In this document: piece by piece, positions 1-64,000 of the stretch
Numbering within the stretch: position 1 is the stretch's first letter
Layout: each line of letters opens with the position of its first letter
NCBI RefSeq assembly: GCF_006345805.1
Contig: NC_042998.1
Span: 21,514,001-21,578,000, forward strand
DNA: 64,000 nucleotides
Direction: 5' to 3'
From: Octopus sinensis
Taxonomy: Eukaryota
Notes under the pieces: generated by a model
Database searches by the model: none
Told to the model about the DNA's origin: nothing
Seen by the model: only the letters and a program-made list of their open reading frames with translations
Program-made: the position numbers and the translations under genes

Positions 1-240
1 ATCTTATCTTTAGAAAGTTTTAGACATCAAACGTAACTTTACCACGAAATCATCTGTAAGAGTTTTTAGTCAGTCAGATCATTAAATTGAGCACAATGAT
101 TGTTTTAATTTGGTATTTATTTTAGCAGTATATTTTAATTGAATGTGTGATAAGTTGCACTGAAGTACAATGGTAAGAGTAGCAATCGGAGTAACTGACA
201 TGGAAGATATATACACATTTATATGACTCTCATTCAGCAA
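1..240 (+). other. 5' part of intron 2 of CD225 paralog G1 (its Pro-rich exon 2 should end about 70 nt before the window)
   Basis: 1-240 aligns with 26790-26955, just downstream of G2 exon 2 (atcttatct.tag.aagttttag.catcaaa; tggaagatatatacac). Confidence 0.75.
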
Positions 241-299
241 GCCATCACTGCTCCGTTCCTGTGATGTATTAGAGATCTCATGTCTGTTTTCTGCTATGA

Positions 300-720
300 G
301 ATTACATTTATCAGAAAGAACTGTATTTTCAATCGTTTCCTCTGCTACTGTTTTCCGATACCCGCCATTTGCTAGCTTCGAGCTCTACTTCTGTGAACCA
401 ACTATTTTTTCTTATTGCTCTATCTTGATCCCATAATCTCTGATCCGTGAATTGAAACAATACTCTTTCTCTCCGTTGATCATACATACGTTGTCGGTTA
501 CTTCTAATATGAAGACCATTTTCGATTATAGGGTTGCTCAGGCAGTAACACTCCATGACCAGAGCATTGACTTGTTTGTTTCATCTACGCTGTGTGTGCT
601 GGTCCCTTGCTGGATAATGACAGGCTGGAGTCAGACCAGTATTTCTGAGTCTGCCGGGTGCAACACTGTCACCATGTAGGGCTTCAGTTTCATTACGACC
701 GCTATTCAAAATATTTTGTC
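300..720 (-). mobile_element. R4/Dong-clade (RLE) non-LTR retrotransposon N-terminal fragment
   Basis: Translates RR*NKQVNALVMECYCLSNP...RQRMY...TDQRLWDQDRAIRKNSWFTEVELE, matching the recalled N-terminal motif of R4/Dong ORFs. Confidence 0.7.
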
Positions 721-972
721 TTTTCGTTGTCATACATATGAGGTAGCGATTATCAGGTTGTGCAATTACCAGTGTTTTTATTGTAACACAATCACTAGAT
801 GTATCATCAATCAGAACATAGGGAGATTCCAACCGCTTCCTTTCATTGTTATTATTATCATCACTGATATTATTTTCATTTTTTACTATTTGTCATTGTT
901 AACATTTCCTCCGACTCGACATGATTTTTGGCTAAGTTATTATCCCCCTCCTCTTCATCACCATCATCGTCA

Positions 973-985
973 GCAGTAGTAGTAG

Positions 986-1031
<46 letters not shown>

Positions 1032-1056
1032 GGTGGTGGTGGTGGTGGTGGTAGCT

Positions 1057-1141
<85 letters not shown>

Positions 1142-1143
1142 CA
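973..1143. repeat. Compound trinucleotide microsatellite (AGT)n(GGT)n(GCA)n(AGT)n
   Basis: Directly visible; explains the poly-T/A/L/V ORFs at 876-1214. Confidence 0.98.
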
Positions 1144-1149
1144 GCATCA

Positions 1150-1375
1150 AGGGTGTGAGCTGACAGGATCGTTATCACGTTGGACGAATTTCTTAGCGGC
1201 ATTTCAACCGTCACTGCGTTCTGAGTTCAAATTCCACAGAGGTCGATTTTGCCTTTCACCCTAGGGGCCGATAAATTAAGTACCATACCAGTGAAAAACT
1301 GCAGTGAATATAATCAACGCATCCTCTCTCCCTACATCTGAGGCTTTGTGCCCCCAGTAGAAAGGATTATTATTG
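1150..1375 (+). mobile_element. tRNA-derived SINE family 1 (diverged copy)
   Basis: gttctgagttcaaattcc (B box) + ggtcgattttgcctttca core shared with 4384-4614; (att)n-like tail. Confidence 0.8.
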
Positions 1376-3540
1376 TTCTTATTTTTATTATTTACATTTT
1401 ATTTGCATGTTTGTTACAATCACTTGCCGAGACACACTCGGCGTCGTGGGGCGAGTAAAGGATAAAAGATCTGACAGAATGAGTGAATATTTGAGAGGGA
1501 GGGGTGGCAGGGGCAGTAGCGAAATATCTTCATGTAACACAGCACAGATATTTAAATTGACAGGATTTGCTCCGCGTGTGGGCAGTCAACATTTTTTTTT
1601 TGATTTCCTGAGATATTATGTAGATGTTGTTGTCATCCTTCTCTTATCACCCCTAGGACACCCACAATAACAGGAACAGCGGTTGCTTTAAGATGTCACA
1701 TCTTCTGTATTTCAAGTTCAAAGTCCTTATATTTACTCAATTTCTCAAATTCCTTTACAGTTATGTTTTTATCAGTGGGAACACATACATGTATTAGTCT
1801 ACAAATATTTTCTTCTCTGTCTGTAATGTCTATGGCTAGTGGATTAGCCTGGATCGTTCTGTCACTGTTGACTAGAAAATCCCAGAGGATAGTGATATTT
1901 TTACCTTCAACGGCTGGCGCAAATGATATTCATACCAGTAAGCAGGGATGCTGCTTTCGTAGTCTTTACATATTTTCCAATGTAGAAACTGTCCTAAACT
2001 ATCGTGGTGATTTTTGTATTCGTTTGATATTAGCACAGGACATCGCGAGATGGGATGGTTTATTGTTTCATCAAATTTATCGCAGAATCTACATTTAGGG
2101 TAAAAACCGTATTGTATAACGTTAGCCTGAGAGATTTTTGTAAGGAAGCTTTGATCTTGTGCCGCCAATATGGAGCCTTCAGTCTTTGCTTTCATTTCCG
2201 AGTTTCTCAGTCAATGTTTGGTTGTTGCTTGATCTACATCAGCATTTCGACTTCGAAGTATCTACTATCCATACAGAGGCCTCTGACTCCGCCGCTCCTC
2301 AATTTGTTTTCGCCCGTTCTTTTTTGCAGTCTGTATTATCCGTTTTGTTTCTTATTTAACAATGATTTCAGGCTTTTCATCTGATGCAGGGTTAATGCTA
2401 AGTTCACTTGCGAAGTTGCTAGTTTCCTTGACGATACAATGTGATTTTTGGCTGCTTTTGTGTTTGCTCACAAGCCGCAGTATCCAGTCTTCTGTACTAG
2501 ATAAGTACTTGTTCATTGCTATTGTAGAGGTCTTAGAGCACAGTTCTACCTACATCATTCTTCTTTTTCCCATTACTTCTAAGTAGGTACAGACGATCAG
2601 CTTCTGATTTGGGGTGGTGCATGTTCTTAGAAGTTAGTAGTTTTCTTGTCTTCCTGTCCAGGCGTTGGAGTTCTTTAAGATTACATTTAAGGGTGTTAAA
2701 AGTGTATTCGACTACTGGAAGTGCCAGGATGTTAATGGGCTCGATGCAATCTTTGAAAGCGAGTCGTATTCTTCTGTAATATTATTGTGGTTTTTCCCTC
2801 ACAGTTGCATACTATATGCCGTCTGCATCATTTTACTCCAGGTACTTATAGTACTCTTGTGAATCAGGATCCTTAATGGTAGTGTCGGTATCTAACTTAA
2901 TGGAAGCTGTTTGTTTGAGATTTTCCCTAACAAAAGTTGCTTTAGCACACTTATCAAGGCCAAAATCCATTCCAATATCATTGTTGAACTCTTTAACAAG
3001 TCTGCCAGTAAACTCAGACTTGTTGAGGTTTCTCATAATATCTTATTTTGCTTCTATGATCTCCTCTTTACTATTCACATCAAATTCTGTGTCATGTTTA
3101 TTTTGGTGCTCTTGGGGTAGGTCTCCGTACTCCTCTTTTTCCATTATTCTTTCTTTTAATTTCTCGTTGGGATTTACTGCTCATACTTTGGGCTCTGTGC
3201 ATCTGTTACCTATTTCATCTAAGTTATTGATGTTTTCATTGGGTCTCGCATGATATATTTGTGTCCTAATCTGGCTAATTTCAGCATCAGTTAACCTTTA
3301 ATTCCTCATGATGTCCCTACGTATATCACTTCTTTTATTTGCCTCTATATATCTGCTTACATCGTTACCTACTAAGTTTCTCCATGACGGGTATGTTTGT
3401 ACAATAAGGTTACTGTTTGGGTTTAGCTGGATTGCTTAGAAAGCCTTCAACTTGTCTCTATAATCCTCACTAGTCCATTTTCTGCGTTGATGATTATAGT
3501 GGTGCTACTACAAGTCTAGGGTTAGGGTCATCCTGGCTCA
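1376..3540 (-). mobile_element. R4/Dong-clade non-LTR retrotransposon, internally deleted, dead
   Basis: Minus strand reads N-terminal QRRKWTSEDY, late RT (FNNDIGMDFGLDKCAK...YKYL), CCHC knuckle (CRFC..DETINHPISRCP) and RLE domain (ITILWDF...DRTIQAN...VPTDKNI...KLSKYKD), with stops and frameshifts; degenerate (AAT)n tail near 1376. Confidence 0.9.
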
Positions 3541-3559
3541 GGTGACCTGGCAGTTTTTT

Positions 3560-3960
3560 TTTTTTTTAAGTTTGTTCCAGCAGCAGACCTTTTGACCCCA
3601 AAATGTTTCCCCACTAAGTGCAGCAGTTCTTGATGTATCGGGCTACGACTGAATCGACATGAGTTTGGTTTGTCAGTAAAGCATTGACGGTGACAATAGG
3701 AGACGGGTCTGTTTGTTCAAGGTTGACTTATTGATATGACAGCGCTTCCTTGTTTTTCCTATGGACATATTTATCGTATCGTAGGCTTGTTTCACCATCT
3801 TCACGGGCACTTGATGTCCATCTTCACAGGCATTTGATGTCCTTCTCTGTGGCTGATCTCCACAACTCTTCAAGATTGAGTGGATTCTTCTTTAATTCTG
3901 TACACATTTGTTCGATGATATTTAAGTCAGGGCTCTGAGCTGGCCAACTTTCAATATGGT
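3560..3960 (-). mobile_element. Tc1/mariner fragment
   Basis: Same sequence as 5790-5990 (ccatcttcacaggcatttgatgtc...ttcaagattgagtggattctt), which adjoins Tc1 transposase coding sequence. Confidence 0.7.
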
Positions 3961-4383
3961 AGTACCTATTTCTTTACTACCCACAAGGGGCTAAACACAG
4001 AGGGGACAAACAAGCTATGTCTCTGGGCATAAATGCTTCGTGATGCTTTAAACCGAGTGACTAATTTGCTCTTTCTTATATTCTTCTGTGGGGGGGGGTT
4101 GCTTTGATTTTGTTTGGTACTGCATTGCTCGTGGTAGGTGTTTGTCTTTTATTTTCTGTATGTTCATGTGTGTGTCCTGTAGACATTTTTTTATGTTGCT
4201 TGTAAAAATAAGTATGTGCACTTGGAGAAATGGAAAGTTGCATGTAAAGATAATTATTCAATCTACGTAATTACTGTGTAATTAGTGTGTTTGACCAGGT
4301 TTCCGCGTACTGGTTTCGGCGTCTTTCGCATGTCATATAGAGATATCATGCATTTCAGAAAGAACCTACACTGTATGTAAGAA

Positions 4384-4614
4384 GGCGGCGAGCTGGCAGA
4401 AACGTTTACGCGCCGGGCGAAATGCTAAGCGGTATTTCGTCTGTCGCAACGTTCTGAGTTCAAATTCCGCCGAGGTCGACTTTGCCTTTCATCCTTTCGG
4501 GGTCGATAAATTAAGTACCAGTTGCGTACTGGAGTCGATCTAATCGACTTAATACCTATGTCTGTCCTTGTTTGTCCCCTCTATGTTTAGCCCCTTGTGG
4601 GTAGTAAAGAAATA
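4384..4614 (+). mobile_element. tRNA-derived SINE family 1 (Meta-like core), full length, with target-site duplication
   Basis: GGCGGCGAGCTGGCAGAAACG...GTTCTGAGTTCAAATTCCGCCGAGGTCGACTTTGCCTTTCATCC; 12-bp TSD tgtatgtaagaa at 4372-4383 and 4615-4626; absent at the matching G2/G3 sites. Confidence 0.92.
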
Positions 4615-4829
4615 TGTATGTAAGAAAAATCCTTCTGAATTTCTTATTCCTTTGCTTTCTTTACGAAGACTTTTCCCATTGCTGTATCTCGATGTTGTCC
4701 TTCCATTGCACCGACGTTACTGTTTTGTGGAGAGGGGATCTTAGAGTACATCCATGTTGTGCTCATCATCGTTATAAACATCCCTAGATAATTGTATTAT
4801 TTTTTTTTTCTTATTTCTTCTCTTTTCAG

Positions 4830-4940
4830 ACAGAAAACCAGGAAATAAAATACTTGGGCTGTAGGATATGTGCAGCAATATATGTCACCTTTTGCTGCTT
4901 TTTTCCAACAGGCCTTGTTGCTTCTATTAAGTTATGTGAG
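4830..4940 (+). CDS. CD225/dispanin-family membrane protein G1, penultimate exon (intramembrane segment)
   Basis: Polypyrimidine tract + cag acceptor and gtaagt donor, 111 nt, phase 0: TENQEIKYLGCRICAAIYVTFCCFFPTGLVASIKLCE (CD225 CCxxPxG motif); paralogous to 28275-28382. Confidence 0.9.
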
Positions 4941-5003
4941 GTAAGTAAAATACGAACGTTTCTTGCAAGAATTTCTGTTCATTTGCATACCTTTTATCCA
5001 AAC

Positions 5004-5462
5004 GAGGCTGTGTGATAAGAAATTTGCTTACCAATCACACGGTTTTGGTTTCAGTTCTACCGCCGCACCTGGGATAAGTGATTTGTACAACAGCCAAGTG
5101 TTGATCAAAGCCATGTGAATGGATTAAGCAGAAGGAAACTGAAAGAACCCCGTCACACACACATACCTACACATATATACATATGAATATACGTGTATGT
5201 ATATGTGTGTATGTGTGTGTGTGTGTGTGCGTGTGTGTGTGTGTGGAAGAGAAAGAGAGTATCTATGTCTGTGTTAGTCAACTACCACCAGTTATAACCG
5301 ATGTTGGTGTGTTTACGTTCTCGTACTCTAGCGTTTCGGCACAAAGATGATAAACTAAGTGCCAGCCTTAAAAATAAAATATGTACACGTGTCGATCCGT
5401 TCAACTAAAATTCTTTAAGGCGATGCTCCAGCATGGCCATAGTCTGATGACTGAAACAAATA
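5004..5462 (+). mobile_element. tRNA-derived SINE family 2 (V-domain-like core with internal CA/TA microsatellite)
   Basis: aaagcc.tgtgaatggatt...gaaactgaaagaa core and 3' aaggcgatgctccagcatggcc; same family as 62711-63100. Confidence 0.8.
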
Positions 5463-6270
5463 CTATACACTGCAAAAGCCTTCGGCCAATTTCAATTATT
5501 GTAAATTACTATTAATTGCCAACCTATAAGGGGGTGTTTCGCATTGCGCTTTTTGCAGATGAAACATTGGCCTTAAACATTATATTTTGTAGTAGGGGTC
5601 TGAATGAGAGGGAAAGATGTGAGACGACCACCAAAAATGGCCAAGCAAAAGTCTACGGCCACCTCACCTAAACAAATCAAGATACAGTGTTTCAAAACAG
5701 AAAAATGTCTATAATGAACATTTATTATATAATGTTCTTTTCAAGATCTTTTGATATTTCGTATGGCTACTTCTCACCTTGAACCATTGCTTCAATGCAC
5801 TTAGGAAGAGATGAGTACAAATCCTTCACCATCTTCACAGGCATTTGATGTCATTCTCTGTGGCTGATCTCCCACAACACTTCAAGATTGAGTGGATTCT
5901 TCTGACAAACTCTTCTCTTTAGTTCTGTACACATTTGTTCGAAGATATTTAAGACAGGGCTCCAAGCTGGCCAATCTTTCAATATGGCAATACCTTTATC
6001 AGCCAGACTCTGTTATGTTGCACGCAATCTGTGGCATTGCGCACCGTAATGCTGAAAAATCTCACCTTCATTCAAGTCTTTTATAAAATTTCCTGCAGCA
6101 ACTATATGTATTTGGCACTTCCAGTTACCGTCAATTTTAACCACCTTTCTTGAACCATCACATTTTATGTGTCCCCAAAGCATCAGATTCTTACTCCCAA
6201 ACTTCACTGTTTTTGTCAAGTAACGTGGGTCGTTTTCCTTCCTGACAAACTCTGGCTTATTAAAAAGGGA
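5463..6270 (-). mobile_element. Tc1-type transposon fragment (3' half of transposase + terminal region)
   Basis: ORF 6013-6219 KTVKFGSKNLMLWG resembles the Tc1 TVKxGGGSVMVWG motif; paralogous copies at 28886-29290 and 51306-51730 lack the coding part. Confidence 0.75.
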
Positions 6271-6409
6271 AACGAATCATATATGTACAAGGTGATTGTC
6301 TATTCCTCATGCATAATCTGACCACCTCATACATACATATATAAATACACACATACATAGATACATACACACACACGCATACATACACTAATAACACACA
6401 CACACACAG

Positions 6410-6469
<60 letters not shown>

Positions 6470-7189
6470 GTACATATAAGTAATCCCCCCATCCCCCCAA
6501 AAAACGAAGAAAAAGCACAAGAAGTAAAAACTGTGTTTAGATTACATTATCCAATGTGATATTATACAATGTTATTTTTTTAAAAGAGAATGTTGTGATT
6601 TGAGGAATTTGGCTACTCTTTCAAACAGTCTTATTTATTTCCTTGTGGTTGTGTCATAGACTGTTTGAGGTTCCCTCATGGCGTTGATACGCATTTAGTT
6701 GATGGAGATTATAGAGGAGAAGCATAATTAAAGGTCCTAAACAAGACCAAACGAACATCATGATTATAATAGTCGTGAAAATGGTTCTTATATTAAGGCT
6801 CACCTCTAATGCATGTTTGCTCCATTATGCCTAACAATAACCGTTTCAAGTATTCCAAATACAGCAGTCTTGTTTTAACTCATCATTAATATCTGCCAAC
6901 TCACCATATCATTGTAAATAAGGTTTCTATTAATCCAGTCTACATAAAATATCTTTAACCCCAATTGGCTAAGAAACAGCATAGCATTTAACAGCGTTGA
7001 TAAAACATCTGCTTTTAGAAGAGTAATGGTTATGAAACTGACGAAATATCACTTCACCACCCCCGGAACAACACACACATTACAAAAATATTGGTAGAAT
7101 TCGTGGTCACACCAGCTCCCCTCCATCCATTCCTTTATTTAGAAGAAATGCTACTGTTCATCCATATAATTCCATATAATTGCTACGAC

Positions 7190-7375
7190 GCATAAAATAT
7201 TTAGCTGTATTTTGTCCGTTTTTACGTTCTGAGTTCAGATTCCCACGGGTCCACTTTGCCTTTCATCCTTTAGGGATACATAAAATAAGTAATTGTTTGA
7301 GTACTGGGATCGATGTAATTCACTTATTCATTCCTCCAAAATTACTGGCCTTGAGACAAAATTAGAAATCAACAT
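7190..7375 (+). mobile_element. Old SINE family 1 copy just upstream of the last exon, shared by G1, G2 (29870-30050) and G3 (52300-52480)
   Basis: gttctgagttcagattc...ccactttgcctttcatcc core at the same position in all three paralogs. Confidence 0.75.
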
Positions 7376-7443
7376 ATTTGCTGTTGTTCAGTTTTATTGG
7401 CGTGCTTTAAATATGAACTAATTCTTGTCTTTCTATCTTCTAG

Positions 7444-7590
7444 GCAAGTACAATGGCTGAAAATGGAAATTTAGAAGGTGCAAACAAAGCAAATTCTGTT
7501 GCTATGACCTTCATCAAACTATCAATTTTTGGTGGCGTTTTTATATCTGTGCTTACACTCTTTTTAATAATAGGAAATGCTAGAATGTAG
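7444..7590 (+). CDS. CD225/dispanin-family protein G1, last exon (conserved intracellular loop + C-terminal TM helix)
   Basis: ttctatcttctag acceptor; ASTMAENGNLEGANKANSVAMTFIKLSIFGGVFISVLTLFLIIGNARM*; in frame with 4830-4940; GxxxG motif (GNLEG). Confidence 0.9.
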   Translation, partial: ASTMAENGNLEGANKANSVAMTFIKLSIFGGVFISVLTLFLIIGNARM

Positions 7591-8278
7591 CTAGATTATA
7601 TATTCTGATCGGTGAAATGTAAGGCTTCCACCTGAAGGCAAGAACCCATAAAGCAGTAAAATTATGAGAGTATACAGATATTCCTGCACCTCTTGTAGCA
7701 TTCCTTCACTCCAATTTAAGCACCCACGAAATCAACGTGTAATGATGCTGCATTTTGGCTTTAATTCAATCTCCTTTATCAGGAATGGTCAAACTTTAAA
7801 ATCATTTTATAAATACAGTTGTTAAACAAAGTAAATTTTTAAAATCTTTCCTACTTTTTCAAAATATTTCCTTAAAACCAGTTATTTGAGAGTTTAAGAT
7901 TTATATGAGCGCTTAAGCGGTTTAACATAAATTAAACACTAGATACACAAAGAATAAACAGTTATACACATATATTGACAAATATTGCTATACATGTCAA
8001 CACAAAATATTAGATAATGGTAGATAGATGCGGCTAAAACTGAAAACTGCATTCAAATATTAACCACAAATGTCGTGGAATATATTTCTTGCAGCTTTCA
8101 TTCATAATTATTTGAATTATTATTAATTTAAATATTTCTTCTTATCATGTCAATCAACGGGAAGTGGAGTTCACAACAAACATTCTAGTGGCATTTTGCA
8201 GACAAGAAATTAAACCTTCAACGCAGTAAACCTGAAAGGACAGCAGCGAAAGACTGGGTATCTATCTATATAAAACGT

Positions 8279-8374
8279 AAAAAAAAAACAACGTTGCCCG
8301 CGGGTACCTACAGGACTCGAACACGAACAGGTTAGATATGATCTAACAACAATACCATTTCGCTATGCAGTAAC
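8279..8374 (-). ncRNA. tRNA-like Pol III unit (A box, B box, oligo-T); paralogs at 30826-30915 and 53237-53325
   Basis: Minus strand TAGCGAAATGG (8355-8365), GTTCGAGTCC (8313-8322), stem GTTAG-N7-CTAAC and a 10-nt T run; the T-stem is not canonical. Confidence 0.45.
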
Positions 8375-8630
8375 GTGCGATGAAGTATCGTCAAATGTAA
8401 AGCCACTTCGAATGCGATAACATTTTATAAACAAAATTTGGAAGCATTACATGTGGTTGTTATTCTGCAGACCAGAAAATAATGATTTTATTGTACTATC
8501 GTCTGTAGAACAATATCTGAAGGAGTTTTCCGTTAATAAAGTTCAATATTTAAACTAATGAATATTATAACAAAATAGTAGTTGTTTAAAATTGTAGATA
8601 CATCAATAAATCAACTGGTATATTCTACGA

Positions 8631-8910
8631 AGGCGCATGGCTCAGTGGTTAGAGCCTCGAGCTTACGACCGTGAGGTTGTGAGATCGAATCCCGGACCGG
8701 GCTGCGTGTTGTGTTCTTAGCTGTAGAAATGAGTTGCGACGTCACTGGTGCCAAGCTGGATCGACCTTTGTCTTTCCCTTGGAAACCCAAATACTGCATG
8801 GGCGACTTCTGGTCTTCCATAAACAACCTTGCCCGGACTTGTGTCTAGGAGGGTAACTTTCTAGGTGCAATCCCATGGTCATTCATGACCGAAGGGGGTC
8901 TTTACCCCTT
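8631..8910 (+). mobile_element. tRNA-derived SINE family 3 (internally deleted), G1-unit specific
   Basis: AGGCGCATGGCTCAGTGGTTAGAGC...GATCGAATCCC; TSD tatattcta(c/t)ga at 8619-8630 and 8911-8922; empty site at about 31140. Confidence 0.9.
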
Positions 8911-9667
8911 TATATTCTATGACGAGTGGCAGCAGCAGTAATAATGACAACAACAATAACTACTACTACTAATACAGCTGATGTCGCTGCTGTTGCTGCT
9001 ACCAACTTCTGCTGACCTCTGTAGTAGTGAAAAATTTGCCTTCATTCCCCCTTTTCTGAGATAATAGAGAGCGAGGGCGAATATATCTGGTGTGCCACCA
9101 GAGGCAGACTTCTGGTGAGTAGGGGTGTCCGGAGATAAGCGAAGAGAATTGAATCGGAACAGGATTTATTAGACGAATCTAGAACAGATCTTGACTTATT
9201 ACAGCTCACAAACAAGGCAGACCTTCACGTCACGGTGGATTGAAGATGATCACAATTCACATATATTGTGATGCCAACCATGTGAGAGTCTTCTCTTCGA
9301 TACAGAAAGTGAAAGTATGCAGGCACCGCTGTTTCCAGCATCACAAACATCAAACACAATTACAATGCCAAGAACAGCAAGCAACCATAATATTAGCGAT
9401 AAAAAATGCAACAGAGCCAGCAGCAACAAATGTGTTTATGAATGTGTGTATTCAGGGTTTGACCTTTTGAATCGGTTTTGTGAGTGAATATATATGACCA
9501 TATATGTATGTGTATGTAAGAATGTATATGCGTTTGCTTTTGTGATTGCATTCCAGCATGAGTGTGCATAATTCCGTGTGTTTGTGTGGTGTGGAGTTTT
9601 TTTAATAGGGAAGCGTCTGTGTTTATGTTAGCGTGTGTGCGTGTATTATTATTATAGGTGAAATGGA

Positions 9668-10073
9668 AGGCGACGATCTGGCAGAATCATTATCGCGTCA
9701 GGCGAAATGCTAAGCGGTATTTCGTCTGTCGTTACGTTCTGAGTTCAAATTCTGCCGAGGTCGACTTTGCCTTTCATCCTTTCGGGTTCGATAAATTAAG
9801 TACCAGTTACGCACTGGGGTCGATATAATCGACTTAATCCGTCTGTCTGTCCTTGTTTGTCTCCTCTGTGTTTAGCCCCTTGTGGGTAGTAAAGAAATAG
9901 GTATTACATCTGCCGTTACGTTCGAGTTCAAAATATGCGAGGTCGACATTGCTTTTCAACTCCTCGGGATCGATAAAAAGAGTGCGATTTACACACAGGG
10001 ATCGATGAAATCGATTCAATCTTTCCACCAGAATCTGAGTTCTTGTGCCTCCAGTAGAATAGATTATTATAAG
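9668..10073 (+). mobile_element. SINE family 1 full copy (9668-9900) followed by an older partial copy (9908-10073)
   Basis: Same head, core and tail as 4384-4614; the second copy has the gtagaa.agattattat tail seen at 1150-1375. Confidence 0.85.
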
Positions 10074-10190
10074 CAAAATAAACCTCTCAAAAAACTCAAA
10101 TATGTTTCAACACATCAGTTAGCATTAAGGATTTTGCAAAGTAAATAAAAATACGAAGTATACACACACATGCACACACACACACACACG

Positions 10191-10259
<69 letters not shown>

Positions 10260-10329
10260 GTATGTATGTATGTATGTATATGTATATAGGATATTAATGA
10301 AGGAAAATGCAGACACATTACATAGTTTT

Positions 10330-11590
10330 ATTATAATCATTAATAAAACTTGCATTTGCCGACCGGTTTCGCTTTCGCTATTCATGATATTAAGTTTTAT
10401 TTAAATACGTCTTTTCTTAAGAAGTAATTTTTCGGGTCATGTTTTCAGTGAAATTATGAGTGAATGACTAAAACTAAGGGGAGGTAATTGGTTATTGTGG
10501 GCAAAGTAGGGGAGCTTTTGGTATATACACACACAAAAATTCGAAAACTAGTTTAGTGGGAAGATATATGTGAAGGGATCAAAGTTGGTTATGCGTTCTG
10601 TATTTTTCGATGAAAAATTTTCTTTATTTAAAAGTTATTGTATAGAAATTGTATCTTGGCGCTGGTAGAAGGGGAAATTTGTGAAATTTGGTTTGATGTT
10701 ACCAGCACATCTCTATTTGTGTTCACTTAAAGGAATTTGCCTGTATTGCAGGAACCGGATCTGCTTTTTATGTAGAGAGGTGTTCCGTCTCAATGTCATA
10801 CTCATCTGTCCAATATAGTGTTGTCCACAACAGGAATTAGGCTCCCAGAGTCTCAAATGAAATTAGTTTTAATTCTGAAGCTCTCTCCCTCTTTGAAAAG
10901 GAAATCCGAGCCTTCAAGTAAGTTGGGGCATGTTTGACAGTTTAGGAGTTCACACTTTTAACCGTTGGTTTCGTGGTTGTTGTGGAAAACTTTGCATTTC
11001 TTAGAAGTCTCTTTAGCGATTTCTGTTGCTTTTTGCCTTTGATGAGTTTGTGTGTTTTCAGTGCGTCGTTCATTTTTGAAGCTGTAGTTAGTAAAAGGAG
11101 ATTTTGCACAATACTCTTGTATCCTTCACTGTTTCTAGGGTTGTGGGTTGATAAACAGAGTAGTGTTTTGAGATGAGGAGTGGTCTTATGCTTTGTTGCC
11201 ATTAGTGCTTTTATGTCAAAATTCTTGGCACGCCTAATTCCCTAGTCTGTAAGTGAGGGTGGATATTGCCTTTCAGTTAGCGTTATTTTGAGGCCTTGAA
11301 GACGAAGGTCCCGAGTAGTTCTATCAGATACTATAGTGCAAATCCTTTTTGCTAAATTAAAAGGGTGCTGCTTTCGTTCCCATCGCAATCCCATATTTTG
11401 ACGATAGTATGTGTCATCAAATAGGAAATAATTGTTCTGAAGTATAAATTTTCAAGATCCAATAACAAAGATCTGATTTATGCGTTCCGGGAGTACTTCG
11501 AGATAATCTTTCAACTAGAATTTGATTGCTTTTATTCCATAGTCATAAGAACCTAATTTACGTTATAACATCCTCGAGTTGAGGACAACG
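10330..11590 (-). mobile_element. Penelope-like element (RT fragment + GIY-YIG endonuclease + pLTR), dead
   Basis: Minus strand: FILQNNYFLFDDTYYRQ (RT), LKRLLRNAKF linker, CGQHYIGQMSMTLRR...IPLSEH...FPFYQ (GIY-YIG); hammerhead motif in the terminal repeat at 10361-10385. Confidence 0.85.
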
Positions 11591-13923
11591 CTATATTTGA
11601 AAGACGAGTATGACATTGAGACGTAGAACCACTATCCATAAAGATCAGAAGCGGTTCCCGCAATTCTGATAAATTCCTTTAAGTCAACACATAGAGAAAT
11701 GTGCAGGTAACCACAAACCAAATTTCACAGTTTTCCCCTTCTACCAGTGCAAAGATACAATTTTCTACAAGAACGTTTAAATGAAAAAAACTTTTTTTCA
11801 CCGAAAAATACAGAGCGCGTCTAAATATGCTTGCATAACCAACTTTGATCTCTTTACATATTCTAATACACGATTACGTCATTATACATATATCTACCCA
11901 ATAAACTAGTTATCGAAAGTTTGTGTGTATATATATATATATATGTATATATATATAATCCTAACACCCTACAGAAAGCTGAACAGTTATCTCCCCTCCC
12001 CACATTCATAACGATAGCTAATTACCACCCCTTCCTTTTCTACTTGTTGAATCATTCACTCATAAATTTCCCACACAACATGTACCAAAAAGTTTCTTCT
12101 TAAGAAAATACTATTTAAATAAATCTTAAAGTCATGAATAGCGAAAGCGAAACCGGTCGACAAGCAAAATATAAGATATATTTAAAATTATATTAAAACT
12201 ATATAATATGTGTGCATTTTCCTTCTTTAATTTCTTATATACAGTTGCGGCCAAACTGTTCAGAACGGCATTGTTTTCGCCAGAAAAGTAGGTATAAGTT
12301 TTTATCAAAGTTGTTTTATGTTCTATAATTTTCACAGACAATAAATACGATATTATTTGTTATTGTCTGAGATTTTAGTGTAATTTGAGAGATTAATACA
12401 AAAGTTATAGATGATATAGTGATTTACTGCAAAACCCATGCCGGCAAAATGATCAGAACGGTTGAAAAAATAACAAAATAATCAAAAATGACAGAGAATA
12501 CTGGAATTATTGAATAGTCAGTGTGAAGCCCTTTAGCTTCGATCATACTTTGACATCTTCGACTGCATGAGGAAATTAAATTTTCAATTTCTTGCTAGGT
12601 GATCTTATTCCATTCTTCCTGAAGGGCATTCCATAATTGCTCGGTTGTTTTAGGATTTCTGGCTTTCGAACGTTCTCCTAGAATATTCCACACATTTTCA
12701 AAAGGATTGAGATCTGGGCTTTGAGCAGGCCAATCCATAATAAGAACCTTTTCAGCCGTGAGGAAGTTCATGACCACCTTAGCCTTGTGACATGGGGCAT
12801 TGTCCTGCATGAACATGGGTGGTCGCTTAGTTGAATTTCTCAGCAAAGGCAAGACATGATCTTTTACAAGTTGTTTATAAACTCCTGCATTTACCGTTCC
12901 GTGTAATCGCACCAAAGAGCCCACACCATCTCCAGATATCATCCCCCAAACCATGACACTTCCTCCACCGAATTTAACACTAGTCTTAAGGCATTTAGGC
13001 GACAATTTTTCACCTACTTTTCAATGAATGTACCTTTTCCCATCTGAGCCAAATAACATAAACTTAGATTCATCACTGAAATGTACCGTTTGCCATTTTT
13101 CTTGAGACCACAACACATGTTCGGTTGCAAAGGTAAGACGACACTTTTTTATTTTTGGAGCTGATCAGTGGCTTCACTGCAGGTGATCTTGCTTGCAGGT
13201 TATGTTCAACTAAACGATGAGACACAGTTTTTCGAGATAACGTTTTCTTCAGTACAATGCTCATTTCCTGAGAAACAGCAGCAGCAGTTTTAAATCTGTC
13301 CTTTTTAACCAACTTTACCATAGCACGATCTTCTCTCTTGGTCGTTTTTCTTGGCCTACCTGTAGACTTTCTAGCTTCACATGAACCACAATCATCGAAG
13401 ACCTTAAGAATACCGTGAACAACATTTTTTGACTTGTTAACAATCTTTGCAAGAGACTCAATACTTAAATTATCCTTCTTTCAAAGCTTAATAATCTACT
13501 GACAAATTGGTAACGGAGTAAGTGGCATTATATTAGCAAAGTACACTGCAGATATTCTTACTAATGTTTAGTAAACAAACCATCGCGTAAACAAATTCAA
13601 AACATCAGAGTTCGCCGGTTAAATATACTAAAACACAGAGAAAAGCAACCGTTCTGATCATTTTGGCCGCCATGGGTTTTGCAGTAAATCCCTAAATCAT
13701 CCATAACTTTTGTATTATCCTCTCAAATTACACCAGAATCTCAGACAATAACGAATAATATTCTATACATTGTCTGTGAAAATTATAGAATATAAAACAA
13801 CTTTGATAAAAACTTATACCTACTTATCTGGCAAAACAATGCCGTTCTGAACATTTTGGCCGCAACTGTATATATTACATGTCACCACGTGAAGATAATC
13901 GAAATTCCTCCCTTTCTGTTACT

Positions 13924-13925
<2 letters not shown>
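11591..13925 (+). mobile_element. Inverted second arm of the same Penelope-like element (GIY-YIG 3' end + pLTR), interrupted by Tc1 at 12242-13868
   Basis: 11591-11860 is the reverse complement of about 10560-10800 (SMTLRRR...IPLSQHIEKCAG...FPFYQCKD); the pLTR resumes at 13869 after the Tc1. Confidence 0.8.
12242..13868 (-). mobile_element. Full-length Tc1 (DD34E) DNA transposon, IR/DR type, inactive
   Basis: 223-bp TIRs (12242-12464, 13646-13868) starting CAGTTGCGGCCAAA, TA flanks, inner/outer direct repeats (tcagaacgg). Transposase about 12510-13528 with GRPRKTT, SDESKF, QDNAPCH-34-E, plus stops and a frameshift. Confidence 0.96.
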
Positions 13926-14045
<120 letters not shown>

Positions 14046-14099
14046 AAACATGAAAACTATCAAATATTTGAAATTTCCTTTTTCCTGTTTTATTTCTTT

Positions 14100-15380
14100 C
14101 TCCCTATTCCATTTTGTTTATCTTTGCTTTTTTCGTTCTGATGATGCGTAATCAATTGCAACGAGGTAAATACATATTTACCCCAGCCTGATATACGGAA
14201 ACAGCTGTGGACTTACTCTATCAAACTCCCAATCTTACATTAATAATTAAATAATACCTTAATAACACCAAAGATCCACTTATCATTGTTATTTATTTCT
14301 CCATTTTCTTATCGTCTTTACGTACATTAAACTACGGTTTACCTTTAAATTACCCACTACCGTATACCATATAACAAAGACCATACATACTGAGGTAATT
14401 ACCAGGAGTGCTTCTGGATACATCTATCCCTTAGATGGCTTTCATACACCTAACTTATATCTTACGTAACATATACATTTCCAAGAAACCTTAGCCAGAC
14501 ATAAAGTCGGCACATACTGGGTTATTTGCTCCATTTGGAGCAAAGAACAATAGAAACCTCTTTAAAAGATATACCGATTCCACTTAAAAATGTATATCTA
14601 AAAGAAGTCATTAACAAACTAACCTATTTCACCCACCGTTTACAATGGCAAGCTTTATTTTATGACAAAACAACCAAGCAGAGACGACGTACCACCATAA
14701 CAGCAACGACGTTACCAAGGGAGTTTTCAAAACTAGGAAAACACACCCACCAAACAGCCACTGGGACGCATTCGAAAACGAACTATGGGATACTGTTAAG
14801 AATCTACAATTCAAACGACACCTTCTAAGGAATAACTTTTACAAAAAACCTAAAGGACCTACTATAAAAACTGAAATTGCAAAAGGGAATTATTGTACAT
14901 TCTGATAAAACCAGAAATTCATATATTTTGGATATTAATTTATAACACCAACTTTTGCATAAAGAAATTACAAAAAAAAAAAAATTACAAAATAGCACCC
15001 AATAAATCCTATCTATGTAAATTAAGTAAATTAATATTAGATAAATATATCCCTAAATTAAAGAATATGATAGCCCTAGAACTATGGTCCAAGTCCTATA
15101 AAGCCTTAAACTGATTCTCCAATAAACAGAACATGAAGAACTACAAATTCCTACAAATAGACATAGAAGATTACTACTCATCTACTAACACTACGATCCT
15201 TAATAATGCTCTTAACTTCGCCATAAATCATACCCAACTAACAATGAATGGAATTAATGTAATATTAGAAGCGAGAAAATCCATAATAAATTTCGATAGC
15301 AAACTATGGGTAAGGAAAGACTATCCTAATAACTCCGATATCACCATGGGAGTCCCAGATTCAGCACAGATAATTAATTT
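14100..15380 (+). mobile_element. Penelope-like element 5' part (pLTR with hammerhead-like motif, RT fragments), dead
   Basis: SLKDIPIPLKNVYLKEVINKLTYFTHRLQWQALF and YKFLQIDIEDYYSS...ARKSII...WVRKD...DITMG match recalled Penelope RT motifs; CTGATGA...GAAACAGCTGT at 14138-14208. Confidence 0.8.
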
Positions 15381-16299
15381 GCAGCTACAAAATAGTGTGC
15401 GACTTCCTTAGTGCCAAGAACAACAATCAGCCATGTTTATCAAAACAAGTCCAGAAAATGAAAATAATAGGAAAAAAATTATAGATAGGAAAGGGAAAAA
15501 CAAATGTATGAAGGAAAAAATAACAAGAGAAAGAAGGAAAATATGTAATAGAAGGGGAACAAGAAACACCAAAAATAATAGACGAGGACGAAAGAAAAAA
15601 AAACAAATGGACAGACACAGAATCTTCGGCCACTTGAGTACTCCTAGGCCTAACTCGTACTCCAAAAACAGGAACAGATTTCAGAACACGAAGACAGTTC
15701 ACAAAAATGTCCGTCAGCAGGAACTAAATTGATATTTCATGCAAAATTCCTCCCTTCACTGGTAATCTAACAGGCAGCTACAAGGGAAAATCCCAGTTCG
15801 AATTCTTGGCGGTGAGACACGCCCACCAAATCAATTCACCTTAAGTGAACAATGATACTCAACTGCGAGCCGACAAATGTCTAGAATCTAGTGAGGACTA
15901 CTTTCATAGGAAAGAATATTACACACCAAACAACAAACCCCCACTGAACCCAAAAAACAAAAGCCTTACTTTACAGTTGAGCTATTTTTGTCAATAATTC
16001 GCAGCTACAAAATAGCGTGCGACTTCCTTAGTGCCAAGAACGAAACTAACAACAGCGCATGCGTGTAAGCGGTAAGAAAGCTACTTCATTTCATTATATT
16101 TGCCATAAAAGCAGTATATAGAGTGTAGCTTTGCGGGCTGGACAAGAACGTTAATGAAGTGAATGATAATGAAACGAAGGTGATAAGGACAGGAGAAGAC
16201 AAAAAGCGCCCGCCAACTTTTGCTTCTCTAAAACTTGTTCTTCAGAAAATACAAAATGAGGTATTAAACCTCTTACAATAGTTTTCACAATTTAAAACA

Positions 16300-18100
16300 C
16301 ATAGTTGAGGCAGTTAAGTTCCTTCCACCCAGACCAGGCTGTATGCTACCATAAGGCACTGCTCCAGGTCAAGATCGGGGCCCCGAAATGCAAATCTGAA
16401 CATGTCCTTCGAGAAGGCGCCCATCACCCTGAACATATCGACATCTGACATGTCCTTCGTAGTCACCTGCAAAGGCCAATCCTCATCCTCTGTTCAGGGC
16501 ATGGGCTCCTCTCTCCGGTCATCCAGCTTCACTACGATGCTCTTTACTGCTCCTCTCTTCTGGAAGAAGATGACAAAATCATCTTTCCTCCTTCTGGGAG
16601 GGGCCGTTGTTTCCTTTGTCGGTGTCACACATCCCACCGACAAAGTTCCCGGGCATGCCTGCAGTTTACCATCAACCGCCGGCAATGTCCCGTTCTTCTT
16701 TTTCGTTTCCGCTTTTCTTTTACCTCGGGAGGGTGGAGTTCCTCCGTCTTGTCTGTAAATCCTTCCATTCCTTCCACCGCCTCAGGATCCATTGCGTGGC
16801 AACCATTGTTGCCCACCTTTTTCTTTTTCTCCCTTTCTTTTTCGATGGGGTTGCCTCCCTCTCGGCTTCCTCCCTCTCTCCCTCTCCTCCAATGGGGGAG
16901 CAGGTGACTTTACTATTAACTGTTCCAGGGCCTTTGCTTGGTCCCGGTGGCAGTTTTTCGTGACACTTGGTGGGGCATCCCTCAAGATTACTGGGTATCT
17001 GAAACCGGCCATTGTTAAAAGAAATCTAGTAAAACCAGATCATCGGCTGATTGGGTCCATAAGGTCAAAATTGCTTTCGACCCCACCCAATCAGCCGCAG
17101 GTAGAATTCTGACATTCAAGAGCCTGGCCTGGCTACCACCCAGACCCCGACGGAGAGTGTCTTCTATTCATTCGGGCTCTATTCCGGGTGGCAGCCCACT
17201 ATGCAAGCTCTTGCCAATTTTCTGCCTGTATATGTGGGGAGAAACAGAATTTCCTCCCCCTCCAACAGTTGGCTCGCTTATTCTTGAGCCTCTGCAGAGG
17301 TATCAAAAAGCAACCACACCGTTGCGTATTTGATACCCCTTTCAATGAATTTAATATTTGGCAGGTATTCTGCCAACTCCTTTTCTATTTCTTCTGCGAG
17401 AACACAGCGATGGTGTCGAGTGACCTATAATATTTCCTCAACACCACCGTTGTTGCATTAAAATTTTTCAGCCACTGCTTGGGGGCCACAATTTTCCACT
17501 CCAATACAGTGCTTTAAGTTGCCATGATGATAAAACAGAGCAAATAAAAAGAATGTTCAAAACAAAAGTTCAAAAACGTTTCAAATGAAAAGTCAATAAG
17601 CAACTAAAAAAAAAAACGGAAAGATAGAGCAAAGAAGAAAGAACGAAGGAAGACAGTTGAATGGCAACACAATTCTGCCACTTGTGCAGTCCACACGAAT
17701 GTAGGTTCTCCGTCGCAGCACAAAAATATCCCAATTTTGGTTTCTCGCAGCTAAGTGAGACTTTAAACACAAAACACAGAAATGTTTCTGGCTGTCCCGG
17801 TACTCCAGGCCAAATGGTAATCCTCCTGGCCGAAATAGTCAGAAATAACACAATTTTCGGAGAGCCACACCTCCCACAACAAACCTCTCACAACCAAGTG
17901 AGATCTTAGGCATGGCCACTGGCAGACAAATGCATGGAACCCTCTTGTTCGACAAACAATAAATAATACGAGCAACAGAAGCCCACTAGGTCACAAAAAA
18001 ATCAGACGTCCTACATAGTAGTCGTGGTTCACTATTTCACGACGTGACTTCCACCGCAAGAAAAAACGCGTCCACTCTGTTCTGAAGTAAGAAAGCTATT
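16300..18100 (-). mobile_element. LINE (L1/Tx1-like) ORF1 and 5' region relic
   Basis: Degenerate minus-strand frame (EIEKELAEYLPNIKFIERG...ILFLPTYTGRKLARACIVG...AGFRYPVIL) then a K/R-rich tail; related relics (FALIPTYLRKRRARINISGVPP) at 31250-31510, 53690-53950 and 9010-9140. Clade assignment tentative. Confidence 0.5.
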
Positions 18101-18154
18101 TACTACACAGCCACTCCTACGCCTATTCATACAACATAAATTTACTTATGTTTG

Positions 18155-18738
18155 TTTTTTGTACGTCAACACTGTATGATGTGGTTTAGTGCAAATTTCA
18201 CTGGAATATGTTCACAGGTTCAGCAAATACGCGGCCTTACTGTTCGTTCTAAAAATAAACTGCATCGAACTCTATGGTCAATTTAGGTCATGCTAAATAT
18301 AATGAACTTCTTTCTTCCATGCCTGATAATTCCATCATAAAATAGAGACAATAGTTCAAAATCCTTTATGGGCCTAAAATAAATGTAATTTCCAAAAGAT
18401 ACTACTTGCATTCAAGTACCTTAACTGAACCTTAAAGATACATAACAAAAAGATAAGGATTGTAACTTTTGAATATACAGCTGTTTACGTATAAGCTGTT
18501 AGCGAATTGCTATAAGATGCATGGAAACAAAACTGTTGCACTCCATAAAATAAATTTCCCACGTTAGTAACAAAACCTGTCAAGCTACTTATATAGTTAC
18601 TGCTAACGTTACACTCAGATCGCACAAAGTGGAATAATAATACCACTGCGAGTAAGAAGTGTAGGACCCCAACATTTGCGGATTTTACCATTTCTGTCTT
18701 CTATCGCTAGCTGCACGAAACAGTGGGGGTTCACAATC
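18155..18738 (+). promoter_or_regulatory. Putative promoter/5'UTR of G2 (TATA-like TATATAG 18590, Inr-like TCAGAT 18615)
   Basis: Conserved upstream of G3 (41420/41444) and G4 (62134/62159, TCAGTT) with 26-27 nt from the TATA-like motif to the Inr A. Confidence 0.5.
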
Positions 18739-18748
18739 ATGCAAGCCT
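18739..18748 (+). CDS. CD225 paralog G2 coding exon 1 (ATG CAA GCC T; phase 1)
   Basis: caatcATG followed by gtaagt; phase 1 matches the exon 2 acceptor; equivalent 10-nt exons precede G3 and G4. Confidence 0.8.
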
Positions 18749-19109
18749 GTAAGTATTATATGTTATGAATTTTCATAAGTATATATTCATGAATTTTCCA
18801 AAGTATATGTTAATGAATTTTCGTAAATTCTCACTATATGTCCGCGTCTATAATTTCTTTTTTTTAAGCACACACCCTGATTGGCTTGATAAAGTGTTAA
18901 GAAAATTAATCATCTCCGTTCTTTCAGCGCGCAAATGTTAATTAAATACTAGTTTAAGCACACTTGTAATACACGCTGCAGTAATTGAACCCAAGAAACA
19001 GGCCTCTGTAGCTGTTACTTTAATTTTCAGCCACTATATATGCCTACATGCACACACACATAAAGACACACACACACGCTCGCCGACGCACATGCACAGA
19101 TAGATAGAT

Positions 19110-19165
<56 letters not shown>

Positions 19166-19199
19166 AAAATATTTCTTTATATTCTTATATTCGTTTACT

Positions 19200-19520
19200 T
19201 GTTCAGGCATTTGACTACGGCCATGCTGGAGCACCGACTTGAAGATTTTTATTCGAAGAAAATTAGCCCAGGTCTTATTCTTTGTAGGCCTGGTACATAA
19301 ACCAACTTACCGAACCGCTAAACCCATTAATATCGATTCTCGATAAGGGATAGTGGGGGGACAAACACAGACATACATATACATGACGGGATTCTTTCAG
19401 TTTCCTCTATCAAATCTATTCACAAGGCTTTGGCCAAACCGAGGTTACAGGAGGAGACACTTGCCCACGCTGCCATGAAGTAGGAGTGTACCTGCAGCAA
19501 GCTTAATGCCTCACAACCAC
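19200..19520 (-). mobile_element. SINE family 2 (V-domain-like), diverged
   Basis: Reverse complement of the AGGCGCAGG head, aaagccttgtga core and ctccagcatggcc tail. Confidence 0.8.
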
Positions 19521-19528
19521 GCCTGCGC

Positions 19529-19571
<43 letters not shown>

Positions 19572-19588
19572 CCTATATATATACATAC

Positions 19589-19619
<31 letters not shown>

Positions 19620-19629
19620 ATATATATAT

Positions 19630-20032
19630 ACTAGCAGTATCGCCCGGCGTTGCTCGGGTTTGTTTCGACCCTTTAGAATTGGAACTTTTGAAAAGTAAAA
19701 GTTTTGCATTATGTAGCGTGTTATATATATAGTGAACATTTAAGTGAACATTTTTCTGGTTGAAATACAGCGAAAAATGGCGACACAGCAGTCAAAAATC
19801 GTAAAAAATAGGGATTTTCATAGAAAAAAAGCACCTTTTTGATGTAAATAACTTTTGGTATTAACATGGTCCGATTTGAATTTTTTCTTCTACAGAAGGC
19901 AGAGCAAGCCTTTTTCTATCATACTCTCAATTTTGGTCAACTAGCACTGTAGGGTCTCGAAGGAGATAGTGTTAGTTGAAGGCTACCAAACCTGCCATAC
20001 ACAAACAACTTCAGCTATATATATAGAGAGAT
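19630..20032 (+). mobile_element. Helentron/Helitron-like non-autonomous element (HINE-like)
   Basis: 5' ACTAGCAGTATCGCCCGGCGTTGCTCGGG hairpin and 3' CACAAACAACTTCAGCTATATATATAGAGAGAT; inserted in (TA)n. Confidence 0.7.
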
Positions 20033-20452
20033 ATAGTGAAAAGTAAAAAGTAAAAATGTCAAAAGGAAGAGTAAATACGGTTAGACAGCTTTTTAATCTC
20101 TACAAATGTTTCGATAGATACAGATTTTCGTTTACACAGGATTTAAAGTTATGTTTAAATTAAATTATTTAACGATTTACCTATACAAGAAGATCTATAT
20201 GTATCTCCTCAGGCGATACTCAGTTGCTGTCTCCGTAAGTAAATTTAGATTTCCATGCTACAACATCCATAGTTTCTTCTTTGAAACTAACAAACGTTGC
20301 TGGTTTCAATTTTTATTTTTTATTTTAACACACGAGGAATACCTAGGACTAGAATTGGTAGCATACCATGTGAATACTACCGGCTATTTGGTAATTCTAA
20401 GGGTGAACGAGTTCTATTTGTACTCTTATACGTTCTTAACAGAACACACCTC

Positions 20453-20490
<38 letters not shown>

Positions 20491-20617
20491 CAATTAAGGA
20501 CAACTACTTAATAAGGAAAACTTAACAAGAAATTGTCAGGTAGATAGCGTGAAAACCTCATAAGAGAATAAATTTCGAAAATAATTATTTCTTATTGAAC
20601 ATATTAATTTATATATA

Positions 20618-20785
20618 GAGGGCATTATACATACATGCCAGAGAGCATTATACATACATGCCACACGCTAAGAGGGACATGCATTCGGTGGGATTAGTAA
20701 TATTTTTGGTAGAAATGACTAATTGTCCCTCTTAGCGTGTGGCATGTATGTATAATGCTCTCTGGCATGTATGTATAATGCCCTC
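20618..20785. mobile_element. 168-bp MITE with perfect 62-bp TIRs in (TA)n
   Basis: 20618-20679 is the exact reverse complement of 20724-20785; each arm holds a 23-nt direct repeat (gag(g/a)gcattatacatacatgcca). Confidence 0.85.
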
Positions 20786-20834
<49 letters not shown>

Positions 20835-20864
20835 TATCAACTCGCGTGTTCCTTTTTAACCTTC

Positions 20865-20905
<41 letters not shown>

Positions 20906-21052
20906 GTAAAATGTATAGGGTAGTGAATATTTATAGAAATTTCACTACCAGTGGCCTTGCATGTATAAAAAATCAATAGACAACATATTCTCAATATAAA
21001 GTAGTACACTATATATATCAACCACACACATAGATTAACAGCTACAACCACA

Positions 21053-21083
<31 letters not shown>

Positions 21084-21224
21084 GCGTGCTATCATTACAC
21101 ACACACACAGACATGCGCGCACGCACATTTTATACACTTACACACACATACCTCCCTCTCTTGCATTCACCTGTCTTTGAAAGAACTTTTTCTCCACCCA
21201 TTACCTTCCGGTCATTCAAAATGT

Positions 21225-22960
<1,736 letters not shown>

Positions 22961-23043
22961 TATGTATGTATGTATATATATATATATATATATAAATAAT
23001 ATAATATATATATATATTATATATATAATATATAATATATAAT

Positions 23044-23956
23044 GAAATATTAAAATAACTAAGTCTCTCTAAAAGAGAACAGCGGCAGCGTTCCCGGAAA
23101 ATAATAGTTATCGCCATACTAATATGGCATTTATAAATAAGAAAAAAGCTGTCCGCTTATTAGCTCCATGAGGCCATCGCCTTAAGTTAGCTATTTGATA
23201 CACAAACTGTATCCATATAACCTTCGAACAAGGGAGGTCAGTCGCTCCACACTACTTGACCGGCAGCTACAGACGCGTTTCGGAGTATTGCCCCTTTTCA
23301 ATGCAGCGTAGCCAGCCAGTAGGTGTCGCTTCCGACATCTCTGTTCGATGGTTTTATTTACCTAGTTTCGGTGGAATACATCCACTTGTTTTCAATAATA
23401 GAAAATTAAAATAACTAAGTCTCTCTAAAAGAGAACAGCGGCAGCGTTCCCGGAAAATAATAGTTATCGCCATACTAATATGGCATCTTATAAAATAAGA
23501 AAAAAGCTGTCCGCTTATTAGCCCATGAGGCCATCGCCTTAAGTTAGCTATTTGATAAGCGGACAGCTTTTTTCTTATTTTTATAAGAATGCATATTAGT
23601 ATGGCGATAACTATTATTTTCGAAGGCTGCCGCTGTTCTCTTTTAGAGAGACTTAGTTATTTTAATATTTCTATTATTGAAAACAAGTGGATGTATTCCA
23701 CCGAAACTAGGTAAATAAAACCATCGAACAGAGATTGTCGGAAGCGACACCTACTGGCTGGCTACGCTGCATGAAAAGGGGCAATACTCGAAACGCGTCT
23801 GTAGCTGCCGGTCAAGTAGTGGGAGCGACTGACCTCCCTTGTTCGAAGGTTATATGGATATTGGTATCAAATAGCTAACTTAAGGCGATGGCCTCATGGA
23901 GCTAATAAGCGGACAGCTTTTTTCTTATTTTTATAAGAATGCCATATTGTATGGCG

Positions 23957-23958
<2 letters not shown>
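23044..23958. mobile_element. Hammerhead-bearing approx. 350-nt tandem repeat with fold-back inversion (retrozyme/PLE-like)
   Basis: About 1.4 copies on the - strand (period 356: 23052/23408) then about 1.1 copies on the + strand (period 350: 23555/23905); type I hammerhead at 23252-23322(-); flanked by (TA)n. Confidence 0.85.
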
Positions 23959-24005
<47 letters not shown>

Positions 24006-24085
24006 CATATGATACACACACACATATATACATATATATATATACATACTTACACACATACATATTTATGTATATATTCATATAT

Positions 24086-24359
24086 ATATCAAACTAAAAT
24101 CATTGAACAAGCAAATACAAAGTCAACCGCATGTCATTTCATAATTCGAACATTTAATTATAGAATAAACATATAACCCGCAAGTTTTAATGATAAGAAT
24201 TTTTCTCGCACCATACCATACTATTATTATTACGTGCTGTACATATGAATTTTGTTCCATCTTGCGGGTTATATGTTTATTCTATAATTAAATGTTCGAA
24301 TTATGAAATGACATGCGGTTGACTTTGTATTTGCTTGTTCAATGATTTTAGTTTGATAT
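24086..24359. repeat. Perfect 99-bp inverted repeat with 76-nt spacer
   Basis: 24086-24184 is the exact reverse complement of 24261-24359. Confidence 0.95.
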
Positions 24360-24446
24360 TTTTGTCTCTTCCAATAGAGCACTTCTATTGCAGTCCTATT
24401 AAACCTTTTTTGTTCCTGACAAGAAACAATTATTGTATCGATATTC

Positions 24447-24567
<121 letters not shown>

Positions 24568-25544
24568 CATGTGTGTACATATATATGTATATAGGGAAAC
24601 ATTCATATATAAATGTACACACTCATATGTATATATATGTGTGCATATGTATCTACAGAGAAGTCGAGAGAGAGTTAGAGGGAGTCAGAGAGAGCCCGAG
24701 GGAAAGAGAAACAGAGCGAGTGTGAATAAGCTTTTTTATTTGTGTGAACTTCCGTAAGTTATAATAGGGAAGAAACTAATTTTGTTGCTTCTGATGTTTT
24801 AATTGTTTCTTTTATAAAATTTGCTATTATGCTAATAAATATGTCTTGAATACTAGTATTCATTTCGAGCTTTTGCATCAGCACCCAGAGATTTCACAAA
24901 TGCTCAGTTATAAATATTGTGCTTATAGCCTAACTTCTGATGATACCCATGGCGATAAAATCGTTCTTCCACAGATGCCCGTCGTACGAAAGGTGAATCT
25001 CTAGTTCGTATATACACATCCACATGCACATTATTTATGAAGGGTTTTATACGGTTTCATGCAAATTAAAGTTTCATCGTAGGCTTCTGAGGCGAACCTT
25101 TGTATGAGACAAGTCCCGGATGTCTTCTATATGTGGAAGATTTTTGTCCAAGGTGACCAAACACGAAGGTTCCTAGCCACATATTAATGCCTATATATAT
25201 ATGTATGTGTGTGTGTATGTACATATTTCTATATAAATGTAATGTTATGTAGATAAGTATGTGTGTCTATGTAAATATACTTGTGTGTGTGAATTTATGT
25301 TGTATGTGTGCGAAAATAGATATAAATATGTACATAGAAATCTGTTCATACATATAAGTATGTACATATAAATTTGTATATATATGTACATATATATTTG
25401 TATGTATTTATGTATGTATGTATCTTAGTAAGTACGTACGCATGTATGTATGTGTGTATGTATGTGTGTGTGTATGTATGTGTGCATGCATGTATGTATG
25501 TATGTATGTACATATGTATGTATGTATGTGTGCATGCATGTTGT

Positions 25545-25835
25545 TGAGAGAGAGATCAATAAACACATCCATAACACCACAAATCCTTTGAAATCTGCCA
25601 TAGTCAGAGCAATGTCCAAAATGAACCAGGACCACTTGATTCGAGCATGTAGAGGATTTAGATCTCATATAGAAGCAGTTGTTGAAGATGAAGACAGCTT
25701 TATTGAACAACATTATAGAAAAGAAAGTTTAGATTTATCCTCATATTATTTTTTGACAAATATATTTATTATTTGTTATATATTTGCTTCTTTTATAAAC
25801 ATAAATCTGTCCTTAATTATCTTACGCACACTGAA
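25545..25835 (+). mobile_element. maT (DD37D-like) mariner 3' end
   Basis: LKSAIVRAMSKMNQDHLIRACRGFRSHIEAVV; terminal gtccttaattatcttacgcacactg; longer paralog at 46340-47101. Confidence 0.8.
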
Positions 25836-25842
25836 TATAATA

Positions 25843-25873
<31 letters not shown>

Positions 25874-25879
25874 GTAGTA

Positions 25880-26035
25880 GTAGTAGTAACAGAAAGAAGG
25901 AATTTCGAGTATCCCCATGTGGTGAGTTGTAATATATATAAGAAATTAAAAAAGGAAAATACGCACACTTCACATAGTTTTAATATAAGTTTTAATATAT
26001 CGACCGGTTTCGCAATCGCTATTCATGATATGTTT
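25880..26035 (-). mobile_element. PLE pLTR-like short repeat with A3:U8 hammerhead (paralog 47295-47450)
   Basis: Same repeat as 12120-12240/13869-13925, 31899-32058 and 54930-55097; ends in a microsatellite. Confidence 0.75.
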
Positions 26036-26372
26036 TACTTACTTGAATATGTATTTTCTAAGGAGAAATTTTGTCCATGTAATTTACGAGTGATTCACTC
26101 ATAAATATCATCAACAACTGGCTCTCTTATTTGATGTACTTTGTTTTAACAGCACTAAGAGTTATCAAGAAACCAATTGATCCAGGGATATCAATTTTCC
26201 CGTTCTGCGGCTTTCTGTCGTTATAATGTGTTAATTTCTTTCAAATTTAAGCAAATTGTCATAAGAAAATTTACAGTCAGCAACCAGCATATAACATTTG
26301 TTGATTAATTAGATATATGAGGAATGTACACTTTGAAATATCGCTTGTGGAATCTAATTTCTTTTTTTACAG

Positions 26373-26722
26373 ATAACACAAAACTTGCTGAGCGGAACGA
26401 TGAACCACCTGGATACTATGAGTACCATGGATACACAACTGATTTCTATAATGCTTCGACATCTGGACATTCCGAACAACCTGGGTATCTACCATCAACA
26501 GCATATACACCACACTCCGAATATCCACCACCACCAGCATATACACCACAACCCGAAAATACACCACTATCCGAATATCCACCACAGTCCGGATGTCCAC
26601 TACAAACGGGTTATCCACCACTACCTGGATACCCGTCAGAACCATCACCTGTCCTACAACAACCATCACAACAACAACAACAGCAACAACTACAAAGACA
26701 ACAACAGCAAGAGTCTGATACT
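26373..26722 (+). CDS. G2 exon 2: Pro/Tyr/Gln-rich cytoplasmic N-terminus
   Basis: ttttttacag acceptor (phase 1) and gtaagc donor (phase 0): (Y)NTKLAERNDEPPGYYEY...GYPSEPSPVLQQPSQQQ...ESDT. Confidence 0.88.
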
Positions 26723-27369
26723 GTAAGCAAATATTTTTTTGTTTCATTTTACGTCTTTATTATTCTTCAAGCATTTATCCTAAACAGAGATCTTATCTGT
26801 AGCAAGTTTTAGTCATCAAAAGGTGAATATTCTAGGAAATCCTCTTTAAGAGATTTTAGCCATTCATATCATTATATGGAGCAGAATAAATGATTTAGAA
26901 CGATAATGGTAACAGTAGCAAAGGGAGTACCTGGCTTGGAAGATATATACACACGAATATATGCATGTGTGCGTGTGTGTTTGTGTGCGTGTATGCACGT
27001 ATGTGCGCTTGTGTGCGTTTATGTATGTGGGCGCTCAGGTGCATGCATACACGCATGTACGCTTATGTCTGTGTATGTGTGTGTGTATGTTTGCATGTGA
27101 GTATGAATGCATGAAGGGCTGTCTCAAATATTCCATCAGCTAAATTCAACTCACAAAATATTTGTCAACTCAAAACTATGGTACAGCCTAGCTTCCTCTT
27201 CTGCAAGTTATGGTGCAGCAGGATCAAACCTGGAGACGTCTGCAGGGAATTTCTTAACTACAAAGTGATGTGTTCACATACAAACGTAACATCATTTCTT
27301 GTGGTCGTCTCACATCTTTCCCTCTCGTTCAGAACACCTACTACAAAATATAATGATTACTATGGTTTA

Positions 27370-27720
27370 GAAGGAAACGTGTATTCCGCTTGACCATGCT
27401 ACCTTGTAAGAACCTGGAGATCACAGAAGAGATCTTATGTATTTCAAGGGCATTGAGTAGCCTTGAGTGTTGGACACTATCAAACGCTTTCCGTAGTTAT
27501 CCATCTATATTCAGGTTCTCCTTGTTGTTTCGGCAATTCTCTACAAAATGAATTCCTCTTATAACCTTTTGTAGCGTGTGGAAGGATAGATTTCCGTTCC
27601 AAGTAATTGTATATTCTTTAGGCTAGTATGTATGTGATGATCTTGTAGGTGGTCTTCAGATATGTAATTGGGCTGCAGTTCTTTGGATTTTTCCTCTTGC
27701 AATTTCATCGAAAACTCATA
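27370..27720 (-). mobile_element. R4/Dong RT fragment (paralog about 49790-50150)
   Basis: KNCSPITYLKTTYKI...RIYNYLE and KAFDSVQHSRLLNALEIHKI resemble early RT motifs of R4 elements. Confidence 0.7.
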
Positions 27721-28274
27721 TATCCGCCCATAAAAATTCCATCCCTCTATTGCTACATTCCACTTTGGAGATCTATTGACATGGTTGGTCCTTCTCTGTG
27801 ACGTCCTGATACCTAATTGAGCGGTAACAATTTTAGCAGTGAAATAAATACGGTTATTAAACATTGTTTGGGCAGTTCCTTTATTACTAAAAACTTGTCT
27901 AAGATTAACACTCTATATCATGATCATGTTGCTATTTTTAATGTTGCTTCTAAAAATTAGCATGTTCACAACGATGAATGGAGAGTTGCATGTAAAGGTA
28001 ATTATTCAATTTACGTACTTACTTAGTGCGTTGTACCAAGTTACCTTGTGTTGAGATATCACGCATTTAAAAAAGAAACTACACTTTACGTAACGAAAAT
28101 CCTTCCGAATTTTTCATTGCTGTATCACGATGTTTTCCTTCCATTGCACCGTCGTTGCTGGATTAAGTTTGCTTTGTGGAGAGATCTTCTTAGTGTTCGT
28201 CCAAGTTGTGCTCCTCATCATCATAAACATCCCTAGATAATTATATTAACTTTTTTTATATGTTCTCTTTCCAG

Positions 28275-28382
28275 ACAGAAGACCAACTAAAAGAATCTGT
28301 AATTAACATAAGACGAACAATTATTGCTACTCTTTTCTGTTGTTTTCCATCAGGTATTGTTGCTCTTGTTAGTGCAGTTAAA
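28275..28382 (+). CDS. G2 exon 3: CD225 intramembrane segment
   Basis: ttccag acceptor, gtaagt donor, 108 nt: TEDQLKESVINIRRTIIATLFCCFPSGIVALVSAVK. Confidence 0.92.
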
Positions 28383-28440
28383 GTAAGTAAATACGAACAT
28401 TTCTTGCAAGAACTTCTGTTTATTCGCATACTTTTTATCC

Positions 28441-29290
28441 AACCGTGGCTGTATGTGAAGAAATATGCTTACCAACCACATGGTTCCGGGTTCGGTTCTA
28501 CTGCACCTGGAGTAAGTGATCTGTACAATGGACAGGTGCTGATCAAAGCCATGTAAACGGATTAAGCAGATGAAAACTGAAAGAAACCCATCATGCACAC
28601 AAATACATACACACATGTATATATATATACATAACAACACGTGAACGTGTGTATGTGTATATGTGTGAGTGTGTGGAAAAGAAAGAGAGTATCTATGTTT
28701 GTGTTTGTCAAATACAACCATAGATAACCGATGTTGGTGTGCTTACGTTCTCGTAGCTTTTCGGCAAAAGAAATGATAAAATAAGTACCGGCCGTAAAAA
28801 TAAAATATGTACAGGTGTCGATCCGTTCAACTAGAATTCTTCAAGGCGATGCTCCAGCATGGCCGCAGTCTAGTAACAGAAACAAATACTATACCCTGCA
28901 AACTATTGTTAATTACTATATAAATTGCCAACATATAAGGGGGTGTTTCGCATTGCGCTTATGGCAGATGAAACATTGGCCTAAAAATTATATTTTGTAG
29001 TAGGGGTCTGAATGAAAGGGAAAGATGTGAGACGACCACCAAAAATGGCCAAGCAAAAGTCTACGGTCACTTCACCTAAACAAATCAAGATACAGTGTTT
29101 CAAAACAGAAAAATGTCTACAATGGAAATTTATTATATAATGTTCTTTTCAAGAAGTTACTGTTGATATTTCGTGTGGCTACTCCTCACCTTGAATGATT
29201 GCTTCAATGCACTTAGGAAGAGATGTGTACAAATCCTTCACCATCTTCACAGGCATTTGATGTCATTCTCTGTGGCTGATCTCCCACAAC
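28441..29290. mobile_element. SINE family 2 (28441-28885,+) plus Tc1 terminal fragment (28886-29290); paralogs at 50861-51730
   Basis: Collinear with 5004-5890 of the G1 unit. Confidence 0.75.
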
Positions 29291-30121
29291 ACTTCAAGAT
29301 TGAGTTGTCTCTTTGTGGTTGAGTCATAGACTGTTTGAGGTTCCCTCATGGAGTTGGTACGCATTTAGTTGATGGAGATTATAGAGGGGAAGCATAATTA
29401 AAGGCCCTAAACAACACCAAACGAACATCATGATCATAATAGTTGTGAAAATGGTTCTTATATAAAGGCTCACCTCTAATGCGTGTTTGCTCCATTATGT
29501 CTAACAATAACCGTTTCAAGTATTCCAAACACAGCAGTCTTATTTTAACTCATCTTTAATATCTGTCAACTCACCATATCATTGTAAATAAGGTTTCTAT
29601 TAATCCAGTCTACAGAAAATAGCTTTAACCCCTAAGTAGCAACTAGCTAAGAAACAGCATGGCATTTAACAGCGTTGATAAAACACCTGCTTTTATAAGA
29701 ACAATGGTTATGAAACTGACGAAATATCACTTCGCCACCCCCGGAACCACACACACACTACAAAAATATTGGTAGTATTTGTGGTCATACCAGCTCCCCT
29801 CCATCCACTCCTTTATTAAGAAGAAATTCTATTGTTCATCCATATAATTCCATATAATTGCTACGACGCATAAAATATTTAGCAGTATTTTGTCTGTTTT
29901 TACGTTCTGAGTTCATATTACTTCTGGTCTACTTTGCCTTTCATCCTTTAGGGATACATAAAATAAGTAATTGTTTGAGTACTGAGATCGATGTAATTCA
30001 CTTACACACTCCTCCGAAATTGCTGGCCTTGTGACAAATTTAGAAATCAACATATTTGCTGTTGTTCAGTTTTATTGACGTGCTTTAAATATGAACTAAT
30101 TCTTGTCTTTCTATCTTCTAG

Positions 30122-30265
30122 GCATACAAAATGGCCAAAAATGGAAATTTAGAAGGTGCAACCCGCGCAAACAATACTGCAAAACAATTCATCAAACTAT
30201 CACATTTTGCTGCTTTTCTTGCGTATATTTTGTATGTGATTTTAATCCTCATTAACTTTACTTAA
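30122..30265 (+). CDS. G2 exon 4: CD225 loop + C-terminal TM; spliced protein 203 aa
   Basis: AYKMAKNGNLEGATRANNTAKQFIKLSHFAAFLAYILYVILILINFT*; all four exons join in frame with GT-AG introns. Confidence 0.92.
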   Translation, partial: AYKMAKNGNLEGATRANNTAKQFIKLSHFAAFLAYILYVILILINFT

Positions 30266-30440
30266 AAATTCACTAGATAATGATATATACTGACCGGTGA
30301 AATCTAGCACTTCAGCCTGATAGCAAGAACCCATAAAGCAGTAAAATTATGAGAGTATGGAGATATTCCTGAACCTATTGTACCATTCCTTCACTCCAAT
30401 TTAATCACCCACGAAATCAACGGGTAATTTGGGTTAATAT

Positions 30441-30659
30441 TTTTTCTTTATTGCACACAAGGGGCTAAACATAGAGAGGAAAAAGAAGGACAGACAAAGG
30501 GATTAAGTCGATTACATCGACCCCAGTGCGAAACTGGTACTTTATTTATCGAACCCGAAATGATAAAAGGCAAAGTCGGCCTCGGCGGAATTTGAACTCA
30601 GACGAAATACCGGTAGGCATTTCGCCCGGCGCGCTAACGTTCCTGCCAGCTCGCCGCCT
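30441..30659 (-). mobile_element. SINE family 1 downstream of the G2 stop (paralog 52852-53070)
   Basis: TSD atttgggttaa(t/a)at at 30427-30440 and 30663-30676; shared by G2/G3, absent from G1. Confidence 0.9.
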
Positions 30660-31544
30660 GCTATTTGGGTTAAAATCGGTTTAAATATTTCTTGTTATCA
30701 TGTCAAACAATGGGAAGTGGAGTTCACAACAAACATACTAATATTATTTTGCAGACACGAAAGTAAACCTTCAACGCAGTAAGTCTGTAAGGACGGCAGC
30801 TAAAGACTTATAGCACGAAAGAAAGAAAAATCTTTGCCAGCGGCTATCTAGAGGACTCGAACTCGCACCGCCTAGATATTGTCTACCGACAATACCATTA
30901 CGCTGGACAGCACCGCGCGGTAAATTATCGTCAAATTAAAAGCTACTTCGAATGCAATAACACTTTACAAACAAACTTTGCTATTCTGCACACCAGAAAA
31001 TAATGATTTTATTGTACTATCGTCTGTAGAATAATATCTGAAAGTGTTTTCCGTTAATAAAATTCAATATTTTAAATAATGAATTTTATAACAAAATAGT
31101 AGTTGTTTAAAATTTTAGATACATCGATAAATCAACTGGTATATTCTATGACGAGCGACAGCAGCAGTATTAATGGCAACAACAATAACTACTACTACTA
31201 ATACTGCAGCTGTGTCTGCTGTTGCTACTATTGCGACTAATGCAACTACGTGCCAGACACTCAAGTGGAAAGGCACTAACAAGAAATATGGGCAGATATA
31301 GACTTCATCAACCGAGACTGATCAAAAGACGTTGCCCAGGTGCAATTCGTAAAGGTGACCCTCGTAGTAAATCATTCTGCTGACTTCTGTAGAAATGAAG
31401 AATTTGCTCTTATTCCCACTTACCTTAGAAAACGGAGAGCGAGGATAAATATATCCGGTGTGCCACCGGATGTGGTCATCTAGTGAGTAGTGGTTTGCGA
31501 AGATCTGGCGGTAAGTGATATTCTCCTGAACGTTAGGAAATATA

Positions 31545-31776
31545 TATTTATTTACTACCCACAAGGGGCTAAACATAGAGAGGACAAACAAGGACAGACA
31601 AACAGATTAAGTCGATTACATCGACCCCAGTGCGAAACTGGTACTTTATTTATCGATCCCGAAAGGATGAAAGGCAAAGTCGACCTCGGCGGAATTTGAA
31701 CTCAGAACGTAACGAGAGACGATATAGCGCTAAGCATTTCGCCCGGCGCGCTAACGTTTCTGCCAGCTCATCGCCT
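31545..31776 (-). mobile_element. SINE family 1 (paralog 53975-54205)
   Basis: Full head and core; TSD acgtta(g/t)gaaatata intact in the G3-unit copy. Confidence 0.9.
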
Positions 31777-32056
31777 TGTACGTTGATTCGGAACAGGACT
31801 GGGAGATTTATTAGACGAATCTAGAACAGCTGGTAAAAAGATCTTCACTTATTACAGCTCACAAACAAAGCAGACATTCACGTCACGCCACACACGACAT
31901 GAATAGTGAAAGCGAAACCGGTCGACAAGCACAATAAATGATATATTAAAGATTATATTAAAACTATGTAATGTGGGAGCATTTTTCTTCTTTAATTTCA
32001 TATATATATTACAATTCACCACTCGGGGATAATCAAAATCCCTCCTTTTCTGTTAC

Positions 32057-32130
<74 letters not shown>

Positions 32131-32154
32131 TTCTATGTAGAAGACGACTTTTCT

Positions 32155-32940
32155 TTAAAGCTCCTCGTAGAATGACATAAACTAGCCTGCTTTCTGAATG
32201 CAATTTTTTCCGACGAGAGTTCCGGACCCCAGTAATGAATTCATTTGCATATAGCCAATCGGAGCTCACCATGACCTTGTTGTCAAGTTAACAAACACAC
32301 TCCATCATTTAATCGCAAGACTAAGAAACGAGTTGAAGTCGAACGATCTCCAGCTTCTGCCTGGTTTTTGGAGGCAAATAATTAGATTGATTTGCATCCA
32401 TACCTATTATCGGATTTTGTTAGAGCCCCGTAAGTTAAAGATGTGGATGTGAAAAATATGGATTGGGGGTGATGTACTAGCAACCCTCTCCCCTCACTGA
32501 TTTACAAAGTAAGCAAGGACACAAATAACTATGCAGAGGCAGCCATGGTTGAAACTAGAACAATATCAAAAATCATTATTAAAAGGGAAAAGAAGCATGG
32601 TGATTCCTTACCCAACTGACCTTATCGTATCGTCCATCACTTGTTATGCGTCCATAAACTTGTTTGATTGTTGAGCTCTGGTTGGCTGTATGAAGACGAG
32701 TTTATAACTGGGATCCGGAACTCTCGTGTGAAAAAGAAATCGCTTCCCGTACACTTGATAAGTAAATTCTATCCCGAGTGGTATTACTAGATATTCGCTA
32801 CGGTGCATATGTAGGAGATATAAGGGTAAACACCAGTTTATATCATAGTTTCTTGGCGCATTTCACATTTTCACCATTAGGATTGTTTGAAACCCAACGA
32901 TTAGATGGTCGACACTTATCTGCAGCTTAATATTCTCGGA
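32155..32940. mobile_element. Putative non-autonomous DNA element with internal 64-bp imperfect inverted repeat (paralog 55224-55980)
   Basis: 32204-32267 is approximately the reverse complement of 32673-32735; termini uncertain. Confidence 0.4.
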
Positions 32941-33670
32941 TCATTTGTTAGTTTTGGGCATCTAAAATGCATTCTAAACACTAAATGCTGGGCTCCAAAC
33001 GTGCATAACGTTGGAACACGCGTAAGAACGATAATATAAACTTGCATTTGTCCTTAGGCCTTTCACTCCTATTTATACACACACACGCACATACAAACAG
33101 TCAAACAATTATATCTTAAATACAATATGTAAACAACGTGTTTGTACGCTAATTTGTAAATAATATACATGCGTACGCTTAGAAAAACAAGAAAAAAAAC
33201 ATTTAACATTATTTTGCTGCTCATTATTAATTCATGAGTAAAGTCTATTTCGTTCGACAAAGATAGAAACGTAGCAAGAAAGGTAGAGAGAGAGGAGAGA
33301 GAGTTTTTAACTACTTATATGGATACTGCAATGAGTAATACACACAGTGATGCATACAAATACACATACACACACTCACATAAATACATCGTTCCGAATT
33401 TAGTCCCAGTGCATGACACCTTCGGGTCGGGTCGACCAAAGCCTTGTGAGTAGATTTGGTAGGCAGAAACAGAAAGAAGCCCGGCGTATATATATATAGA
33501 GAACAATCTCGAGTATAACCAGCCGAAATTGCAAAGATAATCTGGAACTCGGCTGAGGATCCATCTTTGTTTTCCTTGTATCGTCTGTCTGGATATTTTG
33601 TTGTCCCTTTTTTGTTTCACCTAATCGTATGAATGTTTTGCGTTCTTGTCCCATTTTTGTATATATATAT

Positions 33671-33858
33671 AATAGCTGACGGTGACCCGCTCTACGCGCG
33701 GGTAAGAGTGTGGTATATATATATATAAATGTATGAGAGAGGACTGAAAAATGAAATATTTTCAAACATAAACATGATTTGTTTTAAGAGAAAGCATCTC
33801 ATGATTGTGTGGTGTTGATGGTGGCGATGATAATTCTCTTTATGAATGCAGACAGACG

Positions 33859-33928
<70 letters not shown>

Positions 33929-34756
33929 CAGCGCTGGCGAAAGAACGATAGTAGACGTATTTAAATGACGTTAACCTAGGCCACTGGCATCCTCATTTTA
34001 CATGTGCCTGTAAATTTTGGAGTTAATCCGACGGGATGTAGTGGCCTTTAACCCCGCAAAAATAAATAATATCTGTTACCTTTCTGAAAGACCTAAAGTA
34101 GGAATATTTAAACTTTTGCGGCTGTCATTGAGAGACGCGTTGCAGAAGCAAGAGAGACGGCGGAGGTGCCACAAATCGTTATAGAGAGAGAGAAAAAGGA
34201 GAGAAGGGGAAAAAGGGAGAGATCGAGAAAGAAAAGGTGATATATGAAAGAGAGGACTGAAAAATTAAATATTTTGAAACCTAAACATGATAGAGAAAGA
34301 CAGGCAGACAATAGAATGCGATGGCGAGATTCATAATATTTGTTCTCATGATTGTGTGGTGGTGTGTGTGGCGATCATAATTCTCTCTATGAATGCAGAC
34401 AGCGAGATATAGAATGCCGTTTGGCGAAGTTATAAAGAGAAAGTGAAGGGGAGTTAGACGCCGTTATCGACGTTATATATAGAAAGTGATGGGGAGAGAA
34501 AATAGAGTGAGTGAGTGAGGGAGGAAGACAGATACATAAAAGAATGAGAATCGACTTGTCAAAGTGAGTTTTTGTCCCTAGCAACGACACCTTTTAAGAT
34601 AGGGATTTCTAACCGAACCCACTGGCATCCCCACCTCATTTTACATGTCCCTGTAAATTTTGGAGATAATCCGACGGGATCTAGTGGCCTTTAAACCGTT
34701 CCAGACAAACAAACAAACAAACAATCTTTTCGCATTTCAGTTTTATAAATAGAGAT
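33671..34756 (+). mobile_element. Helentron/Helitron-like non-autonomous element, G2-unit specific
   Basis: 5' AATAGCTGAC..CCCGCTCTACGCGCGGG hairpin and 3' ACAAACAAAC..TTTCGCATTTCAGTTTTATAAATAGAGAT; internal duplicated blocks; empty (TA)n site at about 56720. Confidence 0.8.
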
Positions 34757-34759
34757 ATA

Positions 34760-35550
34760 TAAGAAAATTTCCGAGAGGGAAGTTTCGGAAAATTTACACA
34801 ATCTCACATTTTCTCTCGTAACTTTCAGGAAGACGGGTATTTTTTCATAAAAATTTATTCAAATCCATTTCAAACGACATAGATTACAATTATAAAAAAA
34901 TTTGTTGGGGAAATTTTTTAGGAGATTTTCCCCATTTTTTTCTTAAACCACAGCCTTCGAAATGATGGAGTTTGAGCATTTTCGATAAAATCAAAAACAT
35001 TGTTATATTTTCAAAGGGAAAAGTCAGTGATTTAATGTTGTTTTGGCTGTTGTTTCTAGCACATGCAAACAAAAACTCTCCTCGTTTCTGTATCACACTC
35101 GCATGTATTGATGTTTTTCAATATTTTTTCTCCATAAATAAAAATTATATGCTACAAAACGAAAATTTGAGAAATTATGAAGTTTTTACAAACACACTTT
35201 CTACCTCCGATTAAAATATTGAAGAGCCTGAGAAGGTCGTTGCTGGTATTTATCCATAATGATTTGAAAAATTTACGGAGAAGTATTCGCATGTCAAGTG
35301 ACTTGATCTGAGAATGTGTGCTGAAACAAAACAATTACAACGTGGAGGATGTTTGAAAGCCTTTCAAAAACACGCAAAAATAATTAGTTTCACTTTAACA
35401 TTAAAATTTCATCTGTGTCAAAACATTTTAGTCGCATTGAAGCCGAGTCCGATCCACTACAAAAACTTCACAAAAGTGATACAAACAAAGTTTTTTCAGT
35501 GAACATCAATCACACACTCACACACGCATTCATTGCCTTTTATTTGCATT
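34760..35550 (+). mobile_element. Second HINE-like repeat (paralog 56726-57500)
   Basis: 5' hairpin aaatttccga...tcggaaaattt and 3' cacacactcacacacgcattcattgccttttattt; classification tentative. Confidence 0.45.
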
Positions 35551-38065
35551 ACACCCAAACCTAACAGCACCTCTCCGCTTGTTCCGACCTAGAGCATCAT
35601 TTTCCCGATCACTTTTGTTCATATCTAGTTTCTTCAGGTTTTCCTTCACACAGTCTTTATAACTTTTCTTCGGCTTATGTTGTGGTCACTTACCAGAGTT
35701 GAGCTCACCATAAAAAAGATGCTTTAGCAAACGCTCGAATTTCATTCTAATAACATGTCCAGTTCATCTCATTTTCAGCCAAGGTAACATGCTGTTCAAT
35801 TGAGCTGCAACGTACCATGCGCAAAACCTCTGTATGTGGTATGGAACATTGCTTGACTCCTAAGATACGTCTGAGGCACTTTTGATGAAATCTCTCCAGC
35901 ATTTGTATGTGATGCTTGTAAGTGGTCCATGTCTCACTTGAATAAAGAAGTGCAGACAATACACACACTATATAGACACTGATTTTTGTCTGCAGGGAAA
36001 TGCCTCTATCCGCCCATACTCGCTTTTAGAGCTTTCCAAAATGTAACACCTCCCTTCCCTATTCGATTGTATATCTCTGCATCAAGACGACCATCTCTTG
36101 ACAGTGTACTTCTTAGGTAAACAAAGGAATCAACGACTTCTAACATTGTTCCATTCACAAAAATATTTGGTTCAGAATATGTTTGTTCTGGCACGGGACT
36201 AAACATTACTTTGGTTTTCCCCAAATGTACATAAGCAGTGGAAAACCTCTCCATTAAATGTTGCATATCCCCCTCTGATTGTGCCCACAAATCAGCATCA
36301 TCAACATAAAGAAATTCTCTAAGTAGTATTTTGAAAGTATTTGCAGTGAAACCGGTTCGAATTAAAAATGCGACCAGACATCTGAAATCTGGTTCTGATT
36401 CTCCTGCTGCAATCCTTGAAAGTAAAGGGTAAAGACCCCCTTCGGTCATGAATGACCATGGGATTGCACCTAGAAAGTTACCCTCCTAGACACAAGTCCG
36501 GGCACGGTTGTTTATGGAAGACCAGCAGTCGCCCATGCATACCAGCTTCCCCTCTCCACGCCACCAGTGTTATCCAAGGGAAAGACAAAGGTCGATACAG
36601 CTTGGCACCAGTGACGTCGCAACTCATTTCTACAGCTGAGTGAACTGGAGCAACGTGAAATAAAGTGCCTTGCTCAAGAACACAACACTCAGCCCGGTCC
36701 GGGATTCGAGCTCACAACCTCACGATCGTAAGCTTGACGCTCTAACCACTGAGCCATGCGCCTTGAAAGTATACCAAAGTAATGCAGCAAAATAAATAGA
36801 GAAAAGAGTAGGGGCAGGAATGTCTCCCTGTTAGACACTGTTGTCCTCCGACAAATCATGAGATGGATCACCATTAAAGACTGCCCGAGCTTTCATGTTC
36901 CTGTGTAGTTTTATAAAAATGCTCACAAAATGTGTTGGACATCCAAGTCTACACAAAACAATCCACAGTGCCTTCCTGTTTGCCGTGTCAAATGCCTTAG
37001 TTAAATCTATGAAGACCTTGTATAGTGGCATTTGTTCCACTAAGCATTTCTCTTGAACCTGCCTCACAGAAAATATCATGTCCATGGTTCCTCGTTCGGG
37101 TCTGAAACCACATTGTTCTTCAGGAATCACATGCAGACACACATTCTTAACAAGATGATCTAACATGATCCTTCGAAGTATCTTCCCGGTATGTACCAGA
37201 AGAATTGTCACTCTAGAATTACCACACACTACTTTGGGGCCCTTGCCTTTGTATACAGAGATTAGAATGACTTTTAATCATTCTTGTGGGACAGAAATCT
37301 TGTAAGTCAGCTTTCCGATGCAACCCATTGTTGTTCACCTTCCCTATTCCATAACGCCCAAGTACCTTCCAAGCACTATAGTTTCTACCTACACGTGCAT
37401 TAAAGTCACCAAGCACAACCAACTTCTCATTCTAAGGGACTCACAGAATACTTCTTCTAAGCTCCTCATAAAACACATGGATATTTTCGTCACCAGCTGA
37501 AAGTGTAAGGGCATAAATAGAGAAAACAGTTACAAAACGTCCACAAGAAAGAGGGATCTGGAGTTTAATTATGCGTGTATTTATGCTTTGTGGTTGTTCT
37601 GGGTCTTTTAGCCAATCACTTCTAATTGCAAACCAAACATCACTTTCCCTTTTCTCTCTCTCCCCGGCTTCCCAACACAGAATAACGTGAACCTGCCGCT
37701 CTTTCGACAAGATGATCTTCATCTAAACATCTTGTTTCAGAAAGAGCTGCAATATCAAGATTAAGACGCCTTAGCTCCTTAGTTACTAGAGCTGTTCTTC
37801 TCTCAGGTCTATCTGCTCGATCTAAAAGAGTTCTCACATTCCAACAGACCAGGTTAAGAGAAACCTTATTCCTCGCATACTTGCAATAATTATTTTCATC
37901 AATTCTTTGTTCATTCCTGCTAAACTGATTCACTGTTAGCCACAGTAAACTTACCAGCAGAGAGAAGTCAGACAATTTTAGTGCACCTTTTCTAGCACTT
38001 TACCAATTTATCCAGGTAAGCAGTATTCTCCTTAAAAGGGCTGCTCAGACGCAGGATTCTCTACC
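35551..38065 (-). mobile_element. RTE-clade LINE, internally deleted, dead
   Basis: APE (CWNVRTLLDR...ELRRLNLDIAALSETR; [10 protein letters not shown]), RT (PEEQCGFRPERGT; FIDLTKAFDT; YVDDADL) and C-terminus (LLYSSETW); many frameshifts; APE-RT linker missing. Confidence 0.93.
36425..36763 (-). mobile_element. SINE family 3 (CORE-like), full length, nested in the RTE
   Basis: TSD ccttgaaagta at 36414-36424 and 36761-36771; empty site at about 58365 in the G3 unit. Confidence 0.93.
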
Positions 38066-38279
38066 GAAAACAGTTCTTGCCCATGAAAACTTATTAGCGA
38101 TGTTAAGATAAGAACCCTGCCGGCTTATGTGCAGATTTGTAACTGTATACTTCCAACTGGTCAAATCTGAAAACGTGGCATATATGAATAAATAAATAAA
38201 TTCACAATTAAAACTGTAATAAAGTAAAATAAAAAAAAAAGATATAAATATATACAAATATATAAATGATATATAAATA

Positions 38280-39090
38280 TACTAGCAGAAGTTCCCGGCG
38301 CTGCCCGGGTTAAAGAAAACAATGGATTTTTAAAACGCCATCTAGATTTCGCAGGCCTCAGCTGCTAGTAACTGATATACCAACTTTCTACATTAACAAC
38401 TCTCCAGCCCATGCAAACATGGAACCTAGACGTTAAGTGAAATGTTAAAAGTAAGTTTTCAACATTTATATATGTATATAAAGTAAATACACGTAATTCA
38501 AGAACACATTTTGTGTAGCTTATTTCGTAAACGGAAAACAGGTAGAGATTATAAACAATGAAAGGCCAAATTTTGGCGATTCATTTGACAGAGGAAGTAG
38601 AAAGCCAATCCTATGATAAATCTAATTTTGAATCTTGAAATTGTAGTGTAATCTGCATAATGAACTGCTGGATTATAACTGAAAGCTGCTTCATAAAAGT
38701 TACTTCTCTCAGCTGTTGCAACTGCTCTTCGTTCTGCAGTGGAGATCCTATTCCTTTTCAGCAGTGCATATCTCTGTTCATCACTTTGAGATGCTGTGTC
38801 CTTTGTAATGAACAGTCTCTTCGTTTCTTGGTATGCTTCCTGTTATGCAGATGTCTCTCTTTCCTTGGACAGGGACATTCTTTTGGCTGACCGTGACATT
38901 TTCATTCTAGGGATGGTTATATACGTATACAGAAATACTGGGTTGCAGAAGACAGTAAACAGTGAAAATATTTGGGTAACGGAAATTATATTTCTTAATA
39001 CGATGGGTAAAGCAAGAAATTTTAAAGGAAAATAAAGGATTCAACGGGTTGAAGCGAAATTTGTCATTCAACCAGGGCCAGTATCGAAGG
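38280..39090 (+). mobile_element. HINE-like element (paralog 60027-60838)
   Basis: 5' ACTAGCAGAAGTTCCCGGCGCTGCCCGGG hairpin in a TA-rich site; 3' end unclear. Confidence 0.55.
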
Positions 39091-39094
39091 AACT

Positions 39095-39295
<201 letters not shown>

Positions 39296-39879
39296 AACGT
39301 CACTGATGCTAGTAAACCGGTAGTAAATATATTTTTAAAGTTTTCAAAGACGTGAATATGATTTAAAAAGTAATTTGTTTTCATCAGCAATGGATGTCAG
39401 GGTGACAATAAATTTCTGAAAGTTACTTCACAGAGAGTTACCTCTGTTCTCCAAGTAACCAAGGAACAGGTGTTTTCTGCCACGGGAGGCCTGTTACTTA
39501 TTATGTGAAACATCTTAAGAGTCTAAAACAACCCATAGAACGTAAGTAATATATGTGCTCTCAAATTTAAAATCTTGAAATGCTGTGCTGAGGAGAAAAA
39601 TGAACGATTGAAAGTGTGATCTTTGCATTTTTCATATCGATCTAATTCTGAAACGCGTCCACAGGTATGCTTTGAGTATATGTTGTCCGGGAGTTTCTTC
39701 TTATAGTAGAAGAAATAGCTAAGTTCTTTAGCTGCTATTTCTAAAGTTCGGTATGTGGTGAAGCAAATTTTTTTGCTGAACCCTAATTATAATTATATTC
39801 ATATTTATAAAAAATATATATATATATACAAATATACACACACAAACACACACACACACACACAAACGTACACATAATG

Positions 39880-40740
39880 CTGGATGGCCGTTGACTAAAC
39901 ATGAGTTCTTCTGCCCTACAACAGGTCATATTTTCGTCCTGCAGGGTGTCCAACAATTACCGTCCTCCCCAAGTAAGGTTGGTGGAGTTTCCAGTTTAGT
40001 CGCTGAGGAACCGACCATGTGAAATATTGTACTGGGTTACATGTTACCAGCAGCGCTCAAGAGCGACTTGACCTAACATAAATACATACATACGTACGTA
40101 CGTACACACATACATACATACATACATACAAACATACATACATACATACATACATACGCACATAAATACATACATACATACATACATACGCACATACATA
40201 CATACGTACGTACATACATACATACATACATACATGCGTACATACATACATACATACATACATGCGTACATACATACATACATACATACGCACATACATA
40301 CATACATACTTACATACATACATACGCACATACATACATACATACATTGATACATACATACATATGCACATACATACATACATACGTACGTACGTACATA
40401 CATACATACATACATACATACATACATACATACATACATACACATACATACATACGTACATACATACATACGCACATACATACATACATACATACATACA
40501 TACATACATACATACGCACATACATACATACACACATACATACATACATACATACATACATACATACGCACATACACTCATACATACATACATACGCACA
40601 TGCATACACTCATACATACGCACATACACTCATACACACATACATACATACATACGTACATACATACATACATACATACATACATACATACATACATACA
40701 CACAAACATACATATACATACATACATACGCACATACTAA
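39880..40740 (+). repeat. Retroposon-like 3' end followed by an approx. 660-bp (CATA)n/(CGTA) tract
   Basis: Microsatellite directly visible at 40075-40740; reading the preceding 200 nt as a retroposon tail is inference. Confidence 0.7.
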
Positions 40741-41567
40741 CTTGTGCCTCCTGACGTACATGAACACCGATTTCCAAAAGTTCTTCTTAAGGAAACATTC
40801 AGAGCCTTCATGAAGATATGCATTTTGTTTGGCTATTAAATACTTGCTATCATGTTTTGATCATATGTAAGTTCCGTTTAACACCATTTGAAGCCTACGT
40901 AAATATATCGCCGTTGGGGAGGCCTCAATAAATAGATTACTTTTTTCTTTTAGGCGTTCACTACATCAAACTTCATGCGATATAATTTTTTGTATCTCAA
41001 ATCTGTACGATGTGGTTTAGTGCAAATTTCCCTGGATTTTGTTCACAAGTTGAGCAACTACGCAGCGTTAGTCTTCATACTAAAAATAAACTGCATCGAA
41101 CGCTATTGTCAATGTAGGTCTTGTTAAATATAATGCTCTTCTTTCTTCCATGACTTGATAATTCTATCATAAAATAGAGACAACAGTTCGAAATTCTTTA
41201 TGGGCCCAAGAGGAATGCAATTCCCAAGAGTAGCAACGTGCCTTCAACCTTAAAGTTACCTAACAAAAAGATAAGGATCGCAACTTTTGAATATACAACG
41301 GTTTACGTATAAGCTATTAACGAATTGCTATAAGCTGCAAGGAAAGTATTTCATAAACAAAACTGTTGCACTCCACAAAATAAATTTCCCACGTTAGTGA
41401 CATAACCTGTTACACTGCATATATAGTTATGCCATCACTGCCCTCAATTCGCACAGAGAGGAATAAAAGTACCACTGCGAGTCAGGCGAGTAGGACCCCA
41501 ACATTTGCGGATTTTACCATTTCAGTCTTCTATCGCTAGCTGCACGAAACAGTGGTGGTTCACAACC

Positions 41568-41577
41568 ATGGAAGCCT
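41568..41577 (+). CDS. CD225 paralog G3 coding exon 1 (ATG GAA GCC T)
   Basis: caaccATGG followed by gtaagt; homologous to 18739-18748. Confidence 0.8.
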
Positions 41578-42074
41578 GTAAGTATTATATGTTAATGAAT
41601 TTTCATAAGTATATATTAATGAATTTTCCAAAGTATGTGTTAATGAGTTTTGTAAGATCTCACTATATGTCCGCTTCTATAATGTTTTTTAAAGCACACA
41701 CACAGATTGTCTTGATAAAGTGTGAAGAAAATTCCACATTTCCGTTCTGTCAGCTCACGAATGTTAATTAAAGACTTGTATGAACATCCTTGCAACATAC
41801 ACTGGAGTAATTGAACCGAATTTCAAGAAATGTTTATGAGTTCTGATAAAAATATTTTAAAAACCATACGTGCATGTGAGTATGTATATATGTATATATG
41901 TAATCAAACTATGTATAGCCGTACATGCTCGCTTGTGTGGAGATGAACGGAGAAAAATTCCGTACGTAAAAAATAGGACTTTGTAACTGTTACTTAAAAC
42001 TTGAGCTACGTTATATACATACTTTCACATGCACTTAAAGACACGCACACACACACACAGATAGATAAATATTT

Positions 42075-42310
42075 TTTGTTTATTAGCCACACAGGACTGA
42101 ACACACAGGGGAAAATTTCAAAGTAGAGCTTTTCTTTTTAGGTTTCCGATCAAAAGGGAACGTAAAAAAAAACGTTCAATAGTAATCGTGTATCACAGAA
42201 ATGTCATGATGTAAAGTGTATAGGGGGAAACAGATAAAGTTTATCCGTGGAAAGAAAAGCCTACGGAAAAGACCACGGGAACCTCGGTCAATAATGTCAC
42301 ATGTTAACAC
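42075..42310 (-). mobile_element. Probable LINE 3' end next to GATA; same family at 63835-64000
   Basis: Shared ggccacacagg.ctg.acaca...gtagagcttttc and ttt.cgatcaa.aggga.cgtaaaa blocks. Confidence 0.55.
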
Positions 42311-43430
42311 ATTCATTTGCAAGTAAGTAACTCTCTGTTTTTCCGGGTTCATAGGATTATGCTCAAGGTGGCTTCGTCATTCATATGTGCCGTTCTTGCT
42401 ACATTCACCCATCTTTTTTTTTTGAAACATTCGCTACTCTCTCTTGCCTCTCTACTCTCACTTTCCTTTTCAAGTGATACTTAATATCTAAACATCTACT
42501 ACATCAGACTTCTATTATTTTTTTACGACCGCTTTATTACCTCCACTACATCCTCCCTCCCACTGCTACCCAACCTGTAGATCTAAGATTTGCTTTCCTT
42601 CAGCCCTTATACATTCGTCTTTGAACACACATCCCCAAACCCTTCCTAACATGAGTACACCTCACTATACTGATTAGTATATATTTAGTACGCAGCATCT
42701 ATCTGCTACTCCTCTTCATTTTGCTATAGTGAAATACACTCATTTTTGAACCAGTCTTTCTCCAAGATTGGAACTGGTAACACCTGATTCTCTTCGCTCT
42801 GGATTATAAACAAGTATCTCTCACAATTTTGATTCTAGTAATGGTCATTACTGATTTTTCTCATTCGAACACAGAGCTAACTAACGAATACTTATTTTAA
42901 TTGGATTTTAATTGGATTTCTCCTCCTTTTCTCGACAAAATTATCTACAAAATCATTGATGAGTAATGTTCTTCCACCTGTATATCTGTTTAAACCCCTC
43001 AATTTCTGATGTAATTTGTCTTTGTAAAGTCTTACCAAACTTTTTGCCTTTTCATGTATATATATATATATATATATATAAAATTAGGATTCAGTTGAAT
43101 TAAGTGCATACAGGAAAGTACCAAGCCACCAAGCCAGTTCGGTATAGTACGCGCAGTTCGAAATTACATGAAATTAAAAAGTAAATAAGTAAAAGGAATG
43201 ACCGTTTCAAGTGGCTCCATTTCATCGATGATGAAAACTTTACATCAGTTTGAAATAATCCGCTCTCTCCAGACGCAGACGATCATATAGATTTCAAACA
43301 TAAAGCATAAACCATTAATTATTAGAAAAAATTCCACAAGAACCTAAGACAATTAGAATGTTTTTCTTTGCTACTCTTTGCCACAAGAATAGCAAAGGGA
43401 AGCTTTGTCACTTATTTGCTTTATGTACAA

Positions 43431-43560
<130 letters not shown>

Positions 43561-43727
43561 ATGTGTATGTATGTAGGTACAGCACCAGTAACAGTTAAGC
43601 TTCGTGCAATGGCCATACTCGATTTCGAGGGGGAAGCCATAATGTATGTATGTATATATATGTATATACAAACACAGACACAGACACACACACAAACACG
43701 CACGCACACACAAACACACAAACACAC

Positions 43728-43776
<49 letters not shown>

Positions 43777-44656
43777 ATATAGATATAGATATAATTACAA
43801 ATTGGGATAGGGGTTGAGAGTGTAACCCACCATGGGATAACATATATCCAATATACTGCCAGTAAAGCACCCAACAAAGTTAATACATAAATGTTAAGAA
43901 TTGCGATGCAATTAATTCATTTATTGTATTATATGGGGAAAGGTAAAATGTTTTACCACAAATTAATAATACAAAATAAGAAAATGGAGAAATACACCTT
44001 AATCAATAATCAACTACCAGATAGTACCCAATCACATAATTTATTAAACCACTACATAAGAACATCAAGGTCAAACATAATAGTATAGAACAAAACAATG
44101 CACATCAATGAGTAATATGATACAATAAGTGCAATATGTATAAGTGAATATAAATAAATATAAATATAAATATAAACTACAGCTGTTTCAGTCATGCAGA
44201 TATGGGTATCTCATTATGTTCATATTAGCCAGGTGTGATAAGTTAATATGTGGTTATAAATGAGACACTTACAGAAATATCCCAAGGCCTCTTCAGAGAT
44301 TATAAAGTACAAACTAAACTAAATATGAATATCAGAGGAGGTACACCCATACAAGAGTGGGCACATACCCATAATATATAATATACACATACATAAGAGT
44401 GCATATACCCATACTTCTATATATATATATACATATACATAATAATATACAACATTATACATACATATGTTCTATATTCAAGTTTACAGTTGGTCAAACC
44501 AATATATTAGAATATTACAATATACAAACATACACATATCTATATTCAAATGAACATATACAGATTCAAGAGTTCATTATATTAAGTTACAAAGTGCCAT
44601 TAATATTACCATCATTATTATTACCATTGCCACTATTGCTACTAATATTATTATTA

Positions 44657-44714
<58 letters not shown>

Positions 44715-45557
44715 AATAATACCAGCAAAACAATATATGCATCACGCGGTTCACAGTACATATTATGTGGGAAAAAATCAGGTGGAATACATCAACATCA
44801 TAGTATATTGGAATAGCAATATAATAGCAACAACAACAACAATAATACAATACAATGCAAAACATTATAGATCGGCAAATACATATAAATTGAAAAATAT
44901 TAGTTTACATCATAGCAAAGTTCACAAGTGTGCAAGCATATAAACGCATTCCAGCCATAGGTTTTGACGGTGATATGTATAAAGTATTAAGTTTAGAGAT
45001 AGTTTAAGATCGAAAGCTCAATTCGATTGGCTACCACATTTGAATTTCAATTGTCTTCGTTATGGTTGGTTTGTTAAGAAATACTTACATACGTACACAC
45101 GTATATGTGCGCTTACACATATATACATGGAAATACAAGCTTACATACACACATACATGCTTACATACATAACTACTCACGTATATATCCATAAATATAT
45201 ATATATATACATGTAAACAAACACATATATCCAAAATTAGCCACGTACACATATATGTATATATATACATACACATACATACCGTTAACTAAAATAGTAT
45301 TAAGAATCATAAAATTAGAGTAATATTAAATGTTAATGCACCGAAATGGGTGGAAGGATAATTCGCAATACAGGTTTCACCATAACCAATATAAAGACGA
45401 AATACGTTAATAGCATAAGATACATAATTAAAAATTACACCGCATTTTTCGTAAACATTCATAGTGCTGAGAAAGCTTCCAGATAAACACAATTTCGAAA
45501 GTGTTCCCACTCAAACCTCCGCCAAAAAACATTCACAGGCATGGGAAAACTGCACCA

Positions 45558-45643
<86 letters not shown>

Positions 45644-45898
45644 CCGCACACAGACATATACATATATACACTCGAATGCAATGCATCCGCAAACATTGGT
45701 ATACACATACATACACACTCATATATATATTCATATATATAAAAACATATACACACATATCCACCCATGAATATATATATATACATATAAGTATACACAT
45801 GAACATATGTAGACATATCCACATACACGTTCGAAATTACAGATATACATGTCTGCACACAGCTTTGCATATACATACATTCATATATATATGTATAT

Positions 45899-46074
<176 letters not shown>

Positions 46075-46339
46075 ATATATATGTTGGTACATACACATAT
46101 ATGTGTGTGTGCGTCCCGGATGTCTTCTATATGTGGAGGAATTTTGTCCAAGGTGACCAAACACAAAGTTTCCTAGCCATATATTAATGCCTATATATAT
46201 ATGTATGTGTGTGTATGTATCTATTTCTATATAAATGTAATGTTATGTAGATAAATATGTGTGTCTATGTAAATATACTTGTGTGCAAGATATAATTCTT
46301 ATACGATAAGGAAATGTCTATTTGTCAGAAAAAGTAAAA

Positions 46340-47099
46340 GAAAATTACTTCATCTAATCTAAAAGGTTCTGAAAGAAACTGAAAAATGCAGCAGAAGATT
46401 ATTTTTTTTCTCAAACGAGAAAACCTTCGGCCGGGATCAAAACGTCACAGGAAGAAATGACAGATGGTTAAATGCAGGCCCTTCTGAAGTGTTATATATA
46501 CAAGATTTCGTGCAACTGTCATAGTTTTAGGGGTTGTTAGCAATGAAGGACTTGAGATGCCTCCTTACTTCTTTCCACAAGGCCTTAGAGTTAACTATGC
46601 GGGATACGTTTAGATCATGGGACAAATTGTTAAGCCCTGGATAGACAGTGAATGCAATAGAAGGCCATATGTATTTCAGTAAGACTCTGCACTATCACAC
46701 ATGGCTCTAGTAACAAAGGATCGCCGATAATGTTCATGATCACAACTCCTAGCGTTTGGGAGCCTTATATCCCAGATCTCAATCCATTGGACAATCACAT
46801 GTGGAAGGTTGCTGAGAGAGAGGTCAATGAACACACACATAACACCACAAAAACCTTTGAAAGCTGACATAGTCAGAGTAATGTCCAGAATGAACCAGGA
46901 CCACTTGATTCAAGCATGTAGAAGATTTAGATCTCATATAGAAGCAGTTGTTGAAGCTGAAGGCAGCTTTATTGTACAACATTATAGAAAAAAAGTTTAG
47001 TTTTATCCTCATAGTATTTTTTGACAAATATATTTATTATTTGCTATATATTTGCTTCTTTTATAAACATAAATCTGTCCTCAAGTATCTTACGCACAC

Positions 47100-47101
<2 letters not shown>
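46340..47101 (+). mobile_element. maT (DD37D-like) transposon 3' half, dead
   Basis: Degenerate FSNEKTF..DQ..RNDRWL, PQGLRVN, KPWIDS, DSALSH, PDLNPLD, RFRSHIEAVVEAEG; terminal sequence at 47075-47101. Confidence 0.85.
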
Positions 47102-47177
<76 letters not shown>

Positions 47178-47201
47178 GTGTGTATGTATGTATCATGTAT
47201 G

Positions 47202-47235
<34 letters not shown>

Positions 47236-47253
47236 TGTATGTATGTATGTATG

Positions 47254-47300
<47 letters not shown>

Positions 47301-48769
47301 GTAACAGAAAGGAAGAATTTCGATTATCCCCATGTGGTGAGTTGTAATATATATAAGAAATTAAAAAAGGAAAATACGCACACTTTACATAGTTTTAATA
47401 TAAGTTTTAATATATCGACCGGTTCCGCTATCGCTATTCATGATATTATGTTTTACTTACTTGAATATGTATTTTCTTAGATTTTGTCCATGTTGTGTAT
47501 GATGATATTTACGAGTGATTCACTCGTAAATATCATCACGCAACTGGCTCTCTTATTTGATGTACTTTGTTTTAACAGCACTAACAGTTATCAAGAAACC
47601 AATTGATCCAGGGATATCAATTTTCCCATTCTGCAGCTTTCTACCGAGATTATGTATTAATTTCTTTGCTATTCGCCCGCTTTTTGTTGTGCCTATAGCA
47701 TTTCCAGTAAATGGTGGTTTATTATCGGATTTTTCGACACTGACGGAAAATGTATAACTAATTCACTACAATTTTGTATTAAATTAGGGGTTATAATACA
47801 TTCTCGATTTTGCTACATAAAAAAAATCTAAATTTGTAATATTAAATTGTTGAAGTCTTAACTTATAGGCAAATATTTTAAATTTACAGACACGATATAC
47901 TATTTCTTTTCCGTTTATTAAACTGAAAAAGAAAAGATGATTGTCCCTTTCAATTTCAGCTATTATGTAAAAATATAAAAGGACATGAATGACCATTGAA
48001 ATCTTTAAACTCTATCTTCAACAGCAATATTTTAAGTTTGTTTACTTCTTGGTCTCGCTTAATGTACTTGCAAAGAAAGAAAATATCTTGGTATCTGCAT
48101 GAGAATTTGTGAACGACTGCAGAATTACTTAATTCGGAATGAAGACGATTTGTACATCTTTATATTGAAGATTTGCTGTTAAGGGAGGTCTACATATAGC
48201 AAGTTTTATTCGTCTAAATATATAACATGATCATATTTAGATAGCTGTGAATTATCATTATCAGCTACAGCATTTGTAAAATAGTTGGCTTTTAGCAAAA
48301 TCCCCAATGAGAAATGTAAAGGTGGACAATTTACTCGTGTATTTTAATAGATTTTACCTTTAAAATCTAATCTGACCTCATCTTGGAGCAATGAATTAAA
48401 AACTGAAAAAAATTACAAAGACAATAACTGCATTAACTCCAGCTTAGCATCTTTTCATGCAGATTATCGTTATATATATCATACCAGCAATGTGTTCTTG
48501 GTAATCAGTTAGAGGGAATTCTGTTTTCATCTTATATGTTTCAGCTATTAAAGAAAAGCAGAAGTGAAAACATATAAAAGTATTTAACTATCCTGATGAT
48601 TTCGTCAATGTGTTAGTGATGATATTAATTAATTTTTACAATTTTAAGCAAATTGTCATAAGAAAATTTACAGTCAGCAACCAGCATATAACATTTGTTG
48701 ATTAATTAGATATATGAGGAATGTACACTTTGAAATATCGCTTGTGGAATCTAATTTCTTTTTTTACAG

Positions 48770-49191
48770 ATAACACAAAACTTGCTGAGCGGAACGATGA
48801 ACCACCTGGATACTATGAGTACCATGGATACACAACTGATTTCTATAATGCTTCGACATCTGGACATTCCGAACAACCTGGATATCCACCACTACCAGCA
48901 TATACACCACGCTCCGAATATCCACCACCACCACCATATACACCACAACCCGAAGATTCTCCACTATCCGAATATCCACCACAACATGAATATCCACCAC
49001 TATCCGAAAATCCACCACTATCCGAATATCCACCACTATCCGAATATCCACCACAGTCCGGATATCCACTACAAACGGGTTATCCACCACTACCTGGATA
49101 CCCGTCAGAACCATCACCTGTCCTACAACAACCATCACAACAACAACAACAGCAACAACCACAAAGACAACATCAGCAAGTGACTGATACT
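48770..49191 (+). CDS. G3 exon 2: Pro/Tyr/Gln-rich N-terminus with four extra 6-aa repeats
   Basis: Same splice sites as G2 exon 2; 422 nt versus 350 nt (+72 nt in frame). Confidence 0.88.
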
Positions 49192-50693
49192 GTAAGCAAA
49201 TATCTTTTCGTTTCATTTTACGTCTTTATTATTCTTCAAGCATTTATCCTGGACAGAGATCTTATCCGTAGCAAGTTTTAGTCATCAAAAGGTGAATATT
49301 CTAGGAAATCCCCTTTAAGAGATTTTAGCCATTCATATCATTATATGGAGCAGAATAAATGATTTAGAACTATAATGGTAACAGTAGCAAACGGAGTACC
49401 TGGCTTGGAAGATATATACACACGACAATATGCATGTGTGCGTGTATGTGCATGTGTACACGTATGTACGCTTATGTCTGTGTATGTGTATGTGTGTGTC
49501 TCTGTGTGTGTATGTTTGCATGTGAGTGTGAATGCATGAAGGGCTGTCTCAAATATTCCATCAGCTAAATTCAACTCACAAAATATTTGTCAACTCAAGA
49601 CTATGGTACAGCCTAGCTTCCTCTTCTGCAAGTTATGGTGCAGCAGGAACAAACCTGGAGACGTCTTCAGGGAATTTCTTAACTACAAAGTGATGTGTTC
49701 ACATACAAACGTAACACCGTTTCTGGTGGTCGTCTCACATCTTTCCCTCTCGTTCAGAACACCTACTACAAAATATAATGATTACTATGGTTTAGAAGGA
49801 AACGTGTATTCCGCCTGACCATGCTACCTTGTAAGAATCTGGAGACCACAGAAGAGATCTTATGTATTTCAAGGGCATTGAGTAGCCTTCAGTGTGAGAC
49901 ACTATCAAACGCCTTCCTTAGTTATCCATCTATGTTCAGGTTCTTCTACTTGTTCCGGCATTCTCTACTAAAGTTTTATTCATGGATTCCTCTTATAACC
50001 TTTTGTAGCTTGTCGAAGTATAGATTTCTGTTCCAAGAAATTTTATATTCTTTCAGTTAGTATATATGTGAGAATCTTGCAGGTGGTGTTGTGACATGTA
50101 ATTCGTCGGGTATTCTTTGGATTTTTCCTCTTGCAATTTCATCGAAAACTCATATATCCGCCCATAAAAGTTCCATCACTCTATTGCTACATTCCACTTA
50201 GGAGGTCTATTGACATGGTTGGTCCTTTTCTGTGACGTCCTGATACCTAATTGAGCAGTTACAACTTTAGCAGTGAAATAAATACGGTTATTAAACGTTG
50301 TTTGGGCATTTCCTTTATTACTAAAAACTTGTCTAAGAGCAACACTCTATATCATGATCATTTTTAATGTTGCTTCTAAACATTAGCATGTTCACAAAGA
50401 TGAATGGAGAGTTGCATGTAAAGGTAATTATTCAATTTACGTACTTACTGTGTAATTAGTGCGTTGTACCAAGTTACCTTGTGTTGAGATATCACGCATT
50501 TAAAAAAGAAACTACACTTTATGTAACGAAAATCCTTCCGAATTTTTCATTGCTGCATCACGATGTTTTCCTTCCATTGCACCGTCGTTACTGGATTAAG
50601 TTTGCTTTGTGGAGTTCGTCCAAGTTGTGCTCCTCATCAACATAAACATCCCTAGATAATTATATTAACTTTTTTGATATGTTCTCTTTCCAG

Positions 50694-50801
50694 ACAGAAG
50701 ACCAATTAAAAGAATCTGTAATTAACATTAGACGAACAATTATTGCTACCCTTTTCTGCTGTTTTGCATCAGGTATTGTTGCTCTTGCTAGTGCAGTTAA
50801 A
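50694..50801 (+). CDS. G3 exon 3: CD225 intramembrane segment
   Basis: TEDQLKESVINIRRTIIATLFCCFASGIVALASAVK; cag/gtaagt boundaries. Confidence 0.92.
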
Positions 50802-52544
50802 GTAAGTAAATACGAACATTTCTTGCAAGAACTTCTATTTATTTGCATACCTTTTATCCAACCGTGGCTGTATGTCAAGAAATATGCTTACCAACCACAT
50901 GGTTCCGGGATCGGTTCTACTGCACCTGGAGTAAGTGATCTGTACAATAGACAGGTGCTGATCAAAGCCATGTAAACGGATTAAGCAGATGAAAACTGAA
51001 AGAAACCCATCATGCACACAAATACATACACACATGTATATATATATGCATAAAAACATGTGAGTGTGTGTATGTGTATATGTGTGAGTGTGTGGAAAAG
51101 AAAGAGAGTATCTGTGTTTGTGTTTGTCAACTACAACCATAGATAACCGATGTTGGCGTGTTTACGTTCTGGTAGCGTTTCGGCAAAAGAAATGATAAAA
51201 TAAGTACCGGCCATAAAAATAAAATATGTACAGGTGTCGATCCGTTCAACTAGAATTCTTTAAGGCGATGCTCCAGCATAGCCACAGTCTAGTGACTGAA
51301 ACAAATACTATGCCCTGTTAAAGCCTTCGGCCAATTAAAATTGTTGTAAATTACTATAAATTGCCAACCTATAAGGTGATGTTTCGCATTGTGCTTAAGG
51401 CAGATGAAACATTATATTTTGTAGTAGGGGTCTGAATGAGAGGGAAAGATGTGAGACGACCACCAAAAATGGCCAAGCAAAAGTCTACGGTCACTTCACC
51501 TAAACAAATCAAGATACAGTGTTTCAAAACAGAAAAATGTCTACAATGGAAATTTATTATATAATGTTCTTTTCAAGAAGTTACTGTTGATATTTCGTGT
51601 GGCTACTCCTCACCTTGAATGATTGCTTCAATGCACTTAGGAAGAGATGTGTACAAATCCTTCACCATCTTCACAGGCATTTGATGTCATTCTCTGTGGC
51701 TGATCTCCCACAACACTTCAAGATTGAGTTGTCTCTTTGTGGTTGTGTCATAGACTGTTTGCGGTTCCCTCATGGTGTTGATACGCATTTAGTTGATGGA
51801 GATTATAGAGGAGAAGCATAATTAAAGGTCCTAAACAAGACCAAACGAACATCATGATCATAATAGTTGTGAAAATGGTTCTTATATTAAGGCTCACCTC
51901 TAATGCGTGTTTGCTCCATTATGTCTAACAATAACTGTTTCAAGTATTCCAAACACAGCAGTCTTGTTTTAACTCATCATTAATATCTGCCAACTCACCA
52001 TATCATTGTAAATAAGGTTTCTATTAATCCAGTCTACATAAAATAGCTTTAACCCCTAAGAGGCAACTGGCTAAGAAACAGCGTGGCATTTAACAGCGTT
52101 GATAAAACATCTGCTTTTATAAGAGCAATGGTTATGAAACTGACGAAATATCACTTCACCACCCCCGGAACCACACACACACCACAAAAATATTGGTAGA
52201 ATTTGTGGTCACACCAGCTCCCCTCCATTCACGCCTTTATTAAGAAGAAATTCTATTGTTCATCCATATAATTCCATATAATTGCTACGACGCATAAAAT
52301 ATTTAGCAGTATTTTGTCTGTTTTTACGTTCTGAGTTCAGATTCCTCCGGGTCCACTTTGTCTTTCATCCTTTAGGGATAAGTAAAATAAGTACTTGCTG
52401 AGTACTGGGATCGATGTAATTCACTTACACACTCCTCCGAAATTGCTGGCCTTGTGACAAAATTAGAAATCAACATATTTGTTGTTGTTCAGTTTTATTG
52501 ACGTGCTTTAAATATAAACTAATTCTTGTCTTTCTATCTTCTAG

Positions 52545-52694
52545 GCATACAAAATGGCCAAAAATGGAAATTTAGAAGGTGCAACCCGCGCAAACGATAC
52601 TGCAAAACGATTAATCAAAATATCATGTTATGGTGCTATTCTTCCGTATATTTTGTATGTGGCATTATTCCTCAATTACTTAAATATATTATGA
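52545..52694 (+). CDS. G3 exon 4: CD225 loop + C-terminal TM; spliced protein 229 aa
   Basis: AYKMAKNGNLEGATRANDTAKRLIKISCYGAILPYILYVALFLNYLNIL*. Confidence 0.92.
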   Translation, partial: AYKMAKNGNLEGATRANDTAKRLIKISCYGAILPYILYVALFLNYLNIL

Positions 52695-55097
52695 TATATT
52701 CTGACCGGTGAAATCTAACACTTCAGCCTGATAGCATGAACCCATAAAGCAGTAAAATTATGAGAGTATACAGATATTCCTGCACCTCTTGTAGCATTCC
52801 TTCGCTCCAATTTAATCACCCACGAAATCAACGGGTAATTTGGGTTAATATTTTTTCTTTATTGCACACAAGGGGCTAAACATAGAGAGGAAAAAGAAGG
52901 ACAGACAAAGGGATTAAGTCGATTACATCGACCCCAGTGCGAAACTGGTAGTTTATTTATCGAACCCGAAATGATAAAAGGCAAAGTCGGCCTCGGCGGA
53001 ATTTGAACTCAGACGAAATACTGCTAAGCATTTCGCCCGGCGCGCTAACGTTCCTGCCAGCTCGCCGTCTGCTATTTGGGTTAATATCGGTTGAAATATT
53101 TCTTGTTATCATGTCAAACAATGGGAAGTGGAGTTCACAACAAACAAACTGATATCATTTTGCAGACGCGAAAGTAAACCTTCAACGCAGTAAGTCTGCT
53201 AGGACGGCAGCTAAAGACTTATAGCACGAAAGAAAGAAAAATCCTTGCCAGCGGGTGTCTAGAGGACTCGAACACGCACCGCCTAGATATTGTCTACCGA
53301 CAATACCATTACGCTGGACAGCACAGTGCGGTAAATTATCGTCAAATTAAAAGCTACTTCGAATGCAATAACACTTTACAAACAAACTTTGGAAGCTCAG
53401 ATATGGCTGCTGTTCTGCAGACCAGAAAATAACGATTTTATTGTACTATCGTCTGTAGAACAATATCTAAAAGTATTTTCCGTTAATAAAATTCAATATT
53501 TTAAATAATGAATTTTATAACAAAATAGTAGTTGTTTAAAATTGTAGATACATCAAGAAATCAACTGGTATATTCTATGACGAGTGGCAGCAGCAGTAAT
53601 AATGACAACAACAATAACTACTACTACTAATACTGCTGCTGTGTTTGCTGTTGCTACTATTGCGACTACTACCACTACGTGCCAAACACTCAAGTGGAAA
53701 GGCACTAACAAGAAATGTGGGCAGATATAGACTTCATCAACCGAGACTGATCAAAAGACGTTGCCCAGGTGCAATTCTTAAATGTGACCCTCGTAGTAAA
53801 TCATTCTGCTGACTTCTGTGGAAGTGAAGAATTTGGCTTTATTCCCACTTATCTTAGAAAACGGAGAGCGAGGATAAATATATCCGGTGTGCCACCGGAA
53901 GTGGTCATCTGGTGAGTAGTAGTTTGTGAAGATCTGGCGGTAAGTGATATTCTCCTGAACGTTAGGAAATATATATTTATTTACTACTCACAAGGGGCTA
54001 AACATAGAGGGGACAAACAAGGACAGATAAACAGATTAAGTCGATTACATCGACCCCAGTGCGAAACTGGTACTTTTTTTATCGATCCCGAAAGGATGAA
54101 AGGCAAAGTCGACCTCGGCGGAATTTGAACTCAGAACGTAACGAGAGACGATATAGCGCTAAGCATTTCGCCCGGCGCGCTAACGTTTCTGCCAGCTCAT
54201 CGCCTTGTACGTTATGAAATATAGCCGAAACAATTGATTCGGAACAGGACTGGGAGATTTATTAGACGAATCTATAACAGCTGGTAAAAGGATCTTCACT
54301 TATTACAGCTCACAAACAAGGCAGACCTTCACGTCACGCCACACGCGACATGGACGAAAAAAGTTTTTCTTAAGAAAATACGTATTTAAATAATTCTTAA
54401 TGTCATCATTAGTGAAAGTGCAACCGGTCGACAAACACAATAAATGATATATTAAAAAACAACTTTGATCTCTTTACATATTTTAATACACGATTACATC
54501 AGTGTACATATATCTACCACTAAACTAGTTATAGAAATATGTGTATATATATATAAACTTAGATATGTTTCAACCAAAGATTGGTCCAGGCCATGTCTAA
54601 CTTAATACCACCACCTGATAGGATAATTCGAATCCTGTTTAAGTCAAGGTTTGTTTAAGTCAAGTTTTGTTCAAGTAGTGAGTTCTTGTTGGGTGAGTTG
54701 TATCCTATTTATATATATTGTATCCAATATATATATATATATATATAATATATATATATATAATCCCAATACCCTACCGAGAGCTAAACAGTTATCTCCC
54801 CTCCCCACATTCACAACGATAAATAATTACCACCCCTTCCTTTTCTACTTGTTGAATCATTCACTCATAAATTTCCCACACAACATGTACCAAAAAATTT
54901 CTTCTTAAGAAAATACTATCTAAATAAATCTTAATGTCATGAATCGTGAAAGCGAAACCGAAACAAGCACAATAGTTGATGTATTAAAAATTATATTAAA
55001 ACTATGTAATGTGTGAGCATTTTTCTTCTTTCATTTCATATATATATTACAATTCACCACTTGGGGATAATCAAAGCCCCTCCTTTTCTGTTACTAA

Positions 55098-55164
<67 letters not shown>

Positions 55165-57500
55165 TAGGGAGATAGATAGAGAGATAGGTAGAGAGATAGA
55201 TATTTTGTGTAGAAGACGACTTTTCTTTAAAGCTCCTCGTAGAATGACATAAACCAGCCTGCTTCTTGAATGCAATTTTTTCCCACGAGAGTTCCGGACC
55301 CCAGTAATGAATTCATTTGCATATAGCCAATCGGAGCTCACCATGACCTTGTTGTCAAGTTAACAAACACACTCCATCATTTAATCCCAAGACTAAGAAC
55401 CGGGTTGAAGTCGAACGATCTCCAGCTTATAATTAGATTGATTTGCATCCATACCTATTATCGGATTTTTTTAGAGCCCTGTAAGTTAAAGATGTGGATG
55501 TGAAAAATATGGATTGAGGGTGATGTTCTAGCAACCCTCTCCCCTCACTGATTTACAAAGTAAGCAAGAACACAAATAACTACGCAGAGTCAGCCATGGT
55601 TGAAACTAGAACAATATCAAAAATCATTATTAAAAGGGAAAAGAAGCATGGTGATTCCTTACCCAACTGACCTTATCGTATCGCCCATCACTTGTTAGGC
55701 GTCCATAAATTTGTTTGATTGCTGAGCTCTGGGTGACTGTATGAAGACGAGTTTATAACTGGGATCCGGAACTCTCGTGTGAAAAAGAAATCGCTTCCCG
55801 TACACTTGATAAGTAAATTCTATCCCGAGTGGTATTACTAGATATTCTCTACGGTGCATATGTAGGAGATATAAGGGTAAACACCAGTTTATATCATAGT
55901 TTCTTGGCGCATTTCACATTTTCACCATTAGGATTGTTTGAAACCCAACGATTAGATGGTCGACACTTATCTGCAGCTTAATATTCTCGGATCATTTGTT
56001 AGTCTTGTGCATCTAAAATACATTCTGAACACTAATTGGTGGGTTCCAAACGTGCATAACGTTGGAACACGCGTAAGAACGATGATATAAACTTGCATTT
56101 GTCCTTAGGACTTTCACTCCTATTTATACACACGCACGCGCATACAAACAGTCAAACAATTATATCTTAAATACAATATGGAGACAATGAGTTTGTACGC
56201 TAGTTTGTAAATAATATACATGCGTACGCTTAGAAAAACAAGAAAAAAAACATTTAACGTTATTTTGCTGCTCATTACTAATTTATGAGTAAAGTTTATT
56301 TCGTTCGACAAAGATAGAAACGTAGCAAGAGAGGTTGAGAGAGAGAGAGGGAGAGTGTTTAACTACTTATATGGATACTGCAATGAGTAATACACACAGT
56401 GATGCATACAAATACACATACACACACTCACATAAATACATCGTTCCGAATTTAGTCCCAGTGCATGACACCTTCGGGTCGGGTCGACCAAAGCTTTGTG
56501 AGTAAATTTGGTTGACAGAAACTGAAAGAAACCCGGCGTATGTATATATGGAGCAATCTCGAGTATAACTAGCCGAAATTGCAAAGATAATCTGGAACTT
56601 GGCTGAGGATCCATCTTTGTTTTCCTTGTAACTTCTGTCTGGATATTTTGTTGTCCCTTTTTTGTTTCACCTAATCGTATGAATGTTTTGCGTTCTCGTC
56701 CCATTTTTGTATATATATATATATATAAGAAAATTTCCGAGAGGGAAGTTTCGGAAAATTTACACATCTGACATTCAGGAAGACGGGTATCTTTTCATGA
56801 AAATTTATTCAAATCCATTTAAAATGGCATAGATTACAATTATAAAGAAATTTGTGAGGAAAATTTTTTAGGGGATTTTCCCCATTTTCTTTTAAACCAC
56901 AGCCTTCGAAATGATGGTGTTTGAGCATTTTCGGTAAAATCAAAAAAATTGTTAATATTTTCAGAGGGAAACGTCAGTGATTTAATGGTGATATGGCTGT
57001 TGTTTCTAGCACATGCTAACAAAAACTCTCCTCGTTTCTGTATCACACTCGCATGTATTGATGTTTTTCAATATTTTTTCTCCATAAATAAAAATTATAT
57101 GCTACAAAAACGAAAATTTGAGAAATTATGAAGTTTTTACAAACACACTTTCTACCTCCGATTAAAATATTGAAGAGCCTGAGAAGGTCGTTGCTGGTAT
57201 TTATCCATAATGATTTGAAAAATTTACGGAGAAGTATTCGCATGTCAAGTGACTTGATCTGAGAATGTGTGCTGAAACAAAACAATTACAACGTGGAGGA
57301 TGTTTGAAAGCCTTTCAAAAACACGAAAAAATAATTAGTTTCACTTTAACATTAAAATTTCATCTGTGTCAAAACATTTTAGTCGCTTTGAAACCGAGTC
57401 CGGTCCACTAAAAAAACTTCACAAAAGTGATACAAACAAAGTTTTTTCGGTGAACATCAATCACACACTCACACACGCATTCATTGCCTTTTATTTGCAT

Positions 57501-59790
57501 TACACCCAAACCGAACAGCACCTCTCCGCTTCTTCCGATCTAGAGCATCATTTTCCCGATCACTTTTGTTCATATCTAGTTTCTTCAGGTTTTCCTTCAC
57601 ACGGTCTTTATAACTTTTCTTCGGCTTATGTTGTGGTCGCTTACCAGAGTTGAGCTCATCATAAAAAAGATGCTTTAGCAAACGCTCGAATTTCATTCTA
57701 ATAACATGTCCAGTTCATCTCATTTTCAGCCAAGGTAACATGCTGTTCAATTGAGCTGCAACGTGCCATGCGCAAAACCTCTGTATGTGGTATGGAACAT
57801 TGCTTGACTCCTAAGATACGTCTGAGGCACTTTTGACGAAATCTCTCCTGCATTTGTATGTGATGCTTGTAAGTGATCCATGTCTCACTTGAATAAAGAA
57901 GTGCAGACAATACACACACTATATAGACACTGATTTTTTCTGCAGGGAAATGCCTCTATCCGCCCATACTCGCTTTTAGAGCTTTCCAAAATGTAACACA
58001 TCCCTTTCCCTATTCGATAGTATATCTCTGCATCAAGACGACCATCTCTTGACAGTGTACTTCTTAGGTAAACAAAGGAATCAACGACTTCTAACATTGT
58101 TCCATTCACAAAAATATTTGGTTCAGAATATGTTTGTTCTGGCACGGGAGTAAACATTACTTTGGTTTTCCCCAAATGTACATAAGCAGTGGAAAACCTC
58201 TCCATTAAATGTTGCATATCCCCCTCTGAGTGTGCCAACAAATCAGCATCATCAACATAAAGATATTTTCTAACAAGTATTTTGAAAGTATTTGCAGTTA
58301 AACCGGTTCGAATTAAAAATACGACCAGACATCTGAAATCTGATTCTGATTCCCCTGTTGCAACCCTTGAAAGTATAACAAAATAATGCAGCAAAATAAA
58401 TAGAGAAAAGTGTAGGGGCAGGAATGTCTCCCTGTTTGACACCGTTGTCCACCGAAAATTCATGAGATGGACCACCATTAAAGACTGCCCGAGCTTTCGT
58501 GTTTCTGTGTAGTTTTATAAAAATGCTCACAAAATGTGTTGGACATCCAAGTATACACAAAACAATCCACAGTGCCTTCCTGTTTGCCGTGTCAAATGCC
58601 TTAGTTAAATCTATGAAGACCTTGTATAGTGGCATTTGTTCCACTAAGCATTTCTCTTGAACCTGCCTCACAGAAAATATCATGTCCATGGTTCCTCGTT
58701 CGGGTCTGAAACCACATTGTTCTTCAGGAATCACATGCAGACACACATTCTTAACAAGATGATCTAACATGATCCTTCGAAGTATCTTCCCGGTATGTAC
58801 CAGAAGAATTGTCACTCTAGAATTACCACACACTACTTTGGGGCCCTTACCCTTGTATACAGAGATTAGAATGACTTTTAACCATTCTTGTGGGACTGAA
58901 ATCTTGTAAGTCAGCTTTCCGAGTTAATACAAAGTAACTCATATGACCTTGCTGTGATCTTGAGTGAATCCAGGTAACTTTATGTTTCATCTTATGATGA
59001 AAGAAAGTATTCCCAACAATCAGCCCTAGCTCAGAGCACATTTTCAGCAGATGCAACCCATTGTTGTTCACCTTCTCAATTCCATAACGCCCAAGTACAT
59101 TCCAAGCACTATAGCTTCTATCAACACGTGCATTAAGGTCACCAAGCACAACCAGCTTCTCATTCAAAGGGACTCACAGAATACTTCTTCTAAGCTCCTC
59201 ATAAAACACATGGATATTTTCGTCACCAGCTGAAAGTGTAAGAGCATAAATAGAGAAAACAGTTACAAAACGTCCACAAGAAAGAGGGATCTGGAGTTTC
59301 ATTATGCGTGTATTTATGCTTTGTGGTTGTTCTGGGTCCTTTAGCCAATCACTTCCAATTGCAAACCAAACATCACTTTCCCTTTTCTCTCTCTCTCTCC
59401 CCGGCTTCCCAACACAGAATAACGTGAAACCTGTCGCTCTTTCGACAAGATTATCTTCATCTGAACATCTTGTTTCCGAAAGAGCTGCAATATCAAGATT
59501 AAGACGCCTTAGCTCCTTAGTTACTAGAGCTGTTCTTCTCTCAGGTCTATCTGCTCGATCTAAAAGAGTTCTCACATTCCAACAGACCAGGTTAAGAGAA
59601 ACCTTATTCCTCGCATACTTGCAATAATTATTTTCATCAATTCTTTGTTCATTCCTGCTAAACTGATTCACTGTTAGCCACAGTAAACTTACCAGCAGAG
59701 AGAAGTCAGACAATTTTTAGTGCACCTTTTCTAGCACTTTACCAATTTATCCAGGTAAGCAGTATTCTCCTTAAAAGGGCTGCTCAGACG
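57501..59790 (-). mobile_element. RTE-clade LINE (duplicate of 35551-38065, without the nested SINE)
   Basis: Same APE/RT motifs and the same internal deletion. Confidence 0.93.
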
Positions 59791-60878
59791 CAGGATTCTC
59801 CACCAAAAACTTTTTTTGCCCATAAAAAATATTAGCGATGTTAAGATAAGAACCCTGCCGGATTATGTGCAGATTTCTACGTTTGTAACTGTATACTTCC
59901 AACTGGTCAAATCTGAAAACGTGGCATATATGAATAAATAAATACATTCGCAATTAAAACTTTAATAAAGTAAAATAAAATAAAAAGATATAAATATATA
60001 CAAATATATAAATGACATATAAATATACTAGCAGAAATACTCGGTGCTGCCCGGGTTAAGGAAAACAATGGATTTTTAAAACGCCATCTAGATTATGCAG
60101 GCCTCAGCTGCTAGTAACTGATATACCAACTTTCTACATTAACAACTCTCCAACCCATGCAAACATGGAACATAGACGTTAAGTGAAATGTTAAAAGTAA
60201 GTTTTCAACTTATATATGTATATAAAGTAAATACACGTAATTCAAGAACACATTTTGTGTAGCCTATTTCGTAAACGGAAAACAGGTACAGATTATAAAA
60301 AATGAAAGGCCGAATTTTGGTGATTCATTCGACAGAGGAAGTAGAAAGCCAATCCGATGATAAATCTAATCTTGAATCTTGAAATTGTAGTGTAATCTGC
60401 ATAATGAACTGCTGGATTATAACTGAAAGCTGCTTCATAAAAGTTACCTCTCTCAGCTGTTGCAACTGCTCTTCGTTCTGCAGTGGAGATCCTATTCCTT
60501 TTCAGCCGTTCATATCTCTGTTCATCGCTTTGAGATGCTGTGTCCTTTGTAATGGACAGTCTCTTCGTTTCTTGGTATGCTTCCTTTTATGTAGATGTCT
60601 CTCTTTCCTTGGACAGGGACATTCTTTTGGCTGACCTTGACATTTTCATTCTAGGGATGGTTATATACGTATAAAGAAATACACGGTTGCAGAAGACAGT
60701 AAACAGTGAAAATATTTGGGTAACGGAAATTATATTTCTTAATACGACGGGTAAAGCAAGAAACTTTTAAGGAAAATAAAAGATTCCACGGGTTGAAGCG
60801 AAATTTGTCATTCAACCAGGGCCAGTATCTAAGGAACTAGATAGACAGATATGGAGAGATAGACACAGATAGAGAGAT

Positions 60879-60973
<95 letters not shown>

Positions 60974-61534
60974 TTAACGTCACTGATGCTAGTATACCGG
61001 TAGTAAATATATTTTTAAAGTTTTCAAAGACGTGAATATAATTTAAAAAGTAATTTGTGTTCATCAGCAATGGATGTCAGGGTGACAATAAATTTCTGAA
61101 AGTTACTTCACAAAGATTTACCTCTGTTCTCTAAGTAACCAAGGAACAGGTGTTTTCTGCCACGGGAGGCCTATTACTTATTATGTGAAACATCTTAAGA
61201 GTCTAAATCAACCCATAGAACGTAAGTAATATATGTGCTCTCAAATTTAAAATCGTGAAATGATGTGCCGAGGAGCAAAATGAACGAATGAAAGTGTGAT
61301 CTTTGCATTTTTCATATCGATCTAATTCCGAAACGCGTCCACAGGTAATCAAATACCGAGTGAATTTCGTTGTTTTTTTCTCTCTGCCTACGTGAATTGT
61401 TTTGAGTATATGTTGTCCGGGAGTTTCTTCTTATAGTAGAAGGAATAGCTAAGTTCTTTGGCCGCTATTTCTAAAGTTCGGTATGTGGTGAAGCAAATTT
61501 TTTCCTGAACCCTAATTATAATTCTACACATAAT

Positions 61535-61585
<51 letters not shown>

Positions 61586-61659
61586 AATATACACACAGAA
61601 ACACACACACAGGCGTTCACTACATCAAACTTCATGCGATATAATAGCTGAACCTTGAA

Positions 61660-61978
61660 AATTATTTATTTATTTATGCACCCTTTTCAAGCCTAGCCAG
61701 GCTCACGGGCCCGGTTTCCCGGTTTCTATGACGTATGTGTTCCCCCCAGCTGGACGGGACGCCAGTCTATCGCAGCGTTACTTAAGAAACAGGAAGAAAG
61801 AGTGAGAGAAAGTTGGGGCGAAAGAGTACAACGGGGGTCACCCCCACACCCTGCTGGAGCCTCGTGGAGCTTTGGATGTTTTCGCTCAATAAACACACAC
61901 AATGCCCGGTCTGGGAATCAAAACCGCGATCCTCCGACCGCGAGCCCGCTGCCCTAACCACTGAGCCATTGCGCCTCC
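61660..61978 (-). mobile_element. tRNA-derived SINE family 4 inserted in the G4 proximal upstream region
   Basis: GGAGGCGCAATGGCTCAGTGGTTAGGGC...GTTTTGATTCCC head, (aaat)n tail; TSD gaacc(t/a)tgaa at 61650-61659 and 61979-61988. Confidence 0.88.
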
Positions 61979-62280
61979 GAACCATGAATATTCATAACGA
62001 AAAGGTAAGGATTGTAACTGTTGAATATACAGCTGTGTACTGCTATATGCTGCAAGGCAAGTATTTCACAAAGAAAACTGTTACACTCCATAAAGCAATT
62101 TTCAACTTTAGTGACGTAACCTGTCTCGTTGCTCATATAGTTACTACCAACACCGCCCTCAGTTTACACGGCTGAATAATAATACTACTGCGAACAAAGC
62201 GAGTAGAAACACGAATAATTTCGGATTTTAGCATTCCGGTCTTCTATCGCCAGCGGCACGAAGCAGCGGAGCTTCAAAAC

Positions 62281-62290
62281 ATGGAAGACA
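62281..62290 (+). CDS. CD225 paralog G4 coding exon 1 (ATG GAA GAC A); gene continues beyond the window
   Basis: aaaacATGG followed by gtaagt; upstream and intron-start sequence homologous to G2 and G3. Confidence 0.72.
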
Positions 62291-62631
62291 GTAAGTATAT
62301 ATTAATGAATTTTCATAAGGTTATATATTGATGAATTGTCCGAACTACATGTTAATGGATTTTCCCGAGTCTTCACTATATATCCGCTTCTATAACTCTT
62401 CACTATATCTCCGCTTCTATAATTCACGATTTGCTGATAAGGTGTTAACAAAATTCCAGTTTTCAGTTTTGTCAGTTCACGAATGTTAATTAAAGACTAG
62501 TATAAAAACGCTAGTAATATACGCTGGACTTGAACCCAACATCAAAAAATATTCTTTAGTACTGATAGAAATATTTTTAAAGCCCTATGTTTTTAGTGTG
62601 CGTATGTACATGTATCTGTATATGCCTGTAT

Positions 62632-62710
<79 letters not shown>

Positions 62711-62713
<3 letters not shown>

Positions 62714-63100
62714 GTGCAAGATTGGCTGTGGGGTAAGTAGTTTTCTTACCAAGCATATGGTACCTTGGTCAAGTGTCTTCTACTATAGCCTCGGGCCGAA
62801 TAAAGCCTTGTGAGTGGATTTGGTAGAGGGAAACTGGAAAAAGCCTGTCGTATATATATGTGTGTATATATATATATGTGTGTGTGTGTGTGGTGTGTGT
62901 GTGTGTGTTTGTGTTTGTCCCCCCAACATCGTTTGACAACCGATGCTGGTGTGTTTGCGTCCCCGTAGCTTAGTGGTTCAGCAAAAGAGACCGATAGAAT
63001 AAACACTAGGCTTACAAAGAATAAGACCTGGGGTTGATTTCCTCGACTAAAGGCGGTGCTCCAGCATGGCCACAGTCAAATTACTGAAACTAGTAAAAGA
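62711..63100 (+). mobile_element. SINE family 2 (V-domain-like), full length
   Basis: aggtgcaagattggctgtgggg head, gccttgtgagtggatttggtaga core, aaggcggtgctccagcatggcc tail. Confidence 0.9.
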
Positions 63101-63705
63101 GAGAGTGTATATGAATGTATGTGTAAGTGTGTGTATACAGGCATATATATATGAATTTTTAAAATTTTGCTATATCTCATTCTTTTAATTATATTATTTA
63201 TATTTATTTTTCCTCAATCATTTCTATTTTTACTTTATTTATTTTTCTAGTTTTATTTATTTTACTTTACCCCCAATCATATTCTAATTAACCCGTAAAC
63301 ATTCCACCCGAGCAGATAATAATACAATTTATAAACCCTAATATTTAATCTGCTGAAATGAACTGATAGATCCGTATATAACATCTCAACGTATAAATTT
63401 TTCTCTGATGAAATTATGCTCATGTCACATAAATGTAAATTTGATGTACAAATTTGTAATTAAATTATTGAGCATGAATTGAAAGAGTTGTAAGAAGCAA
63501 AGATGACCAATTTGTTAATAATAAATAAATATTAACTTCCTACTCTCCATTTTCTTTTCTTCATTTTACTGGACATAAACTATATGCTTAATATATATGT
63601 ATTGCTTTAAGGGACTTTCATTCCCCAGCACTACAACCTATTGAACCAGTATTTCCTTCGATGTAACTGCCCCTTTACGAGGTTAACATATCCTCTATTT
63701 AAATT

Positions 63706-63706
63706 T

Positions 63707-63794
<88 letters not shown>

Positions 63795-63795
63795 G

Positions 63796-63830
<35 letters not shown>
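63706..63830. repeat. (GATA)n microsatellite
   Basis: Directly visible. Confidence 0.97.
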
Positions 63831-64000
63831 GTTTCTTTATTGGCCACACAGGGCTGCACACAGATGGGACAAGTTACAAGGTAGAGCTTTTCTTTTGGGG
63901 GATGAAAAAAACAAAAAACAAAAGAAACAAAAAAAGGAGGTGGCGTAGGTTTTCGATCAAGAGGGATCGTAAAAGGGAAGAAAAGAACAAAAAAAATAAA

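Follow-up and report, generated by a model that had tools for sequence, protein, structure and literature searches.

Divergence of the second transmembrane segment between neighbouring CD225/dispanin genes in a mosaic octopus tandem array

Two neighbouring genes on an Octopus sinensis chromosome (CM016860.1), here called G2 and G3, have last exons without any difference in codons 1-17, followed by 15 changed codons among codons 18-47, none of them altered in a purely synonymous way. A first-pass annotation of this locus read the pattern as strong diversifying selection on the C-terminal transmembrane segment (TM2), of the kind expected from an arms race. The question raised by the locus is whether selection on the protein, recombination between the copies or some other process best accounts for so many amino-acid differences in so short a stretch. 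Positions below are those of the window, that is, the whole 64,000-nt stretch of DNA that was analyzed, and the features are collected in Table 1.

A tandem array of CD225/dispanin genes

The window carries four-exon CD225/dispanin ("PRRT1-like") genes in tandem, namely G1, G2, G3 and exon 1 of a fourth copy, G4, from which the array runs on past the window end; on the chromosome it covers at least 21.29-21.58 Mb and beyond. Translation of G1-G3 shows canonical AG/GT splice sites, and the exon 4 coordinates first proposed for G2 and G3 match the gene models. G2 is the annotated protein XP_036355051.1, with a gene span of 11,527 nt that equals the annotated one, and the MQAY N-terminus of P0001 matches its exon 1; NCBI misnames this gene "atg1-like". 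G3 appears to be unannotated, since a homologue search with G2 as the query returned no protein matching it.

Table 1. Features of the array, in positions of the window (N, nonsynonymous; S, synonymous).
Feature	Start	End	Strand	Remarks
G1 exon 3	4830	4940	+	First hydrophobic helix, FCCFF motif; canonical ag/gt, translation
G1 exon 4 CDS	7444	7590	+	Loop, TM2, stop codon; dS 0.62-0.67, dN 0.43-0.51 vs G2/G3
G2 exon 1 CDS	18739	18748	+	ATGCAAGCCT then gt; M-Q-A and first base of Tyr; pattern search
Young block, G2 unit	25113	39836	+	~96% identical to 46113-61565 of G3 unit; BLAST and MAFFT pieces, 2.9-6.5% mismatch
G2 exon 2	26373	26722	+	Pro/Tyr/Gln-rich N-terminal region, PPxY/LPxY motifs
Intron-2 non-coding divergence island	27460	27690	+	37 mismatches/200 nt and 9-nt indel; counterpart ~49885-50124
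G2 exon 3	28275	28382	+	First hydrophobic helix, FCCF; vs G3 4 S and 2 N, omega 0.13
Last 130 nt of intron 3	29992	30121	+	Conserved in all paralogues; 93-98% identity among G1-G3
G2 exon 4 CDS	30122	30265	+	Loop with GNLEG and A-x6-A motifs, TM2, 3-aa tail, stop codon
Divergent patch, G2 side	30173	30285	+	Codon 18 through stop into ~20 nt of 3'UTR; 14 substitutions (codons 18-43) and two indels
G3 exon 1 CDS	41568	41577	+	ATGGAAGCCT then gt; M-E-A and first base of Tyr
G3 exon 2	48770	49191	+	72-nt in-frame expansion of PLSEYPP repeat
G3 exon 3	50694	50801	+	
G3 exon 4 CDS	52545	52694	+	49 codons and stop
Divergent patch, G3 side	52596	52700	+	Most polarisable changes derived on G3; 5-nt and 7-nt deletions
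G4 exon 1 CDS	62281	62290	+	ATGGAAGACA then gt

All three copies score above the gathering cut-off of the Pfam CD225 profile (PF04505; 27.1 bits), with 49.9 bits for G2, 45.0 for G3 and 42.5 for G1, the last for exons 3-4 only, and G1-G4 all belong to a tandem array, in the octopus, of four-exon genes of the CD225/dispanin family. The encoded protein has a Pro/Tyr/Gln-rich cytoplasmic N-terminus with PPxY, a first helix with the CC motif, a GxxxG/A-x6-A loop and a near-tailless C-terminal TM2. Hydropathy places the hydrophobic helices of G2 at residues 134-158 and 179-203, and an AF2 model has helices at 146-162 and 166-202, with the last 40 residues at pLDDT 83-95. This is the layout of dispanins, in which a long N-terminus precedes two hydrophobic helices and a C-terminus of <10 aa (PMC3282796) and whose CD225 core combines the helix-1 CC motif with A-x6-A and G-D/GxxxG in the loop (PMC3282796, PMC7665892). 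FCCF, GNLEG and ATRANNTA (or ATRANDTA, ANKANSVA) are common to G1, G2 and G3, as is the exon 3/exon 4 junction between ...SAVK and AYKMAKNG...

The octopus genes share with the CD225/Dispanin superfamily (Sallman Almen et al., 2012; PMC3282796) the Pfam match, the two helices, the helix-1 CC and the loop motifs, but they carry Asn for Asp in the loop (G-N for G-D) and lie in an octopus-specific tandem array. The helix-2 glycine of CD225/dispanins is conserved, not strictly defining; exon-4 codon 31 encodes Gly (GGT/GGC) in G1, L2a, L2b, L3 and O. bimaculoides and Ala (GCT) in G2 and G3, and at codon 30 G3 and G1 have Gly, which G2 lacks. Invertebrate dispanins are reported to be most like DSPC/DSPD (PMC3282796), and the octopus genes resemble PRRT1/SynDIG4-like (DSPD) and DSPC members in a proline-rich N-terminus supplied by extra 5' exons. 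Molluscan relatives have the same PQPGY-type N-termini, and the likeness to PRRT1 rests on NCBI names such as "proline-rich transmembrane protein 1-like", given to the octopus paralogues P0151 and P0002, and on those of other molluscan hits. Vertebrate IFITM clusters (DSPA) are likewise made up of tandem, lineage-specific duplicates with PPxY, a palmitoylatable CC and a GxxxG oligomerisation motif (PMC7665892), all three of which recur in the octopus copies. IFITMs are, however, two-exon, vertebrate-restricted and interferon-induced genes (PMC3282796), whereas the octopus N-terminus is long (~120 aa), and assignment to the IFITM subfamily was ruled out on gene structure, these being four-exon genes of a mollusc.

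Anatomy of the patch and divergence along the array

Codon comparison of exon 4 reproduces exactly the identical start, the 15 differing positions and the residue pairs given at first pass, as well as the greater length of G3 (49 codons vs 47). The differences comprise 18 nucleotides (Nd=17, Sd=1; NG86 pN 0.243, pS 0.050). While the count of 15 stands, the changes are not all separate. When the tail is aligned optimally at the nucleotide level, all of four gap-penalty settings place a 5-nt deletion in G3 within codons 44-45 and a 7-nt deletion in G3 directly after the position of the G2 stop codon; I/N, N/Y, F/L, T/N and the two additional residues are thus best explained by one frameshift, not four substitutions. 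Codons 18-43, without this tail, hold 14 substitutions (13 N : 1 S) in 11 codons. The patch is ~115 nt long, starts mid-exon and ends beyond the G2 stop codon. Differences are about five times as frequent in it as in the 4% non-coding background, which places it with the most difference-rich 90-nt windows in the 14.7 kb of the young block. Polarised with G1 as the outgroup, seven sites are unique to G3 and one to G2, with eight assigned to neither.

Outside the patch, G2 and G3 differ by 4.1-4.4% on average in the non-coding sequence of the young block. In the final 240 nt of intron 3, for which a hand count first gave about 15 differences, 14 of 239 aligned sites differ. Against this 4% background stand islands at 14-20% divergence: the exon-1 region is 13.8% diverged, and a clearly homologous stretch of ~230 nt in intron 2, single copy in the sequence examined, is ~18% diverged and as dense as the TM2 patch. 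Comparisons with G1 are similarly uneven, with introns 90-100% identical to those of G2/G3, exon 3 at 61% and exon 4 at 60-72%, so that exon dS reaches 0.4-1.3 against an intron divergence of <=0.065 (Poisson p=9e-7). G1 exon 4 is at least as far from G2/G3 as from paralogues 200 kb away, and divergence falls with distance from exon 3. A distant outgroup in its exons, G1 is yet about equidistant from the other two copies over the 800 nt at the 3' end of intron 3 (35 differences for G2-G3, 40 for G1-G3 and 49 for G1-G2), and in a mini-cluster in the 3'UTR (five sites in 26 nt) G1 and G3 agree and G2 differs. Because of the dense intron-2 island, the diverged exon-1 region and the old G1 exons in young introns, we conclude that the array is a mosaic shaped by interlocus recombination; the first two of these also indicate that patchy high divergence arises here without selection on coding sequence.

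In the MHC, recombination homogenises introns while exons keep old diversity, and the old exon lineages within young, near-identical introns of the octopus array resemble that pattern, although they belong to paralogues in an array and not to alleles under balancing selection. Conotoxins are an example of a family with conserved introns and hypervariable exons. Snake-venom PLA2 and other venom genes form further such families (PMC6062510), and like them the octopus genes have exons whose divergence far outstrips that of the introns and UTRs beside them. In venom-type families, however, dN is greater than dS and the dS of exons is comparable in magnitude to intron divergence, whereas between G1 and G2/G3 dS is ~10x intron divergence and omega is 0.5-1.0, which points to introns that were homogenised and not to exons that were accelerated.

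TM2 is the least conserved part of the gene among all paralogues, below even the adjacent intron, and the first-pass remark that G1 differs again in this segment is borne out. Family-wide identity is 42-57% in TM2, 64-71% in the loop and 75-86% at the end of intron 3, the last range applying to paralogues ~200 kb away and to O. vulgaris and O. bimaculoides. Over this longer term, in comparisons of G1 with G2/G3, the omega of TM2 is about 0.8-1.0 (0.83-0.98), not above 1.

Origin of the patch

The density of differences in the exon-4 segment far exceeds that in intron 3 (18/90 vs 73/1724; Fisher p=1.6e-7), and exon 3 shows on recounting the opposite pattern, with four synonymous and two nonsynonymous differences. 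The skew in exon 4 toward nonsynonymous change is only nominally significant in a Fisher test on sites (p=0.048), a binomial test that takes its mutation spectrum from introns (P(S<=1)=0.02) and a pairwise GY94 likelihood-ratio test (omega=10, p=0.029); for codons 18-43 alone p is 0.056-0.10, with a GY94 omega of 6.8 (p=0.059), and the whole-CDS omega of 1.57 is not significantly above 1 (p=0.31). Nonsynonymous change in the patch far above what the local neutral rate allows is therefore supported (omega 6.8-10; Poisson P(>=17 N differences at the background rate) = 1.2e-8), while the excess over synonymous change is suggested by tests that are nominally significant only, on a segment chosen post hoc, and in an alignment of three copies where recombination confounds the selection signal.

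We tentatively prefer, at somewhat less than an even chance, to regard the patch as a short-tract sequence replacement within the mosaic array, comparable in kind to the intron-2 island. Interlocus recombination, by gene conversion or unequal exchange, would keep long non-coding and some coding stretches 94-100% identical, while the CD225 exons, TM2 above all, would stay or become different between copies. The patch could have been copied by conversion from an array member outside the sequence sampled, or it could have been left out of homogenisation. The G2/G3 difference itself is a single patch, mostly derived on G3, in which one small deletion frameshifts the last four codons and leads to read-through of the old stop codon. 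The mid-exon start, the spill past the G2 stop and the two deletions liken the patch to the intron-2 island, and its transition:transversion ratio of 6:10 (up to 6:12) is nearer to those of the other islands (19:23 and 50:63) than to the background (300:238). The silent sites in the patch, however, look young: 1 of ~20 differs, where a divergence of 14-18% would give 2.8-3.6 (P(S<=1)=0.12-0.23). Moreover, for two islands spread over 14.7 kb, we estimate a probability of only ~10% that the ~600 nt of CDS would be hit by one, and the tests for omega above 1 are nominally positive (p 0.03-0.06). A search of 178 kb (the window, L002 and L003) and of annotated relatives turned up no donor for either version of TM2. 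The first-pass proviso that the segment might trace to conversion from an older paralogue with normal silent divergence thus holds in part, in that conversion is demonstrably active in the locus but the patch is almost without silent divergence.

Diversifying selection in place, with the TM2 replacements of G3 driven to fixation since G2 and G3 were, recently, duplicated or homogenised (~4% neutral divergence), is possible but on the unlikely side; helix-helix partner specificity, oligomerisation or escape from an antagonist might be the driver. The low pS of the patch fits the non-coding background of 0.041-0.044 and falls well below its pN of 0.22-0.24, the changes lie mostly on one lineage (7:1), and purifying selection on exon 3 (omega 0.13), together with an intact reading frame and splice sites, implies that G3 is not simply decaying. 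The related vertebrate IFITM duplicates, which are lineage-specific, are reported to show gene conversion, positive selection and episodic dN>dS, with a conserved CD225 core and a hypervariable C-terminal region including a TM domain (PMC3499546). Yet the significance is marginal and weaker without the frameshifted tail, the codon positions of the 18 differences (8:7:3) are not significantly non-uniform, and a helical wheel places the substituted positions all round the helix and on no single face. The two deletions, the overflow into the 3'UTR, the equally dense non-coding island in intron 2 and the long-term TM2 omega of no more than 1 also speak against this explanation.

If a single complex mutational event such as error-prone break repair struck G3, or if G3 is redundant, possibly unexpressed and under relaxed constraint at its 3' end, the patch would be neutral damage in a pseudogene-bound copy; we consider this improbable. 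Substitutions and two small deletions crowd into ~115 nt, transversion-rich and nearly all derived on G3, with a frameshifted C-terminus, a proline gained in TM2 (A34P) and G3 itself apparently unannotated. Relaxed constraint alone, however, cannot pass the neutral rate that the patch exceeds, random mutation predicts ~4 synonymous changes among 14 where one is observed, other paralogues also carry Pro in TM2, and exon 3 remains constrained, with the ORF and splice sites intact and the exon-2 indel in frame. Very improbable is an assembly or polishing artefact, in which mis-mapped short reads of another paralogue wrote a foreign patch into G3 or G2: a multi-copy array at ~96% identity invites polishing across paralogues, the patches measure only 115-230 nt and neither exon-4 ORF has an independent copy in the protein collection, but neither version has lost its open frame, its hydrophobic character or the flanking motifs, G2 is a RefSeq model, and a real paralogue with the patch sequence would be needed anyway.

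Collectively, the whole-CDS omega, the dense intron-2 island, the mosaicism and the long-term TM2 omega count against the arms-race reading; to name an adaptive arms race as the driver of the patch is speculative, and what speaks for it is no more than suggestive. Of the claim of strong diversifying selection, the rapid change of TM2 is supported, whereas the word "strong" is not, at p values of ~0.03-0.06 obtained post hoc. Taken together, the comparisons support TM2 as the fastest-diverging part of the octopus CD225 gene family. Diversifying selection on this segment is plausible though unproven, and diversity of TM2 may bring a selective advantage. Under the preferred short-tract replacement, the patch would fall where the protein tolerates or favours amino-acid change (family-wide omega ~1 or higher).

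Gene models and family assignment

The composition of the window is that of animal DNA (GC ~36%, with many microsatellites and transposon remnants), and its forward strand carries a gene in three copies (G1, G2 and G3) at a spacing of ~22.4 kb, with canonical sites at every splice junction. Exon 2 of G1 falls immediately before the window, and a fourth exon 1 (G4), which with its surroundings shares 73% identity with the exon-1 region of G2, indicates that the array runs on past the window end. The same chromosome carries two further copies (locus L002) 150-220 kb upstream, which gives the array a minimum extent of 0.29 Mb. Scanning the window for tRNAs and Rfam families gave no matches.

Coordinates of the array genes and associated features (window positions)
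Feature	Position	Strand	Remarks
G1 exon 3	4830-4940	+	canonical splice sites
G1 exon 4	7444-7590	+	canonical splice sites
G2 exon 1	18739-18748	+	
G2 exon 2	26373-26722	+	canonical splice sites
G2 exon 3	28275-28382	+	canonical splice sites
G2 exon 4	30122-30265	+	canonical splice sites
G3 exon 1	41568-41577	+	
G3 exon 2	48770-49191	+	canonical splice sites
G3 exon 3	50694-50801	+	canonical splice sites
G3 exon 4	52545-52694	+	canonical splice sites
G4 exon 1	62281-62290 (flanks 61979-62539)	+	fourth exon 1, encodes MED...
Divergent patch	G2 30173-30285; G3 52596-52700	+	starts mid-exon, extends beyond G2 stop codon; substitutions and two deletions
Intron-2 island	G2 27460-27690; G3 ~49885-50124		non-coding, as dense as the patch
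Intron-3 last ~130 nt	G2 29992-30121; G3 52415-52544; G1 7314-7443; L002:17181-17310, L002:56613-56742; L003:37203-37332; L004:39841-39970		
3'UTR mini-cluster	30359-30385		five sites in 26 nt; G1 = G3, G2 different
Transposon content	5575-6630; 12595-13005 (-); 27300-27360; 1872-2195 (-); 36006-37229 (-); 57885-59713 (-)		
Compound trinucleotide repeat	960-1140		(GTA/GGT/GCA)n, G1 intron 2
Very long imperfect array	39960-40830		period 8 to 12 nt, ATAC/ATGC type ("MYVC" when translated)

Searched against proteins as a spliced product, G2 gave one match, the 100% identical Octopus sinensis XP_036355051.1 (203 aa; gene at CM016860.1, 21,532,739-21,544,265, which puts the window at ~21.514-21.578 Mb). 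The product name of this match, "serine/threonine-protein kinase atg1-like", is a misnomer owed to low complexity, as the protein belongs to the CD225 family. No counterpart of G3 was found in the protein collection, and none of the exon-4 ORFs had an exact match among 15 billion proteins. In a full HMMER scan G2 was again the single close match, the remaining relatives scoring at most 68 bits. Seeding with an O. vulgaris paralogue recovered L002 (O. sinensis, two copies), L003 (O. vulgaris) and L004 (O. bimaculoides); we rejected these as orthologues of G2 and G3, as they are distant paralogues with 78-80% identity in non-coding DNA. The O. vulgaris protein P0008 begins with MEDN, as G4 does with MED, and its locus is again paralogous, not orthologous (78-80% identity). 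At the second L002 copy, annotated isoforms splice together exons of two adjacent copies (P0151 versus P0011), and an additional partial exon-3-like fragment (L002:52572-52643; …KLTAAILVTIFCC), situated ~130 nt before the true exon 3, appears to be a locally duplicated exon or a remnant of recombination.

G1, G2 and G3 all match Pfam CD225 (PF04505) well over the cut-off and share the hallmarks described for dispanins (PMC3282796): two hydrophobic helices (G2 residues 134-158 and 179-203 by hydropathy), a long N-terminus, a tail of few residues, a CC motif in helix 1 (FCCF) and, in all three copies, an A-x6-A motif in the loop. The GxxxG motif of this loop, GNLEG, is placed where IFITM3 G91/G95 and PRRT2 G305, which drive oligomerization (PMC7665892), are found. 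An AlphaFold2 model built with 31 relatives predicts an unbroken helix over residues 166-202 (pLDDT 83-95), and the N-terminus is rich in Pro, Tyr and Gln, with PPxY/LPxY motifs. At exon-4 codons 30-31, within the second helix (TM2; G2 30209-30214, G3 52632-52637, G1 7531-7536), other paralogues carry a glycine at codon 31, which is Ala in G2 and G3; G3 and G1 have Gly at codon 30, and G2 has Gly at neither. The array genes are bona fide members of the CD225/dispanin family. As four-exon genes of a mollusc they are not IFITMs, and their apparent likeness is to the PRRT1-like/DSPC-D type. The names "PRRT1-like" or, wrongly, "annexin A7-like" are given to annotated relatives from O. sinensis, O. 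vulgaris, O. bimaculoides and further molluscs, and a full-text literature search found no paper joining "CD225" and "octopus".

A mosaic array

The principal result beyond the first-pass annotation is that the G1-G3 array is a mosaic. Introns and flanks of G1 are 90-100% identical to those of G2 and G3, versus 61% for exon 3 and 60-72% for exon 4. Because exon dS is 0.4-1.3 (omega 0.5-1.0) while the introns have diverged by at most 6.5% (p=9e-7), accelerated protein evolution is not the sole cause of the divergence of the G1 exons, and the presence of old exons inside young introns requires interlocus recombination. G1 exon 4 is no closer to G2 and G3 than to copies 200 kb away or to those of other species, and G1, G2 and G3 are about equally distant from one another over the 3'-terminal 800 nt of intron 3. 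Venom gene families (e.g., PMC6062510) bear a superficial likeness in having introns better conserved than exons, but differ in that the silent exon sites of the octopus array are also old.

High identity between G2 and G3 is limited to a 14.7-kb block (25113-39836 versus 46113-61565), with a non-coding divergence of 4.1-4.4% over 12 kb; their exon-1 regions differ by 13.8% and intron 1 is mostly unalignable. Within this block, the surroundings being ~96% identical, the intron-2 island has 37 mismatches in 200 nt (~18%) and a 9-nt indel in a clearly homologous alignment, and no further copy or donor of it was found in the available sequence. The 3'UTR mini-cluster suggests a small exchange patch or a cluster of G2-specific mutations. 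In exon 2, G3 (48950-49030) has an in-frame 72-nt expansion of a PLSEYPP-type repeat relative to G2 (26550-26560). The two copies differ here by 11 nonsynonymous (N) and one synonymous (S) changes, yet five of the 11 amino-acid differences are X-to-CCA (Pro) changes within the repeat, next to its expansion, which points to repeat homogenization within the gene as the main source of the excess, and we therefore rejected it as independent evidence of selection.

Across all paralogues, identity is 75-86% over the final 130 nt of intron 3 and, within exon 4, 64-71% in the loop-coding part and 42-57% in TM2. This intron end is conserved across three octopus species, more so than the adjoining coding exon, and a 3'UTR block (…CGGTGAA.T…CAGCCTGAT.GCAAGAA.CCATAAAGCAGTAAAA.TATGAGAGTAT) is common to G1-G3 and the O. 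vulgaris paralogue; both could reflect splicing or regulatory constraint, or homogenization. In most paralogues a SINE-like element precedes exon 4 by ~70-250 nt. The window also contains Tc1/mariner transposase remnants, of which that in intron 3 is longer in G1 than in G2 and G3, and non-LTR retrotransposon RT/endonuclease ORFs common to the downstream regions of G2 and G3.

Origin of the divergent TM2 patch

The first-pass annotation had proposed diversifying selection on TM2, in a host-pathogen or partner arms race, from a comparison of exon 4 in G2 and G3, and its counts were reproduced. Codons 1-17 are identical, the same 15 positions differ among codons 18-47, none by a purely synonymous change, and G3 is two codons longer; exon 3 has four synonymous and two nonsynonymous differences, and at the end of intron 3 (final 240 nt) 14 of 239 sites differ (previously ~15 of 240). 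By Nei-Gojobori counting, codons 18-47 have Nd=17 and Sd=1 (pN 0.243, pS 0.050). Under each of four gap penalties, the optimal nucleotide alignment of the tail gives G3 a 5-nt deletion within codons 44-45, following which G3 reads the G2 sequence ...TTACTTAA(stop) in another frame, so that the last four "substitutions" and the two-residue extension amount to one frameshift. A second, 7-nt deletion in G3 lies just past the position of the G2 stop codon. The independent substitutions are thereby confined to 11 codons and 14 nucleotides in codons 18-43 (13 N : 1 S). Of the full set of 18 nucleotide differences in codons 18-47, eight are at first, seven at second and three at third codon positions, and among the last three are two TTY-to-TTA transversions, nonsynonymous by happenstance.

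The TM2 segment is denser in differences than intron 3 (p=1.6e-7), and its deficit of silent changes has P(S<=1)=0.02 under the intron mutation spectrum (0.056 for codons 18-43 alone) or 0.049 under equal mutation rates (0.10), with a Fisher test on N and S sites at p=0.048, these N:S p values, like those that follow, being nominal, as the segment was picked for looking extreme. Pairwise likelihood-ratio tests (GY94) gave omega=10 for the segment (p=0.029), 6.8 with the tail removed (p=0.059) and 0.13 for exon 3 (p=0.018). The N/S contrast between exons 3 and 4, a check named in the first-pass annotation, is heterogeneous (p=0.0065), and over the whole aligned CDS omega is 1.57 (p=0.31).

We tentatively rank highest a mosaic replacement affecting a helix that is under weak constraint or tolerates diversity; the TM2 patch would have been converted as a short tract from an unsampled array member or, alternatively, would have been left unhomogenized while its surroundings were homogenized. 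The patch has the same anatomy as the intron-2 island, and its transition:transversion ratio (6:10) resembles that of other islands, unlike the background. Polarized with G1, the changes are mostly derived on G3 (7:1, with eight sites giving no polarity), and the CTAGAT deleted in G3 is present in G1. At an assumed neutral divergence of 14-18% for the patch, as in other islands, 17 N differences are unremarkable (p=0.02-0.14) and a single silent difference only mildly low (p=0.12-0.23). The first-pass annotation had named a conversion tract from an older paralogue with normal silent divergence as fatal to its own reading, and the locus does recombine; opposing a replacement are the young-looking silent sites of the patch, the omega tests leaning above 1, and the failure to find a donor for either TM2 version in the 178 kb searched. 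A G1-like donor for the G3 patch was rejected, since at the 14 differing nucleotide sites in codons 18-43 G1 has the G2 state at six and the G3 state at one. Any conversion donor would itself differ from G2 mainly by TM2 replacements.

Positive selection acting in place on TM2, which we consider less likely than not, ranks second. The pattern is real and striking and omega leans above 1, but significance is nominal and post hoc and does not extend to the whole CDS, so that the adaptive interpretation is supported only in part. For an arms race we found no evidence at this locus, and a one-face helical pattern of TM2 substitutions was looked for and not seen. Mosaic replacement and selection in place are compatible, not exclusive. 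Third, and decidedly unlikely, is a complex mutational event, or a relaxation of constraint on a G3 (41568-52694) that is redundant though intact in its ORF, and an assembly or polishing artefact, ranked last, is very improbable. The recombining mosaic array, with TM2 as its least conserved element, is a more solid finding than the adaptive reading.

Implications for CD225 proteins

In its evolutionary behavior the array parallels vertebrate IFITM clusters (PMC3499546), where tandem duplicates specific to a lineage undergo gene conversion, the C-terminal TM region is hypervariable and dN>dS occurs at times. It is also a cautionary case: where interlocus recombination is active in a tandem array, the introns may be much younger than the exons, and a striking pairwise N:S contrast over 30 codons is therefore no proof of an arms race without recombination-aware tests.

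CD225 proteins (IFITMs, PRRT2, TRARG1, SynDIG) regulate membrane fusion and trafficking (PMC11730294). It is conceivable, if rather unlikely, that TM2 and the tail form a specificity cassette in octopus CD225 proteins, with selection against homogenization and bursts of adaptive replacement diversifying the helix while recombination homogenizes the rest, and with the whole CD225 domain kept different in older members. If so, cephalopods would have a repertoire of their own, made up of membrane-fusion or trafficking regulators or of restriction factors akin to IFITMs, the members of which would differ in the partners or targets that they recognize. Near-identical paralogues varying almost only in TM2 would amount to a natural mutational scan of a poorly understood C-terminal helix, and would also give a first view of a lineage-specific CD225 expansion in cephalopods.
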